DNA from: a phage | Direction: 5' to 3' (one strand) | Sequence record: PZ151149.1 | Length of the DNA: 64,000 nt | Shown: piece by piece, positions 1-64,000 of the stretch | Position numbering within the stretch: the first letter of the stretch is position 1 | How the letters are laid out: each line of letters opens with the position of its first letter | Program-made: the position numbers and the translations under genes | Notes under the pieces: model-generated | Databases searched by the model: none | What the model was told of the DNA's origin: nothing | The model's input: the letters and a program-made list of their open reading frames with translations, nothing else

Positions 1-1122
1 TTACGCAATACTGGAATAAAATTTGCGCATTTCGATGAGGACTCCGCGACATTTACCAGCATTTCAGAAAACAACTCTGTGATGTATAAGCTGGAAGTGC
101 GCGGGTCTAATGCGGATTCGACCAAACCAGCAAGGATTAGATTTAATGGAGTGGAGATCGTCGGGACTGGTTATGAAACTGGCCTAAACTTTAAAGTTCT
201 TACTCCAACTGGACAATTGCACGAAGAAAAGGTATTCTATGGTCGTGGTGCTGTATTGGCAATGCGTGATTATCTTTCTTTGCTGAAAGGTGATTATATT
301 ATTGCAATGGCATCACATGGAGAACTATTTGCAGATGTTATAAGTGATGACATCTTCGCAAAATTGGGTTCGGTGTCTTTCCCTAACCATATTTTGTTAC
401 AGCAAATGCCTCGCGTATCATATGCCGCAATTTATTCTACTAAAATGGGTAAAATTGTTTGTGAGGGTATGCAAGCGACCCACGGGGAAGGACAAGATTC
501 GTCTATACAAATTGAGAAGGTTTATGATACTATAGATGATCTTGCGATCACAGGAACACCACAACGATTTTTAGATTATCCGGTTGAGTATGTTAGCGAA
601 GATGCCGAACATTTCGAGCTAATACAATGGCCTCATGATGAGATAAGCGCACCACTTGAAGATTTTAACATAAAGGCAGGTGACAAACTATCAATATCTT
701 TTGAATTGTTCCGTGATAGTGCCGCAGCCGCAGCAAACGTAACAGCGCGATTCTTCCATAACTATTTTATGGAGGGGCAATATAAAACAGGTGTTCGTTA
801 CAATGCCAGCCAGAAAGATCAATGGGAAAAGTTCGAAGCTGTTTATACTGTACCGGAAGGTGTCGATAGTGTAGTGACTGGTTGTATCAGATATCCGACC
901 AACTCCAATGAAGGTGTTGTTAAGGTTAGAAACATACTAATAACGCCGATCAGTGGAGTAGTCAAAACTACTGGTCCTACTTCATTTGGTGTTAATGGTG
1001 TTAGAACAACTCACATTCAGGATAACGGTGATTTTACTAACCCTGTAATGAGTCTTCTTAAACTGCCTAGAGATAATAAACACATCACATCCAACAACTT
1101 TAAAGAGTTCGATGTTGATTAA
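1..1122 (+). CDS. tail fibre protein, 3' portion (gene probably starts upstream of window)
   Basis: Frame of ORF 79..1122 is open back to nt 1 with no in-frame stop; sits directly upstream of the tail-fibre genes; by T4 gene order gp34/gp35-like. Confidence 0.55.
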   Translation, partial: LRNTGIKFAHFDEDSATFTSISENNSVMYKLEVRGSNADSTKPARIRFNGVEIVGTGYETGLNFKVLTPTGQLHEEKVFYGRGAVLAMRDYLSLLKGDYIIAMASHGELFADVISDDIFAKLGSVSFPNHILLQQMPRVSYAAIYSTKMGKIVCEGMQATHGEGQDSSIQIEKVYDTIDDLAITGTPQRFLDYPVEYVSEDAEHFELIQWPHDEISAPLEDFNIKAGDKLSISFELFRDSAAAAANVTARFFHNYFMEGQYKTGVRYNASQKDQWEKFEAVYTVPEGVDSVVTGCIRYPTNSNEGVVKVRNILITPISGVVKTTGPTSFGVNGVRTTHIQDNGDFTNPVMSLLKLPRDNKHITSNNFKEFDVD

Positions 1123-1132
1123 CATTTTTAAC

Positions 1133-1164
1133 AAGCCGATCCTCGTGGTCGGCTTTATTTTTAT
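1133..1164 (+). terminator. rho-independent terminator
   Basis: Inverted repeat AAGCCGA / TCGGCTT followed by TATTTTTAT, just after the stop at 1122. Confidence 0.6.
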
Positions 1165-1283
1165 ACAGTTGGTTAAAACATAACCAAAACGAAGAAAGAT
1201 CTTTAGAATAATAGAAAATTTGTTTCGGTTAAAAAATAGTCAGTGCCTACGGCACGTCGCGAAGCGATATTTTGTTAACATTC

Positions 1284-1291
1284 TATAAATA
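1284..1291 (+). promoter_or_regulatory. T4-type late promoter TATAAATA
   Basis: Exact TATAAATA about 34 nt upstream of the ATG at 1325, which has a GAGG Shine-Dalgarno. Confidence 0.55.
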
Positions 1292-1324
1292 CTCGGAACT
1301 ATAACTAATTTTTGAGGTTACTTT

Positions 1325-2815
1325 ATGGCAGATTTGAAACATGGATCTACTGTAGGCGGATCTCCCATTTGGACGCAAGGAAACTTGACGATCCAGCCAG
1401 CGGGGGATCAGCTTTTCTACAAAGGTCATAAAATCTATACCGCTTTTGATAAACCTTCGGCTGCCGATTTTGATGCTGTTAGTGCTAAAGACGGTGGCAC
1501 ATTTCAAAAGCAGGTCCATTTTGAGGAAGGTTTAAGCGTCGGTAGTGCATCGGCTGGAGAAACCAAAAAGAACGGGATCTTTAAAGGAAATAGTGATGCG
1601 GCTAACTTTGATGGTGTAAGTTGGGGTTTGCATTCGTGGAAATCTATTGGTTTTGTTAATGCTCGTGATGATGTTATCATGGCTTATATTGACACTACCA
1701 CAGGTGATTTTAAAACTAAAGGGACTATCGAAGGGACAGCCATTAAAGACACAGGTCAACGCGTCTATAGCCCTGTTAATAAACCAACGAATAATGATTT
1801 AGATTTGGTGTCTCGTCGCGGTGATACCCTCACAGGAACATATAATTTAAACACTGTCACTGTTAAACTATCGGTTGATTCGAAATTAATTGCAAGGGAA
1901 CGTGATTTAATTAATTTTGATGCGACTAAGATCTATTATGGTAACGTTCTTGATACGTTGGTCTTCCGAAGTAAAGATGAGCCTACCATTTTTGTTAATG
2001 GTAAAGAAGGTCGTTTTTATCACACCAACAATAAACCAACTAAAGCCGATGTGGGACTAGGCAATGTCACCAATGATGCACAGGTTAAACGTGCTGGTGA
2101 TATTATGGAAGGTAACTTGCAAGCGCCTAGAATGTTGGCGACAAACGATCCGGCTGGACCTAATGAATTGGTTCGTTTGAGCTACTTTGAGAAAAAATCA
2201 ATGGTAGCAAATCCAACCATCATTGGAAACGTTGATTGGAACACTCTTATTAATCGCGGTATCTATCGTGTGGAAAATGCTGGGTCAGGTACTAATAAGC
2301 CGTCTGATAGCTATTATAACGGCGTTTTGATGGTATATCGCCCAGAAGATGCGGTCGGTACTCGTCGAATTGTTCAGGTGTATTATCCTGAATCTATTGA
2401 TCATCCGATGTGCTGGCGTTCGTGTTCTAATGAATCATGGACTGCATGGAACTATGTAGATCACCGTAAATTGGCTGATATTCGCTATGTTAACGTAACT
2501 GGCGATACCATGACAGGACCGTTAACTGTTCCGGCTGCAAACGGTGTTAGAACAGCTAGAGGTGCATATAATGGTGATAACTACTATGCTGGGTTAAATA
2601 GTGCCGATGGTACGGCTATGATTCACCGTATAAGCGATATTAAAGCCACCGAAAAATTGGGTATTACCCATGATTCTAAGGCTGTTTTCATCAAATCGCG
2701 TGGAAATACTCAGGACACCGACCGTTATGAACTTTATCACGAAGGGCATAAACCTACCCCTGCCGAAGTTGGCGCGGTTCCACTTAATGCGGTGATTGAT
2801 TTTGGTACTTTCTAA
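1325..2815 (+). CDS. tail fibre protein (gp36-like position)
   Basis: 496 aa; GDTMTGPL and HEGHKPTPAEVGA fibre-type motifs also found in the adjacent 1018-aa fibre; late promoter and SD upstream. Confidence 0.75.
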   Translation: MADLKHGSTVGGSPIWTQGNLTIQPAGDQLFYKGHKIYTAFDKPSAADFDAVSAKDGGTFQKQVHFEEGLSVGSASAGETKKNGIFKGNSDAANFDGVSWGLHSWKSIGFVNARDDVIMAYIDTTTGDFKTKGTIEGTAIKDTGQRVYSPVNKPTNNDLDLVSRRGDTLTGTYNLNTVTVKLSVDSKLIARERDLINFDATKIYYGNVLDTLVFRSKDEPTIFVNGKEGRFYHTNNKPTKADVGLGNVTNDAQVKRAGDIMEGNLQAPRMLATNDPAGPNELVRLSYFEKKSMVANPTIIGNVDWNTLINRGIYRVENAGSGTNKPSDSYYNGVLMVYRPEDAVGTRRIVQVYYPESIDHPMCWRSCSNESWTAWNYVDHRKLADIRYVNVTGDTMTGPLTVPAANGVRTARGAYNGDNYYAGLNSADGTAMIHRISDIKATEKLGITHDSKAVFIKSRGNTQDTDRYELYHEGHKPTPAEVGAVPLNAVIDFGTF

Positions 2816-2821
2816 TTTTAT

Positions 2822-2846
2822 GCGGGGTTCTCTCCCCGCTTTTCTA
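2822..2846 (+). terminator. rho-independent terminator
   Basis: GCGGGG-ttctct-CCCCGC hairpin followed by TTTTCT after the stop at 2815. Confidence 0.5.
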
Positions 2847-2885
2847 AATAATATTATTCTAATAACCGTTTAAGGATTTTATAAA

Positions 2886-5800
2886 ATGGCAGATTTAAGC
2901 AGAATCCAATTTAAACGCACTAGCACTAAAGGTCGTAAACCTGATGCTAGTACGATGTATCCGGGGGAATTAGCAATCAACCTTGCGGATCAATACATGT
3001 TTACTAAAAATGATTCGGGGACTCTCATCAATTTAAGTTGTCCTCCGGTGTATAACCGTGACGTTGTAATGGCGGGTAAGGTTAAAGGAAATGATTATAT
3101 TTTAAGCAAAACCGCTAATTATTTTGAAGACCAAACCGCGCGAGATCTTAATTATTTTGGTGCGTTTCGACCGAATAATGCTGATGGTTGGTCTAACTTG
3201 ATTCTGAACATTCCTCACCCCAGCGGTAAAGCACACGGTCGCGGGTTTGAATTTCAATATGGTTCTAGTTCCTCTCAGGTTAAAACCTATGGCTTTGATA
3301 AAGATGGTGCTAAGCGATTCAGCTTTCGCATGTATCATGAAGGTGATAAACCTACCCCATCGGAATTGAACGTTTACAGCAAACAAGAAGTTGATCGCAT
3401 GTTTGTTAAAAACGTTAAAATGTCAACTCCTAGCAGTGCAACAGGGTATTTCAAAATTGCTACCGCTATGATCCCACAGCAAGGAAAAATGGTATTTATT
3501 CGTATCTATGGTGGTAATGGATACAACGTTAACTCTCCGACTCAAGTTGATTTTGTAGAAATCGTGATTCTTGGTGGGAATGGAAATCCTAAAGGTGTTA
3601 CTGTTGCTGCATATCGAAGAAATTCTTTAAATCAACTTGAAGTGTTTGCTATTAATACATCCGGTGACAACTATGATATCTACGTAAAATATGGTCGGTA
3701 TACCGATAATGTTATTGTAGAATTTGGTAAAACGGTTGGTGTTAATTTAACTGTTCATGATGTTCCAGATTTTTCGGAAGCAAAACCTGCTGGTACTACC
3801 TTTGAAGGTCGTATTATTACCATGTTTAATACTGAAAATAAACGAGGTTCTTTGTATTTCGATCAAAACACGCAAGAGACTTATGATATTATCAGTTTGT
3901 GTGACTATTCAGGTACTGGCAAAAAATATATTCGTAAATTCCGCAGTGGACCAAGCTACGCAATCTGGCATGAAACTGTTCAAGACGACACATATCGTCT
4001 ATCAACTGGTACTACCGATTCTAACGAAGTTCTACGAATCACAGGTCGTACCATGTATACCGGAAAACTGGTAGTGGATGCAGGAAGTAATGCTATTCGT
4101 ATGCTGCGACCTACCGGACAAAGTAACTATCTGGAATATGTGGATAATCGCAACGGTGCTAGCAAGCGTCAAGGATGGATCGGTTTTGGTAGTATTGAAA
4201 ATGATAACTTCCAATGGTATAGCGACGTAGGTAAAAACTCATTACAGTTAGATACTACTGGTCAAATATCATTAACCACAGGTGCAACAAAAATTGTATA
4301 CGCTAATGGTCAATATGTATCGGCTAACTCTGATGCGTATCGTATGATCTACGGTAATTATGGTGCATTCTGGCGTAATGATGGTGCTAGCGTTTATCTT
4401 CTGTCTACTGCTGAAAATGACAAATTTGGTGCTTGGAATACCTACCGACCGTTTATCTATAATTTAGTATCTGGAGACGTTAAATTAGGTGGTACTAACA
4501 CCGCATGTTGTTTGTATCTGGGAATTGATGGTAGTACCCGTATCGAGGATAAATTAGTTTTCAGGGCGGGATCTCGTCAATCAATGGACTACTTAGAATT
4601 TGTTCATTGGGGGGCAAGCAATACAGGTCGAAATAACGTTTTAAGTCTTCGTGACTCAAAAGGATTTTTAGCAGAATTTGAGCGTAAAGGTGATAACACC
4701 ATTCAAAATACATTCTTCGGAAGATTTAAAGTCAATGGTGATTCTAACGCTATTACCATTAATGCTCCTACTGATTCTGATGCTGTTTATGTGAAAGGTA
4801 CTTGTAATGATGTAGATAACTGGTATATCGGTAAAGGTGGTGCTGGTAATGGATTAGTTTTTTGTAGTTATAAGACTAATGCGGCTGTTCATCTCACAGA
4901 TAATGGTGAGGTTTTATTAGCCCCACAAAACACCGCAATTGTTAACATCAATCGCGACCGTATACACATCAACGGTACACAGTGGGTGGCAAATCAGCCA
5001 CATGGCTGGGGTAATCAGTGGCTGTCCGAAGCTCCTATATTCGTTGATTTTGGTACTGGTGTTCCATATGATACCTATATGCCAATCATTAAAGCCCGTA
5101 GCCAAACTGCTGGCGGTTATGCAACTAAGGCCGATTTTGGTATATATCGTCGTGGTGCTGGTGATAATTGGGGTTGGGGTGATGCTGTTATTCGTGTCGG
5201 TTCTGCCGAAAGTGCCGATTCTTCACATCCAAATGCTAGATTCATGTTCCAAGCAAATGGAGATTTTAGAGCACCTGCTGGCCTCCGTGCTGGTGTTAAC
5301 TTGGGTGTTGGTACTGATCCTGCATTGGGTGGACATTCTATTGCTATCGGTGATAATGACACTGGCTTAATGTGGGGTGGTGATGGTCGTATTAACCTGC
5401 TTGCTAACGGACAGCATATTGCGTCATGGGGTGTTTTCCATCAAGAACATCCTGGGCTATGGTCTGTCGGTGCTGGGTTCTGGACAGAAGTCGATAAAGC
5501 GATTATTTCTCACGGTCACTTGATTCAGGCGAATGACAGCTATTCTACATATGTTCGTGACATTTATATCCGTTCGGATATTCGCGTGAAGAAAGACCTA
5601 GTTAAATTTGAAAATGCATCTAAGACACTTTCAAAAATTAACGGTTACAAATATCTTCAAAAGCGCGGGACCAATGAAGACGGTAGCGAACGTTGGGAAG
5701 AAAACGCTGGTTTGATTGCTCAGGAAGTTCAAGCTATTTTGCCGGAATTGGTTGAAGGCGATCCAGATAGCGAAAACCTTCTTCGTTTGAACTATAACGG

Positions 5801-5942
5801 TGTTGTTGGTTTAAATACTGCTGCGATCAACGAACACACCGAAGAAATTGCACTTCTTAAAGAAGAAAATAACCGTCTGAAAGAAGAAAATAAAATTCTT
5901 CATGATCGTCTTGCTGCAATTGAAGCAAAATTATTTGGTTAA
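2886..5942 (+). CDS. 37: long tail fibre distal subunit (gp37-like) with C-terminal intramolecular chaperone domain
   Basis: 1018 aa, beta-rich Gly/Asn/Thr fibre composition; shares YHEGDKPTP motif with the upstream gene; last ~122 aa match the S74-type chaperone pattern. Confidence 0.85.
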   Translation: MADLSRIQFKRTSTKGRKPDASTMYPGELAINLADQYMFTKNDSGTLINLSCPPVYNRDVVMAGKVKGNDYILSKTANYFEDQTARDLNYFGAFRPNNADGWSNLILNIPHPSGKAHGRGFEFQYGSSSSQVKTYGFDKDGAKRFSFRMYHEGDKPTPSELNVYSKQEVDRMFVKNVKMSTPSSATGYFKIATAMIPQQGKMVFIRIYGGNGYNVNSPTQVDFVEIVILGGNGNPKGVTVAAYRRNSLNQLEVFAINTSGDNYDIYVKYGRYTDNVIVEFGKTVGVNLTVHDVPDFSEAKPAGTTFEGRIITMFNTENKRGSLYFDQNTQETYDIISLCDYSGTGKKYIRKFRSGPSYAIWHETVQDDTYRLSTGTTDSNEVLRITGRTMYTGKLVVDAGSNAIRMLRPTGQSNYLEYVDNRNGASKRQGWIGFGSIENDNFQWYSDVGKNSLQLDTTGQISLTTGATKIVYANGQYVSANSDAYRMIYGNYGAFWRNDGASVYLLSTAENDKFGAWNTYRPFIYNLVSGDVKLGGTNTACCLYLGIDGSTRIEDKLVFRAGSRQSMDYLEFVHWGASNTGRNNVLSLRDSKGFLAEFERKGDNTIQNTFFGRFKVNGDSNAITINAPTDSDAVYVKGTCNDVDNWYIGKGGAGNGLVFCSYKTNAAVHLTDNGEVLLAPQNTAIVNINRDRIHINGTQWVANQPHGWGNQWLSEAPIFVDFGTGVPYDTYMPIIKARSQTAGGYATKADFGIYRRGAGDNWGWGDAVIRVGSAESADSSHPNARFMFQANGDFRAPAGLRAGVNLGVGTDPALGGHSIAIGDNDTGLMWGGDGRINLLANGQHIASWGVFHQEHPGLWSVGAGFWTEVDKAIISHGHLIQANDSYSTYVRDIYIRSDIRVKKDLVKFENASKTLSKINGYKYLQKRGTNEDGSERWEENAGLIAQEVQAILPELVEGDPDSENLLRLNYNGVVGLNTAAINEHTEEIALLKEENNRLKEENKILHDRLAAIEAKLFG
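5574..5939 (+). other. intramolecular chaperone (S74-like autoproteolytic) domain of the fibre
   Basis: SDIRVKKD...GLIAQEVQAILPELV...heptad C-terminus, the pattern of T5 pb1 / K1F endosialidase chaperone domains; predicted cleavage before Ser at 5574. Confidence 0.65.
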
Positions 5943-5950
5943 TTTAAATG

Positions 5951-5968
5951 GCGGGGAGAAATCCCCGC
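5951..5968 (+). promoter_or_regulatory. GC-rich hairpin between fibre gene and first Gly-rich gene
   Basis: GCGGGGA-gaa-ATCCCCGC stem-loop with no T-run; nearly identical to the stem of the cassette at 43652..43667 on the other strand. Confidence 0.35.
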
Positions 5969-5980
5969 TAAGGATCTTAA

Positions 5981-6277
5981 ATGGGCTATTGGGTAAGTAA
6001 TGAACAAGGCACTAAAATAGATGCTGTAAAATGGCATGTTTTTGATATTCCTAATGGATATGTCCCCGGTCGTGCTGGTGTTGCCGTTTTGCGGCATACT
6101 GCTAATGATGTTTGGGGTGATATTCATATTTCCGTTGACGGTGTGGTCGCCGCGCGTCGTCGTGGTGGTGGGGATTGGGGATTTACGGTTAATGCGTTTG
6201 TTCCTGCTGGATGTACTGTCACCTTTGGTCATGGTGGTGGCGGTGGTATTGAATACTTTAAATTTATGGAGTTTTAA
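5981..6277 (+). CDS. glycine-rich small protein, paralog 1 of 3
   Basis: 98 aa; AAGGA SD; MGYWV start, FDIPNGY and GGGGG motifs shared with the next two ORFs. Confidence 0.6.
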   Translation: MGYWVSNEQGTKIDAVKWHVFDIPNGYVPGRAGVAVLRHTANDVWGDIHISVDGVVAARRRGGGDWGFTVNAFVPAGCTVTFGHGGGGGIEYFKFMEF

Positions 6278-6279
6278 TT

Positions 6280-6585
6280 ATGGCTGGATGGGTTGCGGGA
6301 AGAATGGCTAATGCTATTAGCATTTATGCTAATGGTGGGTGGTTTGGTATCCCTAATGGTTGGGTGGCTGATTCATGCGGTATTGTGTCTGTTCATGCCG
6401 AAGCAGTTGGCGGTGGAGGTGACTTGGACGCCGAATTATATGTAAACGGTACTCTCGAATCAGGTCATCACGCTGGTAATGCCGGAAGTTGGGGAGCTAG
6501 TTCTTTAGTTGGTGTTGGCGCTACTGTCAGTTTTAGCATTGGTAAAGGAAGTTTACATCACTTCCAATTTAGGAGAATGCATTAA
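6280..6585 (+). CDS. glycine-rich small protein, paralog 2 of 3
   Basis: 101 aa; GGAG SD; WFGIPNGW and GGGGD motifs; starts 3 nt after paralog 1 stop. Confidence 0.6.
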   Translation: MAGWVAGRMANAISIYANGGWFGIPNGWVADSCGIVSVHAEAVGGGGDLDAELYVNGTLESGHHAGNAGSWGASSLVGVGATVSFSIGKGSLHHFQFRRMH

Positions 6586-6887
6586 TGGGATATTGGGTGT
6601 ATGGCGTTTTAGACAATAAAGCCGGTAAAGCGAATCAGGGATGGTTTGATATTCCTAACGGGTGGACGCCTGACGCTTTCGGTACGGTTTCATTTGGTGC
6701 TAGTTCTGCTGGTGGTGGCGGTGGTGACTCAGAATTGCTTTTGCATGGCTTTTGTGTGTCTGGAAGTCATAAGGGTCATGATTGGGGACAGATCCATTCT
6801 TGTATTGTGCCGCAGGGAGTAACGATCACGGTAACTACAAACAGGGGTATTTCCCATCTTCGTTATAGACGCTTGAGCAACCGTTAA
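6585..6887 (+). CDS. glycine-rich small protein, paralog 3 of 3
   Basis: 100 aa; AGGAGA SD; WFDIPNGW and GGGGGD motifs; start overlaps paralog 2 stop (TAATG). Confidence 0.6.
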   Translation: MGYWVYGVLDNKAGKANQGWFDIPNGWTPDAFGTVSFGASSAGGGGGDSELLLHGFCVSGSHKGHDWGQIHSCIVPQGVTITVTTNRGISHLRYRRLSNR

Positions 6888-6940
6888 AAAAAGAATTAAG
6901 GAAAACTCCCAGGGAAGGGAACTACTAAGGAGAAACGGCT

Positions 6941-7180
6941 ATGGTCTATAATATCGTCATGGGTGCTTTGTCTAATTTCGGAATGAAACTATTGTCAAAG
7001 TTAATTAGTGAAAAGATGCTCACTAAAATTTTCTTCTATTGCGCTCGTCGTCTTGCGGCTTATACTAATACGCCAATTGATGATCGTTTTGTGGAAGAAC
7101 TTTATAAGGAGTTTAATAAAGATCAGTCAGAAGATAGTAACGAGCAAGATAAACCTAGTGATAGTCAACTACCTAAATAA
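6941..7180 (+). CDS. hypothetical protein with hydrophobic N-terminus
   Basis: 79 aa; AAGGAG SD 7 nt upstream; lies between the Gly-rich genes and holin. Confidence 0.5.
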   Translation: MVYNIVMGALSNFGMKLLSKLISEKMLTKIFFYCARRLAAYTNTPIDDRFVEELYKEFNKDQSEDSNEQDKPSDSQLPK

Positions 7181-7213
7181 GAGTACACTGTCATAGTTAT
7201 CTTAGGGCATTAT

Positions 7214-7870
7214 ATGCAAGTTTCTGAAAAAGGGAAAGACTTTGCTATCTCAAATGTCCTGCGCGCTATTTTCACAACTAAAAGCACGGAGTTGCTCGTA
7301 CTTCGTGTTTTTGCTGCCGTCGTGTTGTCTATATTAGCATTTGTCGTTTATAGTAAAAACGAGTTATTTGCGCTTTATAAAGAGACTCGTTATGAGACTT
7401 ATGCTCACGTTCTCCAGGTAGAGAAAGACCGCAATTTTGATAATGCAGCACAGGAGCAGTTACAGATAGTTCATGTGTCGGCTGATGCCGATTTTTCTGC
7501 TGTTTTTAGTTTTCGTCCGAAAAACCTAAACTATTTTGTTGATTTGGTGGCATATGAAGGAAAGCTACCGCATACAATCGATGAAAAAAATTTAGGCGGA
7601 TTCCCTATCAATAAAACGAGTGAAGAATATCGTAGGCATCTTTTAGGTAAATCCTATTTTACCGATAAAGATTTCCAGTATATTCCATCAAGAGAAAAGA
7701 AATTAGAGAGTATCGATATAGGGGTTATGTATTCTTGTCCTATATTCAATCTCGACAATGTCTATTCTGGTAGTATCTCCATTGCATGGAAGAATAAACC
7801 GGATATTGACATTGAGAATTTAGATACTCTTTGCAATCAATCTGCCAGAATCCTCGGAAGGATTAGATAA
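7214..7870 (+). CDS. t: holin (T4 gene t family)
   Basis: 218 aa, same length as T4 holin T; conserved blocks LEQLQIVH, SADADFSAV, FRPKNLNYFVD, AYEGKLP, ARILGR. Confidence 0.9.
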   Translation: MQVSEKGKDFAISNVLRAIFTTKSTELLVLRVFAAVVLSILAFVVYSKNELFALYKETRYETYAHVLQVEKDRNFDNAAQEQLQIVHVSADADFSAVFSFRPKNLNYFVDLVAYEGKLPHTIDEKNLGGFPINKTSEEYRRHLLGKSYFTDKDFQYIPSREKKLESIDIGVMYSCPIFNLDNVYSGSISIAWKNKPDIDIENLDTLCNQSARILGRIR

Positions 7871-7874
7871 CTTA

Positions 7875-7909
7875 AAGGGGAAGCCTTTCGGCCTCCCCTT
7901 CTTTTTATT
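7875..7909. terminator. bidirectional terminator between convergent genes
   Basis: AAGGGGAAGCC-tttc-GGCCTCCCCTT hairpin (one mismatch) followed by CTTTTTATT; lies between plus-strand t and minus-strand ORF 7905..8153. Confidence 0.5.
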
Positions 7910-8153
7910 GGCGCATAGAAGCCCCTGAATCGCATTTTGACGCTGTATGATGAAAACATGTAGCGTACCAGTCATCTGCTTGTTTGTCTTCGTCAGAAAA
8001 CGCGTAATTTCGTTGTACGCCGTTTTCTACTTTGACCAGTGCAATAGCTGTTTCTGGAAGATCAATCAATCGAACAAAATCACCATCTTCCCACTCTACA
8101 CGAGCAATATCATAACCCATCTCAAAATATACAATCGCTTGCTCTAATTTCAT
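7905..8153 (-). CDS. hypothetical protein
   Basis: 82 aa ORF, first gene of the minus-strand array. Confidence 0.5.
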   Translation of the reverse strand: MKLEQAIVYFEMGYDIARVEWEDGDFVRLIDLPETAIALVKVENGVQRNYAFSDEDKQADDWYATCFHHTASKCDSGASMRQ

Positions 8154-8434
8154 TCTGGAAACTTCCCGTAAATGTTCTCTGCCAGCTTACGTGCATCGCT
8201 AATAATATCTTTCATGTGATGGTCGTATTGCTTTGCCATAATAAGAATACAATCAATGAAGAATGAATAACGTCTAGAATTTACTAAAAAGTTTTTACCT
8301 AGTGAATCAAACGGATCTGGATCATCAAGTTCGATAGATTCTCTAACTTTAGACAATTCTTTCATTACAAGGTTTACATCGTTTATAATATCTTTTGATT
8401 TATATGCGCCTTTCTTTAACAATGTGGCGGTCAA
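8150..8434 (-). CDS. hypothetical protein
   Basis: 94 aa; track start is TTG, an internal ATG start is possible. Confidence 0.45.
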   Translation of the reverse strand: MTATLLKKGAYKSKDIINDVNLVMKELSKVRESIELDDPDPFDSLGKNFLVNSRRYSFFIDCILIMAKQYDHHMKDIISDARKLAENIYGKFPE

Positions 8435-8506
8435 TTCTGACGCAGTTTCTTGAAATTCTTTCTGATAAGCTGAGTTTACATCATCGATATTAAAAATAAT
8501 CGCCTC

Positions 8507-8839
8507 TCAAATATTGCCGTAAATGTTTTCGGTCATGGTTCTTGCTTCTTCCAGCATTTTGGTCATGCTCATAGTGTAGTTGTTATCTCGTACAGACTTA
8601 ATAACGACAAGCAAGGAATCTAGAAAAACTTTATAAGCTCTCCATTCTACTCCATTGCCGAACAGTTTTAGATCTTCCACTTTATCGATCAGATAACCTA
8701 AAACAGATAGCGCCTCGTTTACTTCTTCCGTTACTTTACTGCCACTAAACCAGATAGGGTAAAGCTGGATTGACAGCGACCGCGCTGCCTCTTTCAATTC
8801 GGTCGCTTTCCATGATTCATATTTGTCATAATTAAACAT
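8507..8839 (-). CDS. hypothetical protein
   Basis: 110 aa ORF in tight array. Confidence 0.5.
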   Translation of the reverse strand: MFNYDKYESWKATELKEAARSLSIQLYPIWFSGSKVTEEVNEALSVLGYLIDKVEDLKLFGNGVEWRAYKVFLDSLLVVIKSVRDNNYTMSMTKMLEEARTMTENIYGNI

Positions 8840-8851
8840 TGTATAATGTCC

Positions 8852-9184
8852 TTACAGATGAAAACCTGTTACAATCACCGCATCGATCATACCGCTAGGA
8901 ATAAACGGTTCACCCTCTTTTATTTCAACTTTGAATTGATGCCATTTCGCTAATACTTCTTCCGGTACACCCAGCGATTCGGCGTCTGCTTTAGTTTCAT
9001 CCATAATCCAACTAGGCTGCATGAGAGCATAGTTTACATAGTCCATTTCTGGGGTCATGTCATCAATGTTAATATATTTGCAGTTGACGCGTTTCAGAAT
9101 TTCAAATTCTTTATTGTCAACCTGTACCATGTATAATTCAGTAGTTTCTGGAATCAGTTCCCACACAATCAGTACATTTTTCAT
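8852..9184 (-). CDS. hypothetical protein
   Basis: 110 aa ORF in tight array. Confidence 0.5.
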   Translation of the reverse strand: MKNVLIVWELIPETTELYMVQVDNKEFEILKRVNCKYINIDDMTPEMDYVNYALMQPSWIMDETKADAESLGVPEEVLAKWHQFKVEIKEGEPFIPSGMIDAVIVTGFHL

Positions 9185-9192
9185 AGTTCACC

Positions 9193-9561
9193 TCACTTAA
9201 CAAAGATTTTCTTTAATGCTTTCAGGATCGTTGCTTCCGGCGCTTCTTCCGGTGGAGGAAGCAATTCTACAACTTCCTCTTCCAACTCGATATAGTCTAC
9301 CAGATATTCTACATAGAATGCAAGTGCTTCCATGAAATTAGATGCTACATCCGATTCGCCACACGCGCCTACATGCATTGTATAAACATCACTGCGATCA
9401 AGTTTGTGAATACTCCCCAGATAGTTCCGGTTATACCAGACTTCCCACACTTTCAGCTTTCCGGTTTTGGTTGATGTTTTATAATCGGTTTCGTAATGAT
9501 GCAATTGACGTTGCAGATCATTGATAATAACACATTTTTCGTAATTGTTTTGAATTTCCAT
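9193..9561 (-). CDS. hypothetical protein
   Basis: 122 aa ORF with acidic proline-rich C-terminal tail. Confidence 0.5.
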   Translation of the reverse strand: MEIQNNYEKCVIINDLQRQLHHYETDYKTSTKTGKLKVWEVWYNRNYLGSIHKLDRSDVYTMHVGACGESDVASNFMEALAFYVEYLVDYIELEEEVVELLPPPEEAPEATILKALKKIFVK

Positions 9562-9571
9562 GATGTAATCC

Positions 9572-9763
9572 TCACTTATCGTTAAGAAGTTCTAAAACTT
9601 TCTGTCGTACTTTGTCAATATTAGTTGATTCAAAAACTGTACGGTATCCCCAGCTTTGACCGTATGATCGCGAGCAATCCCCATATCCCCATTGTTCAAC
9701 CTGATAGTATTCAAGGAATGGGTGTTGCCGAACTATGATACCATCGCGATTAAAAATTACCAT
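9572..9763 (-). CDS. hypothetical protein
   Basis: 63 aa ORF. Confidence 0.4.
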   Translation of the reverse strand: MVIFNRDGIIVRQHPFLEYYQVEQWGYGDCSRSYGQSWGYRTVFESTNIDKVRQKVLELLNDK

Positions 9764-9786
9764 AATATAATCCTCACGTCAACAAA

Positions 9787-10065
9787 CTATTTTCGGTTAT
9801 ACTTCTGCCACTTTCGGTAATACTGCTTGTAATATTGTTTAATGTTTGGTGGTTCGTCACTATACATGTTATCGACCATCATGTCAATAAGACCTTCCGG
9901 TGTTTGATAATTACCCGCTCTGATAAGTTCTTTAATCAAAAGATCTTGTGGTTCTTTGTATTTGACAATAACAACTGTCGTTTCTGCCTTTCCAATTCCG
10001 ATCCTGTCGTTAGCTCTCATCGCGTCCCACCAGTCTTTTGTAATCTTCATGTTATTGAATTGCAT
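9787..10065 (-). CDS. hypothetical protein
   Basis: 92 aa ORF. Confidence 0.5.
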   Translation of the reverse strand: MQFNNMKITKDWWDAMRANDRIGIGKAETTVVIVKYKEPQDLLIKELIRAGNYQTPEGLIDMMVDNMYSDEPPNIKQYYKQYYRKWQKYNRK

Positions 10066-10068
10066 AAT

Positions 10069-10869
10069 TTAACCCTTCTTATATTCGCAAACATATTGAG
10101 TACCATAATCATAGCTAATGCGGCCTTTCTCGATGACCTCAAAGCGGATTTCATCGTTTTCCCCTACCCACATTTTGTACTCGTTGAAGTATCCTGCTAC
10201 ATCCGGTTTGCTCATACCAACAACCATATTTTTATATTGTTTGCTGCGTGTCAGATTTGATTTAAACACTTCGCGCTCATCAACATATACGAAAGAAGAC
10301 AATTCACCTTCGGTCATGGTCATTTTCAGCTTGCCGCCCTTGTTACCATAAGTAGAGTTGCCATACAATGGATCTTTGCGGCTGTCTGTTTCAATACCAT
10401 CAATGATTTTCCATGTAAATTTTGCAATGCACTGATAAGTGATAGATCCAGAGATTTTCTCTTCTTTCTTCTGTTCTTCCACCACTTTTTCTTCCTGTTT
10501 CGGTTGTTCTTCTTCAACCTTCGCAGAAGTCTCTGAATCGCTTTCTGACTCGGTTTCTTCTTTAGGTAATACATTCATCAAGTTTTGGATTTGAGCGTTG
10601 TATACAGCCTCCAGTGGCTGAATCTGCCCGATATTGATCATTGTATCACGAACAGTTTTATTCCAGTTGCGTTGCTCTTGTTTCAGAGACGGATCAATCT
10701 TAACAGCTTGAACATATACTTCATGAAGTTTAGAATCCAGTGCGGAGATAGACTCATTAGCACAAATAAACTTCTCTGATTTGGTAGTGGCTTTAGCGCA
10801 ATCAAAGGACGCAGCGTTAGCACCGAAAGCAGTAGCAGAAAGAACGATAGCAGCGATAATGTTTTTCAT
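10069..10869 (-). CDS. secreted protein with DUF1311 / LprI-like N-terminal domain
   Basis: 266 aa; signal peptide MKNIIAAIVLSATAFGANA; FDCAKA...EKFICAN...LDSKL...VY...QRNW pattern typical of DUF1311; acidic E/K linker; separate C-terminal domain. Confidence 0.7.
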   Translation of the reverse strand: MKNIIAAIVLSATAFGANAASFDCAKATTKSEKFICANESISALDSKLHEVYVQAVKIDPSLKQEQRNWNKTVRDTMINIGQIQPLEAVYNAQIQNLMNVLPKEETESESDSETSAKVEEEQPKQEEKVVEEQKKEEKISGSITYQCIAKFTWKIIDGIETDSRKDPLYGNSTYGNKGGKLKMTMTEGELSSFVYVDEREVFKSNLTRSKQYKNMVVGMSKPDVAGYFNEYKMWVGENDEIRFEVIEKGRISYDYGTQYVCEYKKG

Positions 10870-10894
10870 AATATATTCCTCAATGTTTTTCTTG

Positions 10895-10933
10895 ATGGGA
10901 GTATCTTACTACTCCCTTAATCCGGTGTCAACT
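10895..10933 (-). promoter_or_regulatory. early promoter with stem-loop (PeSL-like cassette)
   Basis: Minus strand TTGACA, 17-nt spacer, TAAGAT; inverted repeat GGGAGTA/TACTCCC flanks the -10; ~20 nt upstream of the ATG at 10869. Confidence 0.6.
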
Positions 10934-10938
10934 ACTTT

Positions 10939-11151
10939 TTAATTTTTACCCGCTCGTGCATTAATACGCATTTTCTGCATAGCCATGATCTGGTTTACTG
11001 CTTCTTCTTTACGTTCTTGCGTGATAACGTGACCAGATTCCGCAAACTCTCCAGAGACCTCTTCCACGATCTCGCGAACTTGAGAACGTCCAAAGATGCG
11101 GTTTCCTTCGTAGCTCATAAACTCTGTTACTACTTGCTCGATAGATTTCAT
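10939..11151 (-). CDS. hypothetical protein
   Basis: 70 aa ORF behind a PeSL-like cassette and AGGAGAATCA SD. Confidence 0.5.
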   Translation of the reverse strand: MKSIEQVVTEFMSYEGNRIFGRSQVREIVEEVSGEFAESGHVITQERKEEAVNQIMAMQKMRINARAGKN

Positions 11152-11172
11152 GTGATTCTCCTTTCGTTTGGT

Positions 11173-11211
11173 ATGGGAGTATCTTACTACTCCCGTTTCT
11201 TTACGTCAACT
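11173..11211 (-). promoter_or_regulatory. early promoter with stem-loop (PeSL-like cassette)
   Basis: GTTGAC -35, GGGAGTA...TACTCCC hairpin around the -10, then AGGAGAATCAC SD and ATG. Confidence 0.6.
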
Positions 11212-11216
11212 GGTTT

Positions 11217-11717
11217 TTAGAAATTTTTCGCTTCTTCTTCGGTCATCATAACCGCGCATTCGTGCATAACTTTGAAAACCGGATCAATCATGTCGAATGC
11301 TTCGCGAGACAGTTTACGAGAAGCGATTTTGATTGCTTCAACGTCTTCTACTACAGGAACAAAAACAGTTTTCAGTTCATCGAGCACGGCAGCTTCTTTT
11401 TCATTCAGGAAGATTCCAGCGTCGTACAGTGCAACTTCGATAACATTAACTTTAACCATTTTTATTTCCTCCAGTTCGTTTCGGTATGGGAGTATAATAC
11501 TACCGATGACCTTTGGCGTCAACTGCTTTTTATTATTTTCGTGAAAATTTTTCGTTGCCTCTAGGTTCTTTTCGACCTTCATCCATTCCGCGTATTCTTG
11601 CGCGGCTACTTTCGGATTTAGTCCGTCTTCGTACATTGCTTCAAGTAATTCTTCGTCGGTGGGCTTATACCCTAAATAAGCCTCCACCTGATTTTTCCAA
11701 ATTTTATACCAGTTCAT
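11217..11717 (-). CDS. hypothetical protein; may be two genes, with a second start at 11459
   Basis: Single open frame, but a complete PeSL-like promoter and a GGAGGAAATAAAA-ATG start (11459) lie inside it in frame; first ATG at 11717 has a GGTGA SD. Confidence 0.45.
   Translation of the reverse strand: MNWYKIWKNQVEAYLGYKPTDEELLEAMYEDGLNPKVAAQEYAEWMKVEKNLEATKNFHENNKKQLTPKVIGSIILPYRNELEEIKMVKVNVIEVALYDAGIFLNEKEAAVLDELKTVFVPVVEDVEAIKIASRKLSREAFDMIDPVFKVMHECAVMMTEEEAKNF
11480..11523 (-). promoter_or_regulatory. early promoter with stem-loop, embedded in the ORF
   Basis: TTGACG, 17 nt, TATTAT; stem CGGTA/TACCG; followed by strong SD and ATG at 11459. Confidence 0.55.
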
Positions 11718-11721
11718 ATTA

Positions 11722-11994
11722 TCACCAATCAAGAGCGCGTGTCTCTGCGTCTTCCCATGCTTGATTCATAACAGCATTGAAAACATATTCTAAAGTATCA
11801 TCTTTAGAGAATCCGAAGATTTTAGACGGAATATCTTCAATTGCTACTCCCGCAACTTCTGCATTACGTGCTTGGCAATAATGCAACTCTAAGTTATCGA
11901 GATAGCGACCGCCTAATTTCTCCATATCATCCCAGCATTTCCAGTAACCTACTTTATTTGCAATTGCTAACACTTTGCTGTTTTCGTTGCTCAT
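11722..11994 (-). CDS. hypothetical protein
   Basis: 90 aa; AGGAGAATCAAAG SD; PeSL-like cassette upstream. Confidence 0.5.
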   Translation of the reverse strand: MSNENSKVLAIANKVGYWKCWDDMEKLGGRYLDNLELHYCQARNAEVAGVAIEDIPSKIFGFSKDDTLEYVFNAVMNQAWEDAETRALDW

Positions 11995-12014
11995 CTTTGA
12001 TTCTCCTGTTGTTT

Positions 12015-12057
12015 CGGTATGGGAGTATTATGCGGTGCTGGATTATGGAAGTCAACA
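12015..12057 (-). promoter_or_regulatory. early promoter (PeSL-like)
   Basis: GTTGAC, ~18-nt spacer, CATAAT, then ACTCCCATAC and SD; A-tract upstream. Confidence 0.6.
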
Positions 12058-12061
12058 ACTT

Positions 12062-12095
12062 TTTAAAATAAAAAGCCGACCACAAGGATCGGCTT
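12062..12095 (-). terminator. rho-independent terminator
   Basis: Minus strand AAGCCGA-tccttgtgg-TCGGCTT then TTTATTTT; same stem as the plus-strand terminator at 1133. Confidence 0.6.
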
Positions 12096-12104
12096 AATAA
12101 TCAG

Positions 12105-12500
12105 TTACTTACTAAATTTCTTTTTGGCTTCGTCTACTGCATGAGATGCTAGTACCGCTGCCGCATGTGCACTTTTATCTGTGTTGCAGAGAACACCCAG
12201 ATAAACATCACGCCAAAGTTTAATCATCTCATAGATCATATCAATATCATTTTCTTGTTTGTTGGTGATGCTATTCGTTGTTATCTGGTAAGGTAACGGC
12301 TTAATCTGTACTGGTTCCGCCATCGGGCTACTCGGTTTCGGATCAGTCATAATAGGTGCTGTTGTGTGTGGTGTTTTCCATACGCCATTATTCCACGGTT
12401 TAATCGTTGTATCGTAAAGTTTATAAGGATTTTTGTCTGGGTCAACCATCCATGCATGATGAGTACCCAAACCATTTGAAGTGATGCGTCGTTCAGTCAT
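12105..12500 (-). CDS. hypothetical protein
   Basis: 131 aa ORF. Confidence 0.5.
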   Translation of the reverse strand: MTERRITSNGLGTHHAWMVDPDKNPYKLYDTTIKPWNNGVWKTPHTTAPIMTDPKPSSPMAEPVQIKPLPYQITTNSITNKQENDIDMIYEMIKLWRDVYLGVLCNTDKSAHAAAVLASHAVDEAKKKFSK

Positions 12501-12503
12501 AAT

Positions 12504-12707
12504 TTATTTCCTCTCTGAAAATTCTTTCATCAAGCTGTCGATCTTTGCTCTGTGTTCTGGCGTGTTTGTCATCTCTGCTAATTTACTCAGAGATTCACTG
12601 GTGATCCGGTTGGATTCTTCCAGTGTTTCAACGACAATTGGCACAATCTTTTTATTGTTGTACAGAAATGCAATATAACCGCCTTCTGGATATTCTTTCA
12701 TAATCAA
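12504..12707 (-). CDS. hypothetical protein
   Basis: 67 aa ORF; its start overlaps the gp52 stop. Confidence 0.45.
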   Translation of the reverse strand: MIMKEYPEGGYIAFLYNNKKIVPIVVETLEESNRITSESLSKLAEMTNTPEHRAKIDSLMKEFSERK

Positions 12708-14065
12708 CCCTTCTTAAGTTCTTTAAGATCTTTCTTATATTCCTTCATTGCGGTCGTCTTTGTCCAATACTCATATTCACTATGATGTTTATCGGCATCT
12801 TTGACCAGTCGATCATACTCTTCTTGAGTAACGCTATACAATGGCATAGAAACTAGCTTATCGGCGTATGGACGCAGTTTTTCATGTCCATTGATGGATT
12901 GCATTACCTCGGCCTTTTTCTTTCCCTGTAGCTCGATTTCGCCCTTAATTACGCGATCGATAAATTCGGCTTTAGCCATTGCATAATTGTATGCTTCCAG
13001 CGTTTCCGCTTGCATCAATTCAATGCGTTTATCGACATACCCTAATCGGATTTCGACGAATCGACGGATCAGATCGCTCGCTTTCTCGAATACTTCTACT
13101 AAACCACGTTCGTTAACTACTACGATATTCTGGGCTACTAACTGCGTTAGTTTAAAATCCTTCATTATTTGCTCATGTCGAGCGGATTCATCTTCGCTTT
13201 TGAAATAATCGCGTTTCAGTGTTACTTCAAATCTGAATCCGTCCTTAGAGCAACGATCATTATATGAGACAATCAGATCTTTTTCTTCCAGTGCATCCAG
13301 TACCGCTACATATTCTTCACGGTCGAACTTATAAGGAACTTCTGATATTGTCAGTTTAGTCTTGCCGTTTAGTTCATATGTACCCTCAAGAATCACACCA
13401 TCGCGATCATCTCGCGGGATAACTTTACCAGTGAATTTTGGGAATTGAACACTAGGTTCTTTATCCAGTTTTCCGGCAAGTGCTAGCTCTGTGCATTCAA
13501 TAAGGCTTTCCAGTGAATGCGGTAAAATGTCAGTTTTATACCCTGTAGCAATACCACTAATACCATTAGCCAATACCATTGGCACAACCGGCAAGTAGAA
13601 CGCTGGCGGGATGTGTTCCAGATCTTCGTGCTTAGGTGCGCAATTCATATCTTTATAGATTTTAAAGAAGTTTTCATGCACACGAGCAAAGATATAACGT
13701 GCCGCACCTGCTTTCTGGACTAAACGCGATCCGAAGTTACCTTGACCGTCAAGCAGTGGAGTATTATTGCTCCATGTATTCGCCATGAGTGATCCGGCTT
13801 CTACGGCATTAGTTTCCCCGTGGTGATAACCCAACTCAGCGACACCAGATCCAATATCTGCCATCTTACGGAATTTCTTACGGTCGCCTTTACTCTTTTG
13901 CAAAGCACATTCCATAACAAAGCGTTGCACTGGTTTAAGTCCATCCACCAATTGAGGAATCCCGCGTTCCTCGGCAGAATAGATCGCATATTCCTTAGCT
14001 TCATTATGTACAATGCTTTCAAGGCTACGGTAAGTAACTGATTTATTCATCTTCACCTCATACAC
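12704..14065 (-). CDS. 52: DNA topoisomerase II medium subunit (GyrA-like)
   Basis: 453 aa; active-site region GAARYIF and GLKPVQRF block as in T4 gp52 (442 aa). Confidence 0.9.
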   Translation of the reverse strand: MYEVKMNKSVTYRSLESIVHNEAKEYAIYSAEERGIPQLVDGLKPVQRFVMECALQKSKGDRKKFRKMADIGSGVAELGYHHGETNAVEAGSLMANTWSNNTPLLDGQGNFGSRLVQKAGAARYIFARVHENFFKIYKDMNCAPKHEDLEHIPPAFYLPVVPMVLANGISGIATGYKTDILPHSLESLIECTELALAGKLDKEPSVQFPKFTGKVIPRDDRDGVILEGTYELNGKTKLTISEVPYKFDREEYVAVLDALEEKDLIVSYNDRCSKDGFRFEVTLKRDYFKSEDESARHEQIMKDFKLTQLVAQNIVVVNERGLVEVFEKASDLIRRFVEIRLGYVDKRIELMQAETLEAYNYAMAKAEFIDRVIKGEIELQGKKKAEVMQSINGHEKLRPYADKLVSMPLYSVTQEEYDRLVKDADKHHSEYEYWTKTTAMKEYKKDLKELKKG

Positions 14066-14420
14066 GCTTACAAATCACATTCTTTACTTTATCAGATTTA
14101 TCAGCCCAATCCAATAGCCATTTTAACGGAAGGATTGAAACAATAAACGGGGCAGCAATCAAAGCAAACATGATACACCGGATAATCAGGAAAGCGCAAG
14201 TAACAAAGCTAGCGATCGTGATCCCGACAAAACAAAATACCATAGAAAACAGAGTAATGATATAGAAAGGCCAGAATACCCACTCCCGCATCTTAACGCC
14301 TTTGTATTCTCTGAATTGCTTAAAATCTACAAACAACTCTCGGATAGACGCATACAGGACCGAAAAATCATCTTTCATTGCTCTGAATGAGCAATCTTCT
14401 ATTTTAGAATGACCTAGCAT
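14058..14420 (-). CDS. hypothetical membrane protein
   Basis: 120 aa with long hydrophobic segments. Confidence 0.5.
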   Translation of the reverse strand: MLGHSKIEDCSFRAMKDDFSVLYASIRELFVDFKQFREYKGVKMREWVFWPFYIITLFSMVFCFVGITIASFVTCAFLIIRCIMFALIAAPFIVSILPLKWLLDWADKSDKVKNVICKRV

Positions 14421-14422
14421 TA

Positions 14423-14716
14423 TTAACCGCCTTTCATCATTGATACTGGAATTGTTTTCTGATTTGTGTATAATTGTCCTACTTCAATTTTTTCTTGAAT
14501 CACCACGACGTTACAATATCCACTGTCTTTAAGTTTTCTGATAATGACTCGCTTTTGTTCGTCGGTGATAGGATTGACTGTTCTCACCAATTCACCGCAA
14601 ATAATAGCACCATCTTTACAATTACCAGTAACTTTCATGCTACGACCGTGAACAACAACCACATCACCGTAAATCACATTTTCGTCGTCGTATTTGGTAA
14701 TAACCGTGACCGTCAT
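14423..14716 (-). CDS. hypothetical protein
   Basis: 97 aa ORF. Confidence 0.5.
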   Translation of the reverse strand: MTVTVITKYDDENVIYGDVVVVHGRSMKVTGNCKDGAIICGELVRTVNPITDEQKRVIIRKLKDSGYCNVVVIQEKIEVGQLYTNQKTIPVSMMKGG

Positions 14717-14736
14717 AATATATTCCCTCTAAGAAA

Positions 14737-14753
14737 GGCCGCGCAAAGCGGCC
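14737..14753 (-). terminator. intergenic hairpin (possible terminator or attenuator)
   Basis: GGCCGC-gcaaa-GCGGCC after the stop at 14762; weak T-run. Confidence 0.35.
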
Positions 14754-14761
14754 TATGTTGA

Positions 14762-15085
14762 TTATTGTTCTACAGTATAACCGTTGTTTTCAAGCCATGC
14801 AATAACAATCTTTTCGCCAATTTCATCGAGCATTTCATCAGCGCCATATTCTTTAATGAAAGTCGATGGATCATTATTGCTTACTACATGCTGAATAACA
14901 ACATGTTCAGGGATTGCATCTAACAGTTCATCATGGTCATACTCGTTAGCAATATCTTCAACGGTAACATTATTAGCCAGATCCACCTCGTCTAAAGTCA
15001 CCGTAACGCGTCGAGTTGGATATGATCCCTGTTCTACTTCAACCTGTGCACTTTCGCAAGTAACCTTCATATCAATCATAATCAA
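14762..15085 (-). CDS. hypothetical highly acidic protein
   Basis: 107 aa, strongly D/E-rich. Confidence 0.5.
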   Translation of the reverse strand: MIMIDMKVTCESAQVEVEQGSYPTRRVTVTLDEVDLANNVTVEDIANEYDHDELLDAIPEHVVIQHVVSNNDPSTFIKEYGADEMLDEIGEKIVIAWLENNGYTVEQ

Positions 15086-15093
15086 TTCCTCTG

Positions 15094-16086
15094 TTAGTAA
15101 TGGCTAAAACCTTCGGTTACATCTTCAACCACATAGTAACGATGACAGCGCATTTTAGCATTCGCATAATCTTTCGGGATACTTACAACGTGACGCGGAT
15201 CAACTTTGCATTTAATGATTCGGCCTCGTCCACCGCCATAGTGCGGAATGTAGTGTTTCGCTGCAACGTGGAGGCCATTAGAGCAAGTGCGATCATCATC
15301 TGGGTCCACGTCTTTACGTTTCATTTTAACCGTGCGCCCTGGGCTATTATCAAATGTATGCGTAAAGAAATCTTTATAATCAACATCAACACGTTTCCAT
15401 GCATAGAAACAACCATCTTCCCCGATCTCAATGTCGTTGTGCTCTAAGAAGTCAAACAGACGATCTACCGCCTTACGGCTAGGGTTTTTCTTGCACTTCT
15501 CAAAGAAGTTCAGATAGTGCGTATATGGCTTATTCTCTTTAATCGATTCCACAACTCGGCGAGTCAGATTATTATCAAGAACAATATTATGATAATACAC
15601 AATACCATTTTCGATACGGAAAGCGCCGTGATAATATACTTCAACCGCTTTCTTAATGTCAATCAGCGTAATAGCTTTGATGAAATCATTATGTTTAATC
15701 GCTTCCAGTGCTTCATTAAAGTTAACATGCGACGGATCAGCAGTATAAACAATGTCACCACATGTAATAGTAATAAACTTAGTTGAGGCTATTGCTACGA
15801 TTTTTGAGGAAGTAGTCACGGGCTTTTTTGCGCGTTCACCGCCTTTTCCTTTACTGGTTTTACGGCGTGCTTTACGTTTTTCTAGTGCCTTGCGACCTTC
15901 CGCTACTGCGTCTTTCTGAATCAGTAATACACGGGAGGCAGTGCGACGAGATACACCAAATGCTGCCGCAAGTGCTTCGCGGGTAGTAAACTTACCTTCG
16001 CCCCACTGTTTAGCCAGTTTGATTTGTTTTTCAGAATCCAGGCATTGAACGTTACGGTCAGAGACGGTGATTTTTGCTTTAGTCAT
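15094..16086 (-). CDS. rIIB: rIIB protein
   Basis: Blocks QKAV.RLFDFL, DIEI.EDG.FYAWK, HTFDNSPG, DDD.TCS.GLHV, VHPR.VVSIP.DYNDAKMR match remembered T4 rIIB; start taken at second ATG (16086) with GAGGA SD. Confidence 0.85.
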   Translation of the reverse strand: MTKAKITVSDRNVQCLDSEKQIKLAKQWGEGKFTTREALAAAFGVSRRTASRVLLIQKDAVAEGRKALEKRKARRKTSKGKGGERAKKPVTTSSKIVAIASTKFITITCGDIVYTADPSHVNFNEALEAIKHNDFIKAITLIDIKKAVEVYYHGAFRIENGIVYYHNIVLDNNLTRRVVESIKENKPYTHYLNFFEKCKKNPSRKAVDRLFDFLEHNDIEIGEDGCFYAWKRVDVDYKDFFTHTFDNSPGRTVKMKRKDVDPDDDRTCSNGLHVAAKHYIPHYGGGRGRIIKCKVDPRHVVSIPKDYANAKMRCHRYYVVEDVTEGFSHY

Positions 16087-16148
16087 AGTATTCATTCCTC
16101 TATTAGTTGGGCGACTATCGCCGCCCGATTCACATCATTATACCAGAA

Positions 16149-16280
16149 TTATTTTGCTTCTACAACCTTGCGGATTGTGCGGTCTGATACATTATAGATT
16201 CGTGCCAGTTCGCCTTTAGTCAAGCCGCGAGCGTATTGTTTACGGATGGTTTCTTTCTGGATAGCGGTCAGTTTAGTCAT
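16149..16280 (-). CDS. small helix-turn-helix-like protein (43 aa), paralog of the rIIB N-terminus
   Basis: Not in ORF track (under 60 aa); AGAGGTGA SD; MTKLTAIQKETIRKQYARGLTKGELARIYNVSDRTIRKVVEAK resembles rIIB residues ~20-60. Confidence 0.5.
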   Translation of the reverse strand: MTKLTAIQKETIRKQYARGLTKGELARIYNVSDRTIRKVVEAK

Positions 16281-16291
16281 AATATCACCTC

Positions 16292-18400
16292 TTAAAATTT
16301 AACATTCTTAACCAGTTTCATAAAGTCTTGTGCGCGTTTGTCGTTATGCAGAATACGATACCAGTTATCTACAATATCATACAGTAACGGGCTATTCTCT
16401 TTAAACTTCGCACAAACTGCTTTAATTCGTTCGTTTGCTGCCGTGAATTTTTCATCACAGATCTTTTTAGTTTCTTCGTCCATAATCCAACGAGTACGAA
16501 GGAGTAACTTGGAAACCTCTTTATTATAATGACGACCGTACAGTCTGTCAATAAATTCTGGAACACAGCGTTCTAGTTCATCGTCATGAAACAACATAGT
16601 GATCACACCCAGATATTCGCCATACCCCAGATGATTGGTCTTAACCTTCTTAGCCAGACCAGCCAGCTTACCGCGAACAAATTCTAGCGCACATTCCAAT
16701 TGTTCGTCAACGAGATATTTTTGTGTCTCGTTACGGGTAATAATATACTTTGTTACCCCGAAGTAGTCAAGCGCCGTGTGTAATGTATTTTCACTATGGA
16801 TCGATTTACGACTACGGCTTTCGAATGCATCACCTACGCGGAACATGTGCAAGCCTGATAACTCGCGAATCTCTGCCGCTTTCATGTGATGGCTGGTTTT
16901 ATGCCAACTGTCACCAATCTTTTCCATGATATACACGTTAGGCAGCTTAGGAGTCGCTTCACGTTGTGTACGCTCGGTCTTCTCCGGTTTAACTGCTTTA
17001 GCACGCAGATCATCGGCCTCAGACACTTTAATCACGGTCATTTCAGAATCATCATAATACTGTTTGATGTACTCGAAAGTCTCCATATGTTTTTCGTTGC
17101 GCTGACGGAACACAAGTACCTTTTTATTGATTCCGTATTCCTGGACCATGCCGTTAAGAGTCAGTGCACGCAGTTTCGGTTTATCGGTATCATCAATTAC
17201 ACACAGAATATCTTCTTTATGCATCCATACAAAATGCGTAATGTTGTATTGACTGCTAACGAAAGCAGGGCGCAATTTACTGATTGTGTGACGAGTACGA
17301 CACAGAGTATACACCTGACCTTCTACGTCATTAGGCGAATCTTTACCCGCATTCACAAACTTATTATAGATTGCTACCGGATCATCCCATTGTCCGATCT
17401 TACCCATCTTGCTAATAATATTGCGTTGAGTCGATGAATACTCGCTCATAAATTGCGCAAGTTTACGCTCTGTTTTAATGTTGGCGATCTTTTCTTTAAC
17501 CTTTTCCAACATCATTTCATTGATTTCTGCAATGCGTTTTTCGATGTTCGCTTTAGTCTCAATTGACAAGTGAACTTCTTCACGCGATGGCATCAGGTCC
17601 AGATCACCCAACTCAAAATTAATGTAAATGGTCTGGCGCTGGCGGTTTACAGCTTCTAACCATGTTCCGCGAACATATTCATACGGGATCGGATACTGGA
17701 TCTTACCCATGATTGCATATACTACATAGGAATCGTTATCACGCCCATTACAAACATAATAATTATCAAAGCTAGGGAAATAATTAATTTCGATTGCATT
17801 GATATTAGGTTTGTGTTCCCCAAAATGACGCAGTACAAATTGCGCTTCTCGATGCCATGTCTGAATGTCTTTTTCTTTCACCGGAATAGTGATTTTCAGA
17901 CCATTGTCTTCATAGGTCGGTTCGTCGAAAATCTGCACCATTTTCGGCATAGAGTTTTGCACGAATGCAGTAAATCCATAAGCGCGACCATTGTAATAGT
18001 TTACGATTGTAAAGGTGTCGGTATAGCTATAAGCAGACTTCGCACCTAAACCAAAAGATCCGATATAGTCATTAGTCTGGTCTTTTGTTGATTCAAAGTA
18101 AACCGTAAACAGTTGTTCTAATTCTTTCTTAGACGGAATACCCGTACCATAATCACGCACAGAAAAATACGGTTCGATTGCAGTCGGTAAATGAATATCA
18201 AACGGACGGTCTAAGGTTCCGGCTTCTTTGTGAGTGTCGGTAGCATTGCACGAATACTCACGGACGCAAGCACGCTCACAATATTGATAGGTATTCTTAG
18301 AAAGCACCATAAAAGCCTTGCTACTTGCTTTCAGTGAAAAATCAACCGCACCGCTCAGATCACTACCAAATACTTCTTCATTATCGATATGCATTTTCAT
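16292..18400 (-). CDS. rIIA: rIIA protein
   Basis: 702 aa (T4 rIIA 725); N-terminal GHKL-type ATPase motif VRDYGTGIP; lies directly upstream of rIIB as in T4. Confidence 0.85.
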   Translation of the reverse strand: MKMHIDNEEVFGSDLSGAVDFSLKASSKAFMVLSKNTYQYCERACVREYSCNATDTHKEAGTLDRPFDIHLPTAIEPYFSVRDYGTGIPSKKELEQLFTVYFESTKDQTNDYIGSFGLGAKSAYSYTDTFTIVNYYNGRAYGFTAFVQNSMPKMVQIFDEPTYEDNGLKITIPVKEKDIQTWHREAQFVLRHFGEHKPNINAIEINYFPSFDNYYVCNGRDNDSYVVYAIMGKIQYPIPYEYVRGTWLEAVNRQRQTIYINFELGDLDLMPSREEVHLSIETKANIEKRIAEINEMMLEKVKEKIANIKTERKLAQFMSEYSSTQRNIISKMGKIGQWDDPVAIYNKFVNAGKDSPNDVEGQVYTLCRTRHTISKLRPAFVSSQYNITHFVWMHKEDILCVIDDTDKPKLRALTLNGMVQEYGINKKVLVFRQRNEKHMETFEYIKQYYDDSEMTVIKVSEADDLRAKAVKPEKTERTQREATPKLPNVYIMEKIGDSWHKTSHHMKAAEIRELSGLHMFRVGDAFESRSRKSIHSENTLHTALDYFGVTKYIITRNETQKYLVDEQLECALEFVRGKLAGLAKKVKTNHLGYGEYLGVITMLFHDDELERCVPEFIDRLYGRHYNKEVSKLLLRTRWIMDEETKKICDEKFTAANERIKAVCAKFKENSPLLYDIVDNWYRILHNDKRAQDFMKLVKNVKF

Positions 18401-18414
18401 AATATAATCCTCAA

Positions 18415-18672
18415 TTAACCTTCTACATCGCCTATGTCAGTTTCTGCGTAGATTACATACCACGCCCATAAATCAATAAACGCATTATATGTCACGGTGC
18501 AATCGTTGTCAATCACTTCTTTCGCATATTTCTTGATGTTTTCGTAGGAAACTTGCGAATCAATTTTGTGTTTCCGTAGGTGTGCATATTCATACCTCAA
18601 ACATTTCATAAACAGATCAATCGATTTCTTGTCTGTTCCCACCGAAGAAATATAATCAAACAATAGACTCAT
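18415..18672 (-). CDS. hypothetical protein
   Basis: 85 aa ORF. Confidence 0.5.
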   Translation of the reverse strand: MSLLFDYISSVGTDKKSIDLFMKCLRYEYAHLRKHKIDSQVSYENIKKYAKEVIDNDCTVTYNAFIDLWAWYVIYAETDIGDVEG

Positions 18673-18683
18673 TTTTCTACTCC

Positions 18684-18878
18684 TTATACATTTTCAATCA
18701 ACCATTGCAGGTGGGCTTCTTCGGCAACCAGTTCAGCGCGGCTTTTCTCTAAGCACTTGCTATATTCTTTACGTTCCCAGTCAGCAATTTCGTTTTTCAG
18801 GACTTCTTCATAGTAAGCAATTACGCCTTTCAGGTCTGAAACTTTACGGCTTGTCAGTTCGATGTAATGGTTACGCAT
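18684..18878 (-). CDS. hypothetical protein
   Basis: 64 aa; AAGGAGAATCAAA SD. Confidence 0.5.
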   Translation of the reverse strand: MRNHYIELTSRKVSDLKGVIAYYEEVLKNEIADWERKEYSKCLEKSRAELVAEEAHLQWLIENV

Positions 18879-18973
18879 TTTGATTCTCCTTTGTTACTAG
18901 ATAACGAATTTGGTCTTGCATTGCAATCAGTTCCCAGCGTGCTACTTTCATCATGGAAACTGTCTCTTTGAAC

Positions 18974-19006
18974 ATAATATTAGCCCTTTCCTTCTCTCCT
19001 GTCAAG
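18974..19006 (-). promoter_or_regulatory. early promoter (sigma70-like)
   Basis: TTGACA, 17 nt, TAATAT on minus strand. Confidence 0.45.
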
Positions 19007-19088
19007 TAGATTTCTGCAATTTTTTTCACAAAATTTTTGGGTTTCTTCATTCTTAAACGGTTTCATATAAGTCAACCTTTTGTTTTCG

Positions 19089-19126
19089 ATGGGGATATTA
19101 TGCTATATCCCCGATCTGGTGTCAAT
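19089..19126 (-). promoter_or_regulatory. early promoter with stem-loop (PeSL-like)
   Basis: TTGACA, 17 nt, CATAAT; stem GGGGATAT/ATATCCCC, a compensatory variant of the GGGAGTA stem. Confidence 0.55.
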
Positions 19127-19134
19127 AACTTTTT

Positions 19135-19434
19135 TTAATCTTTTTTCAGTGCATCCATTACTCGCTCTGCGATCAGTTCTCTTAAGCACTGATAACCATG
19201 ATATTTGATGGCAATGTCACGCAGATCATTAACCAGTTCCCGTACTTCATGGTCTTTCAAATCGTCTCTGTATTTCGATTTAACCGTGTCTTTAGGTGGA
19301 TTGCGGATAACCTGAAAACCTTGTTCTGCAATCACTGCGGCTTCTCGCTGACGTTCATGCTGTACGGTGTTTTTGATCAGGTCCGCTTCCATGAACTTTG
19401 CCATGCTCATCATCATGTTATTCTTTTTGCTCAT
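19135..19434 (-). CDS. hypothetical protein
   Basis: ORF 19135..19470 trimmed to the ATG at 19434 (GAGGA SD), because the track start lies inside the promoter hairpin. Confidence 0.5.
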   Translation of the reverse strand: MSKKNNMMMSMAKFMEADLIKNTVQHERQREAAVIAEQGFQVIRNPPKDTVKSKYRDDLKDHEVRELVNDLRDIAIKYHGYQCLRELIAERVMDALKKD

Positions 19435-19455
19435 TATTAAATCCTCATAAAAGAA

Positions 19456-19497
19456 AAGGGAGACTCCCATTATAGAGAATCTCCCTTGTATGTCAAG
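19456..19497 (-). promoter_or_regulatory. early promoter with stem-loop (PeSL-like)
   Basis: TTGACA, 16-17 nt, TATAAT; stem GGGAGA/TCTCCC. Confidence 0.55.
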
Positions 19498-19501
19498 TGT
19501 T

Positions 19502-21325
19502 TTAGCTACACATCCACTCTTTACGGCGGTCTGAATCTTCGCTATAGAGCAAATCGAATAGCTCTTTATAGTTTTCTGGTAACGTGATGATCTCCATTAC
19601 AGGATCGTTGATAACGCGATGATAATCTGATTCTGTAAGCGATGCTAACCCTTTAATATATCGAATGTTATAACCTTTGATATTATCTCGATCGTTCTCG
19701 AAATCTTCTAGGTCATAATACCATCGAACATCATCACCTTTCTTTGGTTCCGCAATGATAATAGGTGTTTTGATAAACCGGATTCGTCCATCTTCGAACA
19801 ATTCAGGCCAACGTGCAAAGAAAGAGATCAGACTAGGTTTAATAGACCCGATCCCGTCGGTATCCGCGTCGGTCATAATCGCAATATTTTTGTATTGCAT
19901 AACTTCCAATGCATCAACACCAAATTGCAAGCCAGTGATCGCCATGATGTTAAAAATTTCGGCGTTCTTAACGATCTTTGCCTCCGGTTGTTCCCACGTT
20001 GTAAGAGTTTTGCCTCGCAACGGGAAACCTCCATGTAAATCTTGATCACGTACAGAGATCAGATAGTTGATCGCGGAATCACCTTCCGTCAAAAACAGGG
20101 TAGTTTCTGCGTCAGTTCCAATAAGGTTAGCTTTAACGTGTTTTGCTACCTTAGCCCGTTTTGCTGCCTTTGCTGCCTTAGTCGCTGCCGCTTTATCTGC
20201 TGCCTCTTTGCGTGCCAGGACTACAGCAATAATAGGCATGATAATGTTTTCTTTCTTCGCAATGACTTTAGCCAGCTTTTTAAAATCAAGATCAATATGA
20301 CGCTTGATATCACCAGTTGGATTAGTCAATCGTTCTTTTGTCTGTGAATCAAAACGAAGGTTAGGCAATTCACGAACAATAAGAATACAGGTCAATCCAG
20401 ACTTAACCGCAGCTTTAGTAACATCAACCTTATATTCTTTCTTGATTCGTTTTACAATCTCTTCACAAAGATCATCTGTCACGTAGTCTACGTGGGTTCC
20501 CCCGTTTTTGGTAAACAGACCATTAGCAAAGGATACTGATTTAAAACCTTCACCCTCAACCGCAGGAACTAGAGCAAGTGAAAAGTTTTTATCTTCGATG
20601 ACAAACGGATCATCATTGTATAGTTTAGCATAGTCCTTGAACTTGCTGGTTATCTTTTTGCCATTAAACTTAAACGTGATCTTAGGAAAGATTACACTTA
20701 AGGAATACATACGGTCACAAATTACATCTGAAATTTCTTGTGACATGATCATGCCTTCAAAATGATCGAAATCAGGGCAGAATGTAACCTTAGTCCCTTT
20801 CAGCTTTGATGGTTTAGATGACCAACTAATATTTTCAGCACCATTGGTGCATTGTACGGTCAATTCATTCTCACCATCGCATGTCACACCAGTAAACCAC
20901 GATGAGAAAAATGATGTGAGAGCGCTTCCTATCCCATTCATCCCCATAGTGACACGATTTGTATCATCAAAGTTAGATCCTGCTTTAGCTCGTGTCCATG
21001 CAGCCACTGGTTGGGGAATCTGTTTCCCTTCTGGTGTAGTGACTATATGTTGTGGAATGCCGCGACCGTTATCTGTTACCGACACAATGTTATCTTTGAT
21101 ATCTACGCTAATAACATTAGCGTATTCAAAATTAGTGCGGATCGCTTCGTCTACCGAGTTGTCGATAATCTCATCAATAATTTTAACTAGACCTGGAACA
21201 TATGATACTTTGGTCCATTTTCCAAAAAGGAAACGATTATGTGATTCATAAGTCGTTGACCCGATGTACATTGAAGGTCTTTTAAGACAGTGAGCGCGAT
21301 CATCTAACAGCAAAAATTCACTCAT
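19502..21325 (-). CDS. 39: DNA topoisomerase II large subunit (GyrB-like, genes 39 and 60 fused)
   Basis: 607 aa, single uninterrupted ORF; GHKL ATPase motif DNGRGIP; roughly T4 gp39 (516) plus gp60 (160). Confidence 0.9.
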   Translation of the reverse strand: MSEFLLLDDRAHCLKRPSMYIGSTTYESHNRFLFGKWTKVSYVPGLVKIIDEIIDNSVDEAIRTNFEYANVISVDIKDNIVSVTDNGRGIPQHIVTTPEGKQIPQPVAAWTRAKAGSNFDDTNRVTMGMNGIGSALTSFFSSWFTGVTCDGENELTVQCTNGAENISWSSKPSKLKGTKVTFCPDFDHFEGMIMSQEISDVICDRMYSLSVIFPKITFKFNGKKITSKFKDYAKLYNDDPFVIEDKNFSLALVPAVEGEGFKSVSFANGLFTKNGGTHVDYVTDDLCEEIVKRIKKEYKVDVTKAAVKSGLTCILIVRELPNLRFDSQTKERLTNPTGDIKRHIDLDFKKLAKVIAKKENIIMPIIAVVLARKEAADKAAATKAAKAAKRAKVAKHVKANLIGTDAETTLFLTEGDSAINYLISVRDQDLHGGFPLRGKTLTTWEQPEAKIVKNAEIFNIMAITGLQFGVDALEVMQYKNIAIMTDADTDGIGSIKPSLISFFARWPELFEDGRIRFIKTPIIIAEPKKGDDVRWYYDLEDFENDRDNIKGYNIRYIKGLASLTESDYHRVINDPVMEIITLPENYKELFDLLYSEDSDRRKEWMCS

Positions 21326-21424
21326 TATTAAACCTCTTCATAACATAACCATAACTTACTGCAACCGCCACAAAGACGGCTGCAACAATCATATTAAAAA
21401 TTGAGTGATTGTCAAGTATATGAC

Positions 21425-21598
21425 TCATGACACGCGCACATTTTTATCATAATACCCGCCATTAATCCCGCGCGGGGCAGTTAATCCCTGTTTACATTCT
21501 TTCCCACATTCAGGACATTCTGCCTTTTCACGCTCGGAAATTTTGCGGATTTTCTGAAATTGACCGTGTTCTTCACAAGAATAATCATATAATGGCAT
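21425..21598 (-). CDS. zinc-ribbon protein (FmdB-like)
   Basis: 57 aa from the ATG at 21598 (AAGGGG SD); YDYSCEEHG...CPECG pattern. Confidence 0.55.
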   Translation of the reverse strand: MPLYDYSCEEHGQFQKIRKISEREKAECPECGKECKQGLTAPRGINGGYYDKNVRVS

Positions 21599-21599
21599 A

Positions 21600-22268
21600 T
21601 TATCCCCTTTGTTTCTTAACTGAATTTGGATCTGGATTTTCTGGCAAGTCTTCCAGACCCATAGCATAACGTTGTGCATAGATTAGCATAAGAATATCGC
21701 GAGCGCAATCATGAATTGCATCATGCGCTATAAATCCGTCTAGCGTACCCATTGGTAACGGGCATTCACACATACCGCGATGCATCAATGTACGCTCAAT
21801 GGCGGTACGAACATCTCGGATGTTCCAGAATCGCACAGGTTCAAGATTGAACGTCTCACGGGTATTATGAGCACGTCGAATCATATCAACCAGCAACGGA
21901 ATATCAAACGCATTACCGCGTGACCACATTACTGATTTAACCGGATCTACTCCTACAGATTCACAGAATGCGTTAAAACGCGCTAAACCTTCTTTAGTTG
22001 ATACTTCCGTACCATTTGTGATTAATTGCTTTCTCATGCCTTCTGAGGCGGTATTCTTCCACCATTCAACCACACCATGATCAAACACCCTTACACCTTT
22101 CTGGGAAGGAATATCAAATTTTACCAGAAAGGAATTGTCAACCAGTTCTTTAAATGTAGGTGGATTGTGCGGATCTTCTTTAAATCCGATTGCCGCCATA
22201 TTGATCACCGCCCCATCAGGCGGATAACCTAAACTTTCAAAGTCAATCATTAAATCCACTGGAAGCAT
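21600..22268 (-). CDS. dexA: exonuclease A
   Basis: Start at internal ATG 22268 (GGAGGA SD); blocks DFE..G, EWWKN, LEP.KFWN.RD.RT, CPLP.GTLDGF.AHD.IHDCA.DILM..YA.RYAMGLED match remembered T4 DexA. Confidence 0.85.
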   Translation of the reverse strand: MLPVDLMIDFESLGYPPDGAVINMAAIGFKEDPHNPPTFKELVDNSFLVKFDIPSQKGVRVFDHGVVEWWKNTASEGMRKQLITNGTEVSTKEGLARFNAFCESVGVDPVKSVMWSRGNAFDIPLLVDMIRRAHNTRETFNLEPVRFWNIRDVRTAIERTLMHRGMCECPLPMGTLDGFIAHDAIHDCARDILMLIYAQRYAMGLEDLPENPDPNSVKKQRG

Positions 22269-22269
22269 T

Positions 22270-22512
22270 TTAAATATCCTCCGCGATATGCCGGAACAAA
22301 TCCAGATCGTTTTTATCCAGAATGAAACCGCTACAATCAATAATCCCGTTACCGTAATTATCGGTTAACAGTCGGTCCGTTGCCATGTATGCGCGTACTT
22401 TGTTGTTAAAATTAATTACATGTTGTGCATAGTCACAATGAATCTTTTGACGGTTCCACGCGACAATTGATTGTAGATGTATTACATTAGCAATATTATT
22501 AATAACAACCAT
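22270..22512 (-). CDS. hypothetical protein
   Basis: 80 aa ORF. Confidence 0.5.
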   Translation of the reverse strand: MVVINNIANVIHLQSIVAWNRQKIHCDYAQHVINFNNKVRAYMATDRLLTDNYGNGIIDCSGFILDKNDLDLFRHIAEDI

Positions 22513-22513
22513 A

Positions 22514-22681
22514 TCAAAAACCTCGCTTAGTGAAATGCTCGATCATTTTATTGATACATGCAGCTTCACTATCGCCGGACACGTTCCAGCCGTATAGACC
22601 CCATCTAAAGCACATGGTAACAGTTCCATTGTGACGGCTTACCGTCACATCATTAAATTCTGGGATACTTCGCATAATCAT
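22514..22681 (-). CDS. hypothetical small protein
   Basis: 55-aa ORF found by hand between dda and the next gene; GAGGA SD. Confidence 0.35.
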   Translation of the reverse strand: MIMRSIPEFNDVTVSRHNGTVTMCFRWGLYGWNVSGDSEAACINKMIEHFTKRGF

Positions 22682-22691
22682 AATAATTTCC

Positions 22692-24083
22692 TCAAATATA
22701 GTCTACTCGATACCTCGCACGGGTAACACCCACATATAATAACTGCATTGCCAATTCAAAGTCAACATTGTCTGTACACATGCAAGGAGTATACAGGAAC
22801 ACGCGGTCTACGCTGATCCCTTGTGACTTATGAATGGTGCAAGCTGGTAATGCTTTTACATTCAAGAACATACGCTTCATCGTCCAGAATGAATCCCAAT
22901 CTGGTTTAAATTTTGGATTCTCTTTCTTCATTTCGCGATATTGTCCGGCGACCGTATTCAGATAGATAGAGAAAATGTTCTTCTGACGTTGTTCTGTCAG
23001 AATGTTGATTTCTACTAAATCCGGTTTATCTGTAGTGATTCCGACTGCATCTAAACCGACTTTCTGATTTAGGATTTCTTTGTCTTCGTCATCATCGACG
23101 CTTTCCACTTTCAGAGTATAGCCTAAAACTGGTTGCGGATCGACCCCCGTGCAACGTAATATAAATTCACGCGGGATGACCTCTTTAACTCGGATCATCT
23201 CACCATTGTTAAAAATAACATTGGGAATCTTCTTCCCGCGTTCATCTCGCAGATATTCGATCAATGGTTCCTGAGTAACCAGAATTTCATCTACAATCAC
23301 TGGTTCATCGGTGTTATAAACGCGCTTACGTACAATTTCATTGAGTTTTTCGACGCTCTTGTTAGTGTAGGCCAGAATACGGTTTTCTAGAAGGTCTTCC
23401 GGCGTTTTAACGGTTTCGAAATAATGCTTCATAAATTCCGGCAGAGTTGAGCTATGGAATACACCCTCGTTACCGCACTGCTTTTCGAATACCCATTTAC
23501 CGTTACGGACAGCGGTCGCCACATCAATGATCGGTGCATTAGATCGTTTAATTTCTGTCAACTCCACGTTTTGAAAATTTTCATCCGTGAAGAAAGGAGA
23601 AATTGACGTTGCACCGCTCGGATCAACTGGTCGTAACTGGTGCGGATCGCCAACTGCAATAACAACAATTCGACCGTTGATACTCTTCATGAGAATATCA
23701 AATAACTTCTTATCGACCATACTCGCTTCATCAACAATGATGATCTGAACATCATCTAGCTTAGGAGTATCTTTTTGCTCAAATACTTGAGTATCTTCAT
23801 AGTTGGTCGGGTTTAGTCGCAGTAGTGCATGTAAAGTAAATGCTTGACGACCTACCGCTTTACTCAAAACTTTTTTAGCTTGGTGGGTAGGCGTTGCCAA
23901 AACCACACCAGTTACACCACGGCGGACCATTTCCTGAACAATGAATTTCATCATTGCGGTTTTACCAGTACCCGCCGCACCACGGACAGTTGTATGCTTC
24001 TTTTGTTCAATGCGTTTCATTAGAACATCAAAAGCATGTTTTTGCCCGTCTGTCAACATATCGAAAGTTAATACTCTGCTCAT
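22692..24083 (-). CDS. dda: DNA helicase Dda (SF1)
   Basis: 463 aa; Walker A GAAGTGKT; blocks TFD.LT.GQK.AF, ILA.PTH.AKK.LSK, RSNAPIIDVAT.VRNGKW, LYVGVTR match T4 Dda. Confidence 0.9.
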   Translation of the reverse strand: MSRVLTFDMLTDGQKHAFDVLMKRIEQKKHTTVRGAAGTGKTAMMKFIVQEMVRRGVTGVVLATPTHQAKKVLSKAVGRQAFTLHALLRLNPTNYEDTQVFEQKDTPKLDDVQIIIVDEASMVDKKLFDILMKSINGRIVVIAVGDPHQLRPVDPSGATSISPFFTDENFQNVELTEIKRSNAPIIDVATAVRNGKWVFEKQCGNEGVFHSSTLPEFMKHYFETVKTPEDLLENRILAYTNKSVEKLNEIVRKRVYNTDEPVIVDEILVTQEPLIEYLRDERGKKIPNVIFNNGEMIRVKEVIPREFILRCTGVDPQPVLGYTLKVESVDDDEDKEILNQKVGLDAVGITTDKPDLVEINILTEQRQKNIFSIYLNTVAGQYREMKKENPKFKPDWDSFWTMKRMFLNVKALPACTIHKSQGISVDRVFLYTPCMCTDNVDFELAMQLLYVGVTRARYRVDYI

Positions 24084-24397
24084 TATCCTAAAATCCTCAC
24101 CTTGCGAACACAGATAGTATTGAGTTCTCGCCGTACCCGTTCTTTTTCATATTCAGGAATTTTATATTCGATACCATCCCGAACAATTTCAGAAGACCGG
24201 ATTATGCCAAATTTTCGTTTAGGTACAACCTTGTATTTCGGTTCACCTGCCAATAGACTCTCACAATAATCTATCTGATCACACATTGACGCTAACGCAG
24301 CATCATGTGTTTCGCAAGTTAGGACGCGACCTTTCGCGTCCACTGAGTATTGAAAGAATCCGTCTTTATCACGATAACATACAGCAAATACATGCAT
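24083..24397 (-). CDS. hypothetical protein
   Basis: 104 aa; start overlaps the dda stop region. Confidence 0.5.
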   Translation of the reverse strand: MHVFAVCYRDKDGFFQYSVDAKGRVLTCETHDAALASMCDQIDYCESLLAGEPKYKVVPKRKFGIIRSSEIVRDGIEYKIPEYEKERVRRELNTICVRKVRILG

Positions 24398-25152
24398 TAT
24401 AAACCTACCTTCGCTTTCATCAATTCAATCCACGACGCATCAATCGGAAGCCCGTATTTCACGCGTTCTTTTTGTGCTGGCGTTAAGTTCTCATACTTAG
24501 AAAGAGATTCAATCAAAACGCTGGTATATTTTAGCACGATTTCGGTATTGTTTGCAATAGCCTTAAGTTTTTCTTCTTTCTTGTTGATTTCGCTAAGGGC
24601 TTGCTTGAGATCTGCAATTTTCTGATAACGTTCTTCCATACGGAAGAGAGTATTTTTAATCGCTCTCTCGGCTGCCTCTGCTTTCTCCGGTTCGTTGTGC
24701 TTTTTGTGGCGCTCGATTGCTAATTTCTTTTCTTCGATTGCCATTTCCTGATTTTTGATGCGATTCTCGTTAAGTTCGATCCACTCGATGTACTTCGCAC
24801 GTAGGGCAATTTCATCATCAGAAAGTTTACCGTTAGTTCCTAGTTCCTGGATCTCTTTAAGAGATTCGATAGTGTGATTACCACGGAAAGAATTGTATTT
24901 CAGTTTAACTGGAATCACATTGCCATCAACATATCCCAGATTGCAATCAATACGCTCTAAGGAGAGTCCATCATCACCTTCACCAAACTCCTCACCTGAA
25001 TATGCGCAATGAGTCTGGCGATAGATGTTACGCACAGTGACTAAGCTCATAGAGAAGTCTTTGTTACGACGAGAAGCGCCAGCCATGATAGAGTTCAGAC
25101 GGAAAACAACCAGCGCCAATTCTTCGTTAGATTTAAAAGCAAACAGTTTCAT
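24397..25152 (-). CDS. hypothetical protein with C-terminal coiled coil (Srd-like by position and size)
   Basis: 251 aa; N-terminal Cys/Gly-rich segment, C-terminal E/K-rich heptads; position corresponds to T4 srd; no sequence match verified. Confidence 0.5.
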   Translation of the reverse strand: MKLFAFKSNEELALVVFRLNSIMAGASRRNKDFSMSLVTVRNIYRQTHCAYSGEEFGEGDDGLSLERIDCNLGYVDGNVIPVKLKYNSFRGNHTIESLKEIQELGTNGKLSDDEIALRAKYIEWIELNENRIKNQEMAIEEKKLAIERHKKHNEPEKAEAAERAIKNTLFRMEERYQKIADLKQALSEINKKEEKLKAIANNTEIVLKYTSVLIESLSKYENLTPAQKERVKYGLPIDASWIELMKAKVGL

Positions 25153-25179
25153 AATTGATTCTCCTTAGTTGGTATGTGT

Positions 25180-25211
25180 GTATTATTGTCTATCTGGTTT
25201 GTGTTGTCAAC
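25180..25211 (-). promoter_or_regulatory. early promoter (sigma70-like)
   Basis: TTGACA, 17 nt, AATAAT/TAATAC; followed by AAGGAGAATCAATT-ATG. Confidence 0.5.
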
Positions 25212-25213
25212 AC

Positions 25214-25717
25214 TTAAATTAAAGAAAATTTGTAAATCTCTATCAGGTCGCCATTGCACGCGTAAACTTCCTCAATCTCATCAAGGATCATGGTCGTCCC
25301 TGTCTTGTATATGCACTCGCGCTCATCCGCCAACATAGCATACAAAGACAGTCGAGTAGTCGGATTGTCATATTCTTTAGACACCACTCGGTCAATAGCA
25401 TGTTCGTAATAATTCATGCAAGGCTTGGTGGGTTTTATTGCAATAATCTTTCCTGTTGCATAAACATCGGTTGCAAAGTCCTCTGCTGTTGATTGCAGTG
25501 GCGTAAAGCTCATAGGACGCTCTACAACGAAAGAATCGCCTACAATTAAGGTATCCAGCTTACGACCTTCTCTTTTGCTCACACCGCGATACAAGGCTTC
25601 GTGATGCACTAACCGCTCAGTCTTTTCAATCAATCCATTAAGGATCGACATATCGATATTTTCTTTAGAGTTCATCACTTCATCAATGATGTTAAGTTCT
25701 TCTGGTGTGAATTGCAT
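25214..25717 (-). CDS. hypothetical protein, possible ADP-ribosyltransferase (Mod/Alt-like)
   Basis: 167 aa; candidate R-S-E triad (YRG, QST, ERE) and position next to dda as for T4 modA/modB; motif-level only. Confidence 0.5.
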   Translation of the reverse strand: MQFTPEELNIIDEVMNSKENIDMSILNGLIEKTERLVHHEALYRGVSKREGRKLDTLIVGDSFVVERPMSFTPLQSTAEDFATDVYATGKIIAIKPTKPCMNYYEHAIDRVVSKEYDNPTTRLSLYAMLADERECIYKTGTTMILDEIEEVYACNGDLIEIYKFSLI

Positions 25718-25724
25718 AATAAAA

Positions 25725-25780
25725 AAGCCTCCAATCTTTCGACGGGAGGCATAATAAAACCATGATAGAGTAGTGTCAAC
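25725..25780 (-). promoter_or_regulatory. early promoter plus 5'-UTR hairpin containing the SD
   Basis: TTGACA (25774-25779), 17 nt, TATTAT; then GCCTCC-cgtcgaaagatt-GGAGGC hairpin whose 3' arm is the GGAGG SD of the gene starting at 25717. Confidence 0.45.
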
Positions 25781-25798
25781 TATAAAGTGTATGTGATC

Positions 25799-25806
25799 TA
25801 TAAATA
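25799..25806 (+). promoter_or_regulatory. T4-type late promoter TATAAATA
   Basis: Exact TATAAATA about 30 nt upstream of the endonuclease ATG at 25837. Confidence 0.5.
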
Positions 25807-25836
25807 AGTTTGTCAGAACTAAAAGGAGATCACAAA

Positions 25837-26766
25837 ATGAACTATAAACGTATTTATGATAACCTGATTGAACGTGCTAAGACTAGAACTATCGACGGAT
25901 ATACAGAAAAGCATCACATCATACCACGTTGTATGAATGGAAGCGATGATGATAGCAATCTAGTTAGACTCACCCCAGAGGAACATTACATTGCTCACCT
26001 TCTGTTAGTTAAGATTTACCCAGATAACAGTAAATTGGTTTATGCTGCAAATATGATGTGCGTTTCTTCTGATTCACATAATGGAGAAAGACAGTCAAAT
26101 AAACGTCATGGTTGGTTGCGTAGAAAAATGGCTGAGGCACATAGTAAAAGAATCCGCGATAGAATGGAGAACGATCCTGAATATAGAGCTAAGGTTTCGG
26201 AATGGGCTAGAAAAATGGGTAAAGCCATGAAAGGAGTTAAGCGAGGACCGGAATTTAGCAGAAAGTTGGCAGAAAGAAACAGAAATACCGTGATGAAAGA
26301 AGAAACTAAACGTAAAATCGGGGAAGCCAACAAAGGAAGGAAACGTACAGAAGAATATAAAAGAAAACATAGTGAGCGGTATAAGGGTGAAGGTAATCCG
26401 ATGTATGGTAAACGAGGAAAGGACCATCCGGCATATGGTACTAAACCGTGGAACAACCAAACATCATTTGTTGAGCAGAAAGCATGGTGGCGGTTCGCTG
26501 GCATGTTCTATGACTGGTATCAGATGGATATTGACCGTGGGAAACATAAACGCCACGGTCATAAAAGAATGCTTGATGAATTGGGTTTTGTTGGTTGGCG
26601 AGAAAAAGAGCCAGCCGCAGCAAGACGATCAATTGAAATGTTTGCTAAAGGCTGGAATCCTTATGAAGACCAAGAATGGTTAGATTATATTAATACCCGC
26701 TTTCCAAACGACGATAGTTTTCCGCGTTCTTCAACATATACAAAACAAACAAATCCTTTGCAGTAA
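25837..26766 (+). CDS. free-standing HNH homing endonuclease
   Basis: 309 aa; AAGGAG SD; HNH core KHHIIPRCMNGSDDDSNLVRLTPEEHYIAH; repeated basic GK/RG segments; only plus-strand gene inside the minus-strand array. Confidence 0.8.
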   Translation: MNYKRIYDNLIERAKTRTIDGYTEKHHIIPRCMNGSDDDSNLVRLTPEEHYIAHLLLVKIYPDNSKLVYAANMMCVSSDSHNGERQSNKRHGWLRRKMAEAHSKRIRDRMENDPEYRAKVSEWARKMGKAMKGVKRGPEFSRKLAERNRNTVMKEETKRKIGEANKGRKRTEEYKRKHSERYKGEGNPMYGKRGKDHPAYGTKPWNNQTSFVEQKAWWRFAGMFYDWYQMDIDRGKHKRHGHKRMLDELGFVGWREKEPAAARRSIEMFAKGWNPYEDQEWLDYINTRFPNDDSFPRSSTYTKQTNPLQ

Positions 26767-27214
26767 GACCTAATGCTAGGAATTTACACATAATAAAATG
26801 GAGTTGGTCCACCGCCTCTAGGTATGTTTCTAGACGATCCGCCTCTGGCAAATCACTAAAGAGGCGGTTTCGTGCTTCCATGTGATTTGCTTTCCAGTGT
26901 TTCCATACCGCGCTCGCGTCCTTCCCGTTAGACATTCCACCTAATGAAGTATACAATTCTCGTGTTTCGTCGTCAAGAGCATTATCATTCGCTCGAATAA
27001 AATCTAAAATTTCTCCACACGTTTTCAATTCGTCAATTTTTGCCACCCACGGACGGTCCTTAGACACCTGATCCTGTAACGCTTTTTGCATATTCATCAT
27101 GTGTTGGAACGGGTTATCACCGTTGGCGATGATTTCTTTATATTTTTCTTCTGCAAAATTCAGAGTTTCCGCATTTACTAAGTGTGCACAAGAATTAAAT
27201 TCTGACATATTCAC
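26690..27214 (-). CDS. probable nucleotide pyrophosphatase (gene 56-like, MazG-type)
   Basis: 174 aa (T4 gp56 171); N-terminal EFNSCAHL block resembles remembered gp56 start; position between 61 and mod-like gene fits T4; 3' end overlaps the endonuclease 3' end by 77 nt. Confidence 0.45.
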   Translation of the reverse strand: MNMSEFNSCAHLVNAETLNFAEEKYKEIIANGDNPFQHMMNMQKALQDQVSKDRPWVAKIDELKTCGEILDFIRANDNALDDETRELYTSLGGMSNGKDASAVWKHWKANHMEARNRLFSDLPEADRLETYLEAVDQLHFIMCKFLALGLTAKDLFVLYMLKNAENYRRLESGY

Positions 27215-27222
27215 CTCATTAA

Positions 27223-28251
27223 TTAAAATTTACAATATTTCATAAACCGCATTTTAGCCATCAGACCTTGTACGGTGTTTTCTTTGATGTATTCCATGAT
27301 CTGGTCGCGTGTAGCTCCCTCGTCCTGAATCATGGCGTTAACGTCTTTAGAATGCCACGGGCAACGGTCCCACAAAACAATCTTTTCCCCTGCATTGATA
27401 AACTTTTCCAGTCGGTGCATTGTATCGGCAGACCGTGGTTCGGCGTCAAGTACAAACACTCGCTGGTCTGGGAAAGGGATTTCATCTAATCCCAAAGTAC
27501 CGCCAGTAATTGCACACCCGTTATCAATAAACAATGAATCGATCGGACCTTCTAAGAAATACACTGGTTTACTCGGATCAGCACGTTCAAGACCGTAGAC
27601 CTTACTCGCTAACTCATGAGTTTTAATCGTCATATATTTGGTCTTTCCGTAATCCTTTCTCAACGCTCGCCCCTGAATGGATTCTATCTTGTTCTCGCGG
27701 TTAAAGATAGGAATCACTAAACGCGGTTCAGGTTGTGGATTCTTGAAGGTATCAGCTTTAATGTGATTTGCTACCTTTTGCCATTCTCTCGTGAAATACA
27801 GAAGATCCCATTTATCGTGAGGGATGCAACGATCACTGACATACTTTATTATAGGATGATTAGCCGGAAGAGTATCTAATCTCTCGCAGAAAGGCAATGT
27901 TTGCACTTTCTTAATCTCCGGCTTTTCTACCTTTTTCAGTGGCTTAAACGTGGTGTTCTTGTGGTCGCCTTGTTCCTTCCGTCGTTCCATAAGCCATTCC
28001 CTGAATAGGTCCGGCTTATATTGTTTAAGAAATTCACCTAACGGCTGATTGTAGTTACAGTTGAAACAACCACAACGCAAACTATCTTTGTAGGTATAGA
28101 TACGGAATCGCGCTTGAGTATGATTTTTCTTTGAGTCACCGCAGATCGGACAACTACAGACCAGCGTAAATGAGCTAGTATGCAACCGTTTAAAATTTCG
28201 TTCGCCGTATATGGCTTTTTCCGCTATTTCATAATCTGCGTAGTAAATCAT
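27223..28251 (-). CDS. 61: DNA primase
   Basis: 342 aa, same length as T4 gp61; N-terminal zinc ribbon CSCPICGDS...CFNC; TOPRIM-like acidic motifs. Confidence 0.85.
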   Translation of the reverse strand: MIYYADYEIAEKAIYGERNFKRLHTSSFTLVCSCPICGDSKKNHTQARFRIYTYKDSLRCGCFNCNYNQPLGEFLKQYKPDLFREWLMERRKEQGDHKNTTFKPLKKVEKPEIKKVQTLPFCERLDTLPANHPIIKYVSDRCIPHDKWDLLYFTREWQKVANHIKADTFKNPQPEPRLVIPIFNRENKIESIQGRALRKDYGKTKYMTIKTHELASKVYGLERADPSKPVYFLEGPIDSLFIDNGCAITGGTLGLDEIPFPDQRVFVLDAEPRSADTMHRLEKFINAGEKIVLWDRCPWHSKDVNAMIQDEGATRDQIMEYIKENTVQGLMAKMRFMKYCKF

Positions 28252-28260
28252 AATAACCTC

Positions 28261-28464
28261 TTATAGCTCAAATTTCATGAAAGTTCCAACACTTTCATTT
28301 TCATTCTCTCCGTTTTCATCTAAGCCAAATTTGTAGACACTACCATCTGGCGATGTGTAAGAGAATACACGAAAACGGCCTACCGGATCAAGTTCTGTAA
28401 ATTCATATTCTTTTCCGGCTTCAAAAAGTGCATATGTGCTTTTAAGACATTTCATCGTAATCAT
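28261..28464 (-). CDS. hypothetical protein
   Basis: 67 aa ORF. Confidence 0.45.
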   Translation of the reverse strand: MITMKCLKSTYALFEAGKEYEFTELDPVGRFRVFSYTSPDGSVYKFGLDENGENENESVGTFMKFEL

Positions 28465-28784
28465 TTAATCGCCACCGATAACAGAATGAGAACTACACCA
28501 ACATACATTGTGATCTCGGATAACTTTTCTGTTTTTGTTTTGTGTCCAGATAATCCGAAAACAACAACACCGATAATAGCGGACAGCAAGCCAACGATAA
28601 ACATGATGATACTAAGCACCGTCTTTCTCCTTCTTGCGTTTTTCTTTACCCACTACGCTAGGTCCACGATTGGTAATAGATCCGCTCGTTTCCCCTGCTG
28701 CGATCTTCTCAGGATTGCCGCCAGCATCGCCAGCGGTCATATCTTCTTTGAGTTTATTTTCTTCAACAAACTGTTTAAAGCCAA

Positions 28785-29162
28785 TCATAGAATAATCTCT
28801 TTCAGTAGGTCAACAATCTGGTCTTTCGTCAGTTTATCCTGATTCTCTACAATCTTGATAACACAAGCATTAACATCTTTTCGAGTAACGCGGGAGATCG
28901 TTTTAATACGATGAAACGGTTCGTAGAAATATACTGCTTCATTATAGAGCGCAGCAATTTTTCGACGCATTTGATCTTTATCTGACAAGAAAACAAGTGC
29001 TGTTTTATGACCTTCTACACCCGCCACGTTATATAGTTCAGCAACACCCCAGCGACCTTCCGGTTCAATCATTCCGGCGTGTTTACCGTCGATAAAAATA
29101 AGAATATCTCCGTTGAATGCGGTTTTGAATGCTACATCTTCCGGCGTAATCATATTTTTCAT
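28785..29162 (-). CDS. hypothetical protein
   Basis: 125 aa ORF. Confidence 0.5.
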   Translation of the reverse strand: MKNMITPEDVAFKTAFNGDILIFIDGKHAGMIEPEGRWGVAELYNVAGVEGHKTALVFLSDKDQMRRKIAALYNEAVYFYEPFHRIKTISRVTRKDVNACVIKIVENQDKLTKDQIVDLLKEIIL

Positions 29163-29192
29163 AATATAGTCTCCTTAGAGTTTCATTATAGA

Positions 29193-29828
29193 TCAAGCGA
29201 ATGTAGAAAGCAAATGTTTTGTTTCTTTCAGTTGTCGTTCAAGATCTTTGCGTTTCTCTTTAAGTTGCATTTTAGCATTATTTCGCTGTTTTTCAACATC
29301 TTTATCAATACTCTTATTCCAGTTATCAATATCAGAATAAGTTGGCATACCCAATTCTAGACCTAATGCGGTTGGATACAAGGTAACAGTCCATAAACCG
29401 CTAATCTTCTTAAATAGGTCGGGGTGTAGTGTACTATCTACATCTTCCGGTGTCAACTCTTTTTCTTCTTTCAGTGGTGGGATCTCGTCATATGGTTCCA
29501 GTGCATTTACTTTAATGTCAGATACCTCATCAAAGAATCCGCGTACATCCGCAGGAAATACACAAGCAATTTCCCAACCGTGATCACGCAGAGAAGTAAT
29601 ATTTTTCACTCCCCCACCATGTGTGATGATTGATGTGACATTGCCATCAAGGTCCACCGAATTTACGAGAAATGGCTTATCGTCTGTCAGATCATTATAA
29701 AACTGTGCTTCGGCTGTAGTCATCTCCAGAAACAGATCTCGGATCGGACGACCATCAGGTGCGTTACCTTCCTTGAGAGTATAAAAGCGACTTACGATCC
29801 ATTTTGGCGGTAAAGCATTAGCGATCAT
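29193..29828 (-). CDS. hypothetical protein
   Basis: 211 aa ORF between primase and helicase genes. Confidence 0.5.
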   Translation of the reverse strand: MIANALPPKWIVSRFYTLKEGNAPDGRPIRDLFLEMTTAEAQFYNDLTDDKPFLVNSVDLDGNVTSIITHGGGVKNITSLRDHGWEIACVFPADVRGFFDEVSDIKVNALEPYDEIPPLKEEKELTPEDVDSTLHPDLFKKISGLWTVTLYPTALGLELGMPTYSDIDNWNKSIDKDVEKQRNNAKMQLKEKRKDLERQLKETKHLLSTFA

Positions 29829-29878
29829 GTTATATCTCCTATCAAATCATTCACCAGCGCCCCGCAGGGCGCATTTTA

Positions 29879-31291
29879 TTAGAAAGTCATGTTATTTGCT
29901 AGCTCGTCGAGTTTTTCTCTTTTCTCGGCTTGCTGTGCGCTTTGTGGTTTAACTTGTGCATTCTCCTGATCTGCGATCTGGTTTGGTACTTCATACCAAC
30001 GCTGATTGCCTTTCTTCACACCAACGTTAAACCGTGAATAATAGTTCTTATCACCGTAACGAGACTTGATCTGCTTCATGAGTTGGACGCCCATTTTAGC
30101 CAGGTCTTCGGTTTCGATAACACCCAACATAAAGTCGGCAGTAGCCGGAAGACCTGCTGATTCAGCGGTATCACTCATGTTAAGGTCGGAAGCATCCCAA
30201 CCCGCGCGGGTAGTCTGTGCCGCAGTCCAACCAACAACATCCCACTTAACAAAAAATCCTCGCAGTTCTTCCGCAATCGCCTTAACTAGTGTGTAACTAT
30301 TTTCAGAGTATACACGCAAGCGAGACGATGCGCAAATCCCCAGATAGTCAACAATCACAACATCAGGTTTAAACTGTTTCTTGAGTCGCAATTCATTCAT
30401 TAACGCCTCAAAGTGATTGGAGTTTGCGCCACCCGTCGGATACTGCTTGATCATCAATTTTCCAACCGGACGATCTCCGATCTTCTTATTCTTAACACGC
30501 TTCATACGTGCGGAATATTCCGCAAAAGAAACATTACCATTATCCAATTCATCTAATGTAATGTCAAGCAAGTTTGCGTCGATACGTTTGGCTACGACAT
30601 GCTCTGCCATCTCCATTGAGATATACAATACATCATAACCACATTCCATATAATCCGCAGCAAGAGAACACAAGCCCAATGATTTGCCAACGTTTACACC
30701 AGCAAGCAACACATTTAGCGTTTTTCTTTCCGCACCTCCTTTCGTGATTTTATTCAACATCGGCAGCTTAAACGGGATCTTATTCGCCTTAGTCTGATAT
30801 AGCAAGAATCGTTTTTCAAAGTCATTAAACCAGTCATGACCTACATCAGAATCAAACGTAATGGATAGTGCTTCCTGCATGATCTCAGGAATAGCACCCT
30901 CACTCGGCAATTTCTTATTCTGTTTCTCTTTTGGTAGTTGTGCGTTCGCCTGAATCTCTAGCGCCCGTGACATTGCATTATACATAGCGCGGTCACGAAT
31001 AAATTTTTCGGTTTCCTTCATTAACCAATCAAGGTCTTCCGGCGTATTCTCCAGCGAATCGAGAAGAGTTTTAGCCCCTTCATATGTTGTCTGATTGCCT
31101 CTCTCCTTGTCTAAAGCAATCTGTAATGCAGTTGGCGTAGGAATATTGGAATATTCGTCTACGTGCTTTTTAATCAGCTTATAAATCAGTTTTTCTTCGT
31201 CTTCGGTGAAGTAGTCCGCTTTAAGATGAGGCCATACATTCGTAAAGAATGCGCCATTGTAAATCAACTGTGAAAAGATAGTTTTAATCAT
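29879..31291 (-). CDS. 41: replicative DNA helicase (DnaB-like)
   Basis: 470 aa; Walker A LLAGVNVGKSLGL; RecA-like C-terminal domain; order 61-41-uvsX as in T4. Confidence 0.9.
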   Translation of the reverse strand: MIKTIFSQLIYNGAFFTNVWPHLKADYFTEDEEKLIYKLIKKHVDEYSNIPTPTALQIALDKERGNQTTYEGAKTLLDSLENTPEDLDWLMKETEKFIRDRAMYNAMSRALEIQANAQLPKEKQNKKLPSEGAIPEIMQEALSITFDSDVGHDWFNDFEKRFLLYQTKANKIPFKLPMLNKITKGGAERKTLNVLLAGVNVGKSLGLCSLAADYMECGYDVLYISMEMAEHVVAKRIDANLLDITLDELDNGNVSFAEYSARMKRVKNKKIGDRPVGKLMIKQYPTGGANSNHFEALMNELRLKKQFKPDVVIVDYLGICASSRLRVYSENSYTLVKAIAEELRGFFVKWDVVGWTAAQTTRAGWDASDLNMSDTAESAGLPATADFMLGVIETEDLAKMGVQLMKQIKSRYGDKNYYSRFNVGVKKGNQRWYEVPNQIADQENAQVKPQSAQQAEKREKLDELANNMTF

Positions 31292-31605
31292 ACATAGCCC
31301 CCGACTACACGCATAACAAAGGTCTTGAGTTTATACCAGAAAGTTTCCTTTTTCAACTTTTCTTCTGCTTCTTTGATCTGCGCGGTTAACGCCTTAATGA
31401 CGTGAGGATATACCACATCACGATCTGACGGCGTGGAGTAGTCGACCACAATACCTTTAGTGTCTGGATCGTATTCAACATTATGAATATAGACAATATG
31501 ATGCTCTCCCTCTTCATCAACAATTATCAATTCCTGAATAACTGTCTTCATTGCTTCTTGAATCAAGCTGTGTGCTTCTTCTAAACTTGTTGGTTTCTTA
31601 TCCAT
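31288..31605 (-). CDS. hypothetical protein (gene 40 position)
   Basis: 105 aa; start overlaps gp41 stop (ATGA). Confidence 0.5.
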   Translation of the reverse strand: MDKKPTSLEEAHSLIQEAMKTVIQELIIVDEEGEHHIVYIHNVEYDPDTKGIVVDYSTPSDRDVVYPHVIKALTAQIKEAEEKLKKETFWYKLKTFVMRVVGGYV

Positions 31606-31625
31606 AATATAATCCTCTCTAGATA

Positions 31626-31650
31626 TGAAAAAGGGGCACGTAGCCCCTTT
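31626..31650 (-). terminator. rho-independent terminator after uvsX
   Basis: Minus strand AAAGGGGC-tacg-TGCCCCTT then TTTTTCA. Confidence 0.55.
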
Positions 31651-31660
31651 ACTACCATTG

Positions 31661-32731
31661 TTATGCTAACATATCTTCGATTTCTTTGTCAACTGCTTCG
31701 TCGCTGATCACTTGCCCCAGCTTATAATGATCGTTGATTGCTTCGTTGAACTTATCGTTTGTCAGAAGTGGTTTCCAGAACTCAATGCTATTGGTTTCTT
31801 TAGCACGGAACTTGCGTTCTTCGGTTTCCATCTCTCCGGTCTCAATATTCAGGATTGAACGAGAATACCAGCCGTTTGACGGTTTCACTACCCAACCTAA
31901 CTCTACAGCCAATTCCAGCAAGCCAGAATAAGGATCGATACCACCGCTAAATGTTACGCTAATCGGGAACTTAGATTTTTCTTTAACGGTTCGTGATTTT
32001 TCCGCATTCAGGATAAAATCATAGCCAGTAATTTCGGTTCCTTCTTTCTGCTGACGACGACCAATAATGAAAACTTCATTGGCTGAATACATCGCGCCCG
32101 TACCGCCGGACATAACGGTCTTACTAAACATTTCTTGCGTTTCGTAAGTGTGGTTAATAGCGATGCACGGGATATCATTCATAGTCAGATACGGCGTAAC
32201 CATACGGAACAAGCCTTTAAGTGCTTTCGCTCGCGTCATATCCTGTGCGGATTTCTCATTAATCGCGTCTTCAACTTCTTTTTTACTTGCTAAGTTACCG
32301 ATTGAGTCAATAAAGATGATCACTTTATCTTCACGGGTAATTTGCTCAAGCTGGTTCATGATTTCAAATTTAAGTTCTTCGATGTTCTTGATTGGAACAT
32401 GCACTACGCGATCAGGATCTACACCCATAGATTCAAGATAAGCGGGTGTAATACCGAACTCAGAATCAAAGAACAAACAAGCCGCATCTGTATTCTGTTT
32501 CATGTATGCACTAACACAAGTTAATCCCATGTTTGATTTAAAGTGCTTAGACGGACCAGCAAAGAAAATCAGACCAGATTGAAAGCCCTTTTTAAGATCA
32601 CCTGAAAACGCAATATTCAGCATCGGGATCTTAGTGCGAGTATTTGTTTTTTCGTTAAAGAAGCTGGATTTAGACAGTACCGCAGTAGTTTTCAGGGTAG
32701 AGTTCTTTTTCAGTTTTTCCAGTACAGACAT
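31661..32731 (-). CDS. uvsX: recombinase UvsX (RecA-like)
   Basis: 356 aa; Walker A GPSKHFKS; long blocks FDSEFGITPAYL.SMGVDP.RV, NHTYETQEMFSKTVM.GGTG, KSRTVKEKSKF match T4 UvsX. Confidence 0.9.
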   Translation of the reverse strand: MSVLEKLKKNSTLKTTAVLSKSSFFNEKTNTRTKIPMLNIAFSGDLKKGFQSGLIFFAGPSKHFKSNMGLTCVSAYMKQNTDAACLFFDSEFGITPAYLESMGVDPDRVVHVPIKNIEELKFEIMNQLEQITREDKVIIFIDSIGNLASKKEVEDAINEKSAQDMTRAKALKGLFRMVTPYLTMNDIPCIAINHTYETQEMFSKTVMSGGTGAMYSANEVFIIGRRQQKEGTEITGYDFILNAEKSRTVKEKSKFPISVTFSGGIDPYSGLLELAVELGWVVKPSNGWYSRSILNIETGEMETEERKFRAKETNSIEFWKPLLTNDKFNEAINDHYKLGQVISDEAVDKEIEDMLA

Positions 32732-32742
32732 TATTAATACCT

Positions 32743-32970
32743 CTATTCAGTTAATCCGTAATACTTTAATTGCTTCATTGTTATTCGATCTTTGTAGTGC
32801 TCTTGAATTAACTTTTTCATCGCACCAACATCGATCGTCACAAATACTTCGTTGCTGTGATTTCCGTGAACTTTCTTGAAATGCTCTATGCCTTCCTCAC
32901 GTTCACGTTTAATCTTTTCAATGTCTCTCATCGTATATTTCTCACAACGGCGGGTATCGTCACCCAACAC
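32743..32970 (-). CDS. hypothetical protein
   Basis: 75 aa; the only ORF between uvsX and gene 43. Confidence 0.45.
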   Translation of the reverse strand: MLGDDTRRCEKYTMRDIEKIKREREEGIEHFKKVHGNHSNEVFVTIDVGAMKKLIQEHYKDRITMKQLKYYGLTE

Positions 32971-32992
32971 CCGCCATTATACACACTTTATC

Positions 32993-34469
32993 TTAAATGT
33001 CAAACAGGTCTGTAAGAGATGCCACTTTTTCATATTGCAGCTTTGCAGCCGTGGTAATGTTCTCCAGTGGTTTGACGAAAGTCTTATTAAACAACAAAGG
33101 CCAGTCTAACCACTTTAACACCTCTGATTCAATTTCTGGTGGAATACGAGTACCAGACAACCAGCCAAAACAGATTTCTCCAAACGGATTTCGATCTTTC
33201 AGCGGTACGATCATAACTTTCTCGCCTTCGCGGATCGGATCTAGTCCATATTTGCGAGCATTGCGATTATAGCACAATACACTCTTAACCGCATACGGAC
33301 AACCCTTAATCGGATACCCGTTTGAATCGCTGTATTTCTGTAGGTTGTTTGCAGATGACACCGCAGCAACCTCAAGATAGTCAAGTTTTCTAAATTCTTG
33401 CTCAAAAATACCGTAGTATTCCTGCAATGACTCTTCACCTTCCTGCAACATACGACGAATACATTCTTTCAGTGATTTCTGACATGCTTTAGGGGTGGAG
33501 CTACGTTGCGTTTCCAAGCCCATGATTTTTAGCTTAGGTTCAGCAAAGCGCGTTCCTTCCATATCCCAAACATTAAGAGCATAACGCTTTTTACCAGTCC
33601 AGAATCCACCGATACCCGCAGATTTCAACGGAGGACCAGCAATTGCCTCGCGGTCCATAAACATCAAGTGCTCATAATTGTTCATGTACTCGCATAACTC
33701 GCGATATCCTTTGTCGATAATCGGTTCCATTCTATGTTTACCGAAATTATCAAGGAAGTCAACAAGTTTTTCGGTATCGTCGAAACGATCTTCCCCGCCA
33801 ACCTTATCAACAACATTGTTAACCAGCACATAAACGGAGTCAGTATCACAATAACGAACATATGCAAAATCGGTTGTTCCGCAAAGCTCGTTTAAGTATT
33901 CGTTAATCTTACGCTCAATCCACTGAATTGCAAGCTGACCGAACAAGGTGATCGCACTAGCGTTACGGAGATCATAAAAACGGAATTTAGGATTCCCCAA
34001 CGCACCATAAAGGGAGTTGATCAAAACTTTTCGAGAAAGCTGGTTTGTATTGCACAAGATCGACTCGTCTTTACATTCTTCCAGCAATTTCTCTAAGGCA
34101 TCTTTGCTTAATTCCGAAAGCATCGATTTAAACGCTTCATCGAAGTCATGACGCACTTCAACGCTATAGCTAATGGTTCCCCCATAAACATGATTTTCAT
34201 CGTGTAGAATCGCTTTACATAGTTCAGCATTGCGATCACATGCCAACATCATGTTTTTGTACTGCTTACGCTGATCGAATACCTTTTTAATCTCAATCGG
34301 TACGATACCATGAATATCTTTTCTATACATCCATCCGTTAGGCGAGCAAGAATACTCATCACTCGGACGTGGTGCAGTTTTATTGATATACTCGTGCATC
34401 GGTGCAGCATCAAAAGATCCAGCGATTGTTTCCGGCGAAATGTTAACCTGACGGATGATTGATGGATAC
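32993..34469 (-). CDS. 43: DNA polymerase gp43, exon 2 (C-terminal part)
   Basis: Homology to T4 gp43 runs upstream of the track ATG through YPSIIRQVNISPET to the proposed 3' splice site at 34469/34470; C-terminal clamp-binding tail SLTDLFDI. Confidence 0.8.
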
Positions 34470-35583
34470 CATTATGTTCAGCGCGGTTCGCTACTCCCGC
34501 GCCCGTTCTCTTGCGAACTGCTACATGTCACCATGTAGATCAGACTATATCACATTCTCATAGAGAATCCTGCCATTTCGAATCGCTTGATTCTACTCTA
34601 CTCGGTTCGTTACCCTTTCGATAGTCGTTGAACAACTGCATCTTTAAGCTCATTTTGATCAAACGGTGTTCTCTTACAGTATCCGCTATAATTCTTAGCA
34701 AAAGGTTTCTTCTTACCAAAAATCTCTTTTCCTGAATTGTGTGCTTCAACAAGAAAATTCACCATTTCATCAAATGTGAAACTTGCAAATTTAGCATAAG
34801 TTTCATTACGTTTTGACATTATTTTACTCATAACTTCCGGTCGTTTAGACGCTGAATTTTCGCGTTTCTCGCCAGTATTAAATGATACCAACTCACCGGA
34901 AACATATCTAGGATCATCACAACTAACTCTAAACCGATTTCCTTCCTTATCCTTAACGATAACAGTATTCTTTAGCTTTTCTGCCATAGAATCAAGACCT
35001 TTTCGTATAGTGTCCTCATCAGCCCCGAAATATTTCTTTCCGCTCATATCGGTTCTGGCTTTTCCGGTCTTGTTTTCGGATATTTTCAGTCTAACTTCCT
35101 CTCGCTTGGCTGGGTTATTGTCTCCAGCGAATGCATCTTTGGTTAACGCCTTCACTTTATCGTCATAAGATCCTCTAGAGATGAAAGCATATGCTCTCTT
35201 GCATTCACCGTTATTGAATATTAAGCACAATAACCGATGCGCCTCGACGTGGTCTTCAAACTTAAGCCTAACAAGATTCCATTTATCTAACCGATATTCA
35301 GGGAACATTGACTTCGGGCATATATGATGCACCTCGGAATATTCTTCACCCTGATACGGATTAGACACCAGTTTAATGTAGTCGTTTAATGCTTCCTCGT
35401 TATGTATTTCGTACTTTCTTAAAATGTCTTTCATCTCGCGCCTCCAATGTATATCAATATCTATATACATTATAAGACACGTTAGCTCAAAATGCAACTG
35501 CTGCTGATTGTCTCCTTAGAGATTTCCCAGCAATTAAGCAGGTTATTCGATCACTGTCACCAGTGAAAGCCCCATATCAGTTT
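34470..35583 (-). mobile_element. probable group I intron in gene 43 carrying an HNH endonuclease ORF
   Basis: 1114 nt between residues that are contiguous in T4 gp43 (LTSL|YPS, polymerase motif A); stop codons in the gp43 frame; 5' exon ends in U, insert ends in G; GGGG 10 nt into the insert can pair with exon CCCU (P1-like). Confidence 0.6.
34610..35434 (-). CDS. intron-encoded HNH homing endonuclease
   Basis: 274 aa from the ATG at 35434 (GGAGG SD); HNH core EVHHICPKS...WNLVRL...EDHVEAHRLL; GDNNPAKR motif. Confidence 0.75.
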   Translation of the reverse strand: MKDILRKYEIHNEEALNDYIKLVSNPYQGEEYSEVHHICPKSMFPEYRLDKWNLVRLKFEDHVEAHRLLCLIFNNGECKRAYAFISRGSYDDKVKALTKDAFAGDNNPAKREEVRLKISENKTGKARTDMSGKKYFGADEDTIRKGLDSMAEKLKNTVIVKDKEGNRFRVSCDDPRYVSGELVSFNTGEKRENSASKRPEVMSKIMSKRNETYAKFASFTFDEMVNFLVEAHNSGKEIFGKKKPFAKNYSGYCKRTPFDQNELKDAVVQRLSKG

Positions 35584-36785
35584 AGGGAAGTAAGGTCAAA
35601 GCTCATCATCCAACGGTAAGCATTCGGCACAGGTTCTTTTACAAATGCGCCTGGATACGTCTGCTTAGGCTGTATCTTATTTTCCGGTACTACTTTACCC
35701 TCTGCTTTCAGAGATCCGAAGATAATAGCATCCCATACTTTCATCGGATTATAAACATGGTTAAATTTAATCTTTGCATAGAAACATAGGCTATACACCA
35801 GATCAATAAAACCACGCTTTTTATCAATCGCCAGCACACGGTCAACGTCGCCGATGTTATAATCGATGTAAAGTTGATGGTTGTCATCACGCAATTTCTT
35901 TAATGGACCATCATAATCAACCTTACCGATTCCTGTCTCATATTCAGCAACATAATCTAATGCATATGTTGGTTGAGTCGTAAAGCTAAATTTCTTGTAC
36001 AGGTCAATATAATCAAGGCTTTCGATCCCCATGATCGTAAATGCTTCACGCTCATTGCCAAAATCATCCTGTGAGATTCGGGATTTAATCTTACCGCACG
36101 GGCTTAATCGGTTTGCCGTTCGACTTCCAAACTTATTACTGATACGCTTAATGATATACGGGATATCGAATGTTTCTGTGTTCCAGCCAGTGAAGCCAAC
36201 TGGTCGGTTTTCCTCAAAGAATCGGATGTATTCTAATAGCAATTCATCTTCTGTATCATAGACGTTATAAACAACGCGCTCTACAATATCAGGTCGAAGA
36301 ATAGATTTGTTTGCTTCCCAGATTTCACCGTTTTTTCCTTTCAAATCAAATACAAAGAAACGATCATGTACGGAATCATAATGCGTAATTGCATCGATAG
36401 GATATTTCGCCTCTTCTGGTTTAGGAAATTCCGGTGCGGTGACCTCAATATCAACCCACGCTACACGGATTTTATTTCGGTCATATCGAATCTCACCTTT
36501 ATATGCATCAGACAGATAGGAGATGATAAAATCATCCATACCTAGTGCCTCTTGCCCCATTTCCCCCATCCTTTTACGCCATTTGTTGGCCTCGTTCATA
36601 GATGGGAATTTTTTAGCAATGCAAGGCTTGCCATAGATATCTTTATAATTTGTAACCATACCAGGCGCGGCATGATGAAATAATGTTGGCGTATATTCAA
36701 CGTAACGCTCTTGTTCTTGTCCAGCATCATCAATATAACGCTCGTAGATCTTATCACCTACTCGCTCACATGACAGAAAATACAT
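35584..36785 (-). CDS. 43: DNA polymerase gp43, exon 1 (N-terminal exonuclease and start of polymerase domain)
   Basis: Start at ATG 36785 (AAGGAG SD; track start was GTG 36815); MYFLSCERVGDKIYERYIDD aligns with the T4 gp43 N-terminus; ends in motif A ...FDLTSL. Confidence 0.8.
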
Positions 36786-36817
36786 AATATAAACTCCTTC
36801 ACTTACGAAAGACACTC

Positions 36818-36856
36818 ATTATAGGGGAATCGACTTAGTTTGTCAATACCCCTATC
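36818..36856 (-). promoter_or_regulatory. promoter upstream of gene 43 with the -35 inside a hairpin loop
   Basis: TTGACA, 17 nt, TATAAT on minus strand; inverted repeat ATAGGGG/CCCCTAT encloses the -35 and spacer. Confidence 0.5.
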
Positions 36857-36867
36857 CCATCAGTATC

Positions 36868-37230
36868 TTATCGCCCGATCTGATATTTCTCGATCAGAGT
36901 CCACTCTTCTTTCTGTTTAAAAGACAGTACACGGAAATTATTAACTTCGGTAGTTTCAAAATCACTATCAATCAGGGTACACAGATTCCACTGCGCAAGA
37001 AGTTTTGCAATGTTATTACGGCGCAATTCATCTTCCCACGTCATCTTAACACTACGACCATCTAATTTCAACAACTCCTTGAAATGAACGATGTAATAAC
37101 GCCCCTTCTTCTGGAGAATATGACAAGACTGATACAGCGTCTTGTCTCGATTGTTGGCAATGCCGCAGCGGGTTAAAGTCTCCTTAATTTTAAGGAAGTT
37201 TTCAGGATTAATCAAATTAATTTCAATCAT
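36868..37230 (-). CDS. regA: translational repressor RegA
   Basis: 120 aa (T4 122); near-identical blocks MIEI.L..PE.FLK.KETLTR.GIANN.DK.LYQSCHILQKKG.YYIVHFKE. Confidence 0.9.
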   Translation of the reverse strand: MIEINLINPENFLKIKETLTRCGIANNRDKTLYQSCHILQKKGRYYIVHFKELLKLDGRSVKMTWEDELRRNNIAKLLAQWNLCTLIDSDFETTEVNNFRVLSFKQKEEWTLIEKYQIGR

Positions 37231-37231
37231 T

Positions 37232-37810
37232 TTACCACCTTTCTATAATCTTTTTAAGTCGTTTCCTTTCTGTCTGATTCTTAGTAACACCCGCCAAAAG
37301 TTCATCGGTCGCATACGGTTTAATGTGCTTCAATAACTTGTCCATATATCCCTTTTCATTAGCCAAATCGAGATAAAATCGGGCGTCATCCATATTTACA
37401 CAATATGCTTTCGCCACTGCCATTAAAACCAATTTTTGGTCCAATTCTTCTGTTAGTTTAGCCCATTTACCGTATCGTTTCCCCTTAGAAATACTCTGTA
37501 AGAGATAATCAAAGTGCATTTGATCTGGGAGGCCATGACCGATTAAATTCATCACATACGCGCTATATAGACAATCTGCGTGCTGGGAAAGAGCGGTGTT
37601 AATCCATCTCTGGTTATATGCAGAATTGTTTCCCACATTAACGCGCTGTTTATCTAAGGTGATATGATCCATCAGAGCAAATAATGCATTGTCGGTTTTC
37701 TCGGTGAATGTGTCCGCTAATTCAGACACTTTTTCCCAATCACGAGAGCGCCATGCAATTTCATGCTCGTTTAATTGTGTATCATCTTCACCGAAAAATT
37801 GACCTAACAT
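37232..37810 (-). CDS. 62: clamp loader small subunit
   Basis: 192 aa (T4 gp62 187); immediately downstream of gene 44. Confidence 0.8.
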   Translation of the reverse strand: MLGQFFGEDDTQLNEHEIAWRSRDWEKVSELADTFTEKTDNALFALMDHITLDKQRVNVGNNSAYNQRWINTALSQHADCLYSAYVMNLIGHGLPDQMHFDYLLQSISKGKRYGKWAKLTEELDQKLVLMAVAKAYCVNMDDARFYLDLANEKGYMDKLLKHIKPYATDELLAGVTKNQTERKRLKKIIERW

Positions 37811-38799
37811 TATACGAACTCCAATTCAACCATTAATTGCATTAACAAAAAGACAATGTGAATCTCTTTATCAGCCGCGTGTGCAAACATCTGATTATTT
37901 TCACCGATGATCTCAGTGAGACGAATAATCGACGCTGGCTTAACTTGAGTATATAACTCATTATAAAGTTTCTTGACAAATTGAGCGTATGTATTGGTAT
38001 ATCGTGGCGCAAGTTTACGCACATTAGCAAACTGTTTAGTTTTAAGTGCTTCCACCACATCGGTTACTTCGGTATTGCTACTTTCGATAACCATGCTCAA
38101 TACGCCAGCATCAATTTTACCGTGTTTTGCGTAACGGTCCAAAAGTTTCATTACGCGCCGGAAGTCTGGGAAATTTTGCTTAACCAGTTCCGCTAATACT
38201 CGCATCTCTTCTACTGGCACACCTTCTTTATCAAGAATTGCTTTACACCGGACGATCATTTCTTTCATCATGCGAAGCTGATCATCTTTAGTCGGAGATC
38301 CAAACGTGATGGGGTCAAATCTAGATCGCAACGCTGGGATAATACCTTCTAGATCATTTGCTGTAATGATGAACGTCACATTGTTTGAGTATGCCTCAGA
38401 GAAACTACGCAAGTGTCTTTGAGCATCAGCCAGCCCCGCTCGGTCATACTCATCGATAATAACAACTTTGCCTTTTTCTCTTTTTTCTTCATCGAGCGAT
38501 ACACTCTGCGCAAAGCGTGTAATCTCATCGCGGATAAAATCAATCTTACAATCTGCGCCGTTAACAAACAGATAATCAACACCCACATCTTCGCAAAGCG
38601 CCTTAGCAACGGTTGTTTTACCAGTACCCGGCGATGGGCTATGCAGGATCATAGAAGGGATTCGGCCTTGCTTAACAATCTGCGCGAAGATCTTTTTATC
38701 TGCTTCCGGCAGAATACATTCAGAAATTGATTTCGGACGGTATTTCTGTTCCCACTGAAACTCATTTTCATTAACACTCAGCATATAATCACCTCTCAC
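37810..38799 (-). CDS. 44: clamp loader large subunit (AAA+)
   Basis: 329 aa; Walker A SPSPGTGKTTVAKAL; blocks EQKYRP, IIDE.DR.GLA..QRHLRSF.EAYS match T4 gp44. Confidence 0.9.
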   Translation of the reverse strand: MRGDYMLSVNENEFQWEQKYRPKSISECILPEADKKIFAQIVKQGRIPSMILHSPSPGTGKTTVAKALCEDVGVDYLFVNGADCKIDFIRDEITRFAQSVSLDEEKREKGKVVIIDEYDRAGLADAQRHLRSFSEAYSNNVTFIITANDLEGIIPALRSRFDPITFGSPTKDDQLRMMKEMIVRCKAILDKEGVPVEEMRVLAELVKQNFPDFRRVMKLLDRYAKHGKIDAGVLSMVIESSNTEVTDVVEALKTKQFANVRKLAPRYTNTYAQFVKKLYNELYTQVKPASIIRLTEIIGENNQMFAHAADKEIHIVFLLMQLMVELEFV

Positions 38800-38850
38800 A
38801 AATTACATCATTAAAACGGGGAGTATTTACACTCCCCCACAAACATTATA

Positions 38851-39543
38851 TTAGTCGGTGTAGCTGGAGTCAAGGTCACACGCGATCATATAAGATACGG
38901 TTTCACTTGCCAGCCATACAGCTTTACGGCGAGTGAAGCTCAATTTGTAATCGCCGAAGTCAGTAGCAACCAGTTTCATATTATCTTTACGAATAAAGAA
39001 ATGGAAGTCGGCGGTTCCGGCATATTCGCCCATGTCAAGACAAAACATCTCATTAGGATTATTTTTGTCAATCTCTTCCCAACCTTTGATCATCAGACGA
39101 CCATCAATCGGTAGAAACTCAAGGCGATCCACTTTAAGCTGATTGCTCATTTTCATAAGCTGTTTCAGATCGTCGTTGCTCAGTTCGTAATCTACATCGC
39201 TTGCAGGTGGAGTAACTCGGCCTTTCGGTGATACGATAGCAGCAGCACTAGCACCAGGGTAATTAATTTTCAGACGATCATTAGACACACGAATGTTACC
39301 AGTGCGGTCATCAACCGTAATATCTGCTTCATCGCCTACCAGATTCAGAATACCCAGGAAAGAGTTAAGATCATAGATCCCGATTTCGTGTTCCAGTTCT
39401 TGATTCAGAGTCGCTTCACCATATACAACGTTTGTCATGTTTTTGGTGATCAGGACGTTTCCTTTTTTCAGGATGATACCTGGGTTAATAGCGGAAAAGT
39501 TTTTAAGGATCGCAACAGTTTCTTTAGTTAGTTTCATATTCAA
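38851..39543 (-). CDS. 45: sliding clamp
   Basis: 230 aa (T4 gp45 228); N-terminal MKL.K.T.A.LKNF..IN.GI.LK and IYDLN.FLGIL.LV blocks. Confidence 0.85.
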   Translation of the reverse strand: MNMKLTKETVAILKNFSAINPGIILKKGNVLITKNMTNVVYGEATLNQELEHEIGIYDLNSFLGILNLVGDEADITVDDRTGNIRVSNDRLKINYPGASAAAIVSPKGRVTPPASDVDYELSNDDLKQLMKMSNQLKVDRLEFLPIDGRLMIKGWEEIDKNNPNEMFCLDMGEYAGTADFHFFIRKDNMKLVATDFGDYKLSFTRRKAVWLASETVSYMIACDLDSSYTD

Positions 39544-39577
39544 ATCACCTTATCATGTTAATCAATTAATCAATTAA

Positions 39578-39976
39578 TTATGGGTTTACTGCGTGTTCGT
39601 TACGAATCTTGAGCATTTTGTTTTGGAAGTTTTCCGCAGCTTGCTCATCAATAGCATGAGTATACTTAAATCCAATGTATGCTGTCAAGTATTGTTGCAG
39701 AGCATAGACAGTAACAGGATTCTTTGCGGTCTTCTTACCTTCGAGATATACCAGATCACCACGAACATCAAACGCAAGTTTACGACGAATCACATTATCA
39801 ACAAACTCATCAACAACAAAATGCCAAATGTTGCTATCGGTTCCAATATCAAAATTAACCACACAACCATGTTTGACATAATCAAACGGTATCGGGAATA
39901 GTTTATAGTCAAGTTCGATAAACATTAATTGTTCTTTTAAGCTCATACGTTTCATTCTATCACTTCCCATCAGCAA
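39578..39976 (-). CDS. hypothetical protein
   Basis: 132 aa; true start may be an internal ATG near 39955. Confidence 0.45.
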   Translation of the reverse strand: MLMGSDRMKRMSLKEQLMFIELDYKLFPIPFDYVKHGCVVNFDIGTDSNIWHFVVDEFVDNVIRRKLAFDVRGDLVYLEGKKTAKNPVTVYALQQYLTAYIGFKYTHAIDEQAAENFQNKMLKIRNEHAVNP

Positions 39977-40352
39977 TTGCGATCAGACGAGTTACTACTA
40001 CGCTAGCGGCTTCAATCAGCAGTTCATCAGTGTCAATCTGATAACCCTTTTCGAGAATATCTTTACCTCGAATAGTTTTAGCGCCTTTAGCAATTGAATC
40101 ATCGTAATATTTGCGCATTGCCGCGATCCATTCTTTTTGCACCATATCATCAATATGCGCGTACAGTTCAAAGCGTGCTTGCTGCGGGATAACCTTCATT
40201 TTAGCTTTCTCGCTTTCCGGCATTTGTAGTACCCACGCTTTACGGATCTTGTTCATTGCTCGGTCAAATTCGAGACTGGTTTTCTTGTTCTGAATGTCTG
40301 CTACAGTAATTTTAGCCAGGTTTGCGGAAGTAGTCATAATATTAATCTCCAA
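39960..40352 (-). CDS. hypothetical protein (RpbA-like by size and position)
   Basis: 130 aa between genes 46 and 45, where T4 has rpbA (129 aa); no sequence match verified. Confidence 0.45.
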   Translation of the reverse strand: MEINIMTTSANLAKITVADIQNKKTSLEFDRAMNKIRKAWVLQMPESEKAKMKVIPQQARFELYAHIDDMVQKEWIAAMRKYYDDSIAKGAKTIRGKDILEKGYQIDTDELLIEAASVVVTRLIAIADGK

Positions 40353-40367
40353 AATAAAATCAGTATA

Positions 40368-40598
40368 TCACGTTCTAAAGTTTGTTGCAACCCCAGCATC
40401 AGGGTAATCAAGTTTATCAAAGTTGGGGACCAGCATAAACTCATGATGACGACAAGACAACATTTTTGTTATGTCTTCATCGCTGTATATGCTGTTTTTC
40501 ATATCCCCCATACTAACTACATATTCTTCACCGGAATATAGATTGATTAAGGTATACAATTCTAACTCCGGCTGCGTTACTCTGTCAAATGTTAACAT
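40368..40598 (-). CDS. hypothetical protein
   Basis: 76 aa ORF overlapping the gp46 stop. Confidence 0.4.
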   Translation of the reverse strand: MLTFDRVTQPELELYTLINLYSGEEYVVSMGDMKNSIYSDEDITKMLSCRHHEFMLVPNFDKLDYPDAGVATNFRT

Positions 40599-42282
40599 TC
40601 ATTTCAGTGAATCGCCCACGTTTAACCATCTTGAGATGACGGCTAAAATCATCAGGGTTATGGTCACGATGGCTGATAATATACACGTTATCATCTAACT
40701 TGTCAATGATGGAATCAAGTGCTTTTACGCCTTGAACGTCCGTAGCCCCATCATAAATTTCGTCGAGTACCAACAAAGAAATATTAGTACCAGATACTTT
40801 ACCAGCAACATCACGCCATGTAAAGAGCATCGCAAGGTCAATACGTGCTTTTTCGCCTTGACTGAATGATGTATACGAAAACGATTCACGCCCCCGTGAT
40901 TTGATTGTTTCATTAAACTCTTCATCTAGCGTAAAGATATAATCCGCTTCCATGATATCAAGATAATATGCAATCCGATCATTGAAATATGGAATATATT
41001 TCTTGACGATAGACGCCTTAACACCGGAATCCTTCAACATTTCTGTTACAAATCCACGGTGATATTTTTCAAGAACTAGCTTTGATTTTTCGTTAGTGAT
41101 CTCTACCAGTTCGTGTTCCAGTTTAGCAAGTTCTTCGGAATTGTCAACCCTTTCTTTTTGTAATTCCTGAATTGCTTTCTGGATCTGTTTAGCACGACCT
41201 ACAGATGCCGTTAAATTCGCTCTCTGTGACTCTATAGCGCGTTTAATTTCCAAGACCTTAGTTTGTGCTGTCTGAAAAGAATTGGCCTTCTCTGCGTATT
41301 CTACGCGTTTCTCGTCAATCAGAGACAGTTTATGTTCTGCTTGTGCTTTTTGTTCGCGTACAGCCTGATCATTACCCTGAATGATCGGTTGTGTACACGT
41401 CGGACAAACCCCGCCTTTCTCGTGCATATGGATAACACGATCAAAGTTCTGGATCTGTGCCCCAATCTGTGCGATAGCCGTATTAATTTTAGCCAATGCC
41501 GCGCTGGGGTCTTCCGGCATAACAACAGCCAATAGCTCATCGGTCAAGCGCGTTTCTTCGGCTTTAAATGCTTTAGCCGATTCTACCTCTTTATCATACA
41601 TATTCTGTAAACGCTGGAGATTCTCGGCACTCGCCTTGCTAGCGTCTTCTATGTACTTTTTATGAGTGTTGATTTGTTGCTGAACGTGATTAGCTTTCAT
41701 TTCCTGCATTTGGATATTCTGGGTAATCTCGCGCACATATGCTTTATTCAGTTTATCCATTTCGCCTAGCGTAGCAATATCAAGCAAATCCTCGACCAGC
41801 TTACGGCGACCCGCTGCCGGAAGACTCATAAACGGAACATAACCAGCAGTGCCTAAAACAACGATCTGTTTGAAGCTGGCTAGATTCATGCCTATGATAC
41901 CTTCAAAATATTCCTGAAAGTCTTTGGTGCTTGCGCTCTCGTCGATCTTTTGACCGTCGCGATACACTTCGAATACTTCCGGCTTTTGTCCACGTTTAAT
42001 ATAAAATTCTTTCCCATCCAGTTCAAACCAGACTTCGACTAACAGTTTCTTTTTGTTGACGCTGTTAATCAATTGGCCTTTCTTGATACTACGAAACGGT
42101 TTACCGAACAACACAAAGCAAAGCGCCTCGATCATTGTTGATTTACCAGCACCGTTAACACCAGTGATTAGTGTCTTTTTGAATCCGTCTAGCTGAATCT
42201 CTACAGGTTCAGCACCTACGCTCATTATATTTTGATAGCGCAAGGTTTTAAAATTTAACTTTGCCATTAAGCCACTCCGCAA
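40585..42282 (-). CDS. 46: recombination endonuclease subunit (Rad50/SbcC-like)
   Basis: 565 aa; Walker A GVNGAGKST; coiled-coil middle with CPTC hook; C-terminal FTLDEEFNETIKSRGRE.FSY.SFS.GEKARID.A.LFTWRD as in T4 gp46. Confidence 0.9.
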   Translation of the reverse strand: MRSGLMAKLNFKTLRYQNIMSVGAEPVEIQLDGFKKTLITGVNGAGKSTMIEALCFVLFGKPFRSIKKGQLINSVNKKKLLVEVWFELDGKEFYIKRGQKPEVFEVYRDGQKIDESASTKDFQEYFEGIIGMNLASFKQIVVLGTAGYVPFMSLPAAGRRKLVEDLLDIATLGEMDKLNKAYVREITQNIQMQEMKANHVQQQINTHKKYIEDASKASAENLQRLQNMYDKEVESAKAFKAEETRLTDELLAVVMPEDPSAALAKINTAIAQIGAQIQNFDRVIHMHEKGGVCPTCTQPIIQGNDQAVREQKAQAEHKLSLIDEKRVEYAEKANSFQTAQTKVLEIKRAIESQRANLTASVGRAKQIQKAIQELQKERVDNSEELAKLEHELVEITNEKSKLVLEKYHRGFVTEMLKDSGVKASIVKKYIPYFNDRIAYYLDIMEADYIFTLDEEFNETIKSRGRESFSYTSFSQGEKARIDLAMLFTWRDVAGKVSGTNISLLVLDEIYDGATDVQGVKALDSIIDKLDDNVYIISHRDHNPDDFSRHLKMVKRGRFTEMNVNI

Positions 42283-42511
42283 TCACACATTCCATAATAT
42301 TAAATGCTAACACATCTTCATCAATGTTGTAAACACTTGCCGCCTTCACTTTAACTAATGTGTCTCTGCGATCTGGCAACATGATCACATAATCCAGTGT
42401 CGCCGGATCATATGTCATAAAGGGATCAACATAAATCCCTTTATTCAATGCCAGATATTCGCGAAGACCTTCTATAACCCTGTGTCTAAGGTAGGTCATC
42501 GATAGAATCAT
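42248..42511 (-). CDS. hypothetical protein
   Basis: 87 aa ORF. Confidence 0.45.
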   Translation of the reverse strand: MILSMTYLRHRVIEGLREYLALNKGIYVDPFMTYDPATLDYVIMLPDRRDTLVKVKAASVYNIDEDVLAFNIMECVIAEWLNGKVKF

Positions 42512-43104
42512 TTTAGTTTATGTTCCTCTAAAAATTCTTCAATTTCACCTTGCAGGTCTTCCGCTTGTTGTTCCAGAATATCGCGAAATTCACCTACCGT
42601 CAAGCGGTGATCACATTTCACCAGTCGATGCGGGAGAATATACCCTTTATACATTGTCTCTGACGCTTCCAGGAATACCCCACTATGCATGACAGAGATC
42701 CAACCTGTTAACGTCAATGGAGTATTCGGAAAATAATACTTGCTGGATTGTTTCCACTGTACGAAAGCACCATATACAATCGGATTATATTCACCAACCA
42801 CACTCTTAATAATGGATTCTACTTTGTCTTTTACAAAGTCGCCAATGTCCATAGTTACCATCAAATCCTGTGGATGAATCACTTTAAGGTAACGACGATA
42901 ACCGTCATCATACCACATCTTAACCACTGGCTGACCCCACATTTTAGCAATACGCGCTTTCAGATAGCCATAGATCGGATTCTTGCAATGTGATTGTTTT
43001 AGTGTGTATGTGTGCACCAATTTAATAAAATGTTCCATTACCAACCAATCAGAATCAGCCGCGACCATAGTCGTATTCATAATATGTTCCTCGTTCAATC
43101 TCAT
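42508..43104 (-). CDS. hypothetical protein
   Basis: 198 aa; true start is probably an internal ATG, since the track start overlaps the upstream ORF by 50 nt. Confidence 0.45.
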   Translation of the reverse strand: MRLNEEHIMNTTMVAADSDWLVMEHFIKLVHTYTLKQSHCKNPIYGYLKARIAKMWGQPVVKMWYDDGYRRYLKVIHPQDLMVTMDIGDFVKDKVESIIKSVVGEYNPIVYGAFVQWKQSSKYYFPNTPLTLTGWISVMHSGVFLEASETMYKGYILPHRLVKCDHRLTVGEFRDILEQQAEDLQGEIEEFLEEHKLK

Positions 43105-43372
43105 ATTGTTTCAGGTCTTCTAAAAGTTCATCCACTGCTTGTTTCAGCACATGACGCAGCGTAAAGTAATAGCTTTCATCAAATTCTATTTCCGCGCGAG
43201 GAATAGAGCGAATCTTACACTTAACAGTAGTATCGGTGAGTCGCTTTTCGACCATCATCCGAACTTCTTCATGCTCTTTAGAATACCATACATCAACGGA
43301 GATCCCCTTACGTCGAGCAAACATAGGCAAAGCTGCATTAAATTCTACTACTTTTTGTGCAAGTGTTTTCAT
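43055..43372 (-). CDS. hypothetical protein
   Basis: Start taken at ATG 43372 (MKTLAQK...), which removes the overlap with the upstream ORF. Confidence 0.45.
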   Translation of the reverse strand: MKTLAQKVVEFNAALPMFARRKGISVDVWYSKEHEEVRMMVEKRLTDTTVKCKIRSIPRAEIEFDESYYFTLRHVLKQAVDELLEDLKQYEIERGTYYEYDYGRG

Positions 43373-43373
43373 T

Positions 43374-43619
43374 TTACATACTCCACGATTCACGAGCAAT
43401 AACATTCTGGGTAATATCAGCAACCTTACGGGATACGATGTTTGTTAGCCCCTCTTTGGTGATATTTTCACGATCAAATGGGATTTCGTCATGAGTCCAT
43501 AAACCATAGTTAGACCGAAATGATAGCATATACTGACCATCTCGCACAACCTCAAATACATGGATCTTAGTGAATTTCGACAAACCTTCGTTGATTTCTT
43601 TCAGTGCATTAGTAATCAT
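43374..43619 (-). CDS. hypothetical protein
   Basis: Start taken at ATG 43619 with GGAGG SD (track start was TTG 43631). Confidence 0.45.
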   Translation of the reverse strand: MITNALKEINEGLSKFTKIHVFEVVRDGQYMLSFRSNYGLWTHDEIPFDRENITKEGLTNIVSRKVADITQNVIARESWSM

Positions 43620-43642
43620 AACAACCTCCAATCAATTTTTAG

Positions 43643-43674
43643 AGAGTATAACGGGGATTTCTCCCCGCGTCAAC
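43643..43674 (-). promoter_or_regulatory. early promoter with stem-loop (PeSL-like)
   Basis: TTGACG, hairpin CGGGGA-gaaa-TCCCCG in the spacer, TATACT; the -35 overlaps the gp47 stop. Confidence 0.55.
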
Positions 43675-44699
43675 TAACTTTTTGCGTTATTTACTTCGGC
43701 TAAAAGTTCATCAGAAATACGCTTGACCGCCGCAAGTTCTTCCGGTTCTAGGTTTTGTTCTTCCAGATATTCATAGACCATCTGAATAGTGCTTTTAACT
43801 TCAATAACACCTGTTTCCTGTGATGCGCTACTCTCCAGCTTATGGACCACTTTTAGCTTGTGTACAACGGCCTCTAACGCGCTTTCTAACTTAGTTAATC
43901 CATTATCAGCGACCGTTGCGATAAGACGCACACTAAGCCCTTTAAAGCGTTCTACATCGATTTTATCATCTGACGGGTAAGTGATACGCACATGATAAGT
44001 TTTGTCATTCTGAATAAACTCTTTTTTGTGTGTATCGGTATCGAATACCCAAAAACCACGCGGATCGTTTTCGTCACCCGCCGTTAGTGTGTATGGTGTA
44101 CCAATATATGTTACGTTACCGCCATCACTGATAGTATGAAAGTGACCCGAAAACACTTCACGGTATTTCTTTAGGAAGTCCGCGCTATAACCTTCGGATT
44201 TTAACCCTTTATAGAAATAGTAGCCAGACAATTCCCAATGGCCTACACAATATTCGCTGAATGAATTTTGAATAAACTCTAAAACCTCTGATTTATTATC
44301 ATCACAAAACCACGGGAACAGATCGAACGATACCCCATCAAAGGTAACTGTTTCCGGCTTATCAATGACCTTAATGCAATCATACTGGCTTAACACTTCA
44401 CGCGGCGCGTTAGGCTGGATCTTATTGCGCTTAAACATATCATGATTCCCGACCGTGATATAACAAGTAATGCCAGCCTCTTCCAGTAATGGGATGACCT
44501 TAGTACGGTTAAATTTCATGGTTTCATGGGTAATTGCTTTTCGGCAATCAAACCAATCCCCTGTTTGAATCCATGTCTTAATATTATGCTCTTTGGAGTA
44601 TTCAACCGCTTTCTTGATGGTATCAAGAATATACTCATGCACCCACGGATCATCGCCACCGATACCAGTATGCAGATCACCTAAAAGCAAAATTTTCAT
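43674..44699 (-). CDS. 47: recombination endonuclease subunit (Mre11/SbcD-like)
   Basis: 341 aa (T4 gp47 339); MKIL.LGD.H.G, VGNHD, CVGHWEL.G.YFYKG, GHFHTIS, GDENDPRGFW blocks. Confidence 0.9.
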   Translation of the reverse strand: MKILLLGDLHTGIGGDDPWVHEYILDTIKKAVEYSKEHNIKTWIQTGDWFDCRKAITHETMKFNRTKVIPLLEEAGITCYITVGNHDMFKRNKIQPNAPREVLSQYDCIKVIDKPETVTFDGVSFDLFPWFCDDNKSEVLEFIQNSFSEYCVGHWELSGYYFYKGLKSEGYSADFLKKYREVFSGHFHTISDGGNVTYIGTPYTLTAGDENDPRGFWVFDTDTHKKEFIQNDKTYHVRITYPSDDKIDVERFKGLSVRLIATVADNGLTKLESALEAVVHKLKVVHKLESSASQETGVIEVKSTIQMVYEYLEEQNLEPEELAAVKRISDELLAEVNNAKS

Positions 44700-44739
44700 A
44701 GTCTCTTCCTCTCTTCGTTTTCGATGCTCTCACTATATC

Positions 44740-44767
44740 ACAGAAAAATAAAAAGGGAAACCCTTTT
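44740..44767 (-). terminator. rho-independent terminator
   Basis: Minus strand AAAGGG-ttt-CCCTTT followed by TTATTTTT. Confidence 0.5.
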
Positions 44768-44789
44768 CAGAGTCTCCCTTATAAAGCCA

Positions 44790-45077
44790 TTACAGCATAC
44801 TTAATACCGTTTGCCGTGTACTAATCCACATAGCAGAAAGCAGTTCTGGCGTGTGTGGCTGTTTGTAGATATCACGTAATTTTCCGATAGCGTAGATATA
44901 CGCATCACGATTATCATCGATGATAGCTTGTTCAGCCCACCGCTTAAGGCGTGCAATCTCTCGCGAGTTCTTACGCAAGATCTTTTCCGCTTTCTTAGCG
45001 GCTTTAGCCTCTAGTTCTGCTTGAACTTTGTCTACTTCATTCACTGCAATCTGGTCATGCTGTTCATTGCAAGTCAT
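44790..45077 (-). CDS. hypothetical protein
   Basis: 95 aa, coiled-coil-like, basic. Confidence 0.5.
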   Translation of the reverse strand: MTCNEQHDQIAVNEVDKVQAELEAKAAKKAEKILRKNSREIARLKRWAEQAIIDDNRDAYIYAIGKLRDIYKQPHTPELLSAMWISTRQTVLSML

Positions 45078-45078
45078 A

Positions 45079-45312
45079 TTATTTTACCTCTGGGATATAA
45101 TCAATTATTAAAGAAAATTCATCTTCTGATACATTATAGCTATGTGAGATTGTACCCGTAAAGACCTCAAGATCCGGTGATTTGATATTGCAAGGATCGA
45201 TAATCACCGGAACGCCGCAATCTCTCAAAAATAATTTGGCGAAATACGGCACGAGGTCAGTTTCAAACTCTGCTTCTTCCAGCAAACGGGAAATGTTAAT
45301 TTTCAATCTCAT
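45079..45312 (-). CDS. hypothetical protein
   Basis: 77 aa ORF. Confidence 0.45.
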
Positions 45313-45829
45313 AAAATTGGTCCAGGCTAGGCAATTCCTCGGTCAATACATCTTCAACCTTTGGCGCTTTCGGTTTATTGACCGATTCCTCGTAGTTGTT
45401 GATTTTATCGTAAATGTCCTGTATGAATGCCTCATCCGCAATCTGGCACATATCAGCGTCGCGTTCGTCATATACATGATGCACAAAATATTTGTATTTT
45501 GCGGCTGTCGCTGTTCTCTCTTTTTTAATGCGCTGTACAAAAGCATTAAAGCACGCTTGCGTGATGTAAGCATGAGGATTTTTATACTTTGTCTCGTCAA
45601 AATTAATCAAACCCTTGACCGCCGCTTCGATTCCGTCGTCGATCATTTCTTCGCGCCATGTTTGACTATAACCAGAAAAGTTAAAACGACGTGATAGATT
45701 TTTAGAGATTTGCATAATTGCTAGGCCGATTTGATCGCTCATTGGAACTTGCCGACCTTCTGCTGCAATTTGTTGTTTCCAACGGCAAATTTCTTCGTAA
45801 AGCTCTTTATTGTTTACATAATCAGACAC
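45296..45829 (-). CDS. 55: late-transcription sigma factor
   Basis: 177 aa, GTG start with GAGGG SD; long blocks [51 protein letters not shown] and FIQDIYDK...YEES match T4 gp55. Confidence 0.9.
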
Positions 45830-45869
45830 TTCGCACCCTCGCTATTATTTAGGAAATAACCCTTTCGGG

Positions 45870-47339
45870 CTATTCCCCATTACCATTATACTTTCTTTGC
45901 TTAGTTATCCACACTCTAACCATCTCTACTGATTCACCGTCAGACGGATCAAGAGTTTTTCCTTTTTTCTTCATGCGATACTTAAATCCGTTAAATCTTG
46001 CATTCTCTTGCTCGTTAAAGTCGAACATCTTTTTAAATGATTTTCGCCCTTTACGCTCACCACATTCTAGCGGAATCATTCGGTCTGTTATTACATTGGC
46101 ATTAGGTAGAAACGTTTTTAGATAATCCACCAAAGCCCAATCAGGAACATATAGATTAACATTCTCCTTGCTATCGTTGTCTCTCAGGTTACAACGCAAA
46201 CATAATTGAAATGCTGGTTCCAGATAATCAGACACATGACGCGCTTTCAAAAACTCGTTTGTCGGGAGATCACAACTATTAGCAAGACCTTTTAAAATAT
46301 CAATCTCCCATCGTTGAGGGTTAAAGCTGAACATCACAGCAACATTTTTATGATGAATGTAAGAGTTAAGACCATAAGATCCGTAAGGTATCCGCTCACC
46401 AATACCATTTGTGCACGCTTCACGGTCCCGATTCACTGTATAAATGAAGTTATCACCACATTCATTTTTAACCATATCAACAAGACGTTCAAAGGTATTG
46501 TTTGTTTCTGACTGGTGACGCGACCATCGTTCGGAGTCCGTCATAAGGATGATGTTAACTCTATCTGTATTTTTATACTCTTTGAAATATAGTCTGGATT
46601 CTAGCGCACTCGGAACAAAATCGCAATTTGCATAGTATCGTAGATACTTCCCACTATATGTATCAAAGAGATTTGCACATGCTATCGTAACCTTTTTAAA
46701 GTCTCCCCATGTACCGTGTTTGTTATCGTTCAAGAAAACAATTTTCGACCCATTCTTCCGGTGTCCTTCGTTATGTTTTACCATAACGTTGATTTTCTTC
46801 TCTAATAACGCCTCATAAAGCCCTCTAAGAGAAGAATCGATCATATCAGTACCATCCTTTGCACTTTCTATCTTTTCTTTGATAGCGGCCTTCTCGGAGT
46901 CTTTTAGAACTAAGTTCTGTAGACATTCCGATTCGTCGGCGATTGGTTCGCAATGCTTCGTGATAAGTTCAAGATTAGACTTAAACGGATACTCATTAAA
47001 TTCAACCAGTTGAGGAACTTCATCAATGTAAAGCGCATAATCACCAAACATTTTTGAACGTTCCATATTAGATAACGCTGTATGTGTAATGAATATCACA
47101 TCAGCACCATCTTTAACTGATTGCATTATCGACGCTTGCACTGTCTTAAGGCTTCTTAGTCTTGTGCTATCAATCAAGACAGCACGACCGCCCATTCTTT
47201 TAAACTTATTGTAAGATTGTTCACTTAAAACACGAGATGGCGAAGCAATAACCGCTTTTTCTTTTGTCTCTAGGACGTGGGAAAGTATAGCATCAGTTTT
47301 CCCCGCCGCTGGCAATGCGATTAATGTTTCAATCTTCAT
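45870..47339 (-). CDS. P-loop ATPase, function unknown
   Basis: 489 aa; Walker A LPAAGKT near the N-terminus and Walker B-like LYIDEV about 90 aa later; no T4 counterpart recognised. Confidence 0.55.
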   Translation of the reverse strand: MKIETLIALPAAGKTDAILSHVLETKEKAVIASPSRVLSEQSYNKFKRMGGRAVLIDSTRLRSLKTVQASIMQSVKDGADVIFITHTALSNMERSKMFGDYALYIDEVPQLVEFNEYPFKSNLELITKHCEPIADESECLQNLVLKDSEKAAIKEKIESAKDGTDMIDSSLRGLYEALLEKKINVMVKHNEGHRKNGSKIVFLNDNKHGTWGDFKKVTIACANLFDTYSGKYLRYYANCDFVPSALESRLYFKEYKNTDRVNIILMTDSERWSRHQSETNNTFERLVDMVKNECGDNFIYTVNRDREACTNGIGERIPYGSYGLNSYIHHKNVAVMFSFNPQRWEIDILKGLANSCDLPTNEFLKARHVSDYLEPAFQLCLRCNLRDNDSKENVNLYVPDWALVDYLKTFLPNANVITDRMIPLECGERKGRKSFKKMFDFNEQENARFNGFKYRMKKKGKTLDPSDGESVEMVRVWITKQRKYNGNGE

Positions 47340-47644
47340 TAGAAACCCTTACGTCGTGCTTTCTGGCATTTCTTGATCATTTTATCAGAAATTTCGCGCT
47401 TAGGTGCAATCTCTTTCACACCGAAAGCACTAATGCCAAATTCAGAGAGAATATATTCAACCAACAATTCACGCACACGCGTTTTACCGATATTCACGCC
47501 GTTATTTTTCAGATATGTCTGGCCTTCGACTTGCATCAGATCTAAATCTGCGTCGGTAATATTGATTTCTTCCATGCGCCCAAATCGAGAATAAACCATG
47601 TGTGCGATTGCATTGTGTACTAACATAATATATTCCTCACTCAA
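47339..47644 (-). CDS. hypothetical protein
   Basis: 101 aa ORF. Confidence 0.5.
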   Translation of the reverse strand: MSEEYIMLVHNAIAHMVYSRFGRMEEINITDADLDLMQVEGQTYLKNNGVNIGKTRVRELLVEYILSEFGISAFGVKEIAPKREISDKMIKKCQKARRKGF

Positions 47645-47795
47645 GAATTACTTAATGATACTTACTTTACCAGATCCATGACAATGAGCGCAACACCCAT
47701 CACCACGCAATCCTGTTCCGTTACAGTGTTTACACTTCTTCAACGGTAAAGTCATTATAGCAAATAAAGCAATAATGAACACCGAAACTAAATTC

Positions 47796-48065
47796 TCAAT
47801 AATCATAAATCGCCCTCAGTTCTTTATAGCCTCCAATGTGCTCGTTGTCAATGAATATCTGGGGGTATACAAACCGGAGGCTCTTTGAGTTTAGCCTCCC
47901 CGCCAGTTCTTCAATCATATCACGGTCGGGAATAATGTCAACCCCGACCTGCTTGAATACTGGTTTAAGTGTATACGGAATACCCAGATCATCCAGTAGC
48001 TTCATTGCACCAATACAACCATAACAATGATAAGCCTCTTTCGGTATGCCGTATATCTCGATCAT
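47796..48065 (-). CDS. glutaredoxin-like protein (NrdH-like)
   Basis: 89 aa; CYGC redox motif near the N-terminus; C-terminal YPQIFID...IGGY glutaredoxin-fold pattern. Confidence 0.7.
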   Translation of the reverse strand: MIEIYGIPKEAYHCYGCIGAMKLLDDLGIPYTLKPVFKQVGVDIIPDRDMIEELAGRLNSKSLRFVYPQIFIDNEHIGGYKELRAIYDY

Positions 48066-48562
48066 TTCTCAGCCTTTAATCTTTCTAGTTCTTCTTCCAG
48101 TTCCTTGATCCGTTGGTCACGTTCAAAGTCACGCTGTAGCTTAGTGGCAAATACTCGCTTAAACTGATTGTAATCATCGATTTTAAACACTTCTTCTTCG
48201 CCATAGCGACGCACAGAAACTTCGTAGTTATTGAAGAATTGTTGCATCATTGCTTCGGATGATAGCTCTGCTGATACCACTTTAAAATATTGATCTTCTG
48301 TAGGCGAAAACCAATTACAAGCATAAAGATAAACCTTTTCATTGTCTGGACACTGGTAAGCCTTACCATCGATTTCAATCACAGAAACATATTCAGGTAT
48401 ACTAGATGAATCAATAGCTAAGACTTTAAACGCACGGTCCCCGATAAACTCGGAGATCACACGATTCGCATCACTGGTTGCAAATGCTTTACGCGCTTGT
48501 TCGTTTTTCCACTGATAGGTCATACCAACAACAAACATATTACCAACCTCGCTCTTTACCAA
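48062..48562 (-). CDS. modular paralog family member A
   Basis: 166 aa; W/Y..GKTY..., ...IEIDG..., ...FF/YFK.V module plus C-terminal coiled coil ELEEELERLKAEK. Confidence 0.55.
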   Translation of the reverse strand: MVKSEVGNMFVVGMTYQWKNEQARKAFATSDANRVISEFIGDRAFKVLAIDSSSIPEYVSVIEIDGKAYQCPDNEKVYLYACNWFSPTEDQYFKVVSAELSSEAMMQQFFNNYEVSVRRYGEEEVFKIDDYNQFKRVFATKLQRDFERDQRIKELEEELERLKAEK

Positions 48563-49364
48563 TCAAAAATTCAACTTCACGACGTTTAATGTCTTCTTGA
48601 AGGTCTTTAATCTTCTGGCGATCTTGCATGATTTCATCCATCTTGTCAAGTGCTGTAATGAAGTCATCGAAACGTTCAAAGGTTTTACCTTCATTTGCTT
48701 CGCCAAATTTAACCATTGTCAGGCCGTAACGACTACTAAACAGACGTTTCAACTGTCCAACGATTTTAGAATCAGTGGTTATAACTTCCAATTCTTCTAC
48801 TTCACGAAAGAATTTTCTATCAGAATCAATAAACCAGCTAGTTCCTTTATGGTCTCTATCTTCGGTTGCGCTCATTAGAGTATGGTCTTTACCATCAATT
48901 TCAATTACATCAATTTGCCCACATGGACTAACATTTTTAACAGTAAAAGGTCTATAATTTATTGCTCGTGCAATAACATAATTAAGGTTAGATACGTTTT
49001 CAGCATAATGACAGAAGTCGGTCATAGCCTTATCATCTTTCCAAGTATAAGTTTTACCAACTTCCCATTTCTGGGGAACTTCTTCAACTTCACGAAAGAA
49101 TTTTCTATCAAATGGACTAAACAAATATGTTGACTTCCAAATGTCTTTTCCTGTAGCAGTTTTCGCCGTATGATAAACACCGTCTAGCTCTATTGCATCA
49201 ATCCAACCGTTACCCTCGATCTCGATGATGGTAAATGGCTTGTCACCAATAGCTGCACTAATATCGCTGTTAAGTGGAGAAAGAACACCTTCTCCGTTAG
49301 TAATAAACTCAGTTTTAGCGTTTTCGTCTTTCCAAGTGTAAGTTTTACCAATTTCCCATTTCAT
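48540..49364 (-). CDS. modular paralog family member B (two tandem modules)
   Basis: 274 aa; two copies of WE.GKTYTWKD...IEIDG...RKFFREVEE, then coiled coil. Confidence 0.55.
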   Translation of the reverse strand: MKWEIGKTYTWKDENAKTEFITNGEGVLSPLNSDISAAIGDKPFTIIEIEGNGWIDAIELDGVYHTAKTATGKDIWKSTYLFSPFDRKFFREVEEVPQKWEVGKTYTWKDDKAMTDFCHYAENVSNLNYVIARAINYRPFTVKNVSPCGQIDVIEIDGKDHTLMSATEDRDHKGTSWFIDSDRKFFREVEELEVITTDSKIVGQLKRLFSSRYGLTMVKFGEANEGKTFERFDDFITALDKMDEIMQDRQKIKDLQEDIKRREVEFLIGKERGW

Positions 49365-49376
49365 AATATATTCCCC

Positions 49377-49877
49377 TTAACCGATTTTATCAAGTTCGTT
49401 TAACGCTTTCTCTGCTTCCTGTATAGCTTGCACCCTTTCCGGCATTTTGTCAAGAAAATCTTTCAACTCTTCAAAACTGGAGATATGACGCAAGGCGTTA
49501 GCACCGATAGCCGCATGTGATTTGCATTCAAAGCGGATTTTATAATTATCCATAGCCAATTTGAGAAGATCAATTAGATCATGTTCATGACCAGGCAATA
49601 AAACTTCTTTGAAGCACGCTCGGTCGGCATCGGAAAACCATATATTATCACCAACATCGATAGAACTAATATAATCCCCTTCGTGATTATAGATTGAACG
49701 TACATTACCCCAACGGTCTACCGTAGCGACAGTAAATGGTTTATCTAGATATGTAAACACACCATCAATATTAGGTTTTTGTTCGTAACGCCAACCATCA
49801 CGCAAAATACGCTTTTCGTCCTCACCAACCAACTTATATGTCTTCCCTTCTTCCCATTTCATAATATCATCTCTCAT
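49377..49877 (-). CDS. modular paralog family member C
   Basis: 166 aa; MKWEEGKTYKL start, same module architecture. Confidence 0.55.
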   Translation of the reverse strand: MRDDIMKWEEGKTYKLVGEDEKRILRDGWRYEQKPNIDGVFTYLDKPFTVATVDRWGNVRSIYNHEGDYISSIDVGDNIWFSDADRACFKEVLLPGHEHDLIDLLKLAMDNYKIRFECKSHAAIGANALRHISSFEELKDFLDKMPERVQAIQEAEKALNELDKIG

Positions 49878-50403
49878 TTTTGATACGTGATTCTAATTGG
49901 ATCATACGGTCGCGCGTTTGCTTATATTCGCGGATAGCACCGATTCGGCTAGGCATACCATCCAGTACGCTCTTAATACCTTCTAGGGTAGTGATTTTAG
50001 CAATGCTATTATGCAATCCTGTCTTATCGATCAACTGAATGTCGTAGGCTTCCATAAGCAGACCCAGACGTTCTAAAGTTAGGTCTTCTTCTTTTTCTTC
50101 CGATTCTGGAATCTTAGGTTCAATAGTAACTTCGGTAAAGAAACGACGCTCACCCGACCAAAACCACACGCCGGAACAGCCAATAGGGGATTCTTTTAAC
50201 GTCATAGAGTCGAAATTACTACCAATAATAGTAATTTCTCTAACATCACCATCATCATCAAGGTCTTCTACCCTAAACGGGCGACCAGCCAACAAGTCAA
50301 CAATACATCTGTTAATAGACGACGAAAATTTAGTCAGTTCGGCTTTCGACGCTTCGCATTCAATCTTGTAAGTTTTACCAACTTCCCATTCCATAATAAT
50401 CAC
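49867..50403 (-). CDS. modular paralog family member D
   Basis: 178 aa; MEWEVGKTYKI start, ...RRFFTEV, C-terminal helical region. Confidence 0.55.
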   Translation of the reverse strand: MIIMEWEVGKTYKIECEASKAELTKFSSSINRCIVDLLAGRPFRVEDLDDDGDVREITIIGSNFDSMTLKESPIGCSGVWFWSGERRFFTEVTIEPKIPESEEKEEDLTLERLGLLMEAYDIQLIDKTGLHNSIAKITTLEGIKSVLDGMPSRIGAIREYKQTRDRMIQLESRIKNER

Positions 50404-50404
50404 C

Positions 50405-50914
50405 TCAAATAATTTTCACTGGAATACTATTAACAATCTTGTATTGTACTTGATTGTCAGACCCCCGCCACGGCTTCTTCGTTGGCATATCTTTAATATA
50501 ACGCCCATCGATGAACATGTCAACTGATTCTACAATTTTTCTTTGCTCATCATTCAATTGGTCAAGGGTATAACCAGACCATAGCCAAATATCTTTATTT
50601 GGCATCCATGATTTTACTTCATCGATGATCCGCTGTACACCCTTTAAATTGCGTTTATACAGTGGATCACCGCCTAAGAATGTTAGCCCCTGAATAAAAT
50701 CAGGTCTAAGCAGATCCAGAATCAATCCCATTGTGTCATCAGTGAATGGTTCCCCGTTCTTAGGATTGAGTAGACTGGAATTAAAGCAACCATCACATGC
50801 GTGTGAACATCCGGTAACGTAAAGGGAGACTCTCACTCCCTCACCGTTAACCATATCACAATCTTTAATATCGGCATAGCGTAGTTTGCCGTATGTATCA
50901 GAACTCATATTCAA
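50405..50914 (-). CDS. nrdG: anaerobic ribonucleotide reductase activating protein (radical SAM)
   Basis: 169 aa; CSHACDGC (CxxxCxxC) cluster motif; downstream of nrdD as in T4. Confidence 0.85.
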   Translation of the reverse strand: MNMSSDTYGKLRYADIKDCDMVNGEGVRVSLYVTGCSHACDGCFNSSLLNPKNGEPFTDDTMGLILDLLRPDFIQGLTFLGGDPLYKRNLKGVQRIIDEVKSWMPNKDIWLWSGYTLDQLNDEQRKIVESVDMFIDGRYIKDMPTKKPWRGSDNQVQYKIVNSIPVKII

Positions 50915-51050
50915 TTACCCCGAACTCGTTTACAATCTGCGCTTTATAGTAACCGCCGCGAGATGCTAATAGATAAGCTGGGCTTAGGTATTCGTATTCA
51001 CGGATTTCTACTTGTGCGTTTTCAGTTTCCCAAATCAGTAAAGTCCACAT
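50898..51050 (-). CDS. hypothetical small protein
   Basis: 50 aa from the ATG at 51050 (AGGAGAATCAAAT SD); the track start lies inside the promoter cassette. Confidence 0.4.
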   Translation of the reverse strand: MWTLLIWETENAQVEIREYEYLSPAYLLASRGGYYKAQIVNEFGVIEYEF

Positions 51051-51089
51051 ATTTGATTCTCCTGTAAAGTTGTATCTCGTCTTGATGAA

Positions 51090-51122
51090 TATAGTATAGG
51101 GGATCTCGCGATCCCCGTCAAG
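51090..51122 (-). promoter_or_regulatory. early promoter with stem-loop (PeSL-like)
   Basis: TTGACG, hairpin GGGGATC-gcga-GATCCCC in the spacer, TATACT. Confidence 0.55.
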
Positions 51123-51125
51123 CAT

Positions 51126-51674
51126 TTATTTTAAATTTTTTCGAATGTATTCAGACCATTCCTTCCCCGTCATTTCGGACCCATTCTGGAAACTGAAATA
51201 TTCATACGGCATCGAGTCAAGATAAAACAGGATCATACATCGCGCCATATAATACCAATCACGATTAAAGTAAACTACGTTATCACCAGTACCATCAACC
51301 CCTTTATCATAACCATCGCGGGTACGGGCTACCCATTGAATAGTATCATTTTTCTCACGGATAGTAACAGGTTCCCAATATCCAGCACATCCAGCATGAC
51401 CACACGAACAAGTAAGGAAGTATTGGCCTTTTGCTTTGTTGTCATCCCATTCACGATGGATTGGTTTGATCTCGTGAAACAGTGCCAAGCAATCATGATT
51501 ATGCAACACTGGCTTACCATCAATCAATGCATGGAATGTATACAAACGACCAGTAGACAAATAGCTATCCTCACGCTCACAGAGTTCAATAGCAATCTTT
51601 TTAGCTTGTTCTTTGTGCCGTTGTGCTTTACGCTTACGGTTTAATGATTTCATATTCACCTCACACATTATCAA
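51126..51674 (-). CDS. hypothetical Cys/His-rich protein
   Basis: 182 aa; CSCGHAGCAGYW segment. Confidence 0.5.
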   Translation of the reverse strand: MIMCEVNMKSLNRKRKAQRHKEQAKKIAIELCEREDSYLSTGRLYTFHALIDGKPVLHNHDCLALFHEIKPIHREWDDNKAKGQYFLTCSCGHAGCAGYWEPVTIREKNDTIQWVARTRDGYDKGVDGTGDNVVYFNRDWYYMARCMILFYLDSMPYEYFSFQNGSEMTGKEWSEYIRKNLK

Positions 51675-52216
51675 AGGTCGCGATATAGCACATTATGAAA
51701 ATGAGAACTTGCATTACCAATATTGTAGATAATAAATTCTTCATCCGGCGCTTGCGCTACAAATTGAGTATGAGCAACCGCTACAACCTTAAAAATACGA
51801 TCCGTAATCTTGTGTTTAATTTCTGCTCCTACTTCCATAGGAACATATTCATGTGTTTCTGTTTCAGTCGCAAAACAGCTATCTTCTTCATAAGCACGAA
51901 CAAATCGATCGCAATCAGTACGCTTAACAAATTCAAGAGTATATAATTCTCGTGAATTGTCGGTATAGACCAATACAGAATTATTCTGATAGCGAATCAC
52001 ATACAGGTTATTATCATCGTCAAGTACACAAAAGCTACGGATTTGTGTTCCTTCGCCTTTACTCCAGCAGATATTAACCACGGTTCCTCTAATAAAAAAA
52101 CTTTCCTTTAAATTAAAACTAGCCAATGTGCTAGCGTGCATTTTAACAACAACACCATCACCAATTTCCAGTTTACGAAGTTTAACTTCTTTGCTCAGTA
52201 CACAAAACATCATCAT
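51671..52216 (-). CDS. hypothetical protein
   Basis: 181 aa; GAGAGGA SD. Confidence 0.5.
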   Translation of the reverse strand: MMMFCVLSKEVKLRKLEIGDGVVVKMHASTLASFNLKESFFIRGTVVNICWSKGEGTQIRSFCVLDDDNNLYVIRYQNNSVLVYTDNSRELYTLEFVKRTDCDRFVRAYEEDSCFATETETHEYVPMEVGAEIKHKITDRIFKVVAVAHTQFVAQAPDEEFIIYNIGNASSHFHNVLYRDL

Positions 52217-52243
52217 GTTGTCCTCTCGTTGTTTTCGATGTGA

Positions 52244-52274
52244 GCATTATACATTAGCTAATCAGGTTGTCAAC
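52244..52274 (-). promoter_or_regulatory. early promoter (sigma70-like)
   Basis: TTGACA, 16 nt, TATAAT on minus strand, just downstream of the nrdD terminator. Confidence 0.5.
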
Positions 52275-52287
52275 ACCCCAAAACGAA

Positions 52288-52312
52288 AAAGCCGACCCTT
52301 TCGGATCGGCTA
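52288..52312 (-). terminator. rho-independent terminator after nrdD
   Basis: Minus strand AGCCGA...TCGGCT hairpin followed by TTTTCGTTTT. Confidence 0.55.
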
Positions 52313-52316
52313 AAAA

Positions 52317-54179
52317 TTACATGTGCTTAACGCGGTTTACCATCTCGGAGTGTTTCCCGTGGTTAAATGGACGCAGATCAACAGATCCAAGATATCCACT
52401 AACGCGACGGATAACATTCATCTTTTCCAGATTGTCGTTGCCGCAATCAGGACAAACAAAACCAGACTCGGTCGCTCTCATTTCCTTATTAGATCCGCAT
52501 ACATGACATACATCAGAAGGAGTATTAACACCGAAGTAGTGCAATTTATCCATTGCATAGTCTACTACAGTTTCAAGACCTTTCAGGTTGTTTTTCATGT
52601 CTGGGAACTCAACATAAGAGATCATGCCACCGGACGCCAGCCAGTGATAATCTTTCTCAAAGTCAATTTTCTCAAATGGAGTGACTTTCCGGTCTACGTC
52701 AAGGTGGAATGAGTTGGTGTACCAGTCTTTATCGGTAGCACCCTTAACAATACCAAATTGCTCTCGGTCCAGTCGATTAAATCGATAGCAAAGGCTCTCG
52801 GCTGGCGTACCGTAAAGACTAAACCCAAGTCCGGTTTCTTCCTTCCATTTGTCAGTATAATGACGCAGGATTTTAAGAATATGTTTACCGTATCGCTGCG
52901 CATCTTCCGAATCAAACGGATGAACACCAAACAGGACGCTCAATACCTCATGTAAACCAATATACCCAAGAGAGATACTAGCGCGACCATCTTTCAACAC
53001 TTCCAAAATTTCATCGTTTTGATGAATACGGAAAAATGCACCTTCTGTATACAGCACCGGAGCAACATTGGCTTTAGCCCCTTTTAAAGCGTCTACGCGA
53101 CTCATGAGCGCATCAAAGCAAATAGGCATACGATTAGCTAGCTCTTGTTCGAATAGCTCAATTCTGCGCATTACAGACGCTTTACCAGCACGACGAGCGG
53201 CAATAAGGGCAATACGCGGAAGATTCAGAGTCACAACACCTAAGTTATTACGTCCGTCTAATACTTCCTCGCCTTTCTCATTATGCCACACACCCAGGAA
53301 GCTACGACAACCCATCGGGCTAACCGGAACACTAGATCCGGTGATACTACGGTTATTCTTCGCAGAGATATAATCAGGGTAAAGACGCTTACTAGAACAT
53401 TCCAATGCAAGTTGCTTAATGTCGTAGTTCGGATCTTCCGGTTTAAGGTTTAATCCTTCTTCTAAGAACATCACCAGCTTAGGAAACACCGGAGTGATAC
53501 CATCTTTACCTAAACCTTTAGTTCGAACTTTCAGGATCGCTTTCTGAATCAGTTTTTCTTCCCAGCTAGTCCCCATACCAAATGTTAAAGTCACAAAAGG
53601 TGTTTGACCGTTGGTGGAGAACAAAGTGTTGATTTCATATTCCAACGCTTGATACCCGTCTAGCGTTTCTTTTTCTGTCTTCTCTTGTGCATAGAGAGTA
53701 TCCGCTTTGATTCCGTAGGTTTCGGCATCAGCAAGGTGTTTATGATATGTTTTCTCAACGTATGGCGCTAAAACCTGATCGATGTTTGCAATTGTGGTCC
53801 CGCCATATTGATGACTTGCCACCTGTGCGATAATTTGAGCGGTTACAGCACAAGCAACGCCGATTGATTTCGGACTTTCGATTTGTGCGCTACCCAATTT
53901 AAAACCATTCTCTAACATGTCTTTGAGATTAACAAGACAGCAGTTAGTAAACGGCATAGCGGGTGCATAATCCATATCATGATAATGAATGTCACCGTCT
54001 ACATGCGCTTTATAGATGTGCTCAGGTAACACGGTTTTAGCAATCTGTTTAGACACAGCACCAGCAATCAGATCTCGACGTGTCGGGAATGTTCGCGCGT
54101 CTTTGTTCGCGTTCTCTTTGCTTACTTCGTTTTCTTTACCCGTTGCGATCTCTGTAATGTCTTTGATTAGTTTTTCCAT
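52317..54179 (-). CDS. nrdD: anaerobic ribonucleoside-triphosphate reductase
   Basis: 620 aa (T4 NrdD 605); C-terminal glycyl-radical region RVSGYLGS and Cys cluster CHVCGS...CPDCG. Confidence 0.9.
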   Translation of the reverse strand: MEKLIKDITEIATGKENEVSKENANKDARTFPTRRDLIAGAVSKQIAKTVLPEHIYKAHVDGDIHYHDMDYAPAMPFTNCCLVNLKDMLENGFKLGSAQIESPKSIGVACAVTAQIIAQVASHQYGGTTIANIDQVLAPYVEKTYHKHLADAETYGIKADTLYAQEKTEKETLDGYQALEYEINTLFSTNGQTPFVTLTFGMGTSWEEKLIQKAILKVRTKGLGKDGITPVFPKLVMFLEEGLNLKPEDPNYDIKQLALECSSKRLYPDYISAKNNRSITGSSVPVSPMGCRSFLGVWHNEKGEEVLDGRNNLGVVTLNLPRIALIAARRAGKASVMRRIELFEQELANRMPICFDALMSRVDALKGAKANVAPVLYTEGAFFRIHQNDEILEVLKDGRASISLGYIGLHEVLSVLFGVHPFDSEDAQRYGKHILKILRHYTDKWKEETGLGFSLYGTPAESLCYRFNRLDREQFGIVKGATDKDWYTNSFHLDVDRKVTPFEKIDFEKDYHWLASGGMISYVEFPDMKNNLKGLETVVDYAMDKLHYFGVNTPSDVCHVCGSNKEMRATESGFVCPDCGNDNLEKMNVIRRVSGYLGSVDLRPFNHGKHSEMVNRVKHM

Positions 54180-54223
54180 TGTATCACCTATGAAAAAGCG
54201 GGATTTCTCCCGCTCGTTGATAG

Positions 54224-54718
54224 TTATTTTACCAGTTCTGCTAATTCTTTTTCCGCCGCTTCCAGTTCAGCTTTCAGTTGTTTGATCTCTTGTCGCTTCT
54301 TATTAGCGGCTTCCTGCTTACTATTTCGGATAATCTGATCTAGATACAACTCCCAATCCTGAATATTTTTGATAATGTAGCCGTCAACATTAATTGGTCG
54401 GAGATTCAGTACAGCTTCCAGTTTAGTTGCAAAAACTTTAATTGCTGGTGTGAAGTATTCATATTCGTTATCTTCAAACCAATAACCTAGACTTGCATTA
54501 TCAATACTAAGACGAAGTTCAAGATCAAGGTCTTTATCTTCGGTGTATAGGTCTTTTACACCCCCCATCGAACCAACAACAACTTTAAAACGAATTTTAT
54601 CAACACCACCAAACACATCAGTAAGGATACCAGCAATTGAGCTATTAGCGCAAGATTGGTCGCTGAATGCGTCAAGGTTTTCTTTAGTTACAGTATACCA
54701 AACATCTTGTTTCCACAT
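54224..54718 (-). CDS. modular paralog family member (divergent)
   Basis: 164 aa; C-terminal coiled coil KQLKAELEAAEKELAEL; PeSL-like cassette upstream. Confidence 0.5.
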   Translation of the reverse strand: MWKQDVWYTVTKENLDAFSDQSCANSSIAGILTDVFGGVDKIRFKVVVGSMGGVKDLYTEDKDLDLELRLSIDNASLGYWFEDNEYEYFTPAIKVFATKLEAVLNLRPINVDGYIIKNIQDWELYLDQIIRNSKQEAANKKRQEIKQLKAELEAAEKELAELVK

Positions 54719-54740
54719 AATATAATCCTCTCGTTGTTAA

Positions 54741-54777
54741 GTGGGAGTATTATAGCATACTCCCTTCGCATGTCAAG
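54741..54777 (-). promoter_or_regulatory. early promoter with stem-loop (PeSL-like)
   Basis: TTGACA, TATAAT inside the loop of GGGAGTA...TACTCCC; then GAGAGGATTATA-ATG. Confidence 0.6.
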
Positions 54778-55951
54778 CACTAACTTTTTTCTTTACTGCT
54801 TTCACCTTCTGGCGAATTGCTCGAATCTCTTCGATCTCTTTTTCAGTCTCTTTAACAATTTCTTTGCGATTCTGAATATCTGTATCGAGATTATCATCAA
54901 GTTTAGGCAGCATGTCAATCAAGAACTTTTTAAAGTCTTTCAGGTTTCGAATAACAGCACCTTCGCCCATTACCGCAACACCCACACCATCCGGCAGATC
55001 ACCAAACAGCTTAACCAGTTCAGACAGATGATCATGATCTTCTAGTGCTTCTTCCGGTTCAGATGGCAGTTCAACAAAGTTATAACGTTCATCATTGCTG
55101 ATCAAGTGATACCAGCAAAGCCCGAAAGATTTCGGTGTATATTCTACACCATCAATTTCAACCGCGTCAACACTTCCATAATCATCTACTTTAGTTACCT
55201 TAAATCCTTGTCCCAGCTTTTGAACAATTTCAACAACATGACTTGATACAGTTTCAGCGGTAAACCAATATGGCAAATTATGCTGATTTGGCTTGTAGCG
55301 TTCACCTACTTTAAATCTCTGACCATCCGCTTGCATAGAATGAAATTGTTGTTTCGTGATTTCCGCGAAGTATTCAAATTCGCCACCATCAAACACACAA
55401 GCCCATTGATCACAAAAACGATCTGCCTTAACAGTTTCACCTTTCGCGGTGATCATGGTAGCTGATCCGTGCAATTCTTCTTCAACTAAAAAGCCATATT
55501 CGACAAAATCAACAAGTTTCATAGCTTCTTTGTGATCTGGATCATGCTCTCCCCAGAATCGCTTAAATTCTTGCAAACCTTCTGGGGTAAACGAATAACA
55601 TTTACCTTTTTCAAAGTAAGTCGGCATTGCATCCTCTTTCTTGTTCATCGCTTCGTATGCCTCTTTTGAGATACGTTTAAAGTATTTGCGCTCATTGTGC
55701 ATAATCATAGTAGACCAATAATAAACGATATCCTCAGCGGAATAAACTACATCTCCAGCTTCAATAGTAATAACATGACCGTGGTCATCTTTTTCTAATA
55801 CTTTAAAGCCCTTTTCTACGATTTCAGCAACCCGAATATGACCACGGCGCGAAGCATCGGTCAGATTAATTGAATAGCGAGAAAAGTCTAGAAACTCATC
55901 TTTACCACCTTCACGGAATGCATAGTAATGACCTTCAAAGAATTTAGCCAT
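54773..55951 (-). CDS. modular paralog family member (three tandem modules)
   Basis: 392 aa; repeated GF.V..VD..G.V..IEIDG...ERKYFKRI modules and C-terminal NLKDFKKFLID coiled-coil region. Confidence 0.55.
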   Translation of the reverse strand: MAKFFEGHYYAFREGGKDEFLDFSRYSINLTDASRRGHIRVAEIVEKGFKVLEKDDHGHVITIEAGDVVYSAEDIVYYWSTMIMHNERKYFKRISKEAYEAMNKKEDAMPTYFEKGKCYSFTPEGLQEFKRFWGEHDPDHKEAMKLVDFVEYGFLVEEELHGSATMITAKGETVKADRFCDQWACVFDGGEFEYFAEITKQQFHSMQADGQRFKVGERYKPNQHNLPYWFTAETVSSHVVEIVQKLGQGFKVTKVDDYGSVDAVEIDGVEYTPKSFGLCWYHLISNDERYNFVELPSEPEEALEDHDHLSELVKLFGDLPDGVGVAVMGEGAVIRNLKDFKKFLIDMLPKLDDNLDTDIQNRKEIVKETEKEIEEIRAIRQKVKAVKKKVSA

Positions 55952-55975
55952 AATATAATCCTCTCGTTGTTTAAA

Positions 55976-56012
55976 TGGGAGTATCTTACTACTCCCGTTT
56001 CATCATGTCAAG
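55976..56012 (-). promoter_or_regulatory. early promoter with stem-loop (PeSL-like)
   Basis: TTGACA, GGGAGTA-gtaaga-TACTCCC, then GAGAGGATTAT SD. Confidence 0.6.
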
Positions 56013-56592
56013 CGTTAAATGACTTTTGGATCTCTTTCAGTTCAGCTACTTTATCGGCGCTGAATTTAGCGTAGGTATCATGTCGAATAATTTCACTTTC
56101 GAGAAAGGTTTCCAGCCGAGATCTATTTTCAATAAGGAACTCTTTCAGGTCTTCCGCGTTCTTGATAAAGATTTTATTGTCAGTAATGTCATCTTCAATC
56201 GCAAAGGAGATCGAGCGAACTTTACCAAACAAGTTAATCAGATCTTCCAGAGATTCTTCTTTCTTAATTGGTTTCATTTCTTCAAACTGCTTTTTAGTGA
56301 TTCGTTTAAAGTATTTGCGCTCGTTTGCAGCAATCAGAACAGATGCACCTTCATACTCATGAGTTTCTACCAGATACACACGCCCCATCGCATCAACAGT
56401 GAGAACTTTAAAGCCGTTACAAAGCACGTCATACAAGAACTTATTATGTTGCGGACATCGTTTGATAAATTCCTCTGCGGACTCAGCATTACGGAAAGTG
56501 TAATAACGACCTCGTTCAAAAACAGCATCAGTTGAAGACTTAGCCGGATACAATTTATACGTTTTCTGTACCATAATATAATCCTCTATCAT
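56008..56592 (-). CDS. modular paralog family member
   Basis: 194 aa; NGFKVLTVD..G.V, ERKYFKRITK, AEDLKEFLIENRS blocks shared with 54773..55951. Confidence 0.55.
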   Translation of the reverse strand: MIEDYIMVQKTYKLYPAKSSTDAVFERGRYYTFRNAESAEEFIKRCPQHNKFLYDVLCNGFKVLTVDAMGRVYLVETHEYEGASVLIAANERKYFKRITKKQFEEMKPIKKEESLEDLINLFGKVRSISFAIEDDITDNKIFIKNAEDLKEFLIENRSRLETFLESEIIRHDTYAKFSADKVAELKEIQKSFNA

Positions 56593-56861
56593 TTCACTAA
56601 TTGAACAGCACGAAACAGAATGCGGTCACACGGAAGAAGCATAAATTCCCAACGCGAATCAAAGTCTTTAGCGGTATATGTTTTCCCATCAACCGAGATT
56701 TCACTTACATAACCAATAGGTGACACTTTAAGAACAGTAAACCCATTCTTGATGACTTCGTAGGTATCTTTCAAACCTTCGTAGTCATCCTCTAGGAAGT
56801 CTTTACGTGCTTGCTCAGATTTAAAAACATAGGCCACACCGGATTTAAACATCTTACGCAT
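56589..56861 (-). CDS. modular paralog family member (single module)
   Basis: 90 aa; KSEQARKDF...NGFTVLKV...SVDGKTY; AAGGAGAATCAACA SD. Confidence 0.5.
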   Translation of the reverse strand: MRKMFKSGVAYVFKSEQARKDFLEDDYEGLKDTYEVIKNGFTVLKVSPIGYVSEISVDGKTYTAKDFDSRWEFMLLPCDRILFRAVQLVK

Positions 56862-56884
56862 TGTTGATTCTCCTTCTTGATTAG

Positions 56885-56922
56885 ATGGGAGTATTTTACT
56901 ACTCCCATTTCATGCTGTCAAC
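56885..56922 (-). promoter_or_regulatory. early promoter with stem-loop (PeSL-like)
   Basis: TTGACA, GGGAGTA...TACTCCC hairpin, then SD. Confidence 0.6.
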
Positions 56923-56924
56923 TA

Positions 56925-57413
56925 CTATCTTAATCTTTGTATAAATTGTTTCTTATACTTCTTCGTGATCTCTTCTCTTGTATCCGCGTCACAATAATCG
57001 AAACCTTCTGCGTCCATAATAGCAACCATCTCCGCGCGTGTCAAGCGTGAAAATCGTTTTACTTTATCAACAGCATATTGAGGATGTAAATGATTGTTGG
57101 TGTAGTCTCCTTTGATGTAATTAACATAGTTTGTAGCCCAAACAACGAAGTCAGCACCTAAAGCACCAACACCAAACCGTTTAAAGTCTCCGGTCAACGA
57201 TCCTTCTAGGCGGTTGCAACACGAATGAAGCAATCCCCTTACGCGGCCTTGCCCTTTCCCATCTAGATCGTGATCATGGTCAAGATGGTTTTTGCTCATA
57301 TCCTCAAAAAGTGGCAATTGACAAAGGGGGCAAATGCCCCCTTGTTTTTCGAATAGTTCTTGTTTGTACTCTTTAGCACTCTTAGCAGTCAGTAACATAA
57401 ATTCACCCTCCAA
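56925..57413 (-). CDS. 49: endonuclease VII (Holliday junction resolvase)
   Basis: 162 aa (T4 157); NHLDHDH.L.G...G.VRGLL...CN..EG, Y..N..HP, FSRL..EM blocks match T4 endo VII. Confidence 0.9.
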   Translation of the reverse strand: MEGEFMLLTAKSAKEYKQELFEKQGGICPLCQLPLFEDMSKNHLDHDHDLDGKGQGRVRGLLHSCCNRLEGSLTGDFKRFGVGALGADFVVWATNYVNYIKGDYTNNHLHPQYAVDKVKRFSRLTRAEMVAIMDAEGFDYCDADTREEITKKYKKQFIQRLR

Positions 57414-57422
57414 AGAAGGTAT

Positions 57423-57716
57423 TTAACCATTAATCTTGTTTTTGACTACAAAGGAACGGAACTCATCAAAACCACCAATATAATCACCATTATAGAAAAT
57501 CTGCGGCATGGTGGCAATAACTTCTACCCCTGCGCGATCCTGAATATCGGCAATGATAGAATCAATCTTTACAGGGCGACCGTTTTCGTCCACACCATCA
57601 TTAACCGGAATGTAGATGTAAGGGATCTTACGCGATTCACAAAGTCGCTTTGCATTCTGGCAATACTTACAGTTGTAACCTTCAAAACCAAAAATTTCTA
57701 CCATGTTATACCTCAA
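57423..57716 (-). CDS. nrdC: glutaredoxin/thioredoxin (NrdC-like)
   Basis: 97 aa; CKYCQNAKRL (T4 CVYCDNAKRL) and MPQ.F...IGGFD blocks. Confidence 0.8.
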   Translation of the reverse strand: MRYNMVEIFGFEGYNCKYCQNAKRLCESRKIPYIYIPVNDGVDENGRPVKIDSIIADIQDRAGVEVIATMPQIFYNGDYIGGFDEFRSFVVKNKING

Positions 57717-58525
57717 TCTACGTTAGTTACATAAACTTCTTGCGTATCAGAAGACTTACCACCTGAACGATCTAGGCAATAGGTCTTATTCAACAGGACG
57801 CAGTTTAAATCATTCCGCTTGATAAAGTCAAGAAGATGATCATTTACCTTTCCCTTATGATGTGTGACATTACTGATACCAAACTGAAAACCACGCGCCA
57901 TAATAGATTCTACCCACTGATAGAATTTAATCTCTTCCTCGTCACTCCAGAACTTATTGTATTCCGCAGAAGTGATAAGGTACGGCGGGTCCAAATAAAC
58001 GAAATCACCTGGCAAGATCTCGATCTCGTCATAGCGACCAGACGTAAAACTGATTCGACCGTCTTTGTTTTCTTCCTTAAAATTCAGGACACGCTCTACC
58101 GCGTTTTCGTTAAAAGTCCGGCGACCAAAATTAGCATTAAATTCGCCCTTCCGGTTATGGCGGTTAATGTTGCTAAAACTATGCTGGATCAGAACAAACA
58201 GAGATAGCGGATCTGGATTCTCGTTATACTTCTTACGGAATGCCATGTAAGCATCTTTATCATCACGAGACAAACCATTCTCGGCAATAATCCGCTTGAT
58301 CGTAGAAACCGGATCAGGACACGCATCAATGGCCTTGTAAGCGTCAATTAAACGATGGTCATAGTCATTAGCCAGCACATCACCTTCAACATACAGAGAC
58401 ACGCTCAAGCCACCGCAAAAGGCATCAACAAAGCGGTTGTAGTGCTTAGGGAAATACTTACTAACACCGGGCAATAACTTTTCCTTATTGCCAGTATAGG
58501 GAATTAAACCTAATGCTTTCTTCAT
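57713..58525 (-). CDS. dam: DNA adenine methyltransferase
   Basis: 270 aa (T4 Dam 259); YTGNK, FPK.YNRFVD.FCGGLSVSL, catalytic DPPY, KFWS.EEE blocks. Confidence 0.9.
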   Translation of the reverse strand: MKKALGLIPYTGNKEKLLPGVSKYFPKHYNRFVDAFCGGLSVSLYVEGDVLANDYDHRLIDAYKAIDACPDPVSTIKRIIAENGLSRDDKDAYMAFRKKYNENPDPLSLFVLIQHSFSNINRHNRKGEFNANFGRRTFNENAVERVLNFKEENKDGRISFTSGRYDEIEILPGDFVYLDPPYLITSAEYNKFWSDEEEIKFYQWVESIMARGFQFGISNVTHHKGKVNDHLLDFIKRNDLNCVLLNKTYCLDRSGGKSSDTQEVYVTNVD

Positions 58526-58956
58526 TATCCCTTCCTTAAATAAGTTCTTTCAGTTTCTACCAGTTCGAAAAATTCATCCCAATCACACGGAAAGTTGCAG
58601 TTTCCAAAATGGTCTTCGTTATAGAGTTCTTTACCGGATGGCAACTTAATATCTGTTACACTATACCAACCGCAGCAATCGCAATCACCCTCAGCAACAG
58701 AAACCTTCGTAGGAATTTGCATCATTGCCAGATAGGTTGGTACGTCAGACTGTTCAAAGATCATGTAACCTTCATGGTCAAACGAGACAAAATTGTCATC
58801 ACCCAAAAAAGGAATGTAATGGTCATAGTCAGTGACAGGTTGACCGTGCAATTCCCATTCTACAATTTTAACAATACCACTAAACTTTATACCCATCATA
58901 TCAACCATAAAATGGGTATCATCAATGTAAATCTTACTAGGAGTTGGATAAACCAT
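58525..58956 (-). CDS. hypothetical Cys-rich protein
   Basis: 143 aa; CDCCGW...CNFPCDW. Confidence 0.5.
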   Translation of the reverse strand: MVYPTPSKIYIDDTHFMVDMMGIKFSGIVKIVEWELHGQPVTDYDHYIPFLGDDNFVSFDHEGYMIFEQSDVPTYLAMMQIPTKVSVAEGDCDCCGWYSVTDIKLPSGKELYNEDHFGNCNFPCDWDEFFELVETERTYLRKG

Positions 58957-58966
58957 TATATAATCC

Positions 58967-59263
58967 TCATATCTCAGAGAATAGAATCTCGGTTAGCTTC
59001 ACTGACTGCTCTCTGAATGTTAGCGTATACTCGAAAGGAAAGTCAACACCTAATTTCAGAAGAGAATAACCTACCGCCTCTTTATGCTTGTCGGTTAGGG
59101 CAATCCTAACCAATTCCCGTTGAATCTCTTTAGGCGGTGAATGGATAGTAACACGGGTATCGTGTAATGTCCAGTCACCATTTCGAATTAAGATTAACGG
59201 TTTATCGTCACTAAAGATCACCGACCCCTTTCCGGTCGGTGAGTGTTTTATACTAATCATCAA
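58967..59263 (-). CDS. hypothetical protein
   Basis: 98 aa ORF. Confidence 0.5.
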   Translation of the reverse strand: MMISIKHSPTGKGSVIFSDDKPLILIRNGDWTLHDTRVTIHSPPKEIQRELVRIALTDKHKEAVGYSLLKLGVDFPFEYTLTFREQSVKLTEILFSEI

Positions 59264-59474
59264 ATTCTAAGAAATATTCTGGAACGATATAACCGTTAAA
59301 GTCATTGCACTTATAAAAATGTGGTGCATTCAATGCTGGATGAGCATTAGTAAAGAGTTTACCCTCTAGAAACAGAATGTAATTAATAGGTCTAATACCG
59401 ACAGAATCAGGATCTAAACCTTTTTCTTTCAGTTCAGCCAGCGTTAAAACTCGTCCAGATCGTAACTTAGCCAT
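59253..59474 (-). CDS. hypothetical protein
   Basis: 73 aa ORF. Confidence 0.45.
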   Translation of the reverse strand: MAKLRSGRVLTLAELKEKGLDPDSVGIRPINYILFLEGKLFTNAHPALNAPHFYKCNDFNGYIVPEYFLEFDD

Positions 59475-59760
59475 GATTTACCCCCAATTCATCAAGATTA
59501 TGTCGCAGCATTTCAGAGTATTTCTCTACTTCCTTAATCTTAGTGTGGATCTCCACGATCTCATCTTCACTATCAGAAAGTTTAATGGCAATCGCGAGCG
59601 TGCTTTTACCAGCTTTCATAGTCTCTTTCAGTTCAACCAACAGATCCGCGTGTTTCAGTAGCAGATCTTCACGTCGAACATAAGCGACGGTCAAAGCCTC
59701 ATCAGCGATTTCTAAAGCGTTTTCAGCGACACCAACAACCATTTTACGAGTAGACAGCAT
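59467..59760 (-). CDS. hypothetical protein
   Basis: 97 aa ORF. Confidence 0.5.
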   Translation of the reverse strand: MLSTRKMVVGVAENALEIADEALTVAYVRREDLLLKHADLLVELKETMKAGKSTLAIAIKLSDSEDEIVEIHTKIKEVEKYSEMLRHNLDELGVNHG

Positions 59761-59774
59761 AAATTCACCTCACA

Positions 59775-60083
59775 TTATTTCACGTTAACGCCGTCATCAA
59801 TCCAGCCGACGCTATTTGGTTTAACAGTTTTACCATAGGATGCATACTTAATCAAGCATGGTTTAACATCATTATCAAATCTTCCTAAGCGTACTCCCAA
59901 ATCAGGAATATCCATGTATGCGGCTTTATATCCCCATGTACAATATTCAGCATCAATCTCAACCGGACGGCCTTTAAAAGCATATACATCACTGTAACGG
60001 TCAACGATAACATAGCGATAGCCAGCCGGAAGATACACAGTTTCGCCGTAAACTTTAACTGGAGTAGCAGAAGAGATAAACAT
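59775..60083 (-). CDS. hypothetical protein
   Basis: 102 aa; GAGGATTATATT SD after a PeSL-like cassette. Confidence 0.5.
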   Translation of the reverse strand: MFISSATPVKVYGETVYLPAGYRYVIVDRYSDVYAFKGRPVEIDAEYCTWGYKAAYMDIPDLGVRLGRFDNDVKPCLIKYASYGKTVKPNSVGWIDDGVNVK

Positions 60084-60109
60084 AATATAATCCTCACATC
60101 GTTCATTTG

Positions 60110-60147
60110 ATGCGGCTATTATAGGATAACCGCATTTTCATGTCAAC
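60110..60147 (-). promoter_or_regulatory. early promoter with stem-loop (PeSL-like)
   Basis: TTGACA, 17 nt, TATAAT inside the loop of ATGCGG...CCGCAT. Confidence 0.55.
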
Positions 60148-60152
60148 AGTTT

Positions 60153-60461
60153 TTAAAAATCTTCTTCCGGTTTATATCGACCGTCGTCTTCTTGTTTTGG
60201 GCTGAATCCGGTATGTTTGCGCGGTTTAGCTTCCGGCTTACCAGCAATTGATAGACCAAAACATTTCAATCCTTTATAGATCATGACAATTTCTACAATA
60301 ATCCACGTTATAGGCCAGACGATCGCAGCAATACAAAATGCTCCTGTATCGACCTCTTTAGTGTCCTTGTCGAATCTGGCATACAAGCAGAATACAAGAT
60401 ACGAGATCATTGCACCTACCGCCCAGATAGAAAGATTTCTGCCTAACGCGTTTAAATCCAT
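60153..60461 (-). CDS. hypothetical membrane protein
   Basis: 102 aa with two hydrophobic helices. Confidence 0.5.
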   Translation of the reverse strand: MDLNALGRNLSIWAVGAMISYLVFCLYARFDKDTKEVDTGAFCIAAIVWPITWIIVEIVMIYKGLKCFGLSIAGKPEAKPRKHTGFSPKQEDDGRYKPEEDF

Positions 60462-60470
60462 AATACCTCC

Positions 60471-60749
60471 TTACATGTCTTGCAGTGCATAAAAGCATTT
60501 TTCTTCGTAGTCGTAGAAAATGTCAAAGTATGCTTTTTCTACATACTCGCCATTGATCCAAGCGGCAGTAACAATCAGGGTAGTCCAGTTAGATCCGCTC
60601 TCAACGGTAAAGGTTTTAATACCCAGCTTCACAGCAAGGTCACGCGCAAACTGGTCGCAACCACGGCAGGAAGTGATATTGGAAGTTTTGATTTTAAAGC
60701 CACCGCGAGTTTTAGAAATTTCTACTTTAGCGAAAGACAGGTTGCTCAT
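60471..60749 (-). CDS. hypothetical protein
   Basis: 92 aa; AAGGAGAATCAAA SD. Confidence 0.5.
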   Translation of the reverse strand: MSNLSFAKVEISKTRGGFKIKTSNITSCRGCDQFARDLAVKLGIKTFTVESGSNWTTLIVTAAWINGEYVEKAYFDIFYDYEEKCFYALQDM

Positions 60750-60788
60750 TTTGATTCTCCTTAAGAAGTGTGTTTCGTTTTGATGTGT

Positions 60789-60820
60789 GTAGTATAGGGG
60801 ATACGTGATCCCCTGTCAAC
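60789..60820 (-). promoter_or_regulatory. early promoter with stem-loop (PeSL-like)
   Basis: TTGACA, hairpin GGGGAT-cacgt-ATCCCC in the spacer, TATACT. Confidence 0.55.
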
Positions 60821-60827
60821 AACTTTT

Positions 60828-61157
60828 TTATGATTTTAGTGAATTAACTACTACATCAAAATGAGGCACAGAGAACACCTTACGAAACACGTATTCATCA
60901 TGTTTAGGAATCGCCCCTAGCCGCTCTATTTCGCTCGCTAACACGATAAACTGTTTATCTGGCGCATCTGTCTTATATGCTTCAACAACGCACGGAAAAC
61001 TCGTTTTAGCGAGTTCGGGATAGTTTTCGGACTCCATCAGGACGATGAATACTCTGTTACATTGATTGTAGAATCCTGTTTTTGATTTCATCAAGTTTTC
61101 TTCTATGTACATTTCGTGCAATCTTCCTTTCATGATTTCGTTGGTTCTTGTCTTCAC
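60828..61157 (-). CDS. hypothetical protein (start uncertain)
   Basis: 109 aa; overlaps the upstream ORF by 100 nt in another frame; an internal ATG start is likely. Confidence 0.4.
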   Translation of the reverse strand: MKTRTNEIMKGRLHEMYIEENLMKSKTGFYNQCNRVFIVLMESENYPELAKTSFPCVVEAYKTDAPDKQFIVLASEIERLGAIPKHDEYVFRKVFSVPHFDVVVNSLKS

Positions 61158-61395
61158 AGTTTACCCATTCAACAAGATCTTTACCTAACTCGAAAGCCCA
61201 TTCTCGGTCTTGCTTTACGTTTTGTAGGTATGGACTTTCCGACACTCGACGAAGTGATGTTGTTGTAACAAGAATGATCCCAGGAATGGTCGGGTGTTCC
61301 TTTCCGTATACAATCGGACGGGAATCACGCTCAACACCTTGTAAGAAGGTATATCCTGAATCATTCAGCAACAAATACATTTTCAGTTCGTTCAT
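61057..61395 (-). CDS. hypothetical protein (3' end uncertain)
   Basis: 112 aa; its C-terminal ~30 codons overlap the next ORF. Confidence 0.4.
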   Translation of the reverse strand: MNELKMYLLLNDSGYTFLQGVERDSRPIVYGKEHPTIPGIILVTTTSLRRVSESPYLQNVKQDREWAFELGKDLVEWVNCEDKNQRNHERKIARNVHRRKLDEIKNRILQSM

Positions 61396-61652
61396 TACAG
61401 CTTCCTCAACCAGTTATTAAAACGAGCAAACAATGATGCTTTTCGTGCTTCTTCTGCTTTACGGGCAAACCTATCCAAGAAACACCATTCATAATCATCA
61501 TTATAAATTCCCTCAAAGGAAGCGCCAGCTTTGCGTAGTTCTCTTGTTGGTATCAAGAAACTATCATAGAAGGGAGTTCCTCTAACAATAATCGGAAGTT
61601 TAACACCTTTCATGAAAGAATATCCGCCATCACCAAAAATTTCAATCTTCAT
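61395..61652 (-). CDS. small protein, tandem paralog 2
   Basis: 85 aa; MKIEIFGDGGYSFMKGVKLPIIV..., paralogous to 61671..61874. Confidence 0.5.
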   Translation of the reverse strand: MKIEIFGDGGYSFMKGVKLPIIVRGTPFYDSFLIPTRELRKAGASFEGIYNDDYEWCFLDRFARKAEEARKASLFARFNNWLRKL

Positions 61653-61670
61653 AATATAATCCTCAATTAA

Positions 61671-61874
61671 TTACACTTCCCAGGCTTCTTTGCTAAGAAA
61701 ACACCATTTATACTCAGGAGAATAACCTTTAATCGGTACGCCAGCTTTGCGTAATTCCTGCGTTTCAACAAGATAATCATGCCCATACGGTCGACCTTCC
61801 ACGATGATAGGAAGTTCAACGCCTTTCATGAAAGAATATCCGCCATTGTCAAAAATTTCAATTTTAATTTTCAT
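61671..61874 (-). CDS. small protein, tandem paralog 1
   Basis: 67 aa; MKIKIEIFDNGGYSFMKGVELPIIV...EYKWCFL. Confidence 0.5.
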   Translation of the reverse strand: MKIKIEIFDNGGYSFMKGVELPIIVEGRPYGHDYLVETQELRKAGVPIKGYSPEYKWCFLSKEAWEV

Positions 61875-62119
61875 TTTACATTATCTCCATAGATCTTTCC
61901 ATCAATATCAATTTCACCAGCGCGAACATCCAGTATAAGATGCGGTAGGTGTATGCAGTTTTCCCAGCCTACGCGCTTCATTTCTTCTACGGTAACGTAA
62001 GCCCATCCGTTCGCTGTAATAAAGTCTACTTCAACCTTAAGAGGAAAGCAAGACTTTTCTATGTCTTCGAATCCAACAATATGTTTTGTTGTTGAATATG
62101 GGATGTATCCGACGATCAT
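61871..62119 (-). CDS. hypothetical protein
   Basis: 82 aa ORF. Confidence 0.5.
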   Translation of the reverse strand: MIVGYIPYSTTKHIVGFEDIEKSCFPLKVEVDFITANGWAYVTVEEMKRVGWENCIHLPHLILDVRAGEIDIDGKIYGDNVK

Positions 62120-62361
62120 TTTGTGATCTCCTTATACTCAACACACCATAAGCGGGTAGCCCATGATAAACGCTCGTAACGCTGGCAGAAATCGGACCAT
62201 AGATATTGTGTGCCGTCCTGCATAGTTGAAATATGCGTTTTCTCTCCCACTTTCACGAAAGAAGTATTAGATTTTGTGATCTCGACCGGAGTATATCCGA
62301 AAGCTGGCGGTATTACTGATTCGTTGGTCTTCATTCTATATTCCTCACTCTTCTGTTTCAT
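62116..62361 (-). CDS. hypothetical protein
   Basis: 81 aa ORF. Confidence 0.5.
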   Translation of the reverse strand: MKQKSEEYRMKTNESVIPPAFGYTPVEITKSNTSFVKVGEKTHISTMQDGTQYLWSDFCQRYERLSWATRLWCVEYKEITK

Positions 62362-62581
62362 TTCTTTTATATGGTACTATAACAGGATTAATACAGCAAG
62401 CACCAATTACGTTATGAGCACCACAATTTAAACATTTATAATCATGGAACTTATTAAGGAATCGACCAAACTCATAACCGACTAACGCCGCATGTACTTG
62501 AGTCTCGATCTCATCCATATCAGCTAATGTTTTAACCTTCATAATATAATCCTCAAATGGTAGTTTTGCGAAGATGGTCAT
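62345..62581 (-). CDS. hypothetical Cys-rich small protein
   Basis: 78 aa; CLNCG...ACC segment. Confidence 0.45.
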   Translation of the reverse strand: MTIFAKLPFEDYIMKVKTLADMDEIETQVHAALVGYEFGRFLNKFHDYKCLNCGAHNVIGACCINPVIVPYKRNETEE

Positions 62582-62843
62582 TACATGCTTTTAATGCATC
62601 AGTCGAGGTGTCATAGCGAGTATTATCATAGCACCAGTAACCATCTGTCAACTGATAAATTAATCCATCCTTTTTAGCTTCGATGAAAGACAATTCTTTG
62701 AAAGTTTCTACTTTCTTTGCTGATACTCCACGATCGCGGCGTTTATACAGTTTAGCTAAAATGCGTTCGGCTTGTTCCTCTTTATCGCCAGACAGATCCC
62801 AGATAATACTGCGGATATGTTTGATTAATTGTTCAGTGGTCAT
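62553..62843 (-). CDS. hypothetical protein
   Basis: Start taken at ATG 62843 (AGGAGAATCAACA SD); the track start 62897 lies inside the promoter cassette. Confidence 0.5.
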   Translation of the reverse strand: MTTEQLIKHIRSIIWDLSGDKEEQAERILAKLYKRRDRGVSAKKVETFKELSFIEAKKDGLIYQLTDGYWCYDNTRYDTSTDALKACNDHLRKTTI

Positions 62844-62881
62844 TGTTGATTCTCCTAGAAAGTGTCGTGCTTCGATGTGTG

Positions 62882-62912
62882 TATTGTGCAATAACACCGG
62901 ATCGCTGTCAAC
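62882..62912 (-). promoter_or_regulatory. early promoter (PeSL-like, weak stem)
   Basis: TTGACA, 17 nt, CACAAT, followed by the conserved SD. Confidence 0.45.
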
Positions 62913-62929
62913 ACTTTCTAAGAAAAATT

Positions 62930-63214
62930 TTAAATTAATCGAATATAGCCCAGAATTTCAGCACTTTTAGCCAGGTCTAAAACTTCCCATTCAAGGTCGC
63001 CGTAGTCATAATTTGCAACCATCAACTGATCATTTTTCATGCAGCAATCATGAGAGAAAATTTGCCCCGCATAAACTACGATAGTGATAAACTTTCCTGA
63101 TTCTGGCGGTGTGGAAGACAAAGCGACCATATGACCATTCAGCTTAGTCACCAGTGATGGAACAATAAAATTCGGGCTTACCTGAATGCTGTTAAATCCG
63201 TTTGTGTCTTTCAT
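62930..63214 (-). CDS. hypothetical protein
   Basis: 94 aa ORF. Confidence 0.5.
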   Translation of the reverse strand: MKDTNGFNSIQVSPNFIVPSLVTKLNGHMVALSSTPPESGKFITIVVYAGQIFSHDCCMKNDQLMVANYDYGDLEWEVLDLAKSAEILGYIRLI

Positions 63215-63561
63215 GCCAGACCTCGCAAAACACTAATAGCATAATCATGCTGGTTATTCATAATATCAATTGCGTTGTGATAGCGAGCTAAACCATCAAG
63301 GATAAATTCTTGTTTATCCTGTTTCAGTTTGGTATCACGCGCAGCCATAAGAGCATCAAGAACAGGTCCAAAGTGATTATCTAATTCATCTTCGGTTGCA
63401 ATGTTTCCTATTGCCTCGTCGATCCGTGATTCTAATGCTTGCTTTTCGTTGATCACTTGCTGGGTATATTCCAACACATCAAGAATATCGCGGGTAACGT
63501 CGCCATGATAAGGTATTCCCGCGTGAATATGATCAATTAATCGCTGAATATCAATGTTCAA
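63211..63561 (-). CDS. hypothetical protein
   Basis: 116 aa; TTG start with GAGGG SD. Confidence 0.45.
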   Translation of the reverse strand: MNIDIQRLIDHIHAGIPYHGDVTRDILDVLEYTQQVINEKQALESRIDEAIGNIATEDELDNHFGPVLDALMAARDTKLKQDKQEFILDGLARYHNAIDIMNNQHDYAISVLRGLA

Positions 63562-63880
63562 TTGTAACCCTCCTCTGAAAGTACATCCCAGATCGTTGCG
63601 TCAAGGTGCATTAAATTCCACATAATAGAGTCATAACTACCGAAGCCAGAAGTAAAAATTACATCACACTGACGATAGGTCTTATGAAAATCGGTAGCTG
63701 TCTCTGCATCAATCGGCATATCGTCACCTGAAAGCACCAGACAGAATCATAACCCTGTTAGCCGTTGGCGCTTGCTTAGTCTTTTCAGCATATTTTTCGA
63801 TGATCCGTTTTGCCTTTTCTTCTTTGATACGTCCAGACCAAATCCGGTTTCGGTATTGATTCATAATAATTTCAATCACA

Positions 63881-64000
63881 TCATTTTGCATTCTTCACGG
63901 TCTCCATAATTGTTTTGTAAGCCAGTTTAAGATGATCACCGAAAAACTTTGCGGTGTTACCCTTCGGATCGCGGAGCATGGTTTCTACGATCTCATCGGC
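63881..64000 (-). CDS. 3' end of a gene that starts beyond the window
   Basis: Minus-strand frame open from nt 64000 down to TGA at 63881; C-terminus ...KTIMETVKNAK. Confidence 0.4.
   Translation of the reverse strand, partial: ADEIVETMLRDPKGNTAKFFGDHLKLAYKTIMETVKNAK

Follow-up and report, generated by a model that had tools for sequence, protein, structure and literature searches.

Promoter and stem-loop cassettes of a Krischvirus very probably correspond to the PeSL elements of RB49-type phages

The repeated promoter, hairpin and ribosome-site units described here are very probably the PeSL (promoter-early stem-loop) cassettes of RB49-type T4-like phages. They are a published element, rediscovered, and not a new one; their architecture agrees with PeSLs and their positions with the earlier annotation of RB49. 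The source of the window, the 64,000-nt stretch of DNA that we analysed, is an RB49-like coliphage, a Krischvirus, and the sequence is about 96% identical to RB49, phi1, JSE and GEC-3S. As defined by Arbiol et al. (2010; PMC2839356), a PeSL has an AT-rich tract with the upstream stop codon, sigma-70 consensus -35 and -10 boxes, a stem-loop, an SD and an ATG; the stem-loop is of the form G_n...C_n and can take any of five placements with respect to the promoter. The cassettes here match every listed feature. In the window we directly observed this architecture, its statistical excess, the folding and covariation of the stems, and their association with indel breakpoints.

Early promoters were predicted in RB49 in 2006 at Pe:2846, 8927, 9496, 33349, 34495, 36999, 38234, 39144, 42369, 43045, 46502, 158760 and 159769, sites that are orthologous to cassette sites in the window (Table 1). 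TransTerm terminators were predicted in RB49 at several of these same hairpins, the RB49 and GEC-3S records carry annotated promoters at matching places, and gene 43 has PeSLs on both flanks (Arbiol et al., 2010; PMC2839356). For RB49 and phi1 copies, the literature reports promoter activity in lacZ tests, 5'-end mapping and mini-circles; by analogy, every copy in the window would be expected to work alike.

Number, layout and enrichment of cassettes

The original prediction claimed at least 17 minus-strand copies, with coordinates referring to the -10 box or hairpin; we label each site by the base at which its -35 hexamer begins. All 17 listed sites are present where they were predicted, and 16 are complete cassettes with the expected succession of A/T-rich tract, -35, spacer (16-17 nt), -10, and SD and ATG (25-42 nt past the -10). 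The remaining one, 19005 (predicted as 18974 and described as hairpin-poor), is a promoter-like match within ORF004c with no in-frame SD or ATG after it, and was rejected. Six further cassettes had been overlooked, giving a total of 22, all on the minus strand and all 5' of early genes. One of the six, 31692, is a weak member whose inclusion is doubtful because its hairpin would be in its own transcript.

Table 1. Cassettes of the window (all minus strand), with their class in the original prediction
Cassette	Span	Predicted	Promoter and start	Hairpin	Counterparts and changes in relatives
10931	10867..10953	main	-35 TTGACA 10926-10931; -10 TAAGAT 10903-10908; ATG 10869; D1 copy 10895-10931	GGGAGTA/TACTCCC 10897-10916; -10 in loop	at least one extra ORF inserted in relatives; breakpoint overlap 10929-10946
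11209	11149..11231	main	-35 TTGACG; -10 TAAGAT; ATG 11151; D1 copy 11173-11209	GGGAGTA/TACTCCC 11175-11194	indel breakpoint at 11210
11522	11457..11544	main	-35 TTGACG; -10 TATTAT; ATG 11459; D1 copy 11486-11522	degenerate GGTAGTA/TACTCCC, one mismatch, -3.6 kcal/mol, z -1.15	driven ORF absent in RB49, phi1, JSE, JK32
12055	11992..12095	main	-35 TTGACT; -10 CATAAT; ATG 11994	canonical terminator AAGCCGA..TCGGCTT + T-run 12073-12095, just upstream of -35; at -10 only 3' arm ACTCCC (0 kcal/mol)	extra ORF in SSG23 and JK32; overlap 11991-12028
19125	19064..19147	main	-10 CATAAT; ATG 19066 (ORF004c)	GGGGATAT/ATATCCCC 19091-19112 around -10	RB49 Pe:2846; deletion in JSE ends at 19084
19496	19432..19518	main	-10 TATAAT; ATG 19434	13 bp, 19456-19487; loop is -10; then T-run (terminator-like)	RB49 TransTerm terminator 3163-3190; extra ORF in JSE at 19496-19529
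21415	21323..21437	overlooked	upstream of topoisomerase gp39	21358-21386, just 3' of -10	endonuclease gene inserted in JK32 and MIZ6 at 21330-21339
25210 (srd)	25150..25232	hairpin-poor	promoter; conserved 5'UTR ACACACATACCAACTAAGGAGAATCA	no local stem found	RB49 Pe:8927; 5'UTR almost identical to RB49 PeSL 5' of ORF078
25779 (modB)	25715..25801	overlooked		terminator-type GCCTCC..GGAGGC + T6, 25727-25750, from first base past -10	RB49 Pe:9496 and terminator 9430-9453; indel breakpoint at 25782
31692 (doubtful)	31603..31714	overlooked	promoter-like site at uvsX/gp40 junction	terminator AAAGGGGC..GCCCCTTT 31630-31650, well downstream of -10	RB49 terminator 14433-14447
33003	32929..33025	overlooked	3' end of DNA polymerase gene 43; ATG 32931	32949-32975, directly past -10; extended helix -26.4 kcal/mol	hypothetical early promoter 15776-15803 in RB49 record
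36846	36783..36868	overlooked	upstream of gene 43; ATG 36785	TAGGGG/CCCCTA 36822-36854, brackets -35	promoter 18504-18532 in RB49 record
38873	38782..38895	overlooked	upstream of gp44	GGGGAGT/ACTCCCC 38818-38837 + T-run, 3' of -10	
43673	43617..43695	main	ATG 43619	GCGGGGA-GAAA-TCCCCGT 43651-43668, in -35/-10 spacer	promoter in GEC-3S record
51121	51048..51143	main	ATG 51050	GGGGATC-GCGA-GATCCCC 51099-51116, in spacer	RB49 Pe:33349
52273	52214..52311	hairpin-poor	ATG 52216	canonical terminator AGCCGATCC-GAAA-GGGTCGGCT + T-run 52290-52311, upstream of -35	RB49 Pe:34495 and terminator 34499-34518
54776	54716..54798	main	-35 TTGACA holding TGA stop of upstream ORF; ATG 54718	GGGAGTAT/ATACTCCC 54743-54764 around -10	RB49 Pe:36999
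56011 (frd.2)	55949..56033	main	ATG 55951; D1 copy 55975-56011	GGGAGTA/TACTCCC 55977-55996	RB49 Pe:38234 and TransTerm 38186-38205
56921	56859..56943	main	-10 TAAAAT; ATG 56861; D1 copy 56885-56921	9 bp, 56885-56908, around -10	RB49 Pe:39144
60146	60081..60168	main	ATG 60083	10 bp, ATGCGGTTAT/ATAGCCGCAT 60110-60135, one G·U, around -10	RB49 Pe:42369
60819	60747..60841	main	ATG 60749	AGGGGAT-loop-ATCCCCT 60796-60814, in spacer	RB49 Pe:43045
62911	62841..62933	main	ATG 62843	long-range pairing only: 62912-62924/62852-62864, across whole promoter, SD covered	recombinant copy (see text)

All parts of a cassette, its GC-rich hairpin included, fit an intergenic gap of 60-110 nt. The stop codon of the upstream gene falls within an A/T-rich, UP-element-like tract, and in three copies (54776, 56011 and 60146) inside the -35 hexamer itself; a short conserved 5'UTR carries one of two RBS modules, AGGAGAATCA-N-ATG or GAGGATTATATTATG.

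It is highly improbable that these are ordinary early promoters and terminators in a tight genome, alike through convergence on sigma-70, SD and terminator consensus and not as an exchangeable cassette. Convergence would account for conserved blocks that are mostly -35, -10 and SD consensus and for hairpins that vary in position and sequence among copies. It would also account for the lack of an excess of promoter-like sites at a lax 9-of-12 threshold (60 vs 55.9±7.9 expected). Strong enrichment is confined to strict matching and to the coding strand, with 63 minus-strand and 7 plus-strand matches (shuffles 18.6±4.2). Yet long stretches of identity reach positions without consensus function in the spacer, stem and 5'UTR. 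The cassette ranks first in an unbiased repeat search, as family D1 (five copies, 68-92% identical over 37 nt), followed by the RBS modules and by D10, a 53-nt match with 79% identity between cassettes 51121 and 60819; the 5'UTRs ACTCCCATACCGAAAC and ACACACATC are further examples. An almost identical 5'UTR at two distant loci also speaks against convergence, and independent terminators would not interleave with the promoter itself.

Folding and covariation of the stems

The stem sequences that had been named are correct and fold well. Counting only hairpins of 6 bp or more that include four or more G-C pairs, we found one in 14 of the 22 cassettes and in 4 of 58 promoter-like sites elsewhere (Fisher p=4e-7), with control values of 0.36 for shuffles and 1.2 for random windows. 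Mean folding z was -1.70 for cassettes versus -0.45, and fifteen isolated stems folded stably, at -10 to -26 kcal/mol (z -2.6 to -7). The claim that stems always stay complementary is overstated: 11522 keeps a mismatched remnant, 12055 has only a 3' arm at its -10, 25210 has no local stem, and 62911 has a long-range pairing only. With the stem lost in 11522 and at the -10 of 12055, some sites can evidently do without the hairpin. In both 12055 and 52273, a hairpin is located upstream of the -35.

In an alignment of paralogous stems, 97.8% of cells are paired, a figure partly built in by preselecting the sequences as hairpins; pairs covary between copies, with 8 of 8 changing on both sides, which none of 500 shuffles matched. 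Changes among orthologous stems are few, comprising seven pair-preserving transitions, four pair-breaking transversions and two indels. All seven transitions retain pairing through sense-strand G·U, none giving A·C, and one double change turns G-C into T-A; in 60819 the loop varies among orthologs and the stem is invariant. The paralog covariation and the pair-preserving ortholog changes support the selection on structure proposed in the original prediction.

A DNA-binding protein was raised by the authors of the PeSL paper (Arbiol et al.), and the inverted repeats might act as double-stranded DNA, either as operators for an early-promoter shut-off protein of the phage or as recombination-protein targets or cruciforms, which those authors suggested for GGGG...CCCC. 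The palindromes do overlap the -10, -35 or spacer like repressor operators, G-run and C-run arms recur, and indels cluster at cassettes. We nevertheless think a duplex role very unlikely. The stems comprise at least six unrelated sequences, in registers shifted relative to the -10, leaving no common recognition sequence, and G·T is tolerated on the sense strand only (7 sense-wobble vs 0 A·C), an asymmetry that is meaningless for duplex DNA. Furthermore, the loops are often GNRA (GAAA, GCGA), as is typical of RNA tetraloops, and crossovers are as frequent in the SD, UTR and A-tract as near the stem.

Hairpin position and the fate of read-through RNA

For 12 of the 14 hairpins the predicted start falls downstream of the 5' arm, which leaves read-through RNA as the only transcript able to fold them. 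Straight after infection, unmodified host RNA polymerase would read the near-consensus sigma-70 promoter; a transcript from the cassette's own predicted start would begin within or past the hairpin, which would instead act on RNA arriving from upstream, most likely attenuating or terminating it or fixing and stabilising its 3' end. Insulated in this way, each small early gene would be under the control of its own promoter.

Most of the hairpins that bracket the -10 or sit in the spacer are not followed by a U-tract, as a canonical intrinsic terminator would be, and for most copies the sequence thus does not support the label "effective terminator". Among the 14 scored hairpins, 19496 and 38873 have a true T-run (51121 and 43673 score 4/8, on bases that belong to the -10 box); the terminator-type stems of 25779, 31692, 12055 and 52273 bring the T-run copies to six. 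Hairpins without a U-tract could possibly be RNA stability or processing elements that protect the 3' end of the upstream message after exonucleolytic trimming or RNase cleavage, on the model of REP or T4 3' stem-loops, a tentative reading that is compatible with PeSL identity and alters only the stem-loop mechanism. The missing T-runs, the placement of hairpins 0-25 nt past the upstream stop codon, the stability of the stems (-10 to -14 kcal/mol) and selection at the RNA level on the sense strand are all consistent with it. On the other side, the phi1 PeSL211/210 stem-loop reduced downstream lacZ as strongly as rrnB T1 (PMC2839356), and some of these stems have a terminator call from TransTerm. 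We infer that the hairpins without a U-tract may terminate transcription rather than pause it or stabilise the RNA.

Gene-content change at cassettes

Breakpoint mapping against ten relatives bears out the suggestion that genes are shuffled at cassettes, and comparison of cassette-flanked gene content reveals ORFs gained or lost there (Table 1). Cassette footprints make up 4.6% of the sequence and hold nine of the 27 indel breakpoints (p=2e-6). This excess is partly positional rather than mechanistic, because a whole-gene indel can end only in the space between genes, where the long gaps are mostly cassettes. Several of the indels have nothing to do with cassettes, being insertions of homing endonucleases. 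As PeSLs, the cassettes would offer repeated, near-identical patches of 30-60 nt where the phage recombination system crosses over, and such crossovers may add, delete or swap the ORFs between them. Convergence would also allow indels to end in intergenic DNA, but it does not predict crossover junctions within shared sequence. A chimeric junction in GGAGAATCAA, common to two PeSLs, deleted the module of gp38 (adhesin) and ORF080, and the promoter and 5'UTR of cassette 62911 match the RB49 PeSL 5' of ORF080, yet the ORF that follows is ORF078.

PeSL cassettes in the early region

All 59 phage records matching the window by megablast (10–20 kb and 40–64 kb) are Krischvirus, RB49-like T4-type coliphages (RB49, phi1, JSE, GEC-3S, and others), nearly all at 95–97% identity and none closer, with seven of the 59 at 90–95% for the 40–64 kb segment. 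Judged from these matches, the genome is a Krischvirus. Its late genes (tail-fibre and holin) lie on the plus strand, and every gene from about 7900 to the end is an early or replication gene on the minus strand: rIIB, rIIA, topoisomerase, dda, primase, gene 43, 44/62/45, 46/47, 55, nrdD/G, endonuclease VII, dam, and many small ORFs.

The original prediction named at least 17 minus-strand copies of a promoter-early stem-loop (PeSL) cassette, which consists of an A/T-rich tract, a sigma-70 promoter, a GC-rich hairpin, a Shine-Dalgarno sequence (SD), and an ATG. All 17 sites were present at the positions named. Sixteen are complete units, with an A/T-rich tract, TTGAC(A/G/T), a 16–17 nt spacer, a TAnnnT-type -10 box, and SD and ATG 25–42 nt 3′ of the -10; the site near 18974 (-35 at 19005) lies inside ORF004c without an in-frame SD/ATG and is therefore a promoter-like match rather than a cassette. 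Six units were absent from the prediction (21415, 25779, 31692, which is weak, 33003, 36846, and 38873), giving 22 cassettes, each named here by the window position of the first base of its -35 hexamer on the minus strand. An unbiased repeat search returned the cassette as its top family, at the same coordinates as the original prediction; two ribosome-binding site (RBS) modules ranked next, along with a 53-nt stretch shared by cassettes 51121 and 60819.

In all 22 cassettes, the -35 has at least five of six consensus matches and the -10 reads xAxxxT with at least four of six (first-position T in 18), separated by 16–17 nt, or 18 nt in 31692. SD, ATG, and an ORF of at least 35 codons follow in every case, 25–62 nt 3′ of the -10. 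A-tracts are seen in most cassettes, and upstream AT content is 0.64–0.86 in core copies. The upstream gene's stop codon usually falls 0–25 nt before the -35; it lies about 40–50 nt upstream at 12055, 25779, and 52273, and at or beside the -10 in 31692, 33003, and 38873. At 54776, 56011, and 60146 the stop codon is the TGA within TTGACA, so that the upstream coding sequence overlaps the next promoter. The minus strand has 63 strict promoter matches and the plus strand 7, against 18.6±4.2 in dinucleotide shuffles, while a lax scan (9 of 12) gave no excess (60 versus 55.9±7.9 expected); promoter enrichment is confined to stringent matching and to the coding strand. A fixed-spacing pattern, GTTGAC-N25-ACTCCC, has the wrong spacing and matched at chance level.

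These cassettes are the already described PeSL elements, as the original prediction had rightly proposed, and they agree feature by feature with the published definition (Arbiol 2010). Genus and orthologous loci are the same as for the RB49/phi1 PeSLs (PMC2839356), as is the order of parts: stop codon/AT-rich tract, TTGACA-N17-TATAAT, G_n/C_n stem-loop, SD, ATG. The stem-loops fall in the same positional subclasses, and in both cases the elements precede small ORFans, border gene 43 on either side, and are tied to ORF insertions and deletions. Genes 3′ of the window cassettes are mostly annotated as 'hypothetical protein' in the RB49, phi1, and JSE records, and gene 43 is flanked by cassettes 36846 and 33003, as also stated for the RB49/phi1 type (PMC2839356). 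Nothing essential differs, but the window has its own complement of cassettes: an extra ORF flanked by cassettes 11522 and 11209 is missing from RB49, phi1, JSE, and JK32, and a single recombinant cassette stands where RB49 and phi1 have gp38 and ORF080 between two PeSLs.

Nolan et al. 2006 predicted 51 RB49 early promoters (PMC1524935), at least 13 of which coincide with window cassettes, and several window hairpins are on their list of TransTerm terminators, although promoters and terminators were handled separately there and not as one exchangeable repeat. They state that their early promoter consensus agrees with RB49 early transcript 5′ ends mapped by others (PMC1524935), and promoters are annotated at several cassette sites in the RB49 and GEC-3S records. 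The RB49-type consensus has been given as TTGACA-N17-TATAAT with G_n-loop-C_n stems (Comeau, Arbiol, Krisch 2014, PMC4122927). The PeSL/PmSL elements of T4/PST and KVP40/nt-1 (PMC4122927) are likewise composite promoter/stem-loop repeats in indel-rich hyperplastic regions, but they use T4-type (TTTACW) or Vibrio-phage promoters where the window has near-perfect sigma-70 promoters, and their stems are AT-richer (AGNA/TCNT, A3-4G3/C3T3-4) and upstream of the promoter, whereas the window stems are mostly interleaved with it. IMG/VR searches with the frd.2 protein and the exact hairpin GGGAGTAGTAAGATACTCCC matched three Krischvirus-like contigs only, giving no evidence for the cassette outside Krischvirus.

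Two RBS modules recur in the window. The extended module GAGGA(A/T)TATATTATG has 11 copies and AGGAGAATCA-N1-4-ATG eight, all of them on the minus strand and none on the plus strand. Both are found with and without an upstream promoter, and indel breakpoints fall at them. Perfect 12-of-12 sigma-70 promoters lie in the rIIA coding sequence and in ORF002c, the latter some 84 nt before the start of rIIA and the counterpart of Pe:2232, an RB49 early promoter predicted in 2006.

Table. Positions of cassettes and other features in the window.
Feature	Position	Strand	Remarks
Late genes	1-7870	plus	
Cassettes, -10 in stem loop	10931, 11209, 19125, 19496, 54776, 56011, 56921, 60146	minus	
Cassettes, stem inside spacer	43673, 51121, 60819	minus	
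Cassette, stem around -35	36846	minus	
Cassettes, stem just after -10	21415, 25779, 33003, 38873	minus	
Cassettes, stem upstream of -35	12055, 52273	minus	canonical terminator
Other cassettes	11522, 25210, 31692, 62911	minus	
Stop codons inside -35	54775, 56010, 60145	minus	
GAGGA(A/T) RBS module	9775, 10881, 18412, 31617, 47638, 54730, 55963, 56586, 60095, 61664, 62554	minus	
Breakpoints in RBS repeats	18890, 61652		
Perfect promoter, rIIA	16551	minus	-35 start
Perfect promoter, ORF002c	18512	minus	-35 start
Promoter-like site, frd.2	55170		
nrdH coding-sequence stem	47880-47960	minus	
Pairing arm and target, cassette 62911	62912-62924, 62852-62864		
Extra cassette-flanked ORF	11210-11566		
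Recombinant junction	62820-62856		gp38 + ORF080 absent
Gene 43, 402-aa part	35577-36785	minus	
Gene 43, 468-aa part	32993-34399	minus	
Gene 43 insert	34469-35595		about 1.1 kb
274-aa ORF	34610-35434		in gene 43 insert
Other homing-endonuclease insertions unrelated to cassettes	44700, 53310, 57718		
Endonuclease insertion	21330		in cassette 21415 footprint
309-aa ORF	25837-26766	plus	region 25782-27186
Replaced gene 37 end and small ORFs	4034-6888	plus	
Direct repeats in coding sequence	48792-50399, 61585-61868, 55644-56325		tandem paralogous small ORFs (ORF049-051, ORF073-075, and goF/frd.2-like, in this order)

Stem-loops and selection on structure

We assessed hairpins in cassettes picked by promoter, SD, and ATG only, with the other promoter-like sites, mostly intragenic, as the comparison. 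The mean folding z-score was -1.70 for cassettes and -0.45 for the other sites (p=4e-4). A stem of at least 6 bp with at least four G-C pairs and a loop of 3–8 was present in 14 of the 22 cassettes versus 4/58 other sites (Fisher p=4e-7); the same count was 0.36 after shuffling of the cassettes and 1.2 for random windows. A local stem-loop is present in 19 cassettes; at 11522 it is degenerate, 25210 has none, and 62911 has long-range pairing only. Folded in isolation, fifteen stems reached -10 to -26 kcal/mol (z -2.6 to -7), while the degenerate stem remnant at 11522 and that at the -10 of 12055 did not fold. PeSL stems have been published in five positions relative to the promoter (PMC2839356), namely 5′ of the -35, across the -35, within the spacer, across the -10, and just 3′ of the -10, and all five are represented (Table). 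Rfam covariance models had no match at the gathering score on either strand of the 64-kb window.

Selection on structure, also part of the original prediction, is borne out by covariation among paralogs and by pair-keeping changes among orthologs. The paralog alignment comprised 23 distinct -10-bracketing hairpins from the window and ten relatives; since the MAFFT register fell on the -10 box and not the loop, a loop-centred register was forced with artificial flanks. In it, 97.8% of cells are paired, with two-sided changes at all eight pairs, and no shuffle or slid register comes near the observed pairing. Because these sequences were selected as hairpins, the set documents compensatory diversity and is not independent proof. 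Ortholog alignments, anchored on the window, are less biased; a spanning-tree count of maximal-stem hairpins was set aside as blind to broken pairs. Among orthologs, stems had the fewest substitutions, 0.053 per nt, compared with 0.100 for loops and 0.078 for the remaining positions. All seven stem transitions were to or from a sense-strand G·T and none to A·C (one-sided binomial 0.008); there was one double change, G-C to T-A, and pairs were broken by four transversions and two single-base indels. Orthologs of cassette 60819 show four loop variants and no stem variants. The sense-strand asymmetry, together with GNRA loops (GAAA, GCGA), argues for a role in RNA rather than in duplex DNA, and the G·U signature of the stems thus favours an RNA-level role over binding by a DNA-binding protein.

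Hairpins also lie within genes. The promoter-like site inside frd.2 carries a 7-bp stem (TGGTGTA/TACACCG) whose loop holds the -10; kept in five genomes, the site resembles an intragenic PeSL. In the nrdH coding sequence, a stem GGTCGGG/CCCGACC surrounds a consensus -35, with G·U-preserving changes in two orthologs, and a second strong hairpin (GGAGGCT..AGCCTCC) follows about 35 nt downstream.

Possible effects on RNA

For 12 of the 14 hairpins, the 5′ arm begins 5–30 nt upstream of the predicted start site, so the hairpin would form only in read-through RNA. The published view, in which the stem-loop attenuates transcription arriving from upstream and insulates each gene, agrees with this. 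Intrinsic terminators resemble the cassettes in having a GC-rich hairpin soon after a stop codon, but most window copies lack a U-tract and have the -10 box or spacer as loop or arm. A T-run follows the stem only at 19496, 38873, 25779, 31692, 12055, and 52273. Among the remaining hairpins scored, the next 8 nt contain one to three T, or four at 51121 and 43673, where they belong to the -10 box. For most copies the sequence thus gives no evident sign of intrinsic termination. The label 'terminator' rests on one tested copy, and with most stems lacking a U-tract it is due for re-examination; promoter activity, terminator/attenuator activity, and mini-circles have been demonstrated by experiment for a few phi1/RB49 copies outside the window (PeSL206/205, 193/192, 211/210; PMC2839356).

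Pausing or 3′-end stabilisation by the stems without a U-tract is a live alternative. A further reading, which we consider rather unlikely, is that promoter-interleaved stems without a U-tract are not terminators but marks of origin, by which read-through RNA would be marked, paused, processed, or stabilised. Transcripts from a cassette's own promoter would avoid the hairpin, and some stems, such as that of 62911, would also conceal the next gene's ribosome site; PeSLs would then be a general insulation device with a mechanism unlike the published one. Concealment of the SD was rejected as a general role: predicted SD accessibility over 21 cassettes was 0.54 in read-through RNA and 0.58 in the cassette's own RNA (Wilcoxon p=0.29), and a large effect was found at 62911 alone, from 0.62 in its own transcript to 0.10 in read-through, where a 13-nt arm just 5′ of the -35 pairs with the 5′UTR and SD.

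Gene shuffling at cassettes

Relative to ten comparators among the 59 related genomes, six complete (RB49, phi1, JSE, SSG23, JK32, MIZ6) and four partial, on which the substitution counts also rest, the window shows about 21 distinct structural differences with 27 breakpoints. Nine breakpoints fall within cassette footprints, which make up 4.6% of the early region (p=2e-6), an excess that is partly positional because whole-gene indels have to end between genes. One of the nine is an endonuclease insertion in the footprint of cassette 21415; four other homing-endonuclease insertions, among them the gene 43 insert, are unrelated to cassettes. Two more breakpoints are in stand-alone RBS repeats. 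Five junctions have overlapping homology of 17–38 nt of cassette sequence. In the clearest case, the 1.1-kb gp38 adhesin and ORF080 module is absent and a single cassette remains, 62911, with the promoter and 5′UTR of the RB49 PeSL upstream of ORF080 joined to the coding part of ORF078 by a crossover in the shared GGAGAATCAA. A host-range gene module has thus been removed via one recombinant cassette. The breakpoint excess and this chimera support the modular gene shuffling put forward in the original prediction.

Lambdoid morons and integron gene cassettes are analogies drawn in the PeSL paper (PMC2839356), and as in those systems small accessory genes carry their own expression signals into permissive intergenic sites. 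The window differs in having no integrase or attC site, and exchange appears to proceed by general homologous recombination between copies of the regulatory repeat itself. Mini-circles have been reported for ORF192 and ORF210 of phi1/RB49, outside the window (PMC2839356). PeSLs are among the few concrete candidate 'linkers' for accessory-gene swaps with regulation intact in large lytic phages. One more Krischvirus genome with PeSLs adds little, and the novelty here is incremental: the wider breakpoint test, now with ten relatives instead of the two compared originally, the G·U bias on the sense strand, the few U-tracts, the overlap of a stop codon with the -35, and the loss of the gp38 module.

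Several indels among relatives fall in paralog arrays rather than cassettes; these arrays are the ORF049-051 region, the ORF073-075 region, and two goF/frd.2-like genes, seen as direct repeats within coding sequence. Gene 43 is split by an insert whose 274-aa ORF has a JK32 counterpart annotated as a NUMOD3 homing-endonuclease-type protein, and JK32 has the identical gene 43 arrangement; in JSE the gene is also split, by a shorter insert without this ORF, and in RB49, phi1, SSG23, and MIZ6 it is unbroken. None of the group I intron models matched at the Rfam gathering score. Between modB and gene 56, a 309-aa ORF on the opposite strand has a JSE counterpart annotated as a homing endonuclease and is missing from RB49, phi1, SSG23, JK32, and MIZ6; the left breakpoint precedes the -35 of cassette 25779 by 3 nt. 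Compared with RB49, tail-fibre gene 37 on the plus strand has had its distal end replaced, together with the three small ORFs that follow it (98, 101, and 100 aa), by a module partly common to G2248, UPWr_E1, and G37-3 only, at 82–92% identity. The gp38 module, found between two PeSLs in RB49-type phages, is lacking from the same genome. The gene 37 receptor-binding tip and the gp38 adhesin may have been exchanged together.

Follow-up and report, generated by a model that had tools for sequence, protein, structure and literature searches.

Promoter-early stem-loops (PeSLs) were described in phages RB49 and Phi1 (Arbiol et al., 2010, PMC2839356; Comeau et al., 2014, PMC4122927). Each extends from the stop codon of an upstream gene through an AT-rich tract, sigma-70-like promoter boxes and a stem-loop to the Shine-Dalgarno sequence and ATG of the next gene. 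PeSLs cluster in hyperplastic regions beside ORFans, and their modular shuffling has been described (Arbiol et al., 2010, PMC2839356). In the early promoters of RB49, an A-rich tract resembling an UP element lies at -40 to -44, and positions -3 to -1 are occupied by C residues (Nolan et al., 2006, PMC1524935). In Aeromonas phages, PeSL-like sequences are found between 43A and 43B, the parts of a split DNA polymerase gene 43 (cited in Arbiol et al., 2010, PMC2839356).

The present analysis concerns a PeSL-type cassette that lies within a continuous open reading frame in a phage sequence of 64,000 nucleotides, which is referred to below as the window. Two other known arrangements are relevant to such a locus. 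Gene 49 of phage T4 gives rise to long and short forms of endonuclease VII, which are nested in-frame products of internal promoters or starts, and programmed -1 frameshifting of the dnaX type takes place at the site A-AAA-AAG. A search with the 1.2-kb locus matched 59 phage records, all of them Krischvirus (RB49, GEC-3S, JSE group), at 90-98% identity. On sequence grounds the source of the window is an RB49-like coliphage, Krischvirus (RB49 group).

The continuous open reading frame

The minus-strand frame from 11217 to 11732 is open throughout in the ORF listing and encodes 171 amino acids from a TTG. Taken from the ATG at 11717, which is the start annotated in relatives, it has 166 codons and a stop (11717..11217, minus strand; ORF listing and tblastn). 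An earlier note on this DNA had described the open frame, an ATG start at 11459, and lengths of 80 and about 166 amino acids for the possible products. These coordinates and lengths were confirmed, the ATG at 11459 being codon 87 of the 166. In the closest relative, 011D4, the frame has two separate counterparts, of 72 and 80 amino acids (tblastn and ORF comparison).

Three parts can be recognized: a remnant of two genes, A and B, in codons 1-64 (A-B'), a promoter-encoded linker in codons 65-86, and gene C in codons 87-166. The gene A part covers codons 1-53 (11559..11717, minus strand), and its residues 1-49 match the 55-amino acid family phrog_8655; gene A stands alone, with 53-56 amino acids, in JSE, Sf20 and GEC-3S. 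Codons 54-64 (11526..11558, minus strand) encode ATKNFHENNKK, the C-terminus of the gene B product; gene B is present in full in GEC-3S, W115 and others. Gene B of GEC-3S encodes 66 amino acids with an N-terminus that is signal-peptide- or lipoprotein-like by eye, and the depositors of W115 named its product a putative membrane protein. In E26, 011D4, PHB13, phiS and the window, an in-frame deletion of about 174 bp fuses gene A to the 3'-terminal 11 codons of gene B, and all five have A-B' upstream of the cassette. The upstream gene is thus what a deletion has left of two genes. Among relatives the C-terminus of gene A varies, which have 53, 56, 64 or 72 amino acids, and since it was already free to vary, further extension may be tolerated.

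Near the end of A-B', the codons AAA AAG contain a run of five A residues (A5; 11527..11531, minus strand), where the nearest relatives have six (A6); relative to 011D4 this is an isolated 1-nt deletion. The linker that follows consists of 22 promoter-encoded codons, QLTPKVIGSIILPYRNELEEIK. Gene C (11217..11459, minus strand) is an 80-amino acid ORFan with no Pfam or PHROG match. It is conserved and evolves like coding sequence, its variable sites being distributed 7/2/17 over the three codon positions in 24 sequences.

A Pfam search with both halves of the fusion found no family, and a PHROGs search of the fusion matched the N-terminal 49 residues and nothing else. No homologue of the fusion protein was found at E <= 1e-3, nor was the exact 166-amino acid protein on record. 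AlphaFold2, run on the single fusion sequence, gave a poor pLDDT of 62.6, with the lowest confidence at residues 82-89, too weak a model to bear on function. On the plus strand the locus has only antisense ORFs, which are without support.

In the record of PTE-Eco09, gene C is frameshifted (48 amino acids) and annotated as two CDSs, which suggests either that gene C can be dispensed with or that there is an error in the record.

Promoter, stem-loop and translation signals

A promoter scan revealed a sigma-70-type early promoter on the minus strand at 11494..11522, TTGACG-17 nt-TATTAT, which agrees with the consensus at 10 of 12 positions; the full PeSL-like promoter that the earlier note had placed inside the frame was thereby found. 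The -35 box TTGACG (11522..11517) and the -10 box TATTAT (11499..11494) match the sigma-70-like boxes of a PeSL in sequence, and in the window the promoter corresponds to residues L66-I75 of the long frame. The same promoter is annotated in the record of GEC-3S, and the 63-nt segment spanning TTGAC to the ATG has the same sequence in the window and 16 relatives. The AT-rich tract of a PeSL is represented by AATAATAAAAAG at 11537..11526, in agreement with the A-rich tract at -40 to -44 of RB49 early promoters (Nolan et al., 2006, PMC1524935). We infer that the A-run at 11531..11527, which would lie at about -44 to -40 of the start site, is the UP-like tract of this promoter. At the 3' edge, the Shine-Dalgarno sequence GGAGG (11472..11468, minus strand) is followed after 8 nt by the ATG of the ORFan, gene C (11459..11457, minus strand), in phase with the long frame, and the gene content of this hyperplastic region varies among relatives. 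Taken together, the match to the promoter consensus, the definition of a PeSL (Arbiol et al., 2010, PMC2839356) and the annotation in GEC-3S indicate that the cassette in the 166-codon ORF is a PeSL, a regulatory cassette already known from RB49-group phages.

The stop codon at the 5' edge of a PeSL is missing in the window, which has CAG, the codon of Gln65 (11523..11525, minus strand), directly before TTGAC; 12 relatives have a TAG stop there. A second TAG, in the spacer between the promoter boxes (11500..11502, minus strand), is the stop of the upstream gene in 14 relatives. In the window this second TAG is not in frame with the upstream gene; frame 2 through the cassette reads KAVDAKGHR*.

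In the fold test, a degenerate PeSL stem-loop with one mismatch, GGTAGTA-tta-TACTCCC, was located at 11488..11504 (minus strand); it does not form in the minimum-energy structure (z = -0.86). The neighbouring cassettes, with z = -1.9 and -2.2, have a perfect 7-bp hairpin, GGGAGTA/TACTCCC. The stable stem-loop of a PeSL is thus lacking from the cassette in the fused ORF, which looks like a decayed PeSL.

A strict-pattern scan of the whole window yielded 18 tandem PeSL-type units, all 18 on the minus strand, in the order stop, A-rich tract, TTGAC, 17 nt, -10 box, ACTCCCAT, Shine-Dalgarno and ATG. The pattern TTGAC...ACTCCCATACC is common to three units inside 900 bp. Four of the 18 cassettes, read in the frame of the downstream gene, are free of stops between the -35 box and the ATG, so an open cassette alone is not rare. 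Read-through by a real upstream gene was seen in one of the 18, at the fused locus only.

Elsewhere in the window, the cassette at 51050..51128 (minus strand) is stop-free except for the TAA (51126..51128) of a 182-amino acid gene, which is in frame with a downstream gene of 50 amino acids; one substitution would fuse the two. At the end of the PeSL array there is a 266-amino acid gene (10069..10869, minus strand) with a weak match to Pfam LprI (lysozyme inhibitor, DUF1311 type) at residues 24-76 (25.6 bits; cut-off 22) and an N-terminus that resembles a signal peptide by eye.

The junction in related phages

The locus was taken from 26 phage records, of which 24 have gene C, and from two metagenome contigs, and the junctions were classified by script. 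The 24 phage records and the two contigs constitute 26 gene C relatives, or 27 sequences with the window. Searches of a viral contig collection for related loci and for the exact cassette found nothing, as did a genome contig scan; the comparison is based on the annotated phage collection and the two metagenome contigs.

RB49, Phi1, JSE and Sf20 are without genes B and C (in RB49 and Phi1, gene C was sought by tblastn) and have one PeSL between gene A and a further gene, D. The layout in JSE and Sf20 is gene A (53 amino acids), TAG, PeSL, gene D. The GEC-3S-type layout is gene A (56 amino acids), gene B (66 amino acids), PeSL, gene C (80 amino acids), PeSL, gene D.

Just 5' of TTGAC the gene C relatives vary in the A-run, which has five or six residues, and in the four bases that follow it, which are CTAG, TTAG, GCAG or GAAG. 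In 12 of the 26, a TAG at -3 abuts TTGAC and the upstream gene ends there. Nine of these have A5 with CTAG or TTAG; the other three, kaaroe, FL15 and FL37, have A6 with CTAG, compensated by an upstream change from T5 to T4. In sequences of this class one TAG is the sole separator of the upstream gene and gene C. A single tblastn piece from E26 spans the 166-codon frame, with one TAG at the position of Gln65 of the window. Fourteen of the 26 relatives have A6 and a TAG at +20; their upstream gene crosses the -35 box for 8 codons and ends in the spacer (cggTAGtattat). The combination of A5 with GCAG, which leaves no stop, is found in the window only (1/27 sequences), and the fused state in none of the 26 relatives. 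These three junction states are explained by the three frames of the cassette, of which one meets a TGA inside TTGAC, one meets the spacer TAG, and the third is wholly open and in phase with the ATG of gene C.

The earlier note was correct in stating that other copies carry stops in the frame of the upstream gene (26 of 26 relatives). It further suggested that a cassette may recently have been inserted and have fused two genes. Modules consisting of a PeSL and an ORFan do move, as seen in the absence of genes B and C from RB49, Phi1, JSE and Sf20, which fits the shuffling described earlier (Arbiol et al., 2010, PMC2839356). In the alignment with related phages that the note had suggested, however, the cassette was present in all 26 carriers of the module, in the same place, with near-identical sequence, with gene C beside it and with a stop retained, and none was fused. 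Moreover, the difference in the window lies outside the block between the -35 box and the ATG; the fusion is due to point changes on the 5' side of this block, and only a single A separates the window from its nearest relatives, 011D4, PHB13 and phiS. A recent insertion as the cause of the fusion is thus contradicted by the comparison and extremely improbable. On a deeper time scale the cassette and gene C are a presence/absence unit, but that older event did not create the fusion.

The 417-nt CDSs of Delraymugoa and SSG23 were considered as instances of the same fusion and rejected, since they cover gene B in the wrong frame before they enter the frame of gene C. The deposited CDSs (Delraymugoa L008, 942..1358; SSG23 L017, 1216..1632) encode 138 amino acids, and annotation of the true genes B and C is incomplete in these records. 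Such CDSs are possible only because the TAG before the -35 box has been lost there. In MIZ6, FL15, LF73P4 and FL38, another A-run, between the Shine-Dalgarno sequence and the ATG of the gene C cassette, varies between A4 and A5.

Origin of the fused frame

Comparison of the junctions shows the ancestral layout: upstream gene, TAG, PeSL, and the 80-amino acid gene C. It likewise shows one sublineage in which CTAG before TTGAC became GCAG, with loss of the TAG. In GCAG genomes with A6, the frame of the upstream gene terminates at the spacer TAG. The window carries the diagnostic bases of 011D4, PHB13 and phiS, namely GAGGCAACG, AATAAT and GCAG, together with the same cassette, and its alignment with 011D4 over the 146 nt of the junction has one gap, a missing A. 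The fusion can be ascribed to two changes, both 5' of the -35 box: the change of TAG to CAG and an A-run of five instead of six. With A5 and without the TAG, the upstream gene enters the sole stop-free frame of the cassette, which is the frame of gene C, and the 166-codon ORF results.

In a parsimonious history, CTAG with A5 would have come first. A change to A6 would have shifted the stop to the spacer TAG and left the old TAG out of frame; the old TAG would then have decayed to CAG; and finally the lineage of the window would have dropped one A, giving the fusion. All of the intermediate states are found among sequenced phages. It is thus probable that the locus has an ordinary PeSL early-promoter cassette, now read through by the upstream gene, rather than an inserted element.

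The position of the change in an A-run also raises the question of a regulated switch, in which slippage at the run, by DNA phase variation, transcriptional slippage or -1 frameshifting on AAA AAG, would set the ratio of separate to fused products. The length of the run has changed repeatedly: A5 and A6 both occur on CTAG and on GCAG backgrounds, and three phages have the compensated variant. In addition, a -1 shift on AAA-AAG in the window would lead to the spacer TAG and restore the 72-amino acid product. However, the run is merely 5-6 nt long, and the heptamer is U-AAA-AAG, not A-AAA-AAG. No stable structure is predicted downstream of the run (z = -0.86), no Shine-Dalgarno-like stimulator is seen upstream by eye, and the fused state is conserved in 0/26 relatives. 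Programmed -1 frameshifting calls for an X-XXY-YYZ heptamer and a structure; the window has U-AAA-AAG and a fold no better than shuffled sequence. Such a switch is very unlikely. We regard as unlikely, too, an extended form of the read-through explanation in which the PeSL has turned protein linker, A5 is real, the fusion is made, and the UP-like A-run is a slippage hot spot that shifts the upstream gene among three termination states. Most likely, the A5 allele is a neutral or slightly deleterious singleton of a hyperplastic region rather than a dual-product design favoured by selection.

Validity of the A5 allele

Read-through of the PeSL in the window depends on the A5 allele, which we consider, with moderate confidence, to be real. 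The competing explanation is a sequencing or assembly error, the true sequence having A6 as in 011D4, PHB13 and phiS, with an upstream gene of 72 amino acids and no fusion. The sole difference from 011D4 at the junction is one base in a homopolymer, a classic site of sequencing error, and the A5-GCAG allele is unique among the 27 sequences (0/26 relatives). An error at this position is possible, though we think it rather unlikely, in view of the rest of the alignment and of other deposits.

The window was aligned with 011D4 over about 58 kb using megablast costs and an isolated-indel filter. Eight isolated 1-nt indels were found, six of them in runs of 4 or more, and no homopolymer frameshift occurs in any long gene. 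Five of the six homopolymer indels are non-coding, although 88% of A/T runs of at least 5 lie in coding DNA (for random errors, binomial P = 1.5e-4), a pattern that is expected of real variants filtered by selection. Another of the six, at 19130, is also in an A-run 5' of a -35 box. Apart from the fused locus, one ORF of the window is broken relative to 011D4, and the cause there is a 5-nt deletion, not a homopolymer slip. Finally, length variants of the same A-run are common to many separately deposited isolates: A6 is present in 17 separately deposited records, and the pair T4 and A6 in kaaroe, FL15 and FL37. Variants at this site therefore look heritable. If A5 is a read error, nothing is left but a normal PeSL.

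Expected expression of the locus

The internal promoter would still fire at the DNA level, with a start near A11487 as judged from the -40 to -44 tract and the C residues at -3 to -1 (Nolan et al., 2006, PMC1524935). The 80-amino acid protein of gene C would thus still be made from its own early promoter, as in relatives. Farther upstream, the promoter scan found another PeSL-type promoter, TTGACT-17 nt-CATAAT (12027..12055, minus strand), which is preceded by an intrinsic terminator (12095..12073) and is the likely source of transcripts with the 166-codon ORF. The first gene on this upstream transcript is a 90-amino acid gene (phrog_7287; 11722..11994, minus strand), the TGA of which lies 4 nt before the ATG at 11717. 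On the minus strand from 12027 to 11217 no terminator is predicted, and an Rfam search of the whole window at gathering thresholds gave no match. Since there is no predicted terminator before the cassette and the hairpin is decayed, upstream transcripts should cross the cassette. Ribosomes translating A-B' would then run on through the 22 codons of the linker into gene C to give the 166-amino acid fusion.

Both an 80-amino acid product and a 166-amino acid fusion are plausible. The locus has the anatomy of a nested gene, that is, a continuous ORF with an in-frame internal start, its own ribosome-binding site and its own promoter; the fused state itself is conserved in none of the 26 relatives. 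The proposal in the earlier note that gene C can be made alone or as part of the fusion is borne out as far as anatomy goes, by the intact promoter, Shine-Dalgarno sequence and ATG and the lack of a predicted terminator.

Between many neighbouring ORFans of these phages there is only one stop and a promoter that happens to lack stops in the frame of the downstream gene. Two such genes can therefore be fused by a single base change, and the downstream gene is still expressed on its own. Changes of this kind offer hyperplastic regions a way to new composite proteins at little risk. If A5 is real and the fusion is made, PeSL shuffling could build multi-domain proteins in addition to reordering genes. 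For annotation, gene callers will give a protein of 166 amino acids, and the secure unit is the 80-amino acid gene with its own promoter.

Other features of the window

Several features elsewhere in the window were observed in the course of this work. The DNA polymerase gene 43 (32993..36785, minus strand) is interrupted at 34470..35598, precisely between the Leu and Tyr codons of the conserved motif SFDLTSL/YPSIIRQV, by an insert of about 1.13 kb that is absent from 011D4. An HNH-like motif is present in a 295-amino acid ORF (34610..35497) of the insert. The last base of the upstream exon can be U and that of the insert is G, and Rfam Intron_gpI matches 34521..34781 with 33.9 bits, which is below the gathering score of 50. 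We take the insert to be a probable group I intron carrying a homing endonuclease gene.

The region 25783..27185 is longer than the corresponding stretch of 011D4 and cannot be aligned to it. It has a plus-strand ORF of 318 amino acids (25810..26766) with an HNH-like motif (HHIIPRCMNGSDDDSNLVRLTPEEHY) amid minus-strand early genes, and is likely to be the insertion of a free-standing homing endonuclease. At 63558..63891 (minus strand), the 112-amino acid ORF of 011D4 is represented by two ORFs, of 55 and 53 amino acids, through a 5-nt deletion (TTAAA).

Comparison with known systems

The window resembles a dnaX-type site in the tandem lysine codons AAA-AAG at the point where its frames diverge. 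It differs in its imperfect heptamer, U-AAA-AAG, in the lack of predicted stimulatory elements, and in that the arrangement is not conserved. The split of gene 43 is similar in that a PeSL-type sequence lies at the boundary of segments that form one polypeptide or two, depending on the phage. In that case, however, one essential gene is split and the homology of the halves is established, whereas the window joins two unrelated accessory ORFans. As in gene 49 of T4, transcription that starts within the longer ORF could yield a shorter protein by way of an internal in-frame start. Arrangements of the gene 49 type are conserved and functional, while the window is a singleton that joins two unrelated ORFans in a fused state that is not conserved.

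The PeSLs of RB49 and Phi1 are closest. The phage group is the same, as are the sigma-70-like -35 and -10 boxes, the 17-nt spacing and the A-rich tract 5' of the -35 box. At the 3' end there is a Shine-Dalgarno sequence and the ATG of an ORFan; the location is hyperplastic; and the module is present in some relatives and absent from others. The core TACTCCCATACC is common to the cassette at the fused locus and the neighbouring cassettes at 11209 and 12055. In contrast to the canonical unit, which starts with the upstream stop in the AT-rich tract, the window is without that stop, and its stem-loop is degenerate. Furthermore, 14/26 relatives already have an upstream gene that extends over the -35 box and terminates in the spacer. 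In the two papers on PeSLs (PMC2839356 and PMC4122927), the terms "fusion" and "in frame" were absent in the relevant sense by word search. The exact fused state is new, and the mechanism is an ordinary one, a known PeSL without its 5' boundary stop.

Follow-up and report, generated by a model that had tools for sequence, protein, structure and literature searches.

Few genes have been studied in molecular genetics for as long as rIIA and rIIB, which counter RexAB. Iyer et al. (2021; PMC7824862) regard the rIIB protein as a specific transcription factor, and it also triggers a bacterial CARD-gasdermin defense (bioRxiv 10.1101/2023.05.28.542683). A close described counterpart of the 43-aa open reading frame (ORF) reported here is the N-terminal helix-turn-helix (HTH) of rIIB (PF26926 Phage_T4_rIIB, phrog_609; residues 6-45 in T2 and T4; also rIIB P0091), which has the same predicted fold. 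Both are registered on the initiator methionine, both lie directly after rIIA, and both contain the motif L(T/D)xxQKxxIxxxYxxGxTKxxLAxxxxVSxRTIxxV. In contrast to these rIIB N-termini, the 43-aa ORF is a separate cistron with neither a linker nor a C-terminal rIIB domain, and it coexists with a complete rIIB bearing its own divergent HTH. A start of the form M-x-K-L-T/V-K-I-L...Q-K is common to the ORF and to the canonical rIIB N-terminal modules.

The module is likewise copied within the rII locus in rIIB proteins with several HTHs (P0010 of contig L009, P0078 of Aeromonas phage phiAS5, and P0199), where the copies are fused in one polypeptide, whereas the Krischvirus copy is a separate gene. 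Klebsiella phage CPRSB, whose rIIB is split into rIIB_1/2/3, was considered as a parallel case and rejected, the assembly being ridden with frameshifts and its rIIA also lying in five pieces.

Outside the rII locus, the HTH fold of the 43-aa ORF is common to Hin and gamma-delta resolvase (HTH_7), to IstA of IS21, and to the N-terminal domain of CENP-B. Unlike the serine recombinases and IstA, the ORF carries no catalytic or dimerization domain, and evidence of a recombination site is absent. The DNA-binding domain of Hin, a 47-residue chain (1ijw), illustrates that a module of this kind can bind DNA alone.

The rII locus of a Krischvirus genome

We analyzed a window of 64,000 nucleotides of phage DNA (PZ151149.1), which derives from a Krischvirus (RB49-like) genome with its rII genes on the minus strand. 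By megablast, positions 15000-16400 match 59 phage records at 95-99% identity, all of them Krischvirus or RB49-like coliphages. Read along the minus strand, the features of the locus are as follows.

16292-18400, minus strand: rIIA, 702 aa (phrog_612, E 2e-188), annotated as RIIA in Krischvirus records
16285-16291, minus strand: Shine-Dalgarno (SD) sequence GAGGTGA of the 43-aa ORF, adjoining the rIIA stop codon (16292-16294) and 4 nt 5' of the ATG
16149-16280, minus strand: 43-aa ORF (RB49p274, phrog_15481), a predicted free-standing three-helix HTH, which reads MTKLTAIQKETIRKQYARGLTKGELARIYNVSDRTIRKVVEAK
16137-16145, minus strand: extended -10-like element TGGTATAAT, a predicted internal rIIB promoter by consensus match
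16109-16126, minus strand: G+C-rich 7-bp hairpin GGGCGGC-GAUA-GUCGCCC, in the spacer 5' of the rIIB SD
16097-16100, minus strand: rIIB SD core GAGG, 10 nt before the ATG at 16086 and 1 nt before the ATG at 16095
15094-16095, minus strand: rIIB (15094-16086 from its likely start, 330 aa; phrog_609, E 2e-106)
15919-16041, minus strand: HTH module attached to rIIB, residues 16-56 of the 330 aa, as delimited by the hhalign columns

The 43-aa ORF is flanked by spacers of 11 nt toward rIIA and 53 nt toward rIIB, and rIIB is followed by small ORFs and then by topoisomerase gene 52. Given the distances of the rIIB SD core from the two ATG codons, the second (16086) is the likely start, and a start matching it is annotated in RB49 and GEC-3S. 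The rIIB protein consists of an N-terminal HTH, a long helix, a basic disordered linker (78-92) and the C-terminal rIIB domain, in that order, and PF26926 is recorded on its homologues. The frame of rIIB differs from that of the 43-aa ORF and a TGA lies 14 codons upstream of the rIIB start; fusion of the two by read-through or frameshifting is excluded by the different frames and the intervening TGA.

A reading of this locus made from the sequence alone (hereafter the sequence-only reading) had placed between rIIA and rIIB an ORF with a good SD, and a hairpin at 16109..16126 separating it from rIIB. Both are present: the GAGGTGA precedes the small gene, and the 7-bp stem appears in the minimum free energy (MFE) as well as the centroid fold. 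The hairpin is a recurrent feature of the rIIA-rIIB junction: each of the relatives' spacers has a 7-9-bp G+C-rich hairpin of different sequence, and contig L016, which is without the small ORF, has one directly after rIIA. No U-run follows the spacer hairpins of the window or of the relatives, a terminator scan returned 0 terminator-like sites, and an Rfam search of the spacer returned no family. An intrinsic (Rho-independent) terminator, considered for the hairpin, is ruled out by the absence of a U-run despite the stem, and we infer that the structure is more likely an RNA-end or stability element.

The element TGGTATAAT lies 3 nt past the stop codon of the 43-aa ORF, and the annotation of GEC-3S has a promoter at this position. 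Promoter-like elements also occur there in relatives (tggtataat in L009; TTGACA-17-TACAAT/TATTAT in L010 and L015). A simple promoter scan of the window did not call the site, which has a poor -35. From its sequence, TGGTATAAT is predicted to be an internal promoter for rIIB.

Annotation, distribution and conservation of the 43-aa ORF

The small ORF, which the sequence-only reading found missing from its ORF track because of its short length, is an annotated gene: it is RB49p274 (NP_891845.1), a hypothetical protein in RB49, and it matches phrog_15481, whose function is unassigned, over its full length (E 3e-34; residues 1-43 against profile positions 1-43 of 43). One record (W115) names it a DNA-binding HTH domain protein. 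In the literature that we searched, we found no paper discussing the ORF or the rIIB HTH in any detail, none linking phrog_15481 or RB49p274 to rIIB, and no report of expression, DNA binding or phenotype for the ORF.

Using tblastn against the phage collection, the ORF was found in 59/59 Krischvirus records at 98-100% identity, with 54 copies identical, and nowhere in the collection outside those records. When 5.8 billion proteins were searched by word index, the sequence and the alignment recovered six clusters, all of 43-44 aa and 69-98% identical, and nothing beyond the family itself. Contigs located via these clusters or via rIIB homologues extend the distribution to five divergent metagenomic relatives (L009, L010/L011, L012, L013/L014, and L015), in which the ORF measures 43-45 aa and always stands between rIIA and rIIB, at a spacing to rIIA of -4 to 16 nt, compared with 11 nt in the window. 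The rIIB proteins of these five are only 54-62% identical to that of the window. Comparison of rIIA-rIIB junctions places the ORF in the Krischvirus clade and near relatives. No small ORF lies between rIIA and rIIB in L016, whose rIIB is 53% identical to that of the window, or in T2, Mosigvirus, Pseudotevenvirus, Tulanevirus, Kanagawavirus, and Felixounavirus. In other genera, rIIB begins 0-83 nt after rIIA with no ORF between them, and the 43-aa ORF occupies the position at which rIIB starts in other T4-type genera. Across the collections searched, the small ORF is confined to the Krischvirus clade and its near relatives.

Among the relatives, pairwise comparisons of the small ORF give a pS of 0.53-1.0, which is saturated, versus a pN of 0.07-0.28, with omega at ~0.03-0.3 where computable, and the proteins remain 69-86% identical despite the saturation of synonymous sites. 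The helix 2-turn-helix 3 core is near-invariant, reading TKGE(L/I)AR(I/V)YNVSDRTIR. These substitution patterns mark the 43-aa ORF as protein-coding and subject to strong purifying selection.

Relationship to the rIIB N-terminal module

The best Pfam match of the 43-aa ORF is CENP-B_N (26.0 bits, cutoff 21.2), followed under the respective cutoffs by Sigma70_r4 (21.1 bits, cutoff 24.1) and HTH_7 (18.3 bits, cutoff 23.8), scores which place the ORF at class level only; HTH_28 and Mor are further sub-threshold matches. AlphaFold2, run on the family alignment, models the ORF as a three-helix bundle (pLDDT 90.6; helices 6-18, 22-29, and 33-41), and Foldseek places this model nearest to the HTHs of IstA transposase, gamma-delta resolvase, Hin, and CENP-B (TMq 0.74-0.83), with an rmsd of 1.1-1.6 Å for IstA, Hin, and CENP-B. 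The AlphaFold2 model of rIIB has helices at 18-29, 36-42, and 47-56 with a pLDDT of ~97 (whole-model mean 85), and its residues 18-56 share the three-helix topology of the ORF. Pfam, AlphaFold2 and Foldseek thus agree with the sequence-only reading that both segments are HTHs of the sigma-region-4 or resolvase type, and on these models the 43-aa ORF and the rIIB N-terminus are three-helix HTHs of a resolvase/transposase/sigma-r4-like class. A PDB sequence search with rIIB and with the small-ORF profile returned nothing significant, and with the whole rIIB model as query Foldseek returned no meaningful fold match in the PDB.

The sequence-only reading had also called the ORF clearly paralogous to residues ~20-60 of the adjacent rIIB. 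At the profile level this similarity stands, and in the same columns: hhalign of the small-ORF alignment against an alignment of 35 diverse full-length rIIB proteins gives a probability of 97.4% and an E of 9e-12, pairing small-ORF residues 4-42 with window rIIB residues 16-56 (numbered from the 330-aa protein). In direct comparison "clearly" is too strong, as BLASTP of the ORF against its own rIIB found no match and the window rIIB scores only 0.8 bits on the small-ORF profile. A Smith-Waterman alignment of the ORF with the first 70 residues of rIIB has a score of 40 and 11/29 identities (P~3e-3; 2 of 2000 shuffles were equally good), and the direct similarity of the ORF to the adjacent rIIB is real but weak, at a marginal level. 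The ORF is 19/37 identical to rIIB P0091 (P~2e-8) and 16/38 identical to the rIIB of T2. Measured against P0091, the attached module and the 43-aa ORF have about equal Smith-Waterman scores (81 vs 86), while the two copies score 40 with each other. P0091 is a Miller/Pseudotevenvirus-like protein.

We built an HMM (rIIB-N HMM) from 122 rIIBs that lie outside the Krischvirus clade, taking the first 60 residues of each. Applied blind to all 1024 six-frame ORF segments of the window, it recovered only the 43-aa ORF (E 8e-15) and rIIB (E 3e-9). The window ORF scores 49-50 bits and small ORFs as a group 44-57 bits, with the alignment running from residue 1-3 to residue 42-45 in both partners; with the closest clade left out of the HMM, small ORFs still score 41-57 bits. 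The attached rIIB N-termini of the Krischvirus clade score 26-30 bits (30 for that of the window), below the 5th percentile of rIIB N-termini on this HMM (36.7 bits), and an HMM of the clade's own attached modules gives the small ORFs 21-29 bits. The next-best Pfam or PHROG family for the ORF reaches at most 26 bits. In the reverse search, in which the N-terminal 55 residues of rIIBs were compared with 38,880 PHROGs, phrog_15481 was the top match for 2 of 10 N-termini (P0091 and P0020) and ranked third for P0099.

These profile scores show that the 43-aa ORF is homologous to the rIIB N-terminal module, far beyond chance, and that it is much nearer to the canonical rIIB N-terminus of other genera than to the divergent module of its own rIIB. 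By the same sequence criteria it is a homologue of one rIIB module and no rIIB protein itself, because it ends at 43 aa and rIIB lies in another frame beyond a TGA.

The class defined by KLTxxQ...VSxxTIxxV is widespread. A HMMER profile search of 1.84 billion representatives returned 335 matches at E<=1e-3, and among the best 149 of these 335 the rIIB C-terminal domain occurs in one (P0199). In the library, single modules score highest (40-47.5 bits) in HNH-type endonucleases, where the HTH is C-terminal, in small stand-alone HTH proteins, and in multi-HTH arrays, compared with 33.5 bits for the best rIIB on the small-ORF profile. The HNH-type endonuclease matches are P0148, P0174, P0227, and P0238. 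As the best 149 matches are almost all non-rIIB, this search cannot be used to show specific paralogy. Of 148 non-rIIB library proteins, picked for their likeness to the small ORF, just one is not outscored by the small ORFs on the rIIB-N HMM. HMMs built from single rIIB clades give the 43-aa ORF 20-33 bits, no better than the best library proteins, so that part of the 49-bit score reflects the class consensus.

Origin and possible function of the free-standing module

The number of HTH modules per rIIB varies: one in 112/120 proteins, two in 5/120, and three in 3/120. The rIIB of L009 (P0010, 459 aa) has three tandem modules with the small ORF still upstream, and P0199 (775 aa) is an rIIB variant with two. 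In L012 the stop codon of the small ORF overlaps the rIIB start (TGATG), so that the two genes are one base shift away from fusion. The variation in module number and the L012 overlap point to module copying, and probably splitting, as a recurrent theme. The recognition helices of the two copies differ, SDRTIRKVV in the small ORF, where it is invariant across the clade, versus SRRTASRVL in the attached module.

We consider it probable that the 43-aa ORF is an early gene which arose when the 5' HTH module of rIIB was duplicated or split off, and which may act in trans; its specific descent from the rIIB module is, on the sequence comparisons, likely without being assured. An ancestor of the Krischvirus clade would have duplicated the 5' HTH module of rIIB, either by partial tandem duplication of the 5' end of the gene or by the splitting of an rIIB with two modules. 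As an independent cistron, the upstream copy would have kept the canonical recognition helix, and the copy attached to rIIB would have diverged and may have changed its role. No nucleotide-level trace of duplication remains. The peptide would be made early, from a transcript shared with rIIA and probably with its translation coupled to that of rIIA, and the predicted promoter and stable hairpin in the spacer could allow rIIB also to be expressed alone. By analogy, the free HTH would recognize in trans whatever the N-terminus of rIIB binds in other phages, most likely DNA, as the HTHs of Hin, resolvase, and IstA suggest. The Krischvirus rII system would then have three parts: rIIA, the HTH peptide, and rIIB. 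Of the sequence-only reading's proposal that the rIIB module was duplicated, the homology is supported by the profiles; duplication from rIIB, given that the closest library modules are non-rIIB, is the best inference and is unproven rather than demonstrated.

On a different view of its origin, the ORF is an independently acquired generic HTH that resembles rIIB only via the shared broad class, for example a small mobile regulator or the domesticated DNA-binding domain of a homing endonuclease once located between rIIA and rIIB. Homing endonuclease genes are frequent between the genes of T4-type phages, and the closest library modules are HNH-type C-terminal or stand-alone HTHs (40-47 bits, against 33.5 for the best rIIB); among PHROGs, DNA-binding, Mor-like, and HNH families match the ORF better than phrog_609 does, and the clade-specific HMMs leave the ORF level with the best library matches. 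These library matches, however, are the extreme tail of 1.84 billion sequences, whereas a small and unselected set of rIIBs gives 49 bits, about double the score of any curated family. The reciprocal top PHROG matches agree with the link to rIIB, the alignment begins at the initiator methionine of both proteins, and the ORF stands exactly at the rIIB start position, one of ~280 possible intergenic sites. The clade with the extra copy is also exactly the one in which the attached module has diverged to an unusual degree. Spacers of 11 and 53 nt leave no room for endonuclease remnants, and Pfam and PHROG scans of the ORF detected no nuclease family as a whole-protein architecture. On balance a generic origin seems somewhat unlikely.

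Other alternatives concern what the gene does. The peptide could be mainly a transcriptional autoregulator that sets rIIB expression at the predicted promoter overlapping its own 3' end, and that does not act together with the rIIA and rIIB proteins. Its product is a lone HTH, TGGTATAAT lies just past its stop codon with promoter-like hexamers there in L009, L010, and L015, and the role of a specific transcription factor has been assigned to rIIB itself (Iyer et al., 2021; PMC7824862). Against this, a monomeric 43-aa HTH lacks a dimerization element, L012 keeps the small ORF yet has neither spacer nor promoter before rIIB, and the element in the window is only a consensus match at a site that the simple scan passed over; we regard autoregulation as a distinctly improbable main role. 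A chance reading frame, or a decaying 5' fragment of rIIB, would suit an ORF that is very short, annotated only as hypothetical, and for whose product no report was found in the literature, but it is scarcely credible beside the strong SD, the length and position kept across relatives with rIIBs 54-62% identical to that of the window, the near-invariant helix 2-helix 3 core and 69-86% protein identity at saturated synonymous sites, and the confident fold prediction.

The preferred reading, an rIIB module turned into a separate early gene, can be extended to a three-component rII system in which the free peptide carries the ancestral rIIB nucleic-acid binding in trans, as a required component, a modulator or a decoy in an rII-linked arms race. 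We hold this extension to be quite unlikely as a specific proposal. The arms race that it envisages comprises escape from RexAB-type exclusion and from defenses that sense RIIB, such as CARD-gasdermin.

Taken together, the rIIB N-terminal HTH is a module of variable copy number: rIIB proteins carry one to three copies in cis, and one clade also has it as a separate, strongly conserved gene, which argues that the HTH has a selectable activity of its own. The free-standing rIIB-type module adds a new architectural variant to a known locus, a modest advance, and its immediate impact is modest since it comes from comparative genomics on an already annotated hypothetical protein. The 43-aa ORF nonetheless offers a natural split construct for testing the target of the module and its action in trans. 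If the three-component reading were true, the function of the rIIB HTH would, for the first time, be genetically separable from that of the C-terminal part of the protein.

Start regions and hairpins at the rIIA-rIIB junction

In the window, the small HTH ORF and the likely rIIB start share an identical first 9 nt, ATGACTAAA (Met-Thr-Lys; 16272-16280 and 16086-16095, respectively), and each of these starts is preceded by an AGAGG-type SD. This identity does not extend to the relatives, and it therefore probably reflects chance or local gene conversion.

A stable hairpin of 7-9 bp recurs at the rIIA-rIIB junction, in the spacers of four relatives that carry the small ORF (L009, L010, L013, and L015) and even in L016, which lacks it (3915-3960). 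The hairpin sequences are unrelated from lineage to lineage, and none of these five hairpins is followed by a U-run. In L010 and L015, the loop holds the -10 hexamer of a predicted near-consensus promoter.

rIIB linker and downstream gene

Residues ~78-92 of the window rIIB (15094-16086, minus strand) form a disordered, lysine/arginine-rich linker, RKARRKTSKGKGGERAKKP (pLDDT <50), which the structural model places after the HTH and long helix and before the C-terminal domain. A PDB fold search with the whole-protein rIIB model returned no significant match. On its downstream side, rIIB adjoins an ORF that is kept in Krischvirus (RB49p272) and for which Pfam gave no match:

14762-15085, minus strand: 107-aa acidic ORF, phrog_14049 (function not assigned), E 2.5e-52

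Unusual and multi-module rII loci

In the relative L012 (logan:SRR8048112_22734, 57-898), the gene 5' of the small ORF is just 236 aa and looks like a fusion of the rIIA N-terminus to the rIIA C-terminus, pointing to either a chimeric assembly or a deletion within the gene. It shares an ATGA overlap with the small ORF, whose stop in turn overlaps the rIIB start as TGATG, such that spacer, promoter and hairpin are all missing between the small ORF and rIIB. The annotation of Klebsiella phage CPRSB (OM971649.1, 25-5459) has five rIIA pieces and three rIIB pieces, a fragmentation that looks like assembly frameshift errors, rather than biology.

On the metagenome contig L009 (ena:ERZ27260015:k141_60519), the rIIB protein (4685-6064; 459 aa) carries three HTH modules in tandem in its N-terminal part (residues ~1-45, ~56-111, and ~144-189). 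The 43-aa gene for the free-standing HTH lies upstream of this rIIB, bringing to four the module copies in one rII locus.

Follow-up and report, generated by a model that had tools for sequence, protein, structure and literature searches.

A free-standing HNH homing endonuclease gene linked to a divergent gene 56 allele in a Krischvirus genome

The DNA analysed here, a 64,000-nt stretch of a phage genome (sequence record PZ151149.1; the window in what follows), belongs to a Krischvirus, an RB49-like phage of the T4 type. It carries a free-standing HNH/NUMOD3 homing endonuclease gene (25837–26766, plus strand) that is kept together with a strongly divergent allele of its neighbour, gene 56. We consider it likely that the gene encodes an active mob-type, free-standing HNH homing endonuclease, which nicks or cuts gene 56 in relatives that lack the endonuclease gene, and that the block is co-inherited. 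The late expression, nuclease activity, target position and biased inheritance that this reading involves are what we infer from the comparisons below. The gene itself is routine; what the analysis adds is the block with its xenologous gene 56, the fidelity of the endonuclease lineage to gene 56 across genera, and the parallel with SegF of T4.

The longest mechanically called open reading frame (ORF) starts at a TTG at 25810. The ATG at 25837 was preferred because all homologues share a start of MNY or MDY at the ATG position; from there, the gene encodes 309 aa and ends with a stop codon at 26764–26766. The initial annotation had placed an exact TATAAATA about 30 nt upstream, and this T4-type late promoter motif was found as an exact match at 25799–25806 on the plus strand, with 30 nt between motif and ATG. 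A Shine–Dalgarno sequence, AAGGAG (25823–25828, plus strand), lies 8 nt 5′ of the ATG and is kept in relatives. The motif TATAAATA occurs twice in the 64-kb window against 5.95 ± 2.28 copies in shuffled sequences, and is thus rarer than expected; both copies are on the plus strand, immediately 5′ of plus-strand ORFs. The copy before the endonuclease gene is above chance by position, though not by count. The motif is also kept 27–38 nt 5′ of the ATG in JSE, G37-3, Acinetobacter phage AB-Navy-v2, two further metagenome lineages (L007 and L009) and seven metagenome copies, the latter having been retrieved via the window-type gp56. A homologue of the late sigma factor gp55 is encoded in the window at 45296–45829, and TATAAATA presumably serves as a late promoter in this gp55-encoding phage.

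The gene had been described as the sole plus-strand gene in a minus-strand array. From 8150 to 63561, the endonuclease ORF is indeed the only credible one of 90 aa or more on the plus strand. A plus-strand ORF at 45182–45694 was rejected as a second such gene, as the opposite strand encodes gp55. The GC skew and the AT skew both flip sign over 25900–26700, matching the expectation for plus-strand coding. The gene is flanked by modB and gene 56, is preceded by a TATAAATA and a Shine–Dalgarno sequence of its own, and is outside any intron or intein. An Rfam scan of 24000–37000 returned no family, and no intron or structured RNA tied to the endonuclease gene. The earlier description is supported in that the gene encodes a free-standing HNH homing endonuclease, is preceded by a late-type promoter motif of its own and runs opposite to the early genes.

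A candidate terminator hairpin for the endonuclease transcript was identified at 26839–26867 on the plus strand, inside the antisense of gene 56, with an 8-bp GC-rich stem followed by TTTCGTGCTT. Its predicted folding energy is −19.2 kcal/mol (z −2.5), whereas the equivalent RB49 sequence is unfolded (z +1.0), and a terminator is annotated at the matching position in the G37-3 record. The hairpin has a long loop and a poor T tract, and a simple scan picked another small stem. It may perhaps end the endonuclease transcript within antisense gene 56.

The HNH core and the basic repeat segments noted in the initial annotation were both recovered. The core, HHIIPRCMNGSDDDSNLVRLTPEEH, is intact and spans residues 26–50; across 38 aligned homologues, H50 never varies and H26, H27 and N41 hardly do. 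The protein thus recognisably carries the conserved His(-His)...Asn...His motif of the HNH superfamily. A profile of the 38 homologues aligned residues 21–50 to the HNH motif of McrA (E 0.0015), and the Pfam HNH model scored 16.5 bits on the protein, below its cutoff of 21.4. The basic repeats matched Pfam NUMOD3 (PF07460) at residues 167–192, with 28.7 bits against a gathering cutoff of 20.4 (E 1.3 × 10−6). The protein also matched PHROG 655, 'homing endonuclease' (E 3.7 × 10−78). Only HNH-type families matched in Pfam and PHROGs, with no match to GIY-YIG.

An AlphaFold (AF2) model of the endonuclease had a pLDDT of 85.8. In the model, a strand at residues 24–27, a strand at 42–45 and a helix at 47–60 form a putative beta-beta-alpha arrangement with pLDDT above 94, followed by four successive basic helices (114–131, 138–149, 155–165 and 172–181) and a four-helix C-terminal domain; residues 301–309 have pLDDT below 50. 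On the basis of the identity to T4 MobE, the HNH profile and the conserved residues, the N-terminal mob-type HNH catalytic domain was assigned to aa 1–95 (25837–26121). The basic, NUMOD3-like helical linker was assigned to aa ~114–192 (26176–26412) from the Pfam match and the four modelled helices. It is followed by a C-terminal helical domain, a probable target-recognition domain (aa 193–288; 26413–26700), and a non-homologous C-terminal tail (26701–26763) encoded by the strand antisense to the 3′ end of gene 56, all on the plus strand. The number of basic repeats differs among homologues, with the Slopekvirus copies lacking most of them. Against solved structures, a single-sequence search returned chance matches only (E > 0.03), and a profile search got no further than the HNH motifs of McrA and of a group II intron maturase. 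A Foldseek search with the whole model against the PDB gave nothing at E ≤ 0.001, the weak matches being HNH domains. The structure searches thus gave no significant match to a solved homing endonuclease.

The initial annotation had proposed a comparison of the locus in related phages with and without the gene. Among 59 Krischvirus records matching the flanks, the endonuclease ORF is present in three (G37-3 and two records of JSE) and absent from 56, so it is not found in all relatives. The JSE orthologue (EpJSE_00015, 'Homing endonuclease'; ACL77964.1) has 92% protein identity to the window's, and that of vB_EcoM_G37-3 (G37_3_00018, 'putative HNH endonuclease'; QBO64613.1) has 96–98%. Both share with the window the locus, strand, 77-nt overlap, promoter motif and linked gene 56 allele. 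The JSE copy differs from the window's by a 3-codon deletion and by a diverged stretch at ~25910–26110 with 68–88% DNA identity. The gene is already annotated in near-identical relatives, and is an ordinary selfish homing endonuclease gene. A review counted two mob-like HNH genes in JSE (PMC2993671); our literature search found no paper on this endonuclease gene specifically and no experimental work on the JSE or G37-3 orthologues.

Among the window, G37-3 and JSE, the dN/dS of the endonuclease gene is 0.09–0.12, and the ORF, TATAAATA and the Shine–Dalgarno sequence are intact in 10/10 complete copies examined. These data indicate that the endonuclease is under purifying selection and that the gene is maintained. 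An efficient gene drive would not be expected to be as rare in Krischvirus as this (two deposited phages and the window), unless co-infections seldom occur, carrying the element has a cost or the enzyme cuts targets of the RB49 type poorly.

To either side of the locus, the window aligns with RB49 at 96–100% identity, up to 25782 on the left and from 27186 on the right. The intervening replacement block (25783–27185) comprises ~1,403 bp in place of ~504 bp in RB49, and includes the endonuclease gene and nearly all of gene 56. Identity to RB49 inside the block is 0–70%: the endonuclease gene has no counterpart, and gene 56 is 46–70% identical. The left junction (25782/25783) adjoins the −35 element of the modB early promoter and shifts slightly by copy, lying at ~25763 in JSE and ~25779 in G37-3. 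The right junction (27185/27186) falls at approximately codon 8 of gene 56. At the left border, a strong early promoter (TTGACA-17-TATTAT, 11/12 matches) and a stem-loop form a PeSL-like cassette 5′ of modB (25727–25779, minus strand), the hairpin of which (25750–25727) is followed by a T run and has a folding energy of −15 kcal/mol (z −4.4). No PeSL-like element was found at the right border (codons 1–8 of gene 56) or in the 14-nt spacer between genes 61 and 56; a PeSL-bounded module has cassettes at both borders, and here there is one at the left border only.

The blocks of the window, JSE and G37-3 are mosaics of one another. Among the three phages, dS is 0.24–0.62 for the linked gene 56 and 0.10–0.29 for the endonuclease gene, as compared with 0.03–0.17 for the flanking dda, srd, modB and gene 61. 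The higher dS of the block and the mosaicism are unlike one recent insertion, and fit a recombining pool of diverged blocks on a backbone homogenised by exchange with the endonuclease-free majority. In the metagenome copies, the nucleotide diversity of the block is only slightly above that of the flanks; as these copies were chosen by exact gp56 sequence, this is neutral with respect to the dS result.

Gene 56 of the window encodes a dCTPase/NTP pyrophosphohydrolase (26690–27208, minus strand; PHROG 173, E 6 × 10−33) and is an endonuclease-linked divergent allele. Its protein is 57% identical to gp56 of RB49 and 53–55% identical to gp56 of Slopekvirus, and the DNA identity to RB49 gene 56 is ~55%. 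The linked alleles have a dN/dS of 0.01–0.02, indicating strong purifying selection. In the phage collection, alleles at least 95% identical to that of the window were present in JSE and G37-3 only. Among the matches listed, all eight metagenome or genome assemblies with the exact gp56 of the window carry the convergent endonuclease ORF; in each it begins at the same 77-nt overlap, and it is of full length (309 aa) in seven and truncated at a contig edge in one. The window-type gene 56 allele is thus fully linked to the endonuclease in the phage collection and in the eight assemblies listed, and was never seen without it. A search for a donor lineage of the allele did not find one, the nearest non-identical alleles being 61–66% identical and present in endonuclease-free genomes.

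The endonuclease ORF and gene 56 are convergent, and the previously noted overlap of their 3′ ends is exactly 77 nt (26690–26766). The matches of the endonuclease to homologues in other genera end at residue 284–288, right at the stop codon of gene 56. All four polymorphic sites within the overlap are synonymous for gene 56 and non-synonymous for the endonuclease. A function of the overlap for the endonuclease was therefore rejected, as the polymorphisms are non-synonymous in the endonuclease only. Elsewhere, the overlap with gene 56 is 7 nt in Slopekvirus and absent in Acinetobacter phage AB-Navy-v2. The 77-nt overlap is incidental, and encodes a non-homologous tail whose end has low model confidence.

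The endonuclease has about 2,600 homologues in all. The next-best of these (37–44% identity) are also convergent with, and immediately 3′ of, gene 56. Such gene-56-linked homologues are found in Slopekvirus (e.g. phT4A), in AB-Navy-v2 and in two metagenome T4-like lineages, and the gp56 beside them is only 39–57% identical to the window or RB49 versions. The pairing of the endonuclease with gene 56 is old, because it recurs across genera between which gp56 is only 40–57% identical. The copies of Slopekvirus (phT4A, ANN86289.1) and AB-Navy-v2 (CAL4858177.1) share with the window the position 3′ of gene 56, an upstream TATAAATA, the HNH domain and the C-terminal domain, at 39–44% identity; TATAAATA is 27–34 nt 5′ of the ATG in three of the gene-56-linked homologues, and 210 nt 5′ of it in phT4A, with a small ORF in between. 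Unlike the window, the Slopekvirus copies encode 219 aa with few NUMOD3 repeats, have the 7-nt overlap, and are accompanied by a divergent patch of only ~130–150 nt.

In Ackermannviridae, more distant homologues occupy other sites, either the nrdA–nrdB interval or the one separating the endolysin gene from phoH, and share the strand of the adjacent genes. The HNH domain of the window is 61–67% identical to gene-56-linked and Ackermannviridae homologues alike, whereas the C-terminal domain is 33–52% identical to the gene-56-linked copies and only 26–28% identical to the others. The similarity of the C-terminal domain thus tracks the site, and that of the HNH domain does not, which fits a C-terminal domain that helps to choose the target.

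The locus was initially described as a recent mobile-endonuclease insertion. Presence in some close relatives and absence from most agree with mobility, but the event is a 1.4-kb replacement that includes gene 56 instead of an insertion of the endonuclease gene, and 'recent' does not sit with a gene 56 pairing that recurs in several genera or with a block dS above that of the flanking genes.

In both Krischvirus and Slopekvirus, the gene is a presence/absence polymorphism at one locus among close relatives. The comparison of phT4A (a carrier) with KP27 (a non-carrier) showed an insertion of ~890 bp and a patch in which identity drops to 75%; the patch covers only the final ~130–150 nt of gene 56, and identity is ~100% everywhere else. 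Three states were observed in Slopekvirus: the endonuclease with patch A (about 22 records), patch A without the endonuclease (at least five phages at 97–99% identity), and patch B without the endonuclease, which is the majority. These states are the ones expected from a homing cycle in which the target side carries a resistant or co-converted tract. The Slopekvirus pattern is an independent replicate, and suggests that the target lies in the 3′ part of gene 56. In a search for a cleavage site shared by endonuclease-free alleles and lost in carriers, the Slopekvirus divergence was localised and no site was defined. The target position is read from where sequences diverge only, and is probably in gene 56.

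In the proposed mechanism, the TATAAATA promoter of the endonuclease gene would drive its transcription late in infection, in the direction opposite to that of the early genes. Upon co-infection with an endonuclease-free relative, the enzyme would nick or cut the DNA of that relative, the HNH domain cutting and the NUMOD3 helices and C-terminal domain recognising the site, most likely in the 3′ part of gene 56. The broken genome would then be repaired by recombination and would thereby acquire the endonuclease gene together with the neighbouring gene 56 allele, which resists cleavage; this process is termed 'intronless homing'. The Krischvirus gene 56 alleles differ by ~45% in DNA throughout and would offer no usable homology for resolution, so that repair would resolve only in the nearest common sequence, at the modB promoter and within the first 8 codons of gene 56. 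The lack of homology within gene 56 would account for the sharp borders and the complete linkage, with the 1.4-kb block moving as one.

The same linkage could also arise if an active homing endonuclease had its target in the modB–gene 56 intergenic junction or elsewhere, and the gene 56 allele were hitch-hiking donor sequence. The empty site in RB49 is very compact, with the gene 56 stop codon only ~8 nt from the −35 element of the modB promoter, which would suit a junction target, and free-standing endonucleases may cut some way from their insertion site (PMC2988022). In Slopekvirus, however, identity in the left flank stays at 100% as far as the insertion, and the linked divergence lies entirely on the gene 56 side. 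Furthermore, the intergenic sequences are unrelated between genera, whereas the 3′ coding sequence of gene 56 is conserved; a coding target therefore better explains the fidelity of the lineage to this site. A junction target is, on these grounds, rather unlikely.

A passenger role for the endonuclease was also considered, in which an unsampled T4-like phage donated the block through recombination, either ordinary homologous or PeSL-mediated, and the enzyme is idle on Krischvirus targets. The PeSL motif class has been described for RB49 and phi1 and proposed to mediate module shuffling (PMC2839356), and the left border of the block coincides with a PeSL-like early promoter and stem-loop of this class. 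What lies 3′ of gene 56 varies, with Mom-like, Tad2-like and methyltransferase genes found there in a related lineage, and the low carrier frequency in Krischvirus would also be in keeping with a passenger. The right border, however, falls within the coding sequence of gene 56 and has no PeSL; the endonuclease is intact in every complete copy and under purifying selection; the same endonuclease lineage occupies the same site in several genera; and the Slopekvirus pattern fits co-conversion over a module swap. We therefore regard this origin of the block as quite unlikely. It is very improbable that the protein is a domesticated nuclease that mainly serves the phage, for example in competitor exclusion or late DNA processing: strong purifying selection, a dedicated late promoter motif and the marker exclusion that homing endonucleases cause between T-even phages (PMC2988022) would be compatible with such a role, but most Krischvirus and Slopekvirus genomes lack the gene, which is thus dispensable, and the exclusion of competitor markers follows from homing and is no alternative to it.

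Homing directed at gene 56 remains the preferred reading. The locus offers a clean natural case of an endonuclease gene kept with a complete, strongly divergent neighbour allele, a xenologous gene 56, and would illustrate homing driving whole-gene replacement between phages. The fidelity to the gene 56 site across genera and the site-tracking C-terminal domain provide a data set on target specificity in modular enzymes. A cross is feasible, since the carrier JSE and the non-carrier RB49 are both in culture.

T4-like phages commonly carry free-standing HNH endonucleases. The HNH domain of T4 MobE is homologous to that of the window, with 48% identity over the first 107 aa (E 2 × 10−29); by this alignment, the N-terminus of the endonuclease is homologous to T4 Mob proteins, which makes it mob-type. 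MobE is a free-standing HNH enzyme that nicks nrdB of T2 and is inherited at high frequency (PMC2790892). Both mobE and the window gene are free-standing and lie beside a nucleotide-metabolism gene, with a divergent or co-converted linked flank (PMC2790892). At 141 aa, MobE has neither the NUMOD3 repeats nor the C-terminal domain of the window protein. Its gene has no promoter of its own, is on the strand of its neighbours and is co-transcribed with nrdA (PMC2790892), whereas the window gene has its own late promoter motif and is on the strand opposite to its neighbours.

The closest parallel in position is T4 SegF, which is encoded at soc/56, targets gene 56 (PMC2988022, Table 1) and acts by 'intronless homing'. 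Its gene occupies the same niche as that of the window, immediately 3′ of gene 56, with the same presumed target gene, and the two are alike in outline as a free-standing endonuclease with a resistant neighbouring allele. The presence of an unrelated family in the same niche suggests that gene 56 is a preferred target. Tentatively, gene 56 of T4-like phages may form a hot spot of recurrent homing for two unrelated families, namely SegF and the HNH lineage found in Krischvirus, Slopekvirus, Acinetobacter phages and others, with the endonuclease in Krischvirus possibly replacing the whole of gene 56 by a foreign one (43% different in protein) as a self-propagating 'cutter plus resistant target' block whose linkage is enforced by missing homology. 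The catalytic family of SegF is GIY-YIG, unrelated to the HNH family of the window protein, and segF and gene 56 lie on one strand, with an overlap of 11 nt, and are co-transcribed (PMC2988022). SegF is thus a functional analogue of the window endonuclease and not a relative, the likeness being in position and presumed target only.

The DNA polymerase gene of this phage was also found to be associated with an HNH ORF. Gene 43, which encodes a family B polymerase, lies in two parts on the minus strand of the window (32993-36815), with the exonuclease part at 35577-36815 (minus strand) and the polymerase part at 32993-34399 (minus strand). The parts are separated by approximately 1.18 kb, within which there is an intact-looking HNH ORF of 295 amino acids (34610-35497, minus strand; PHROG 12434, E 2.5e-131). 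This ORF is a distant paralogue of the 309-amino-acid endonuclease beside gene 56. An Rfam scan of window positions 24000-37000 identified no group I intron above threshold at gene 43. For gene 43 of phage JSE, a review mentions a putative intron whose endonuclease gene is truncated (PMC2993671).

A related T4-like lineage (L013, 3519-5454; L014, 1443-2575) has a third allele of gene 56, which shares 63-66% identity with the window's allele. The interval between gene 56 and modB in this lineage contained Mom-like, Tad2-like (weak match) and N6/N4 methyltransferase genes, and the endonuclease was absent. As other genes occupy the junction there, the 56/modB junction is a variable site more generally. 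In some of the endonuclease carriers, namely the metagenome relatives L015, L018 and L021, an extra ORF of 142-184 amino acids was inserted just upstream of gene 61 (~897-1453), with a weak NUMOD4 match. The window is without this ORF, and a 67-amino-acid ORF (28261-28464) directly adjoins gene 61. The position upstream of gene 61 looks like another variable endonuclease site.

The late promoter motif TATAAATA was under-represented in the window, with two copies in total over both strands compared to approximately six expected, and no copies on the minus strand across the whole window. This scarcity would be consistent with stray late promoters being selected against within the early region. 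The inserted segment of the Slopekvirus phage phT4A also carries TATAAATA and an SD ahead of its endonuclease gene. A small unannotated ORF of approximately 60 codons likewise precedes that gene (L004, ~2791-3000).

The Srd anti-sigma factor homologue is encoded at 24397-25152 (minus strand); over residues 20-170 it also matched, more weakly, PHROG families of HNH endonucleases and of endonuclease VII. Near-consensus sigma-70 early promoters were identified on the minus strand upstream of srd (TTGACA-17-AATAAT, 25182-25210) and upstream of modB (TTGACA-17-TATTAT, 25727-25779), the latter followed directly by a strong hairpin (z -4.4) and a T run. The modB and srd promoter elements match the PeSL promoter/terminator cassettes known from RB49 and phi1 (PMC2839356).
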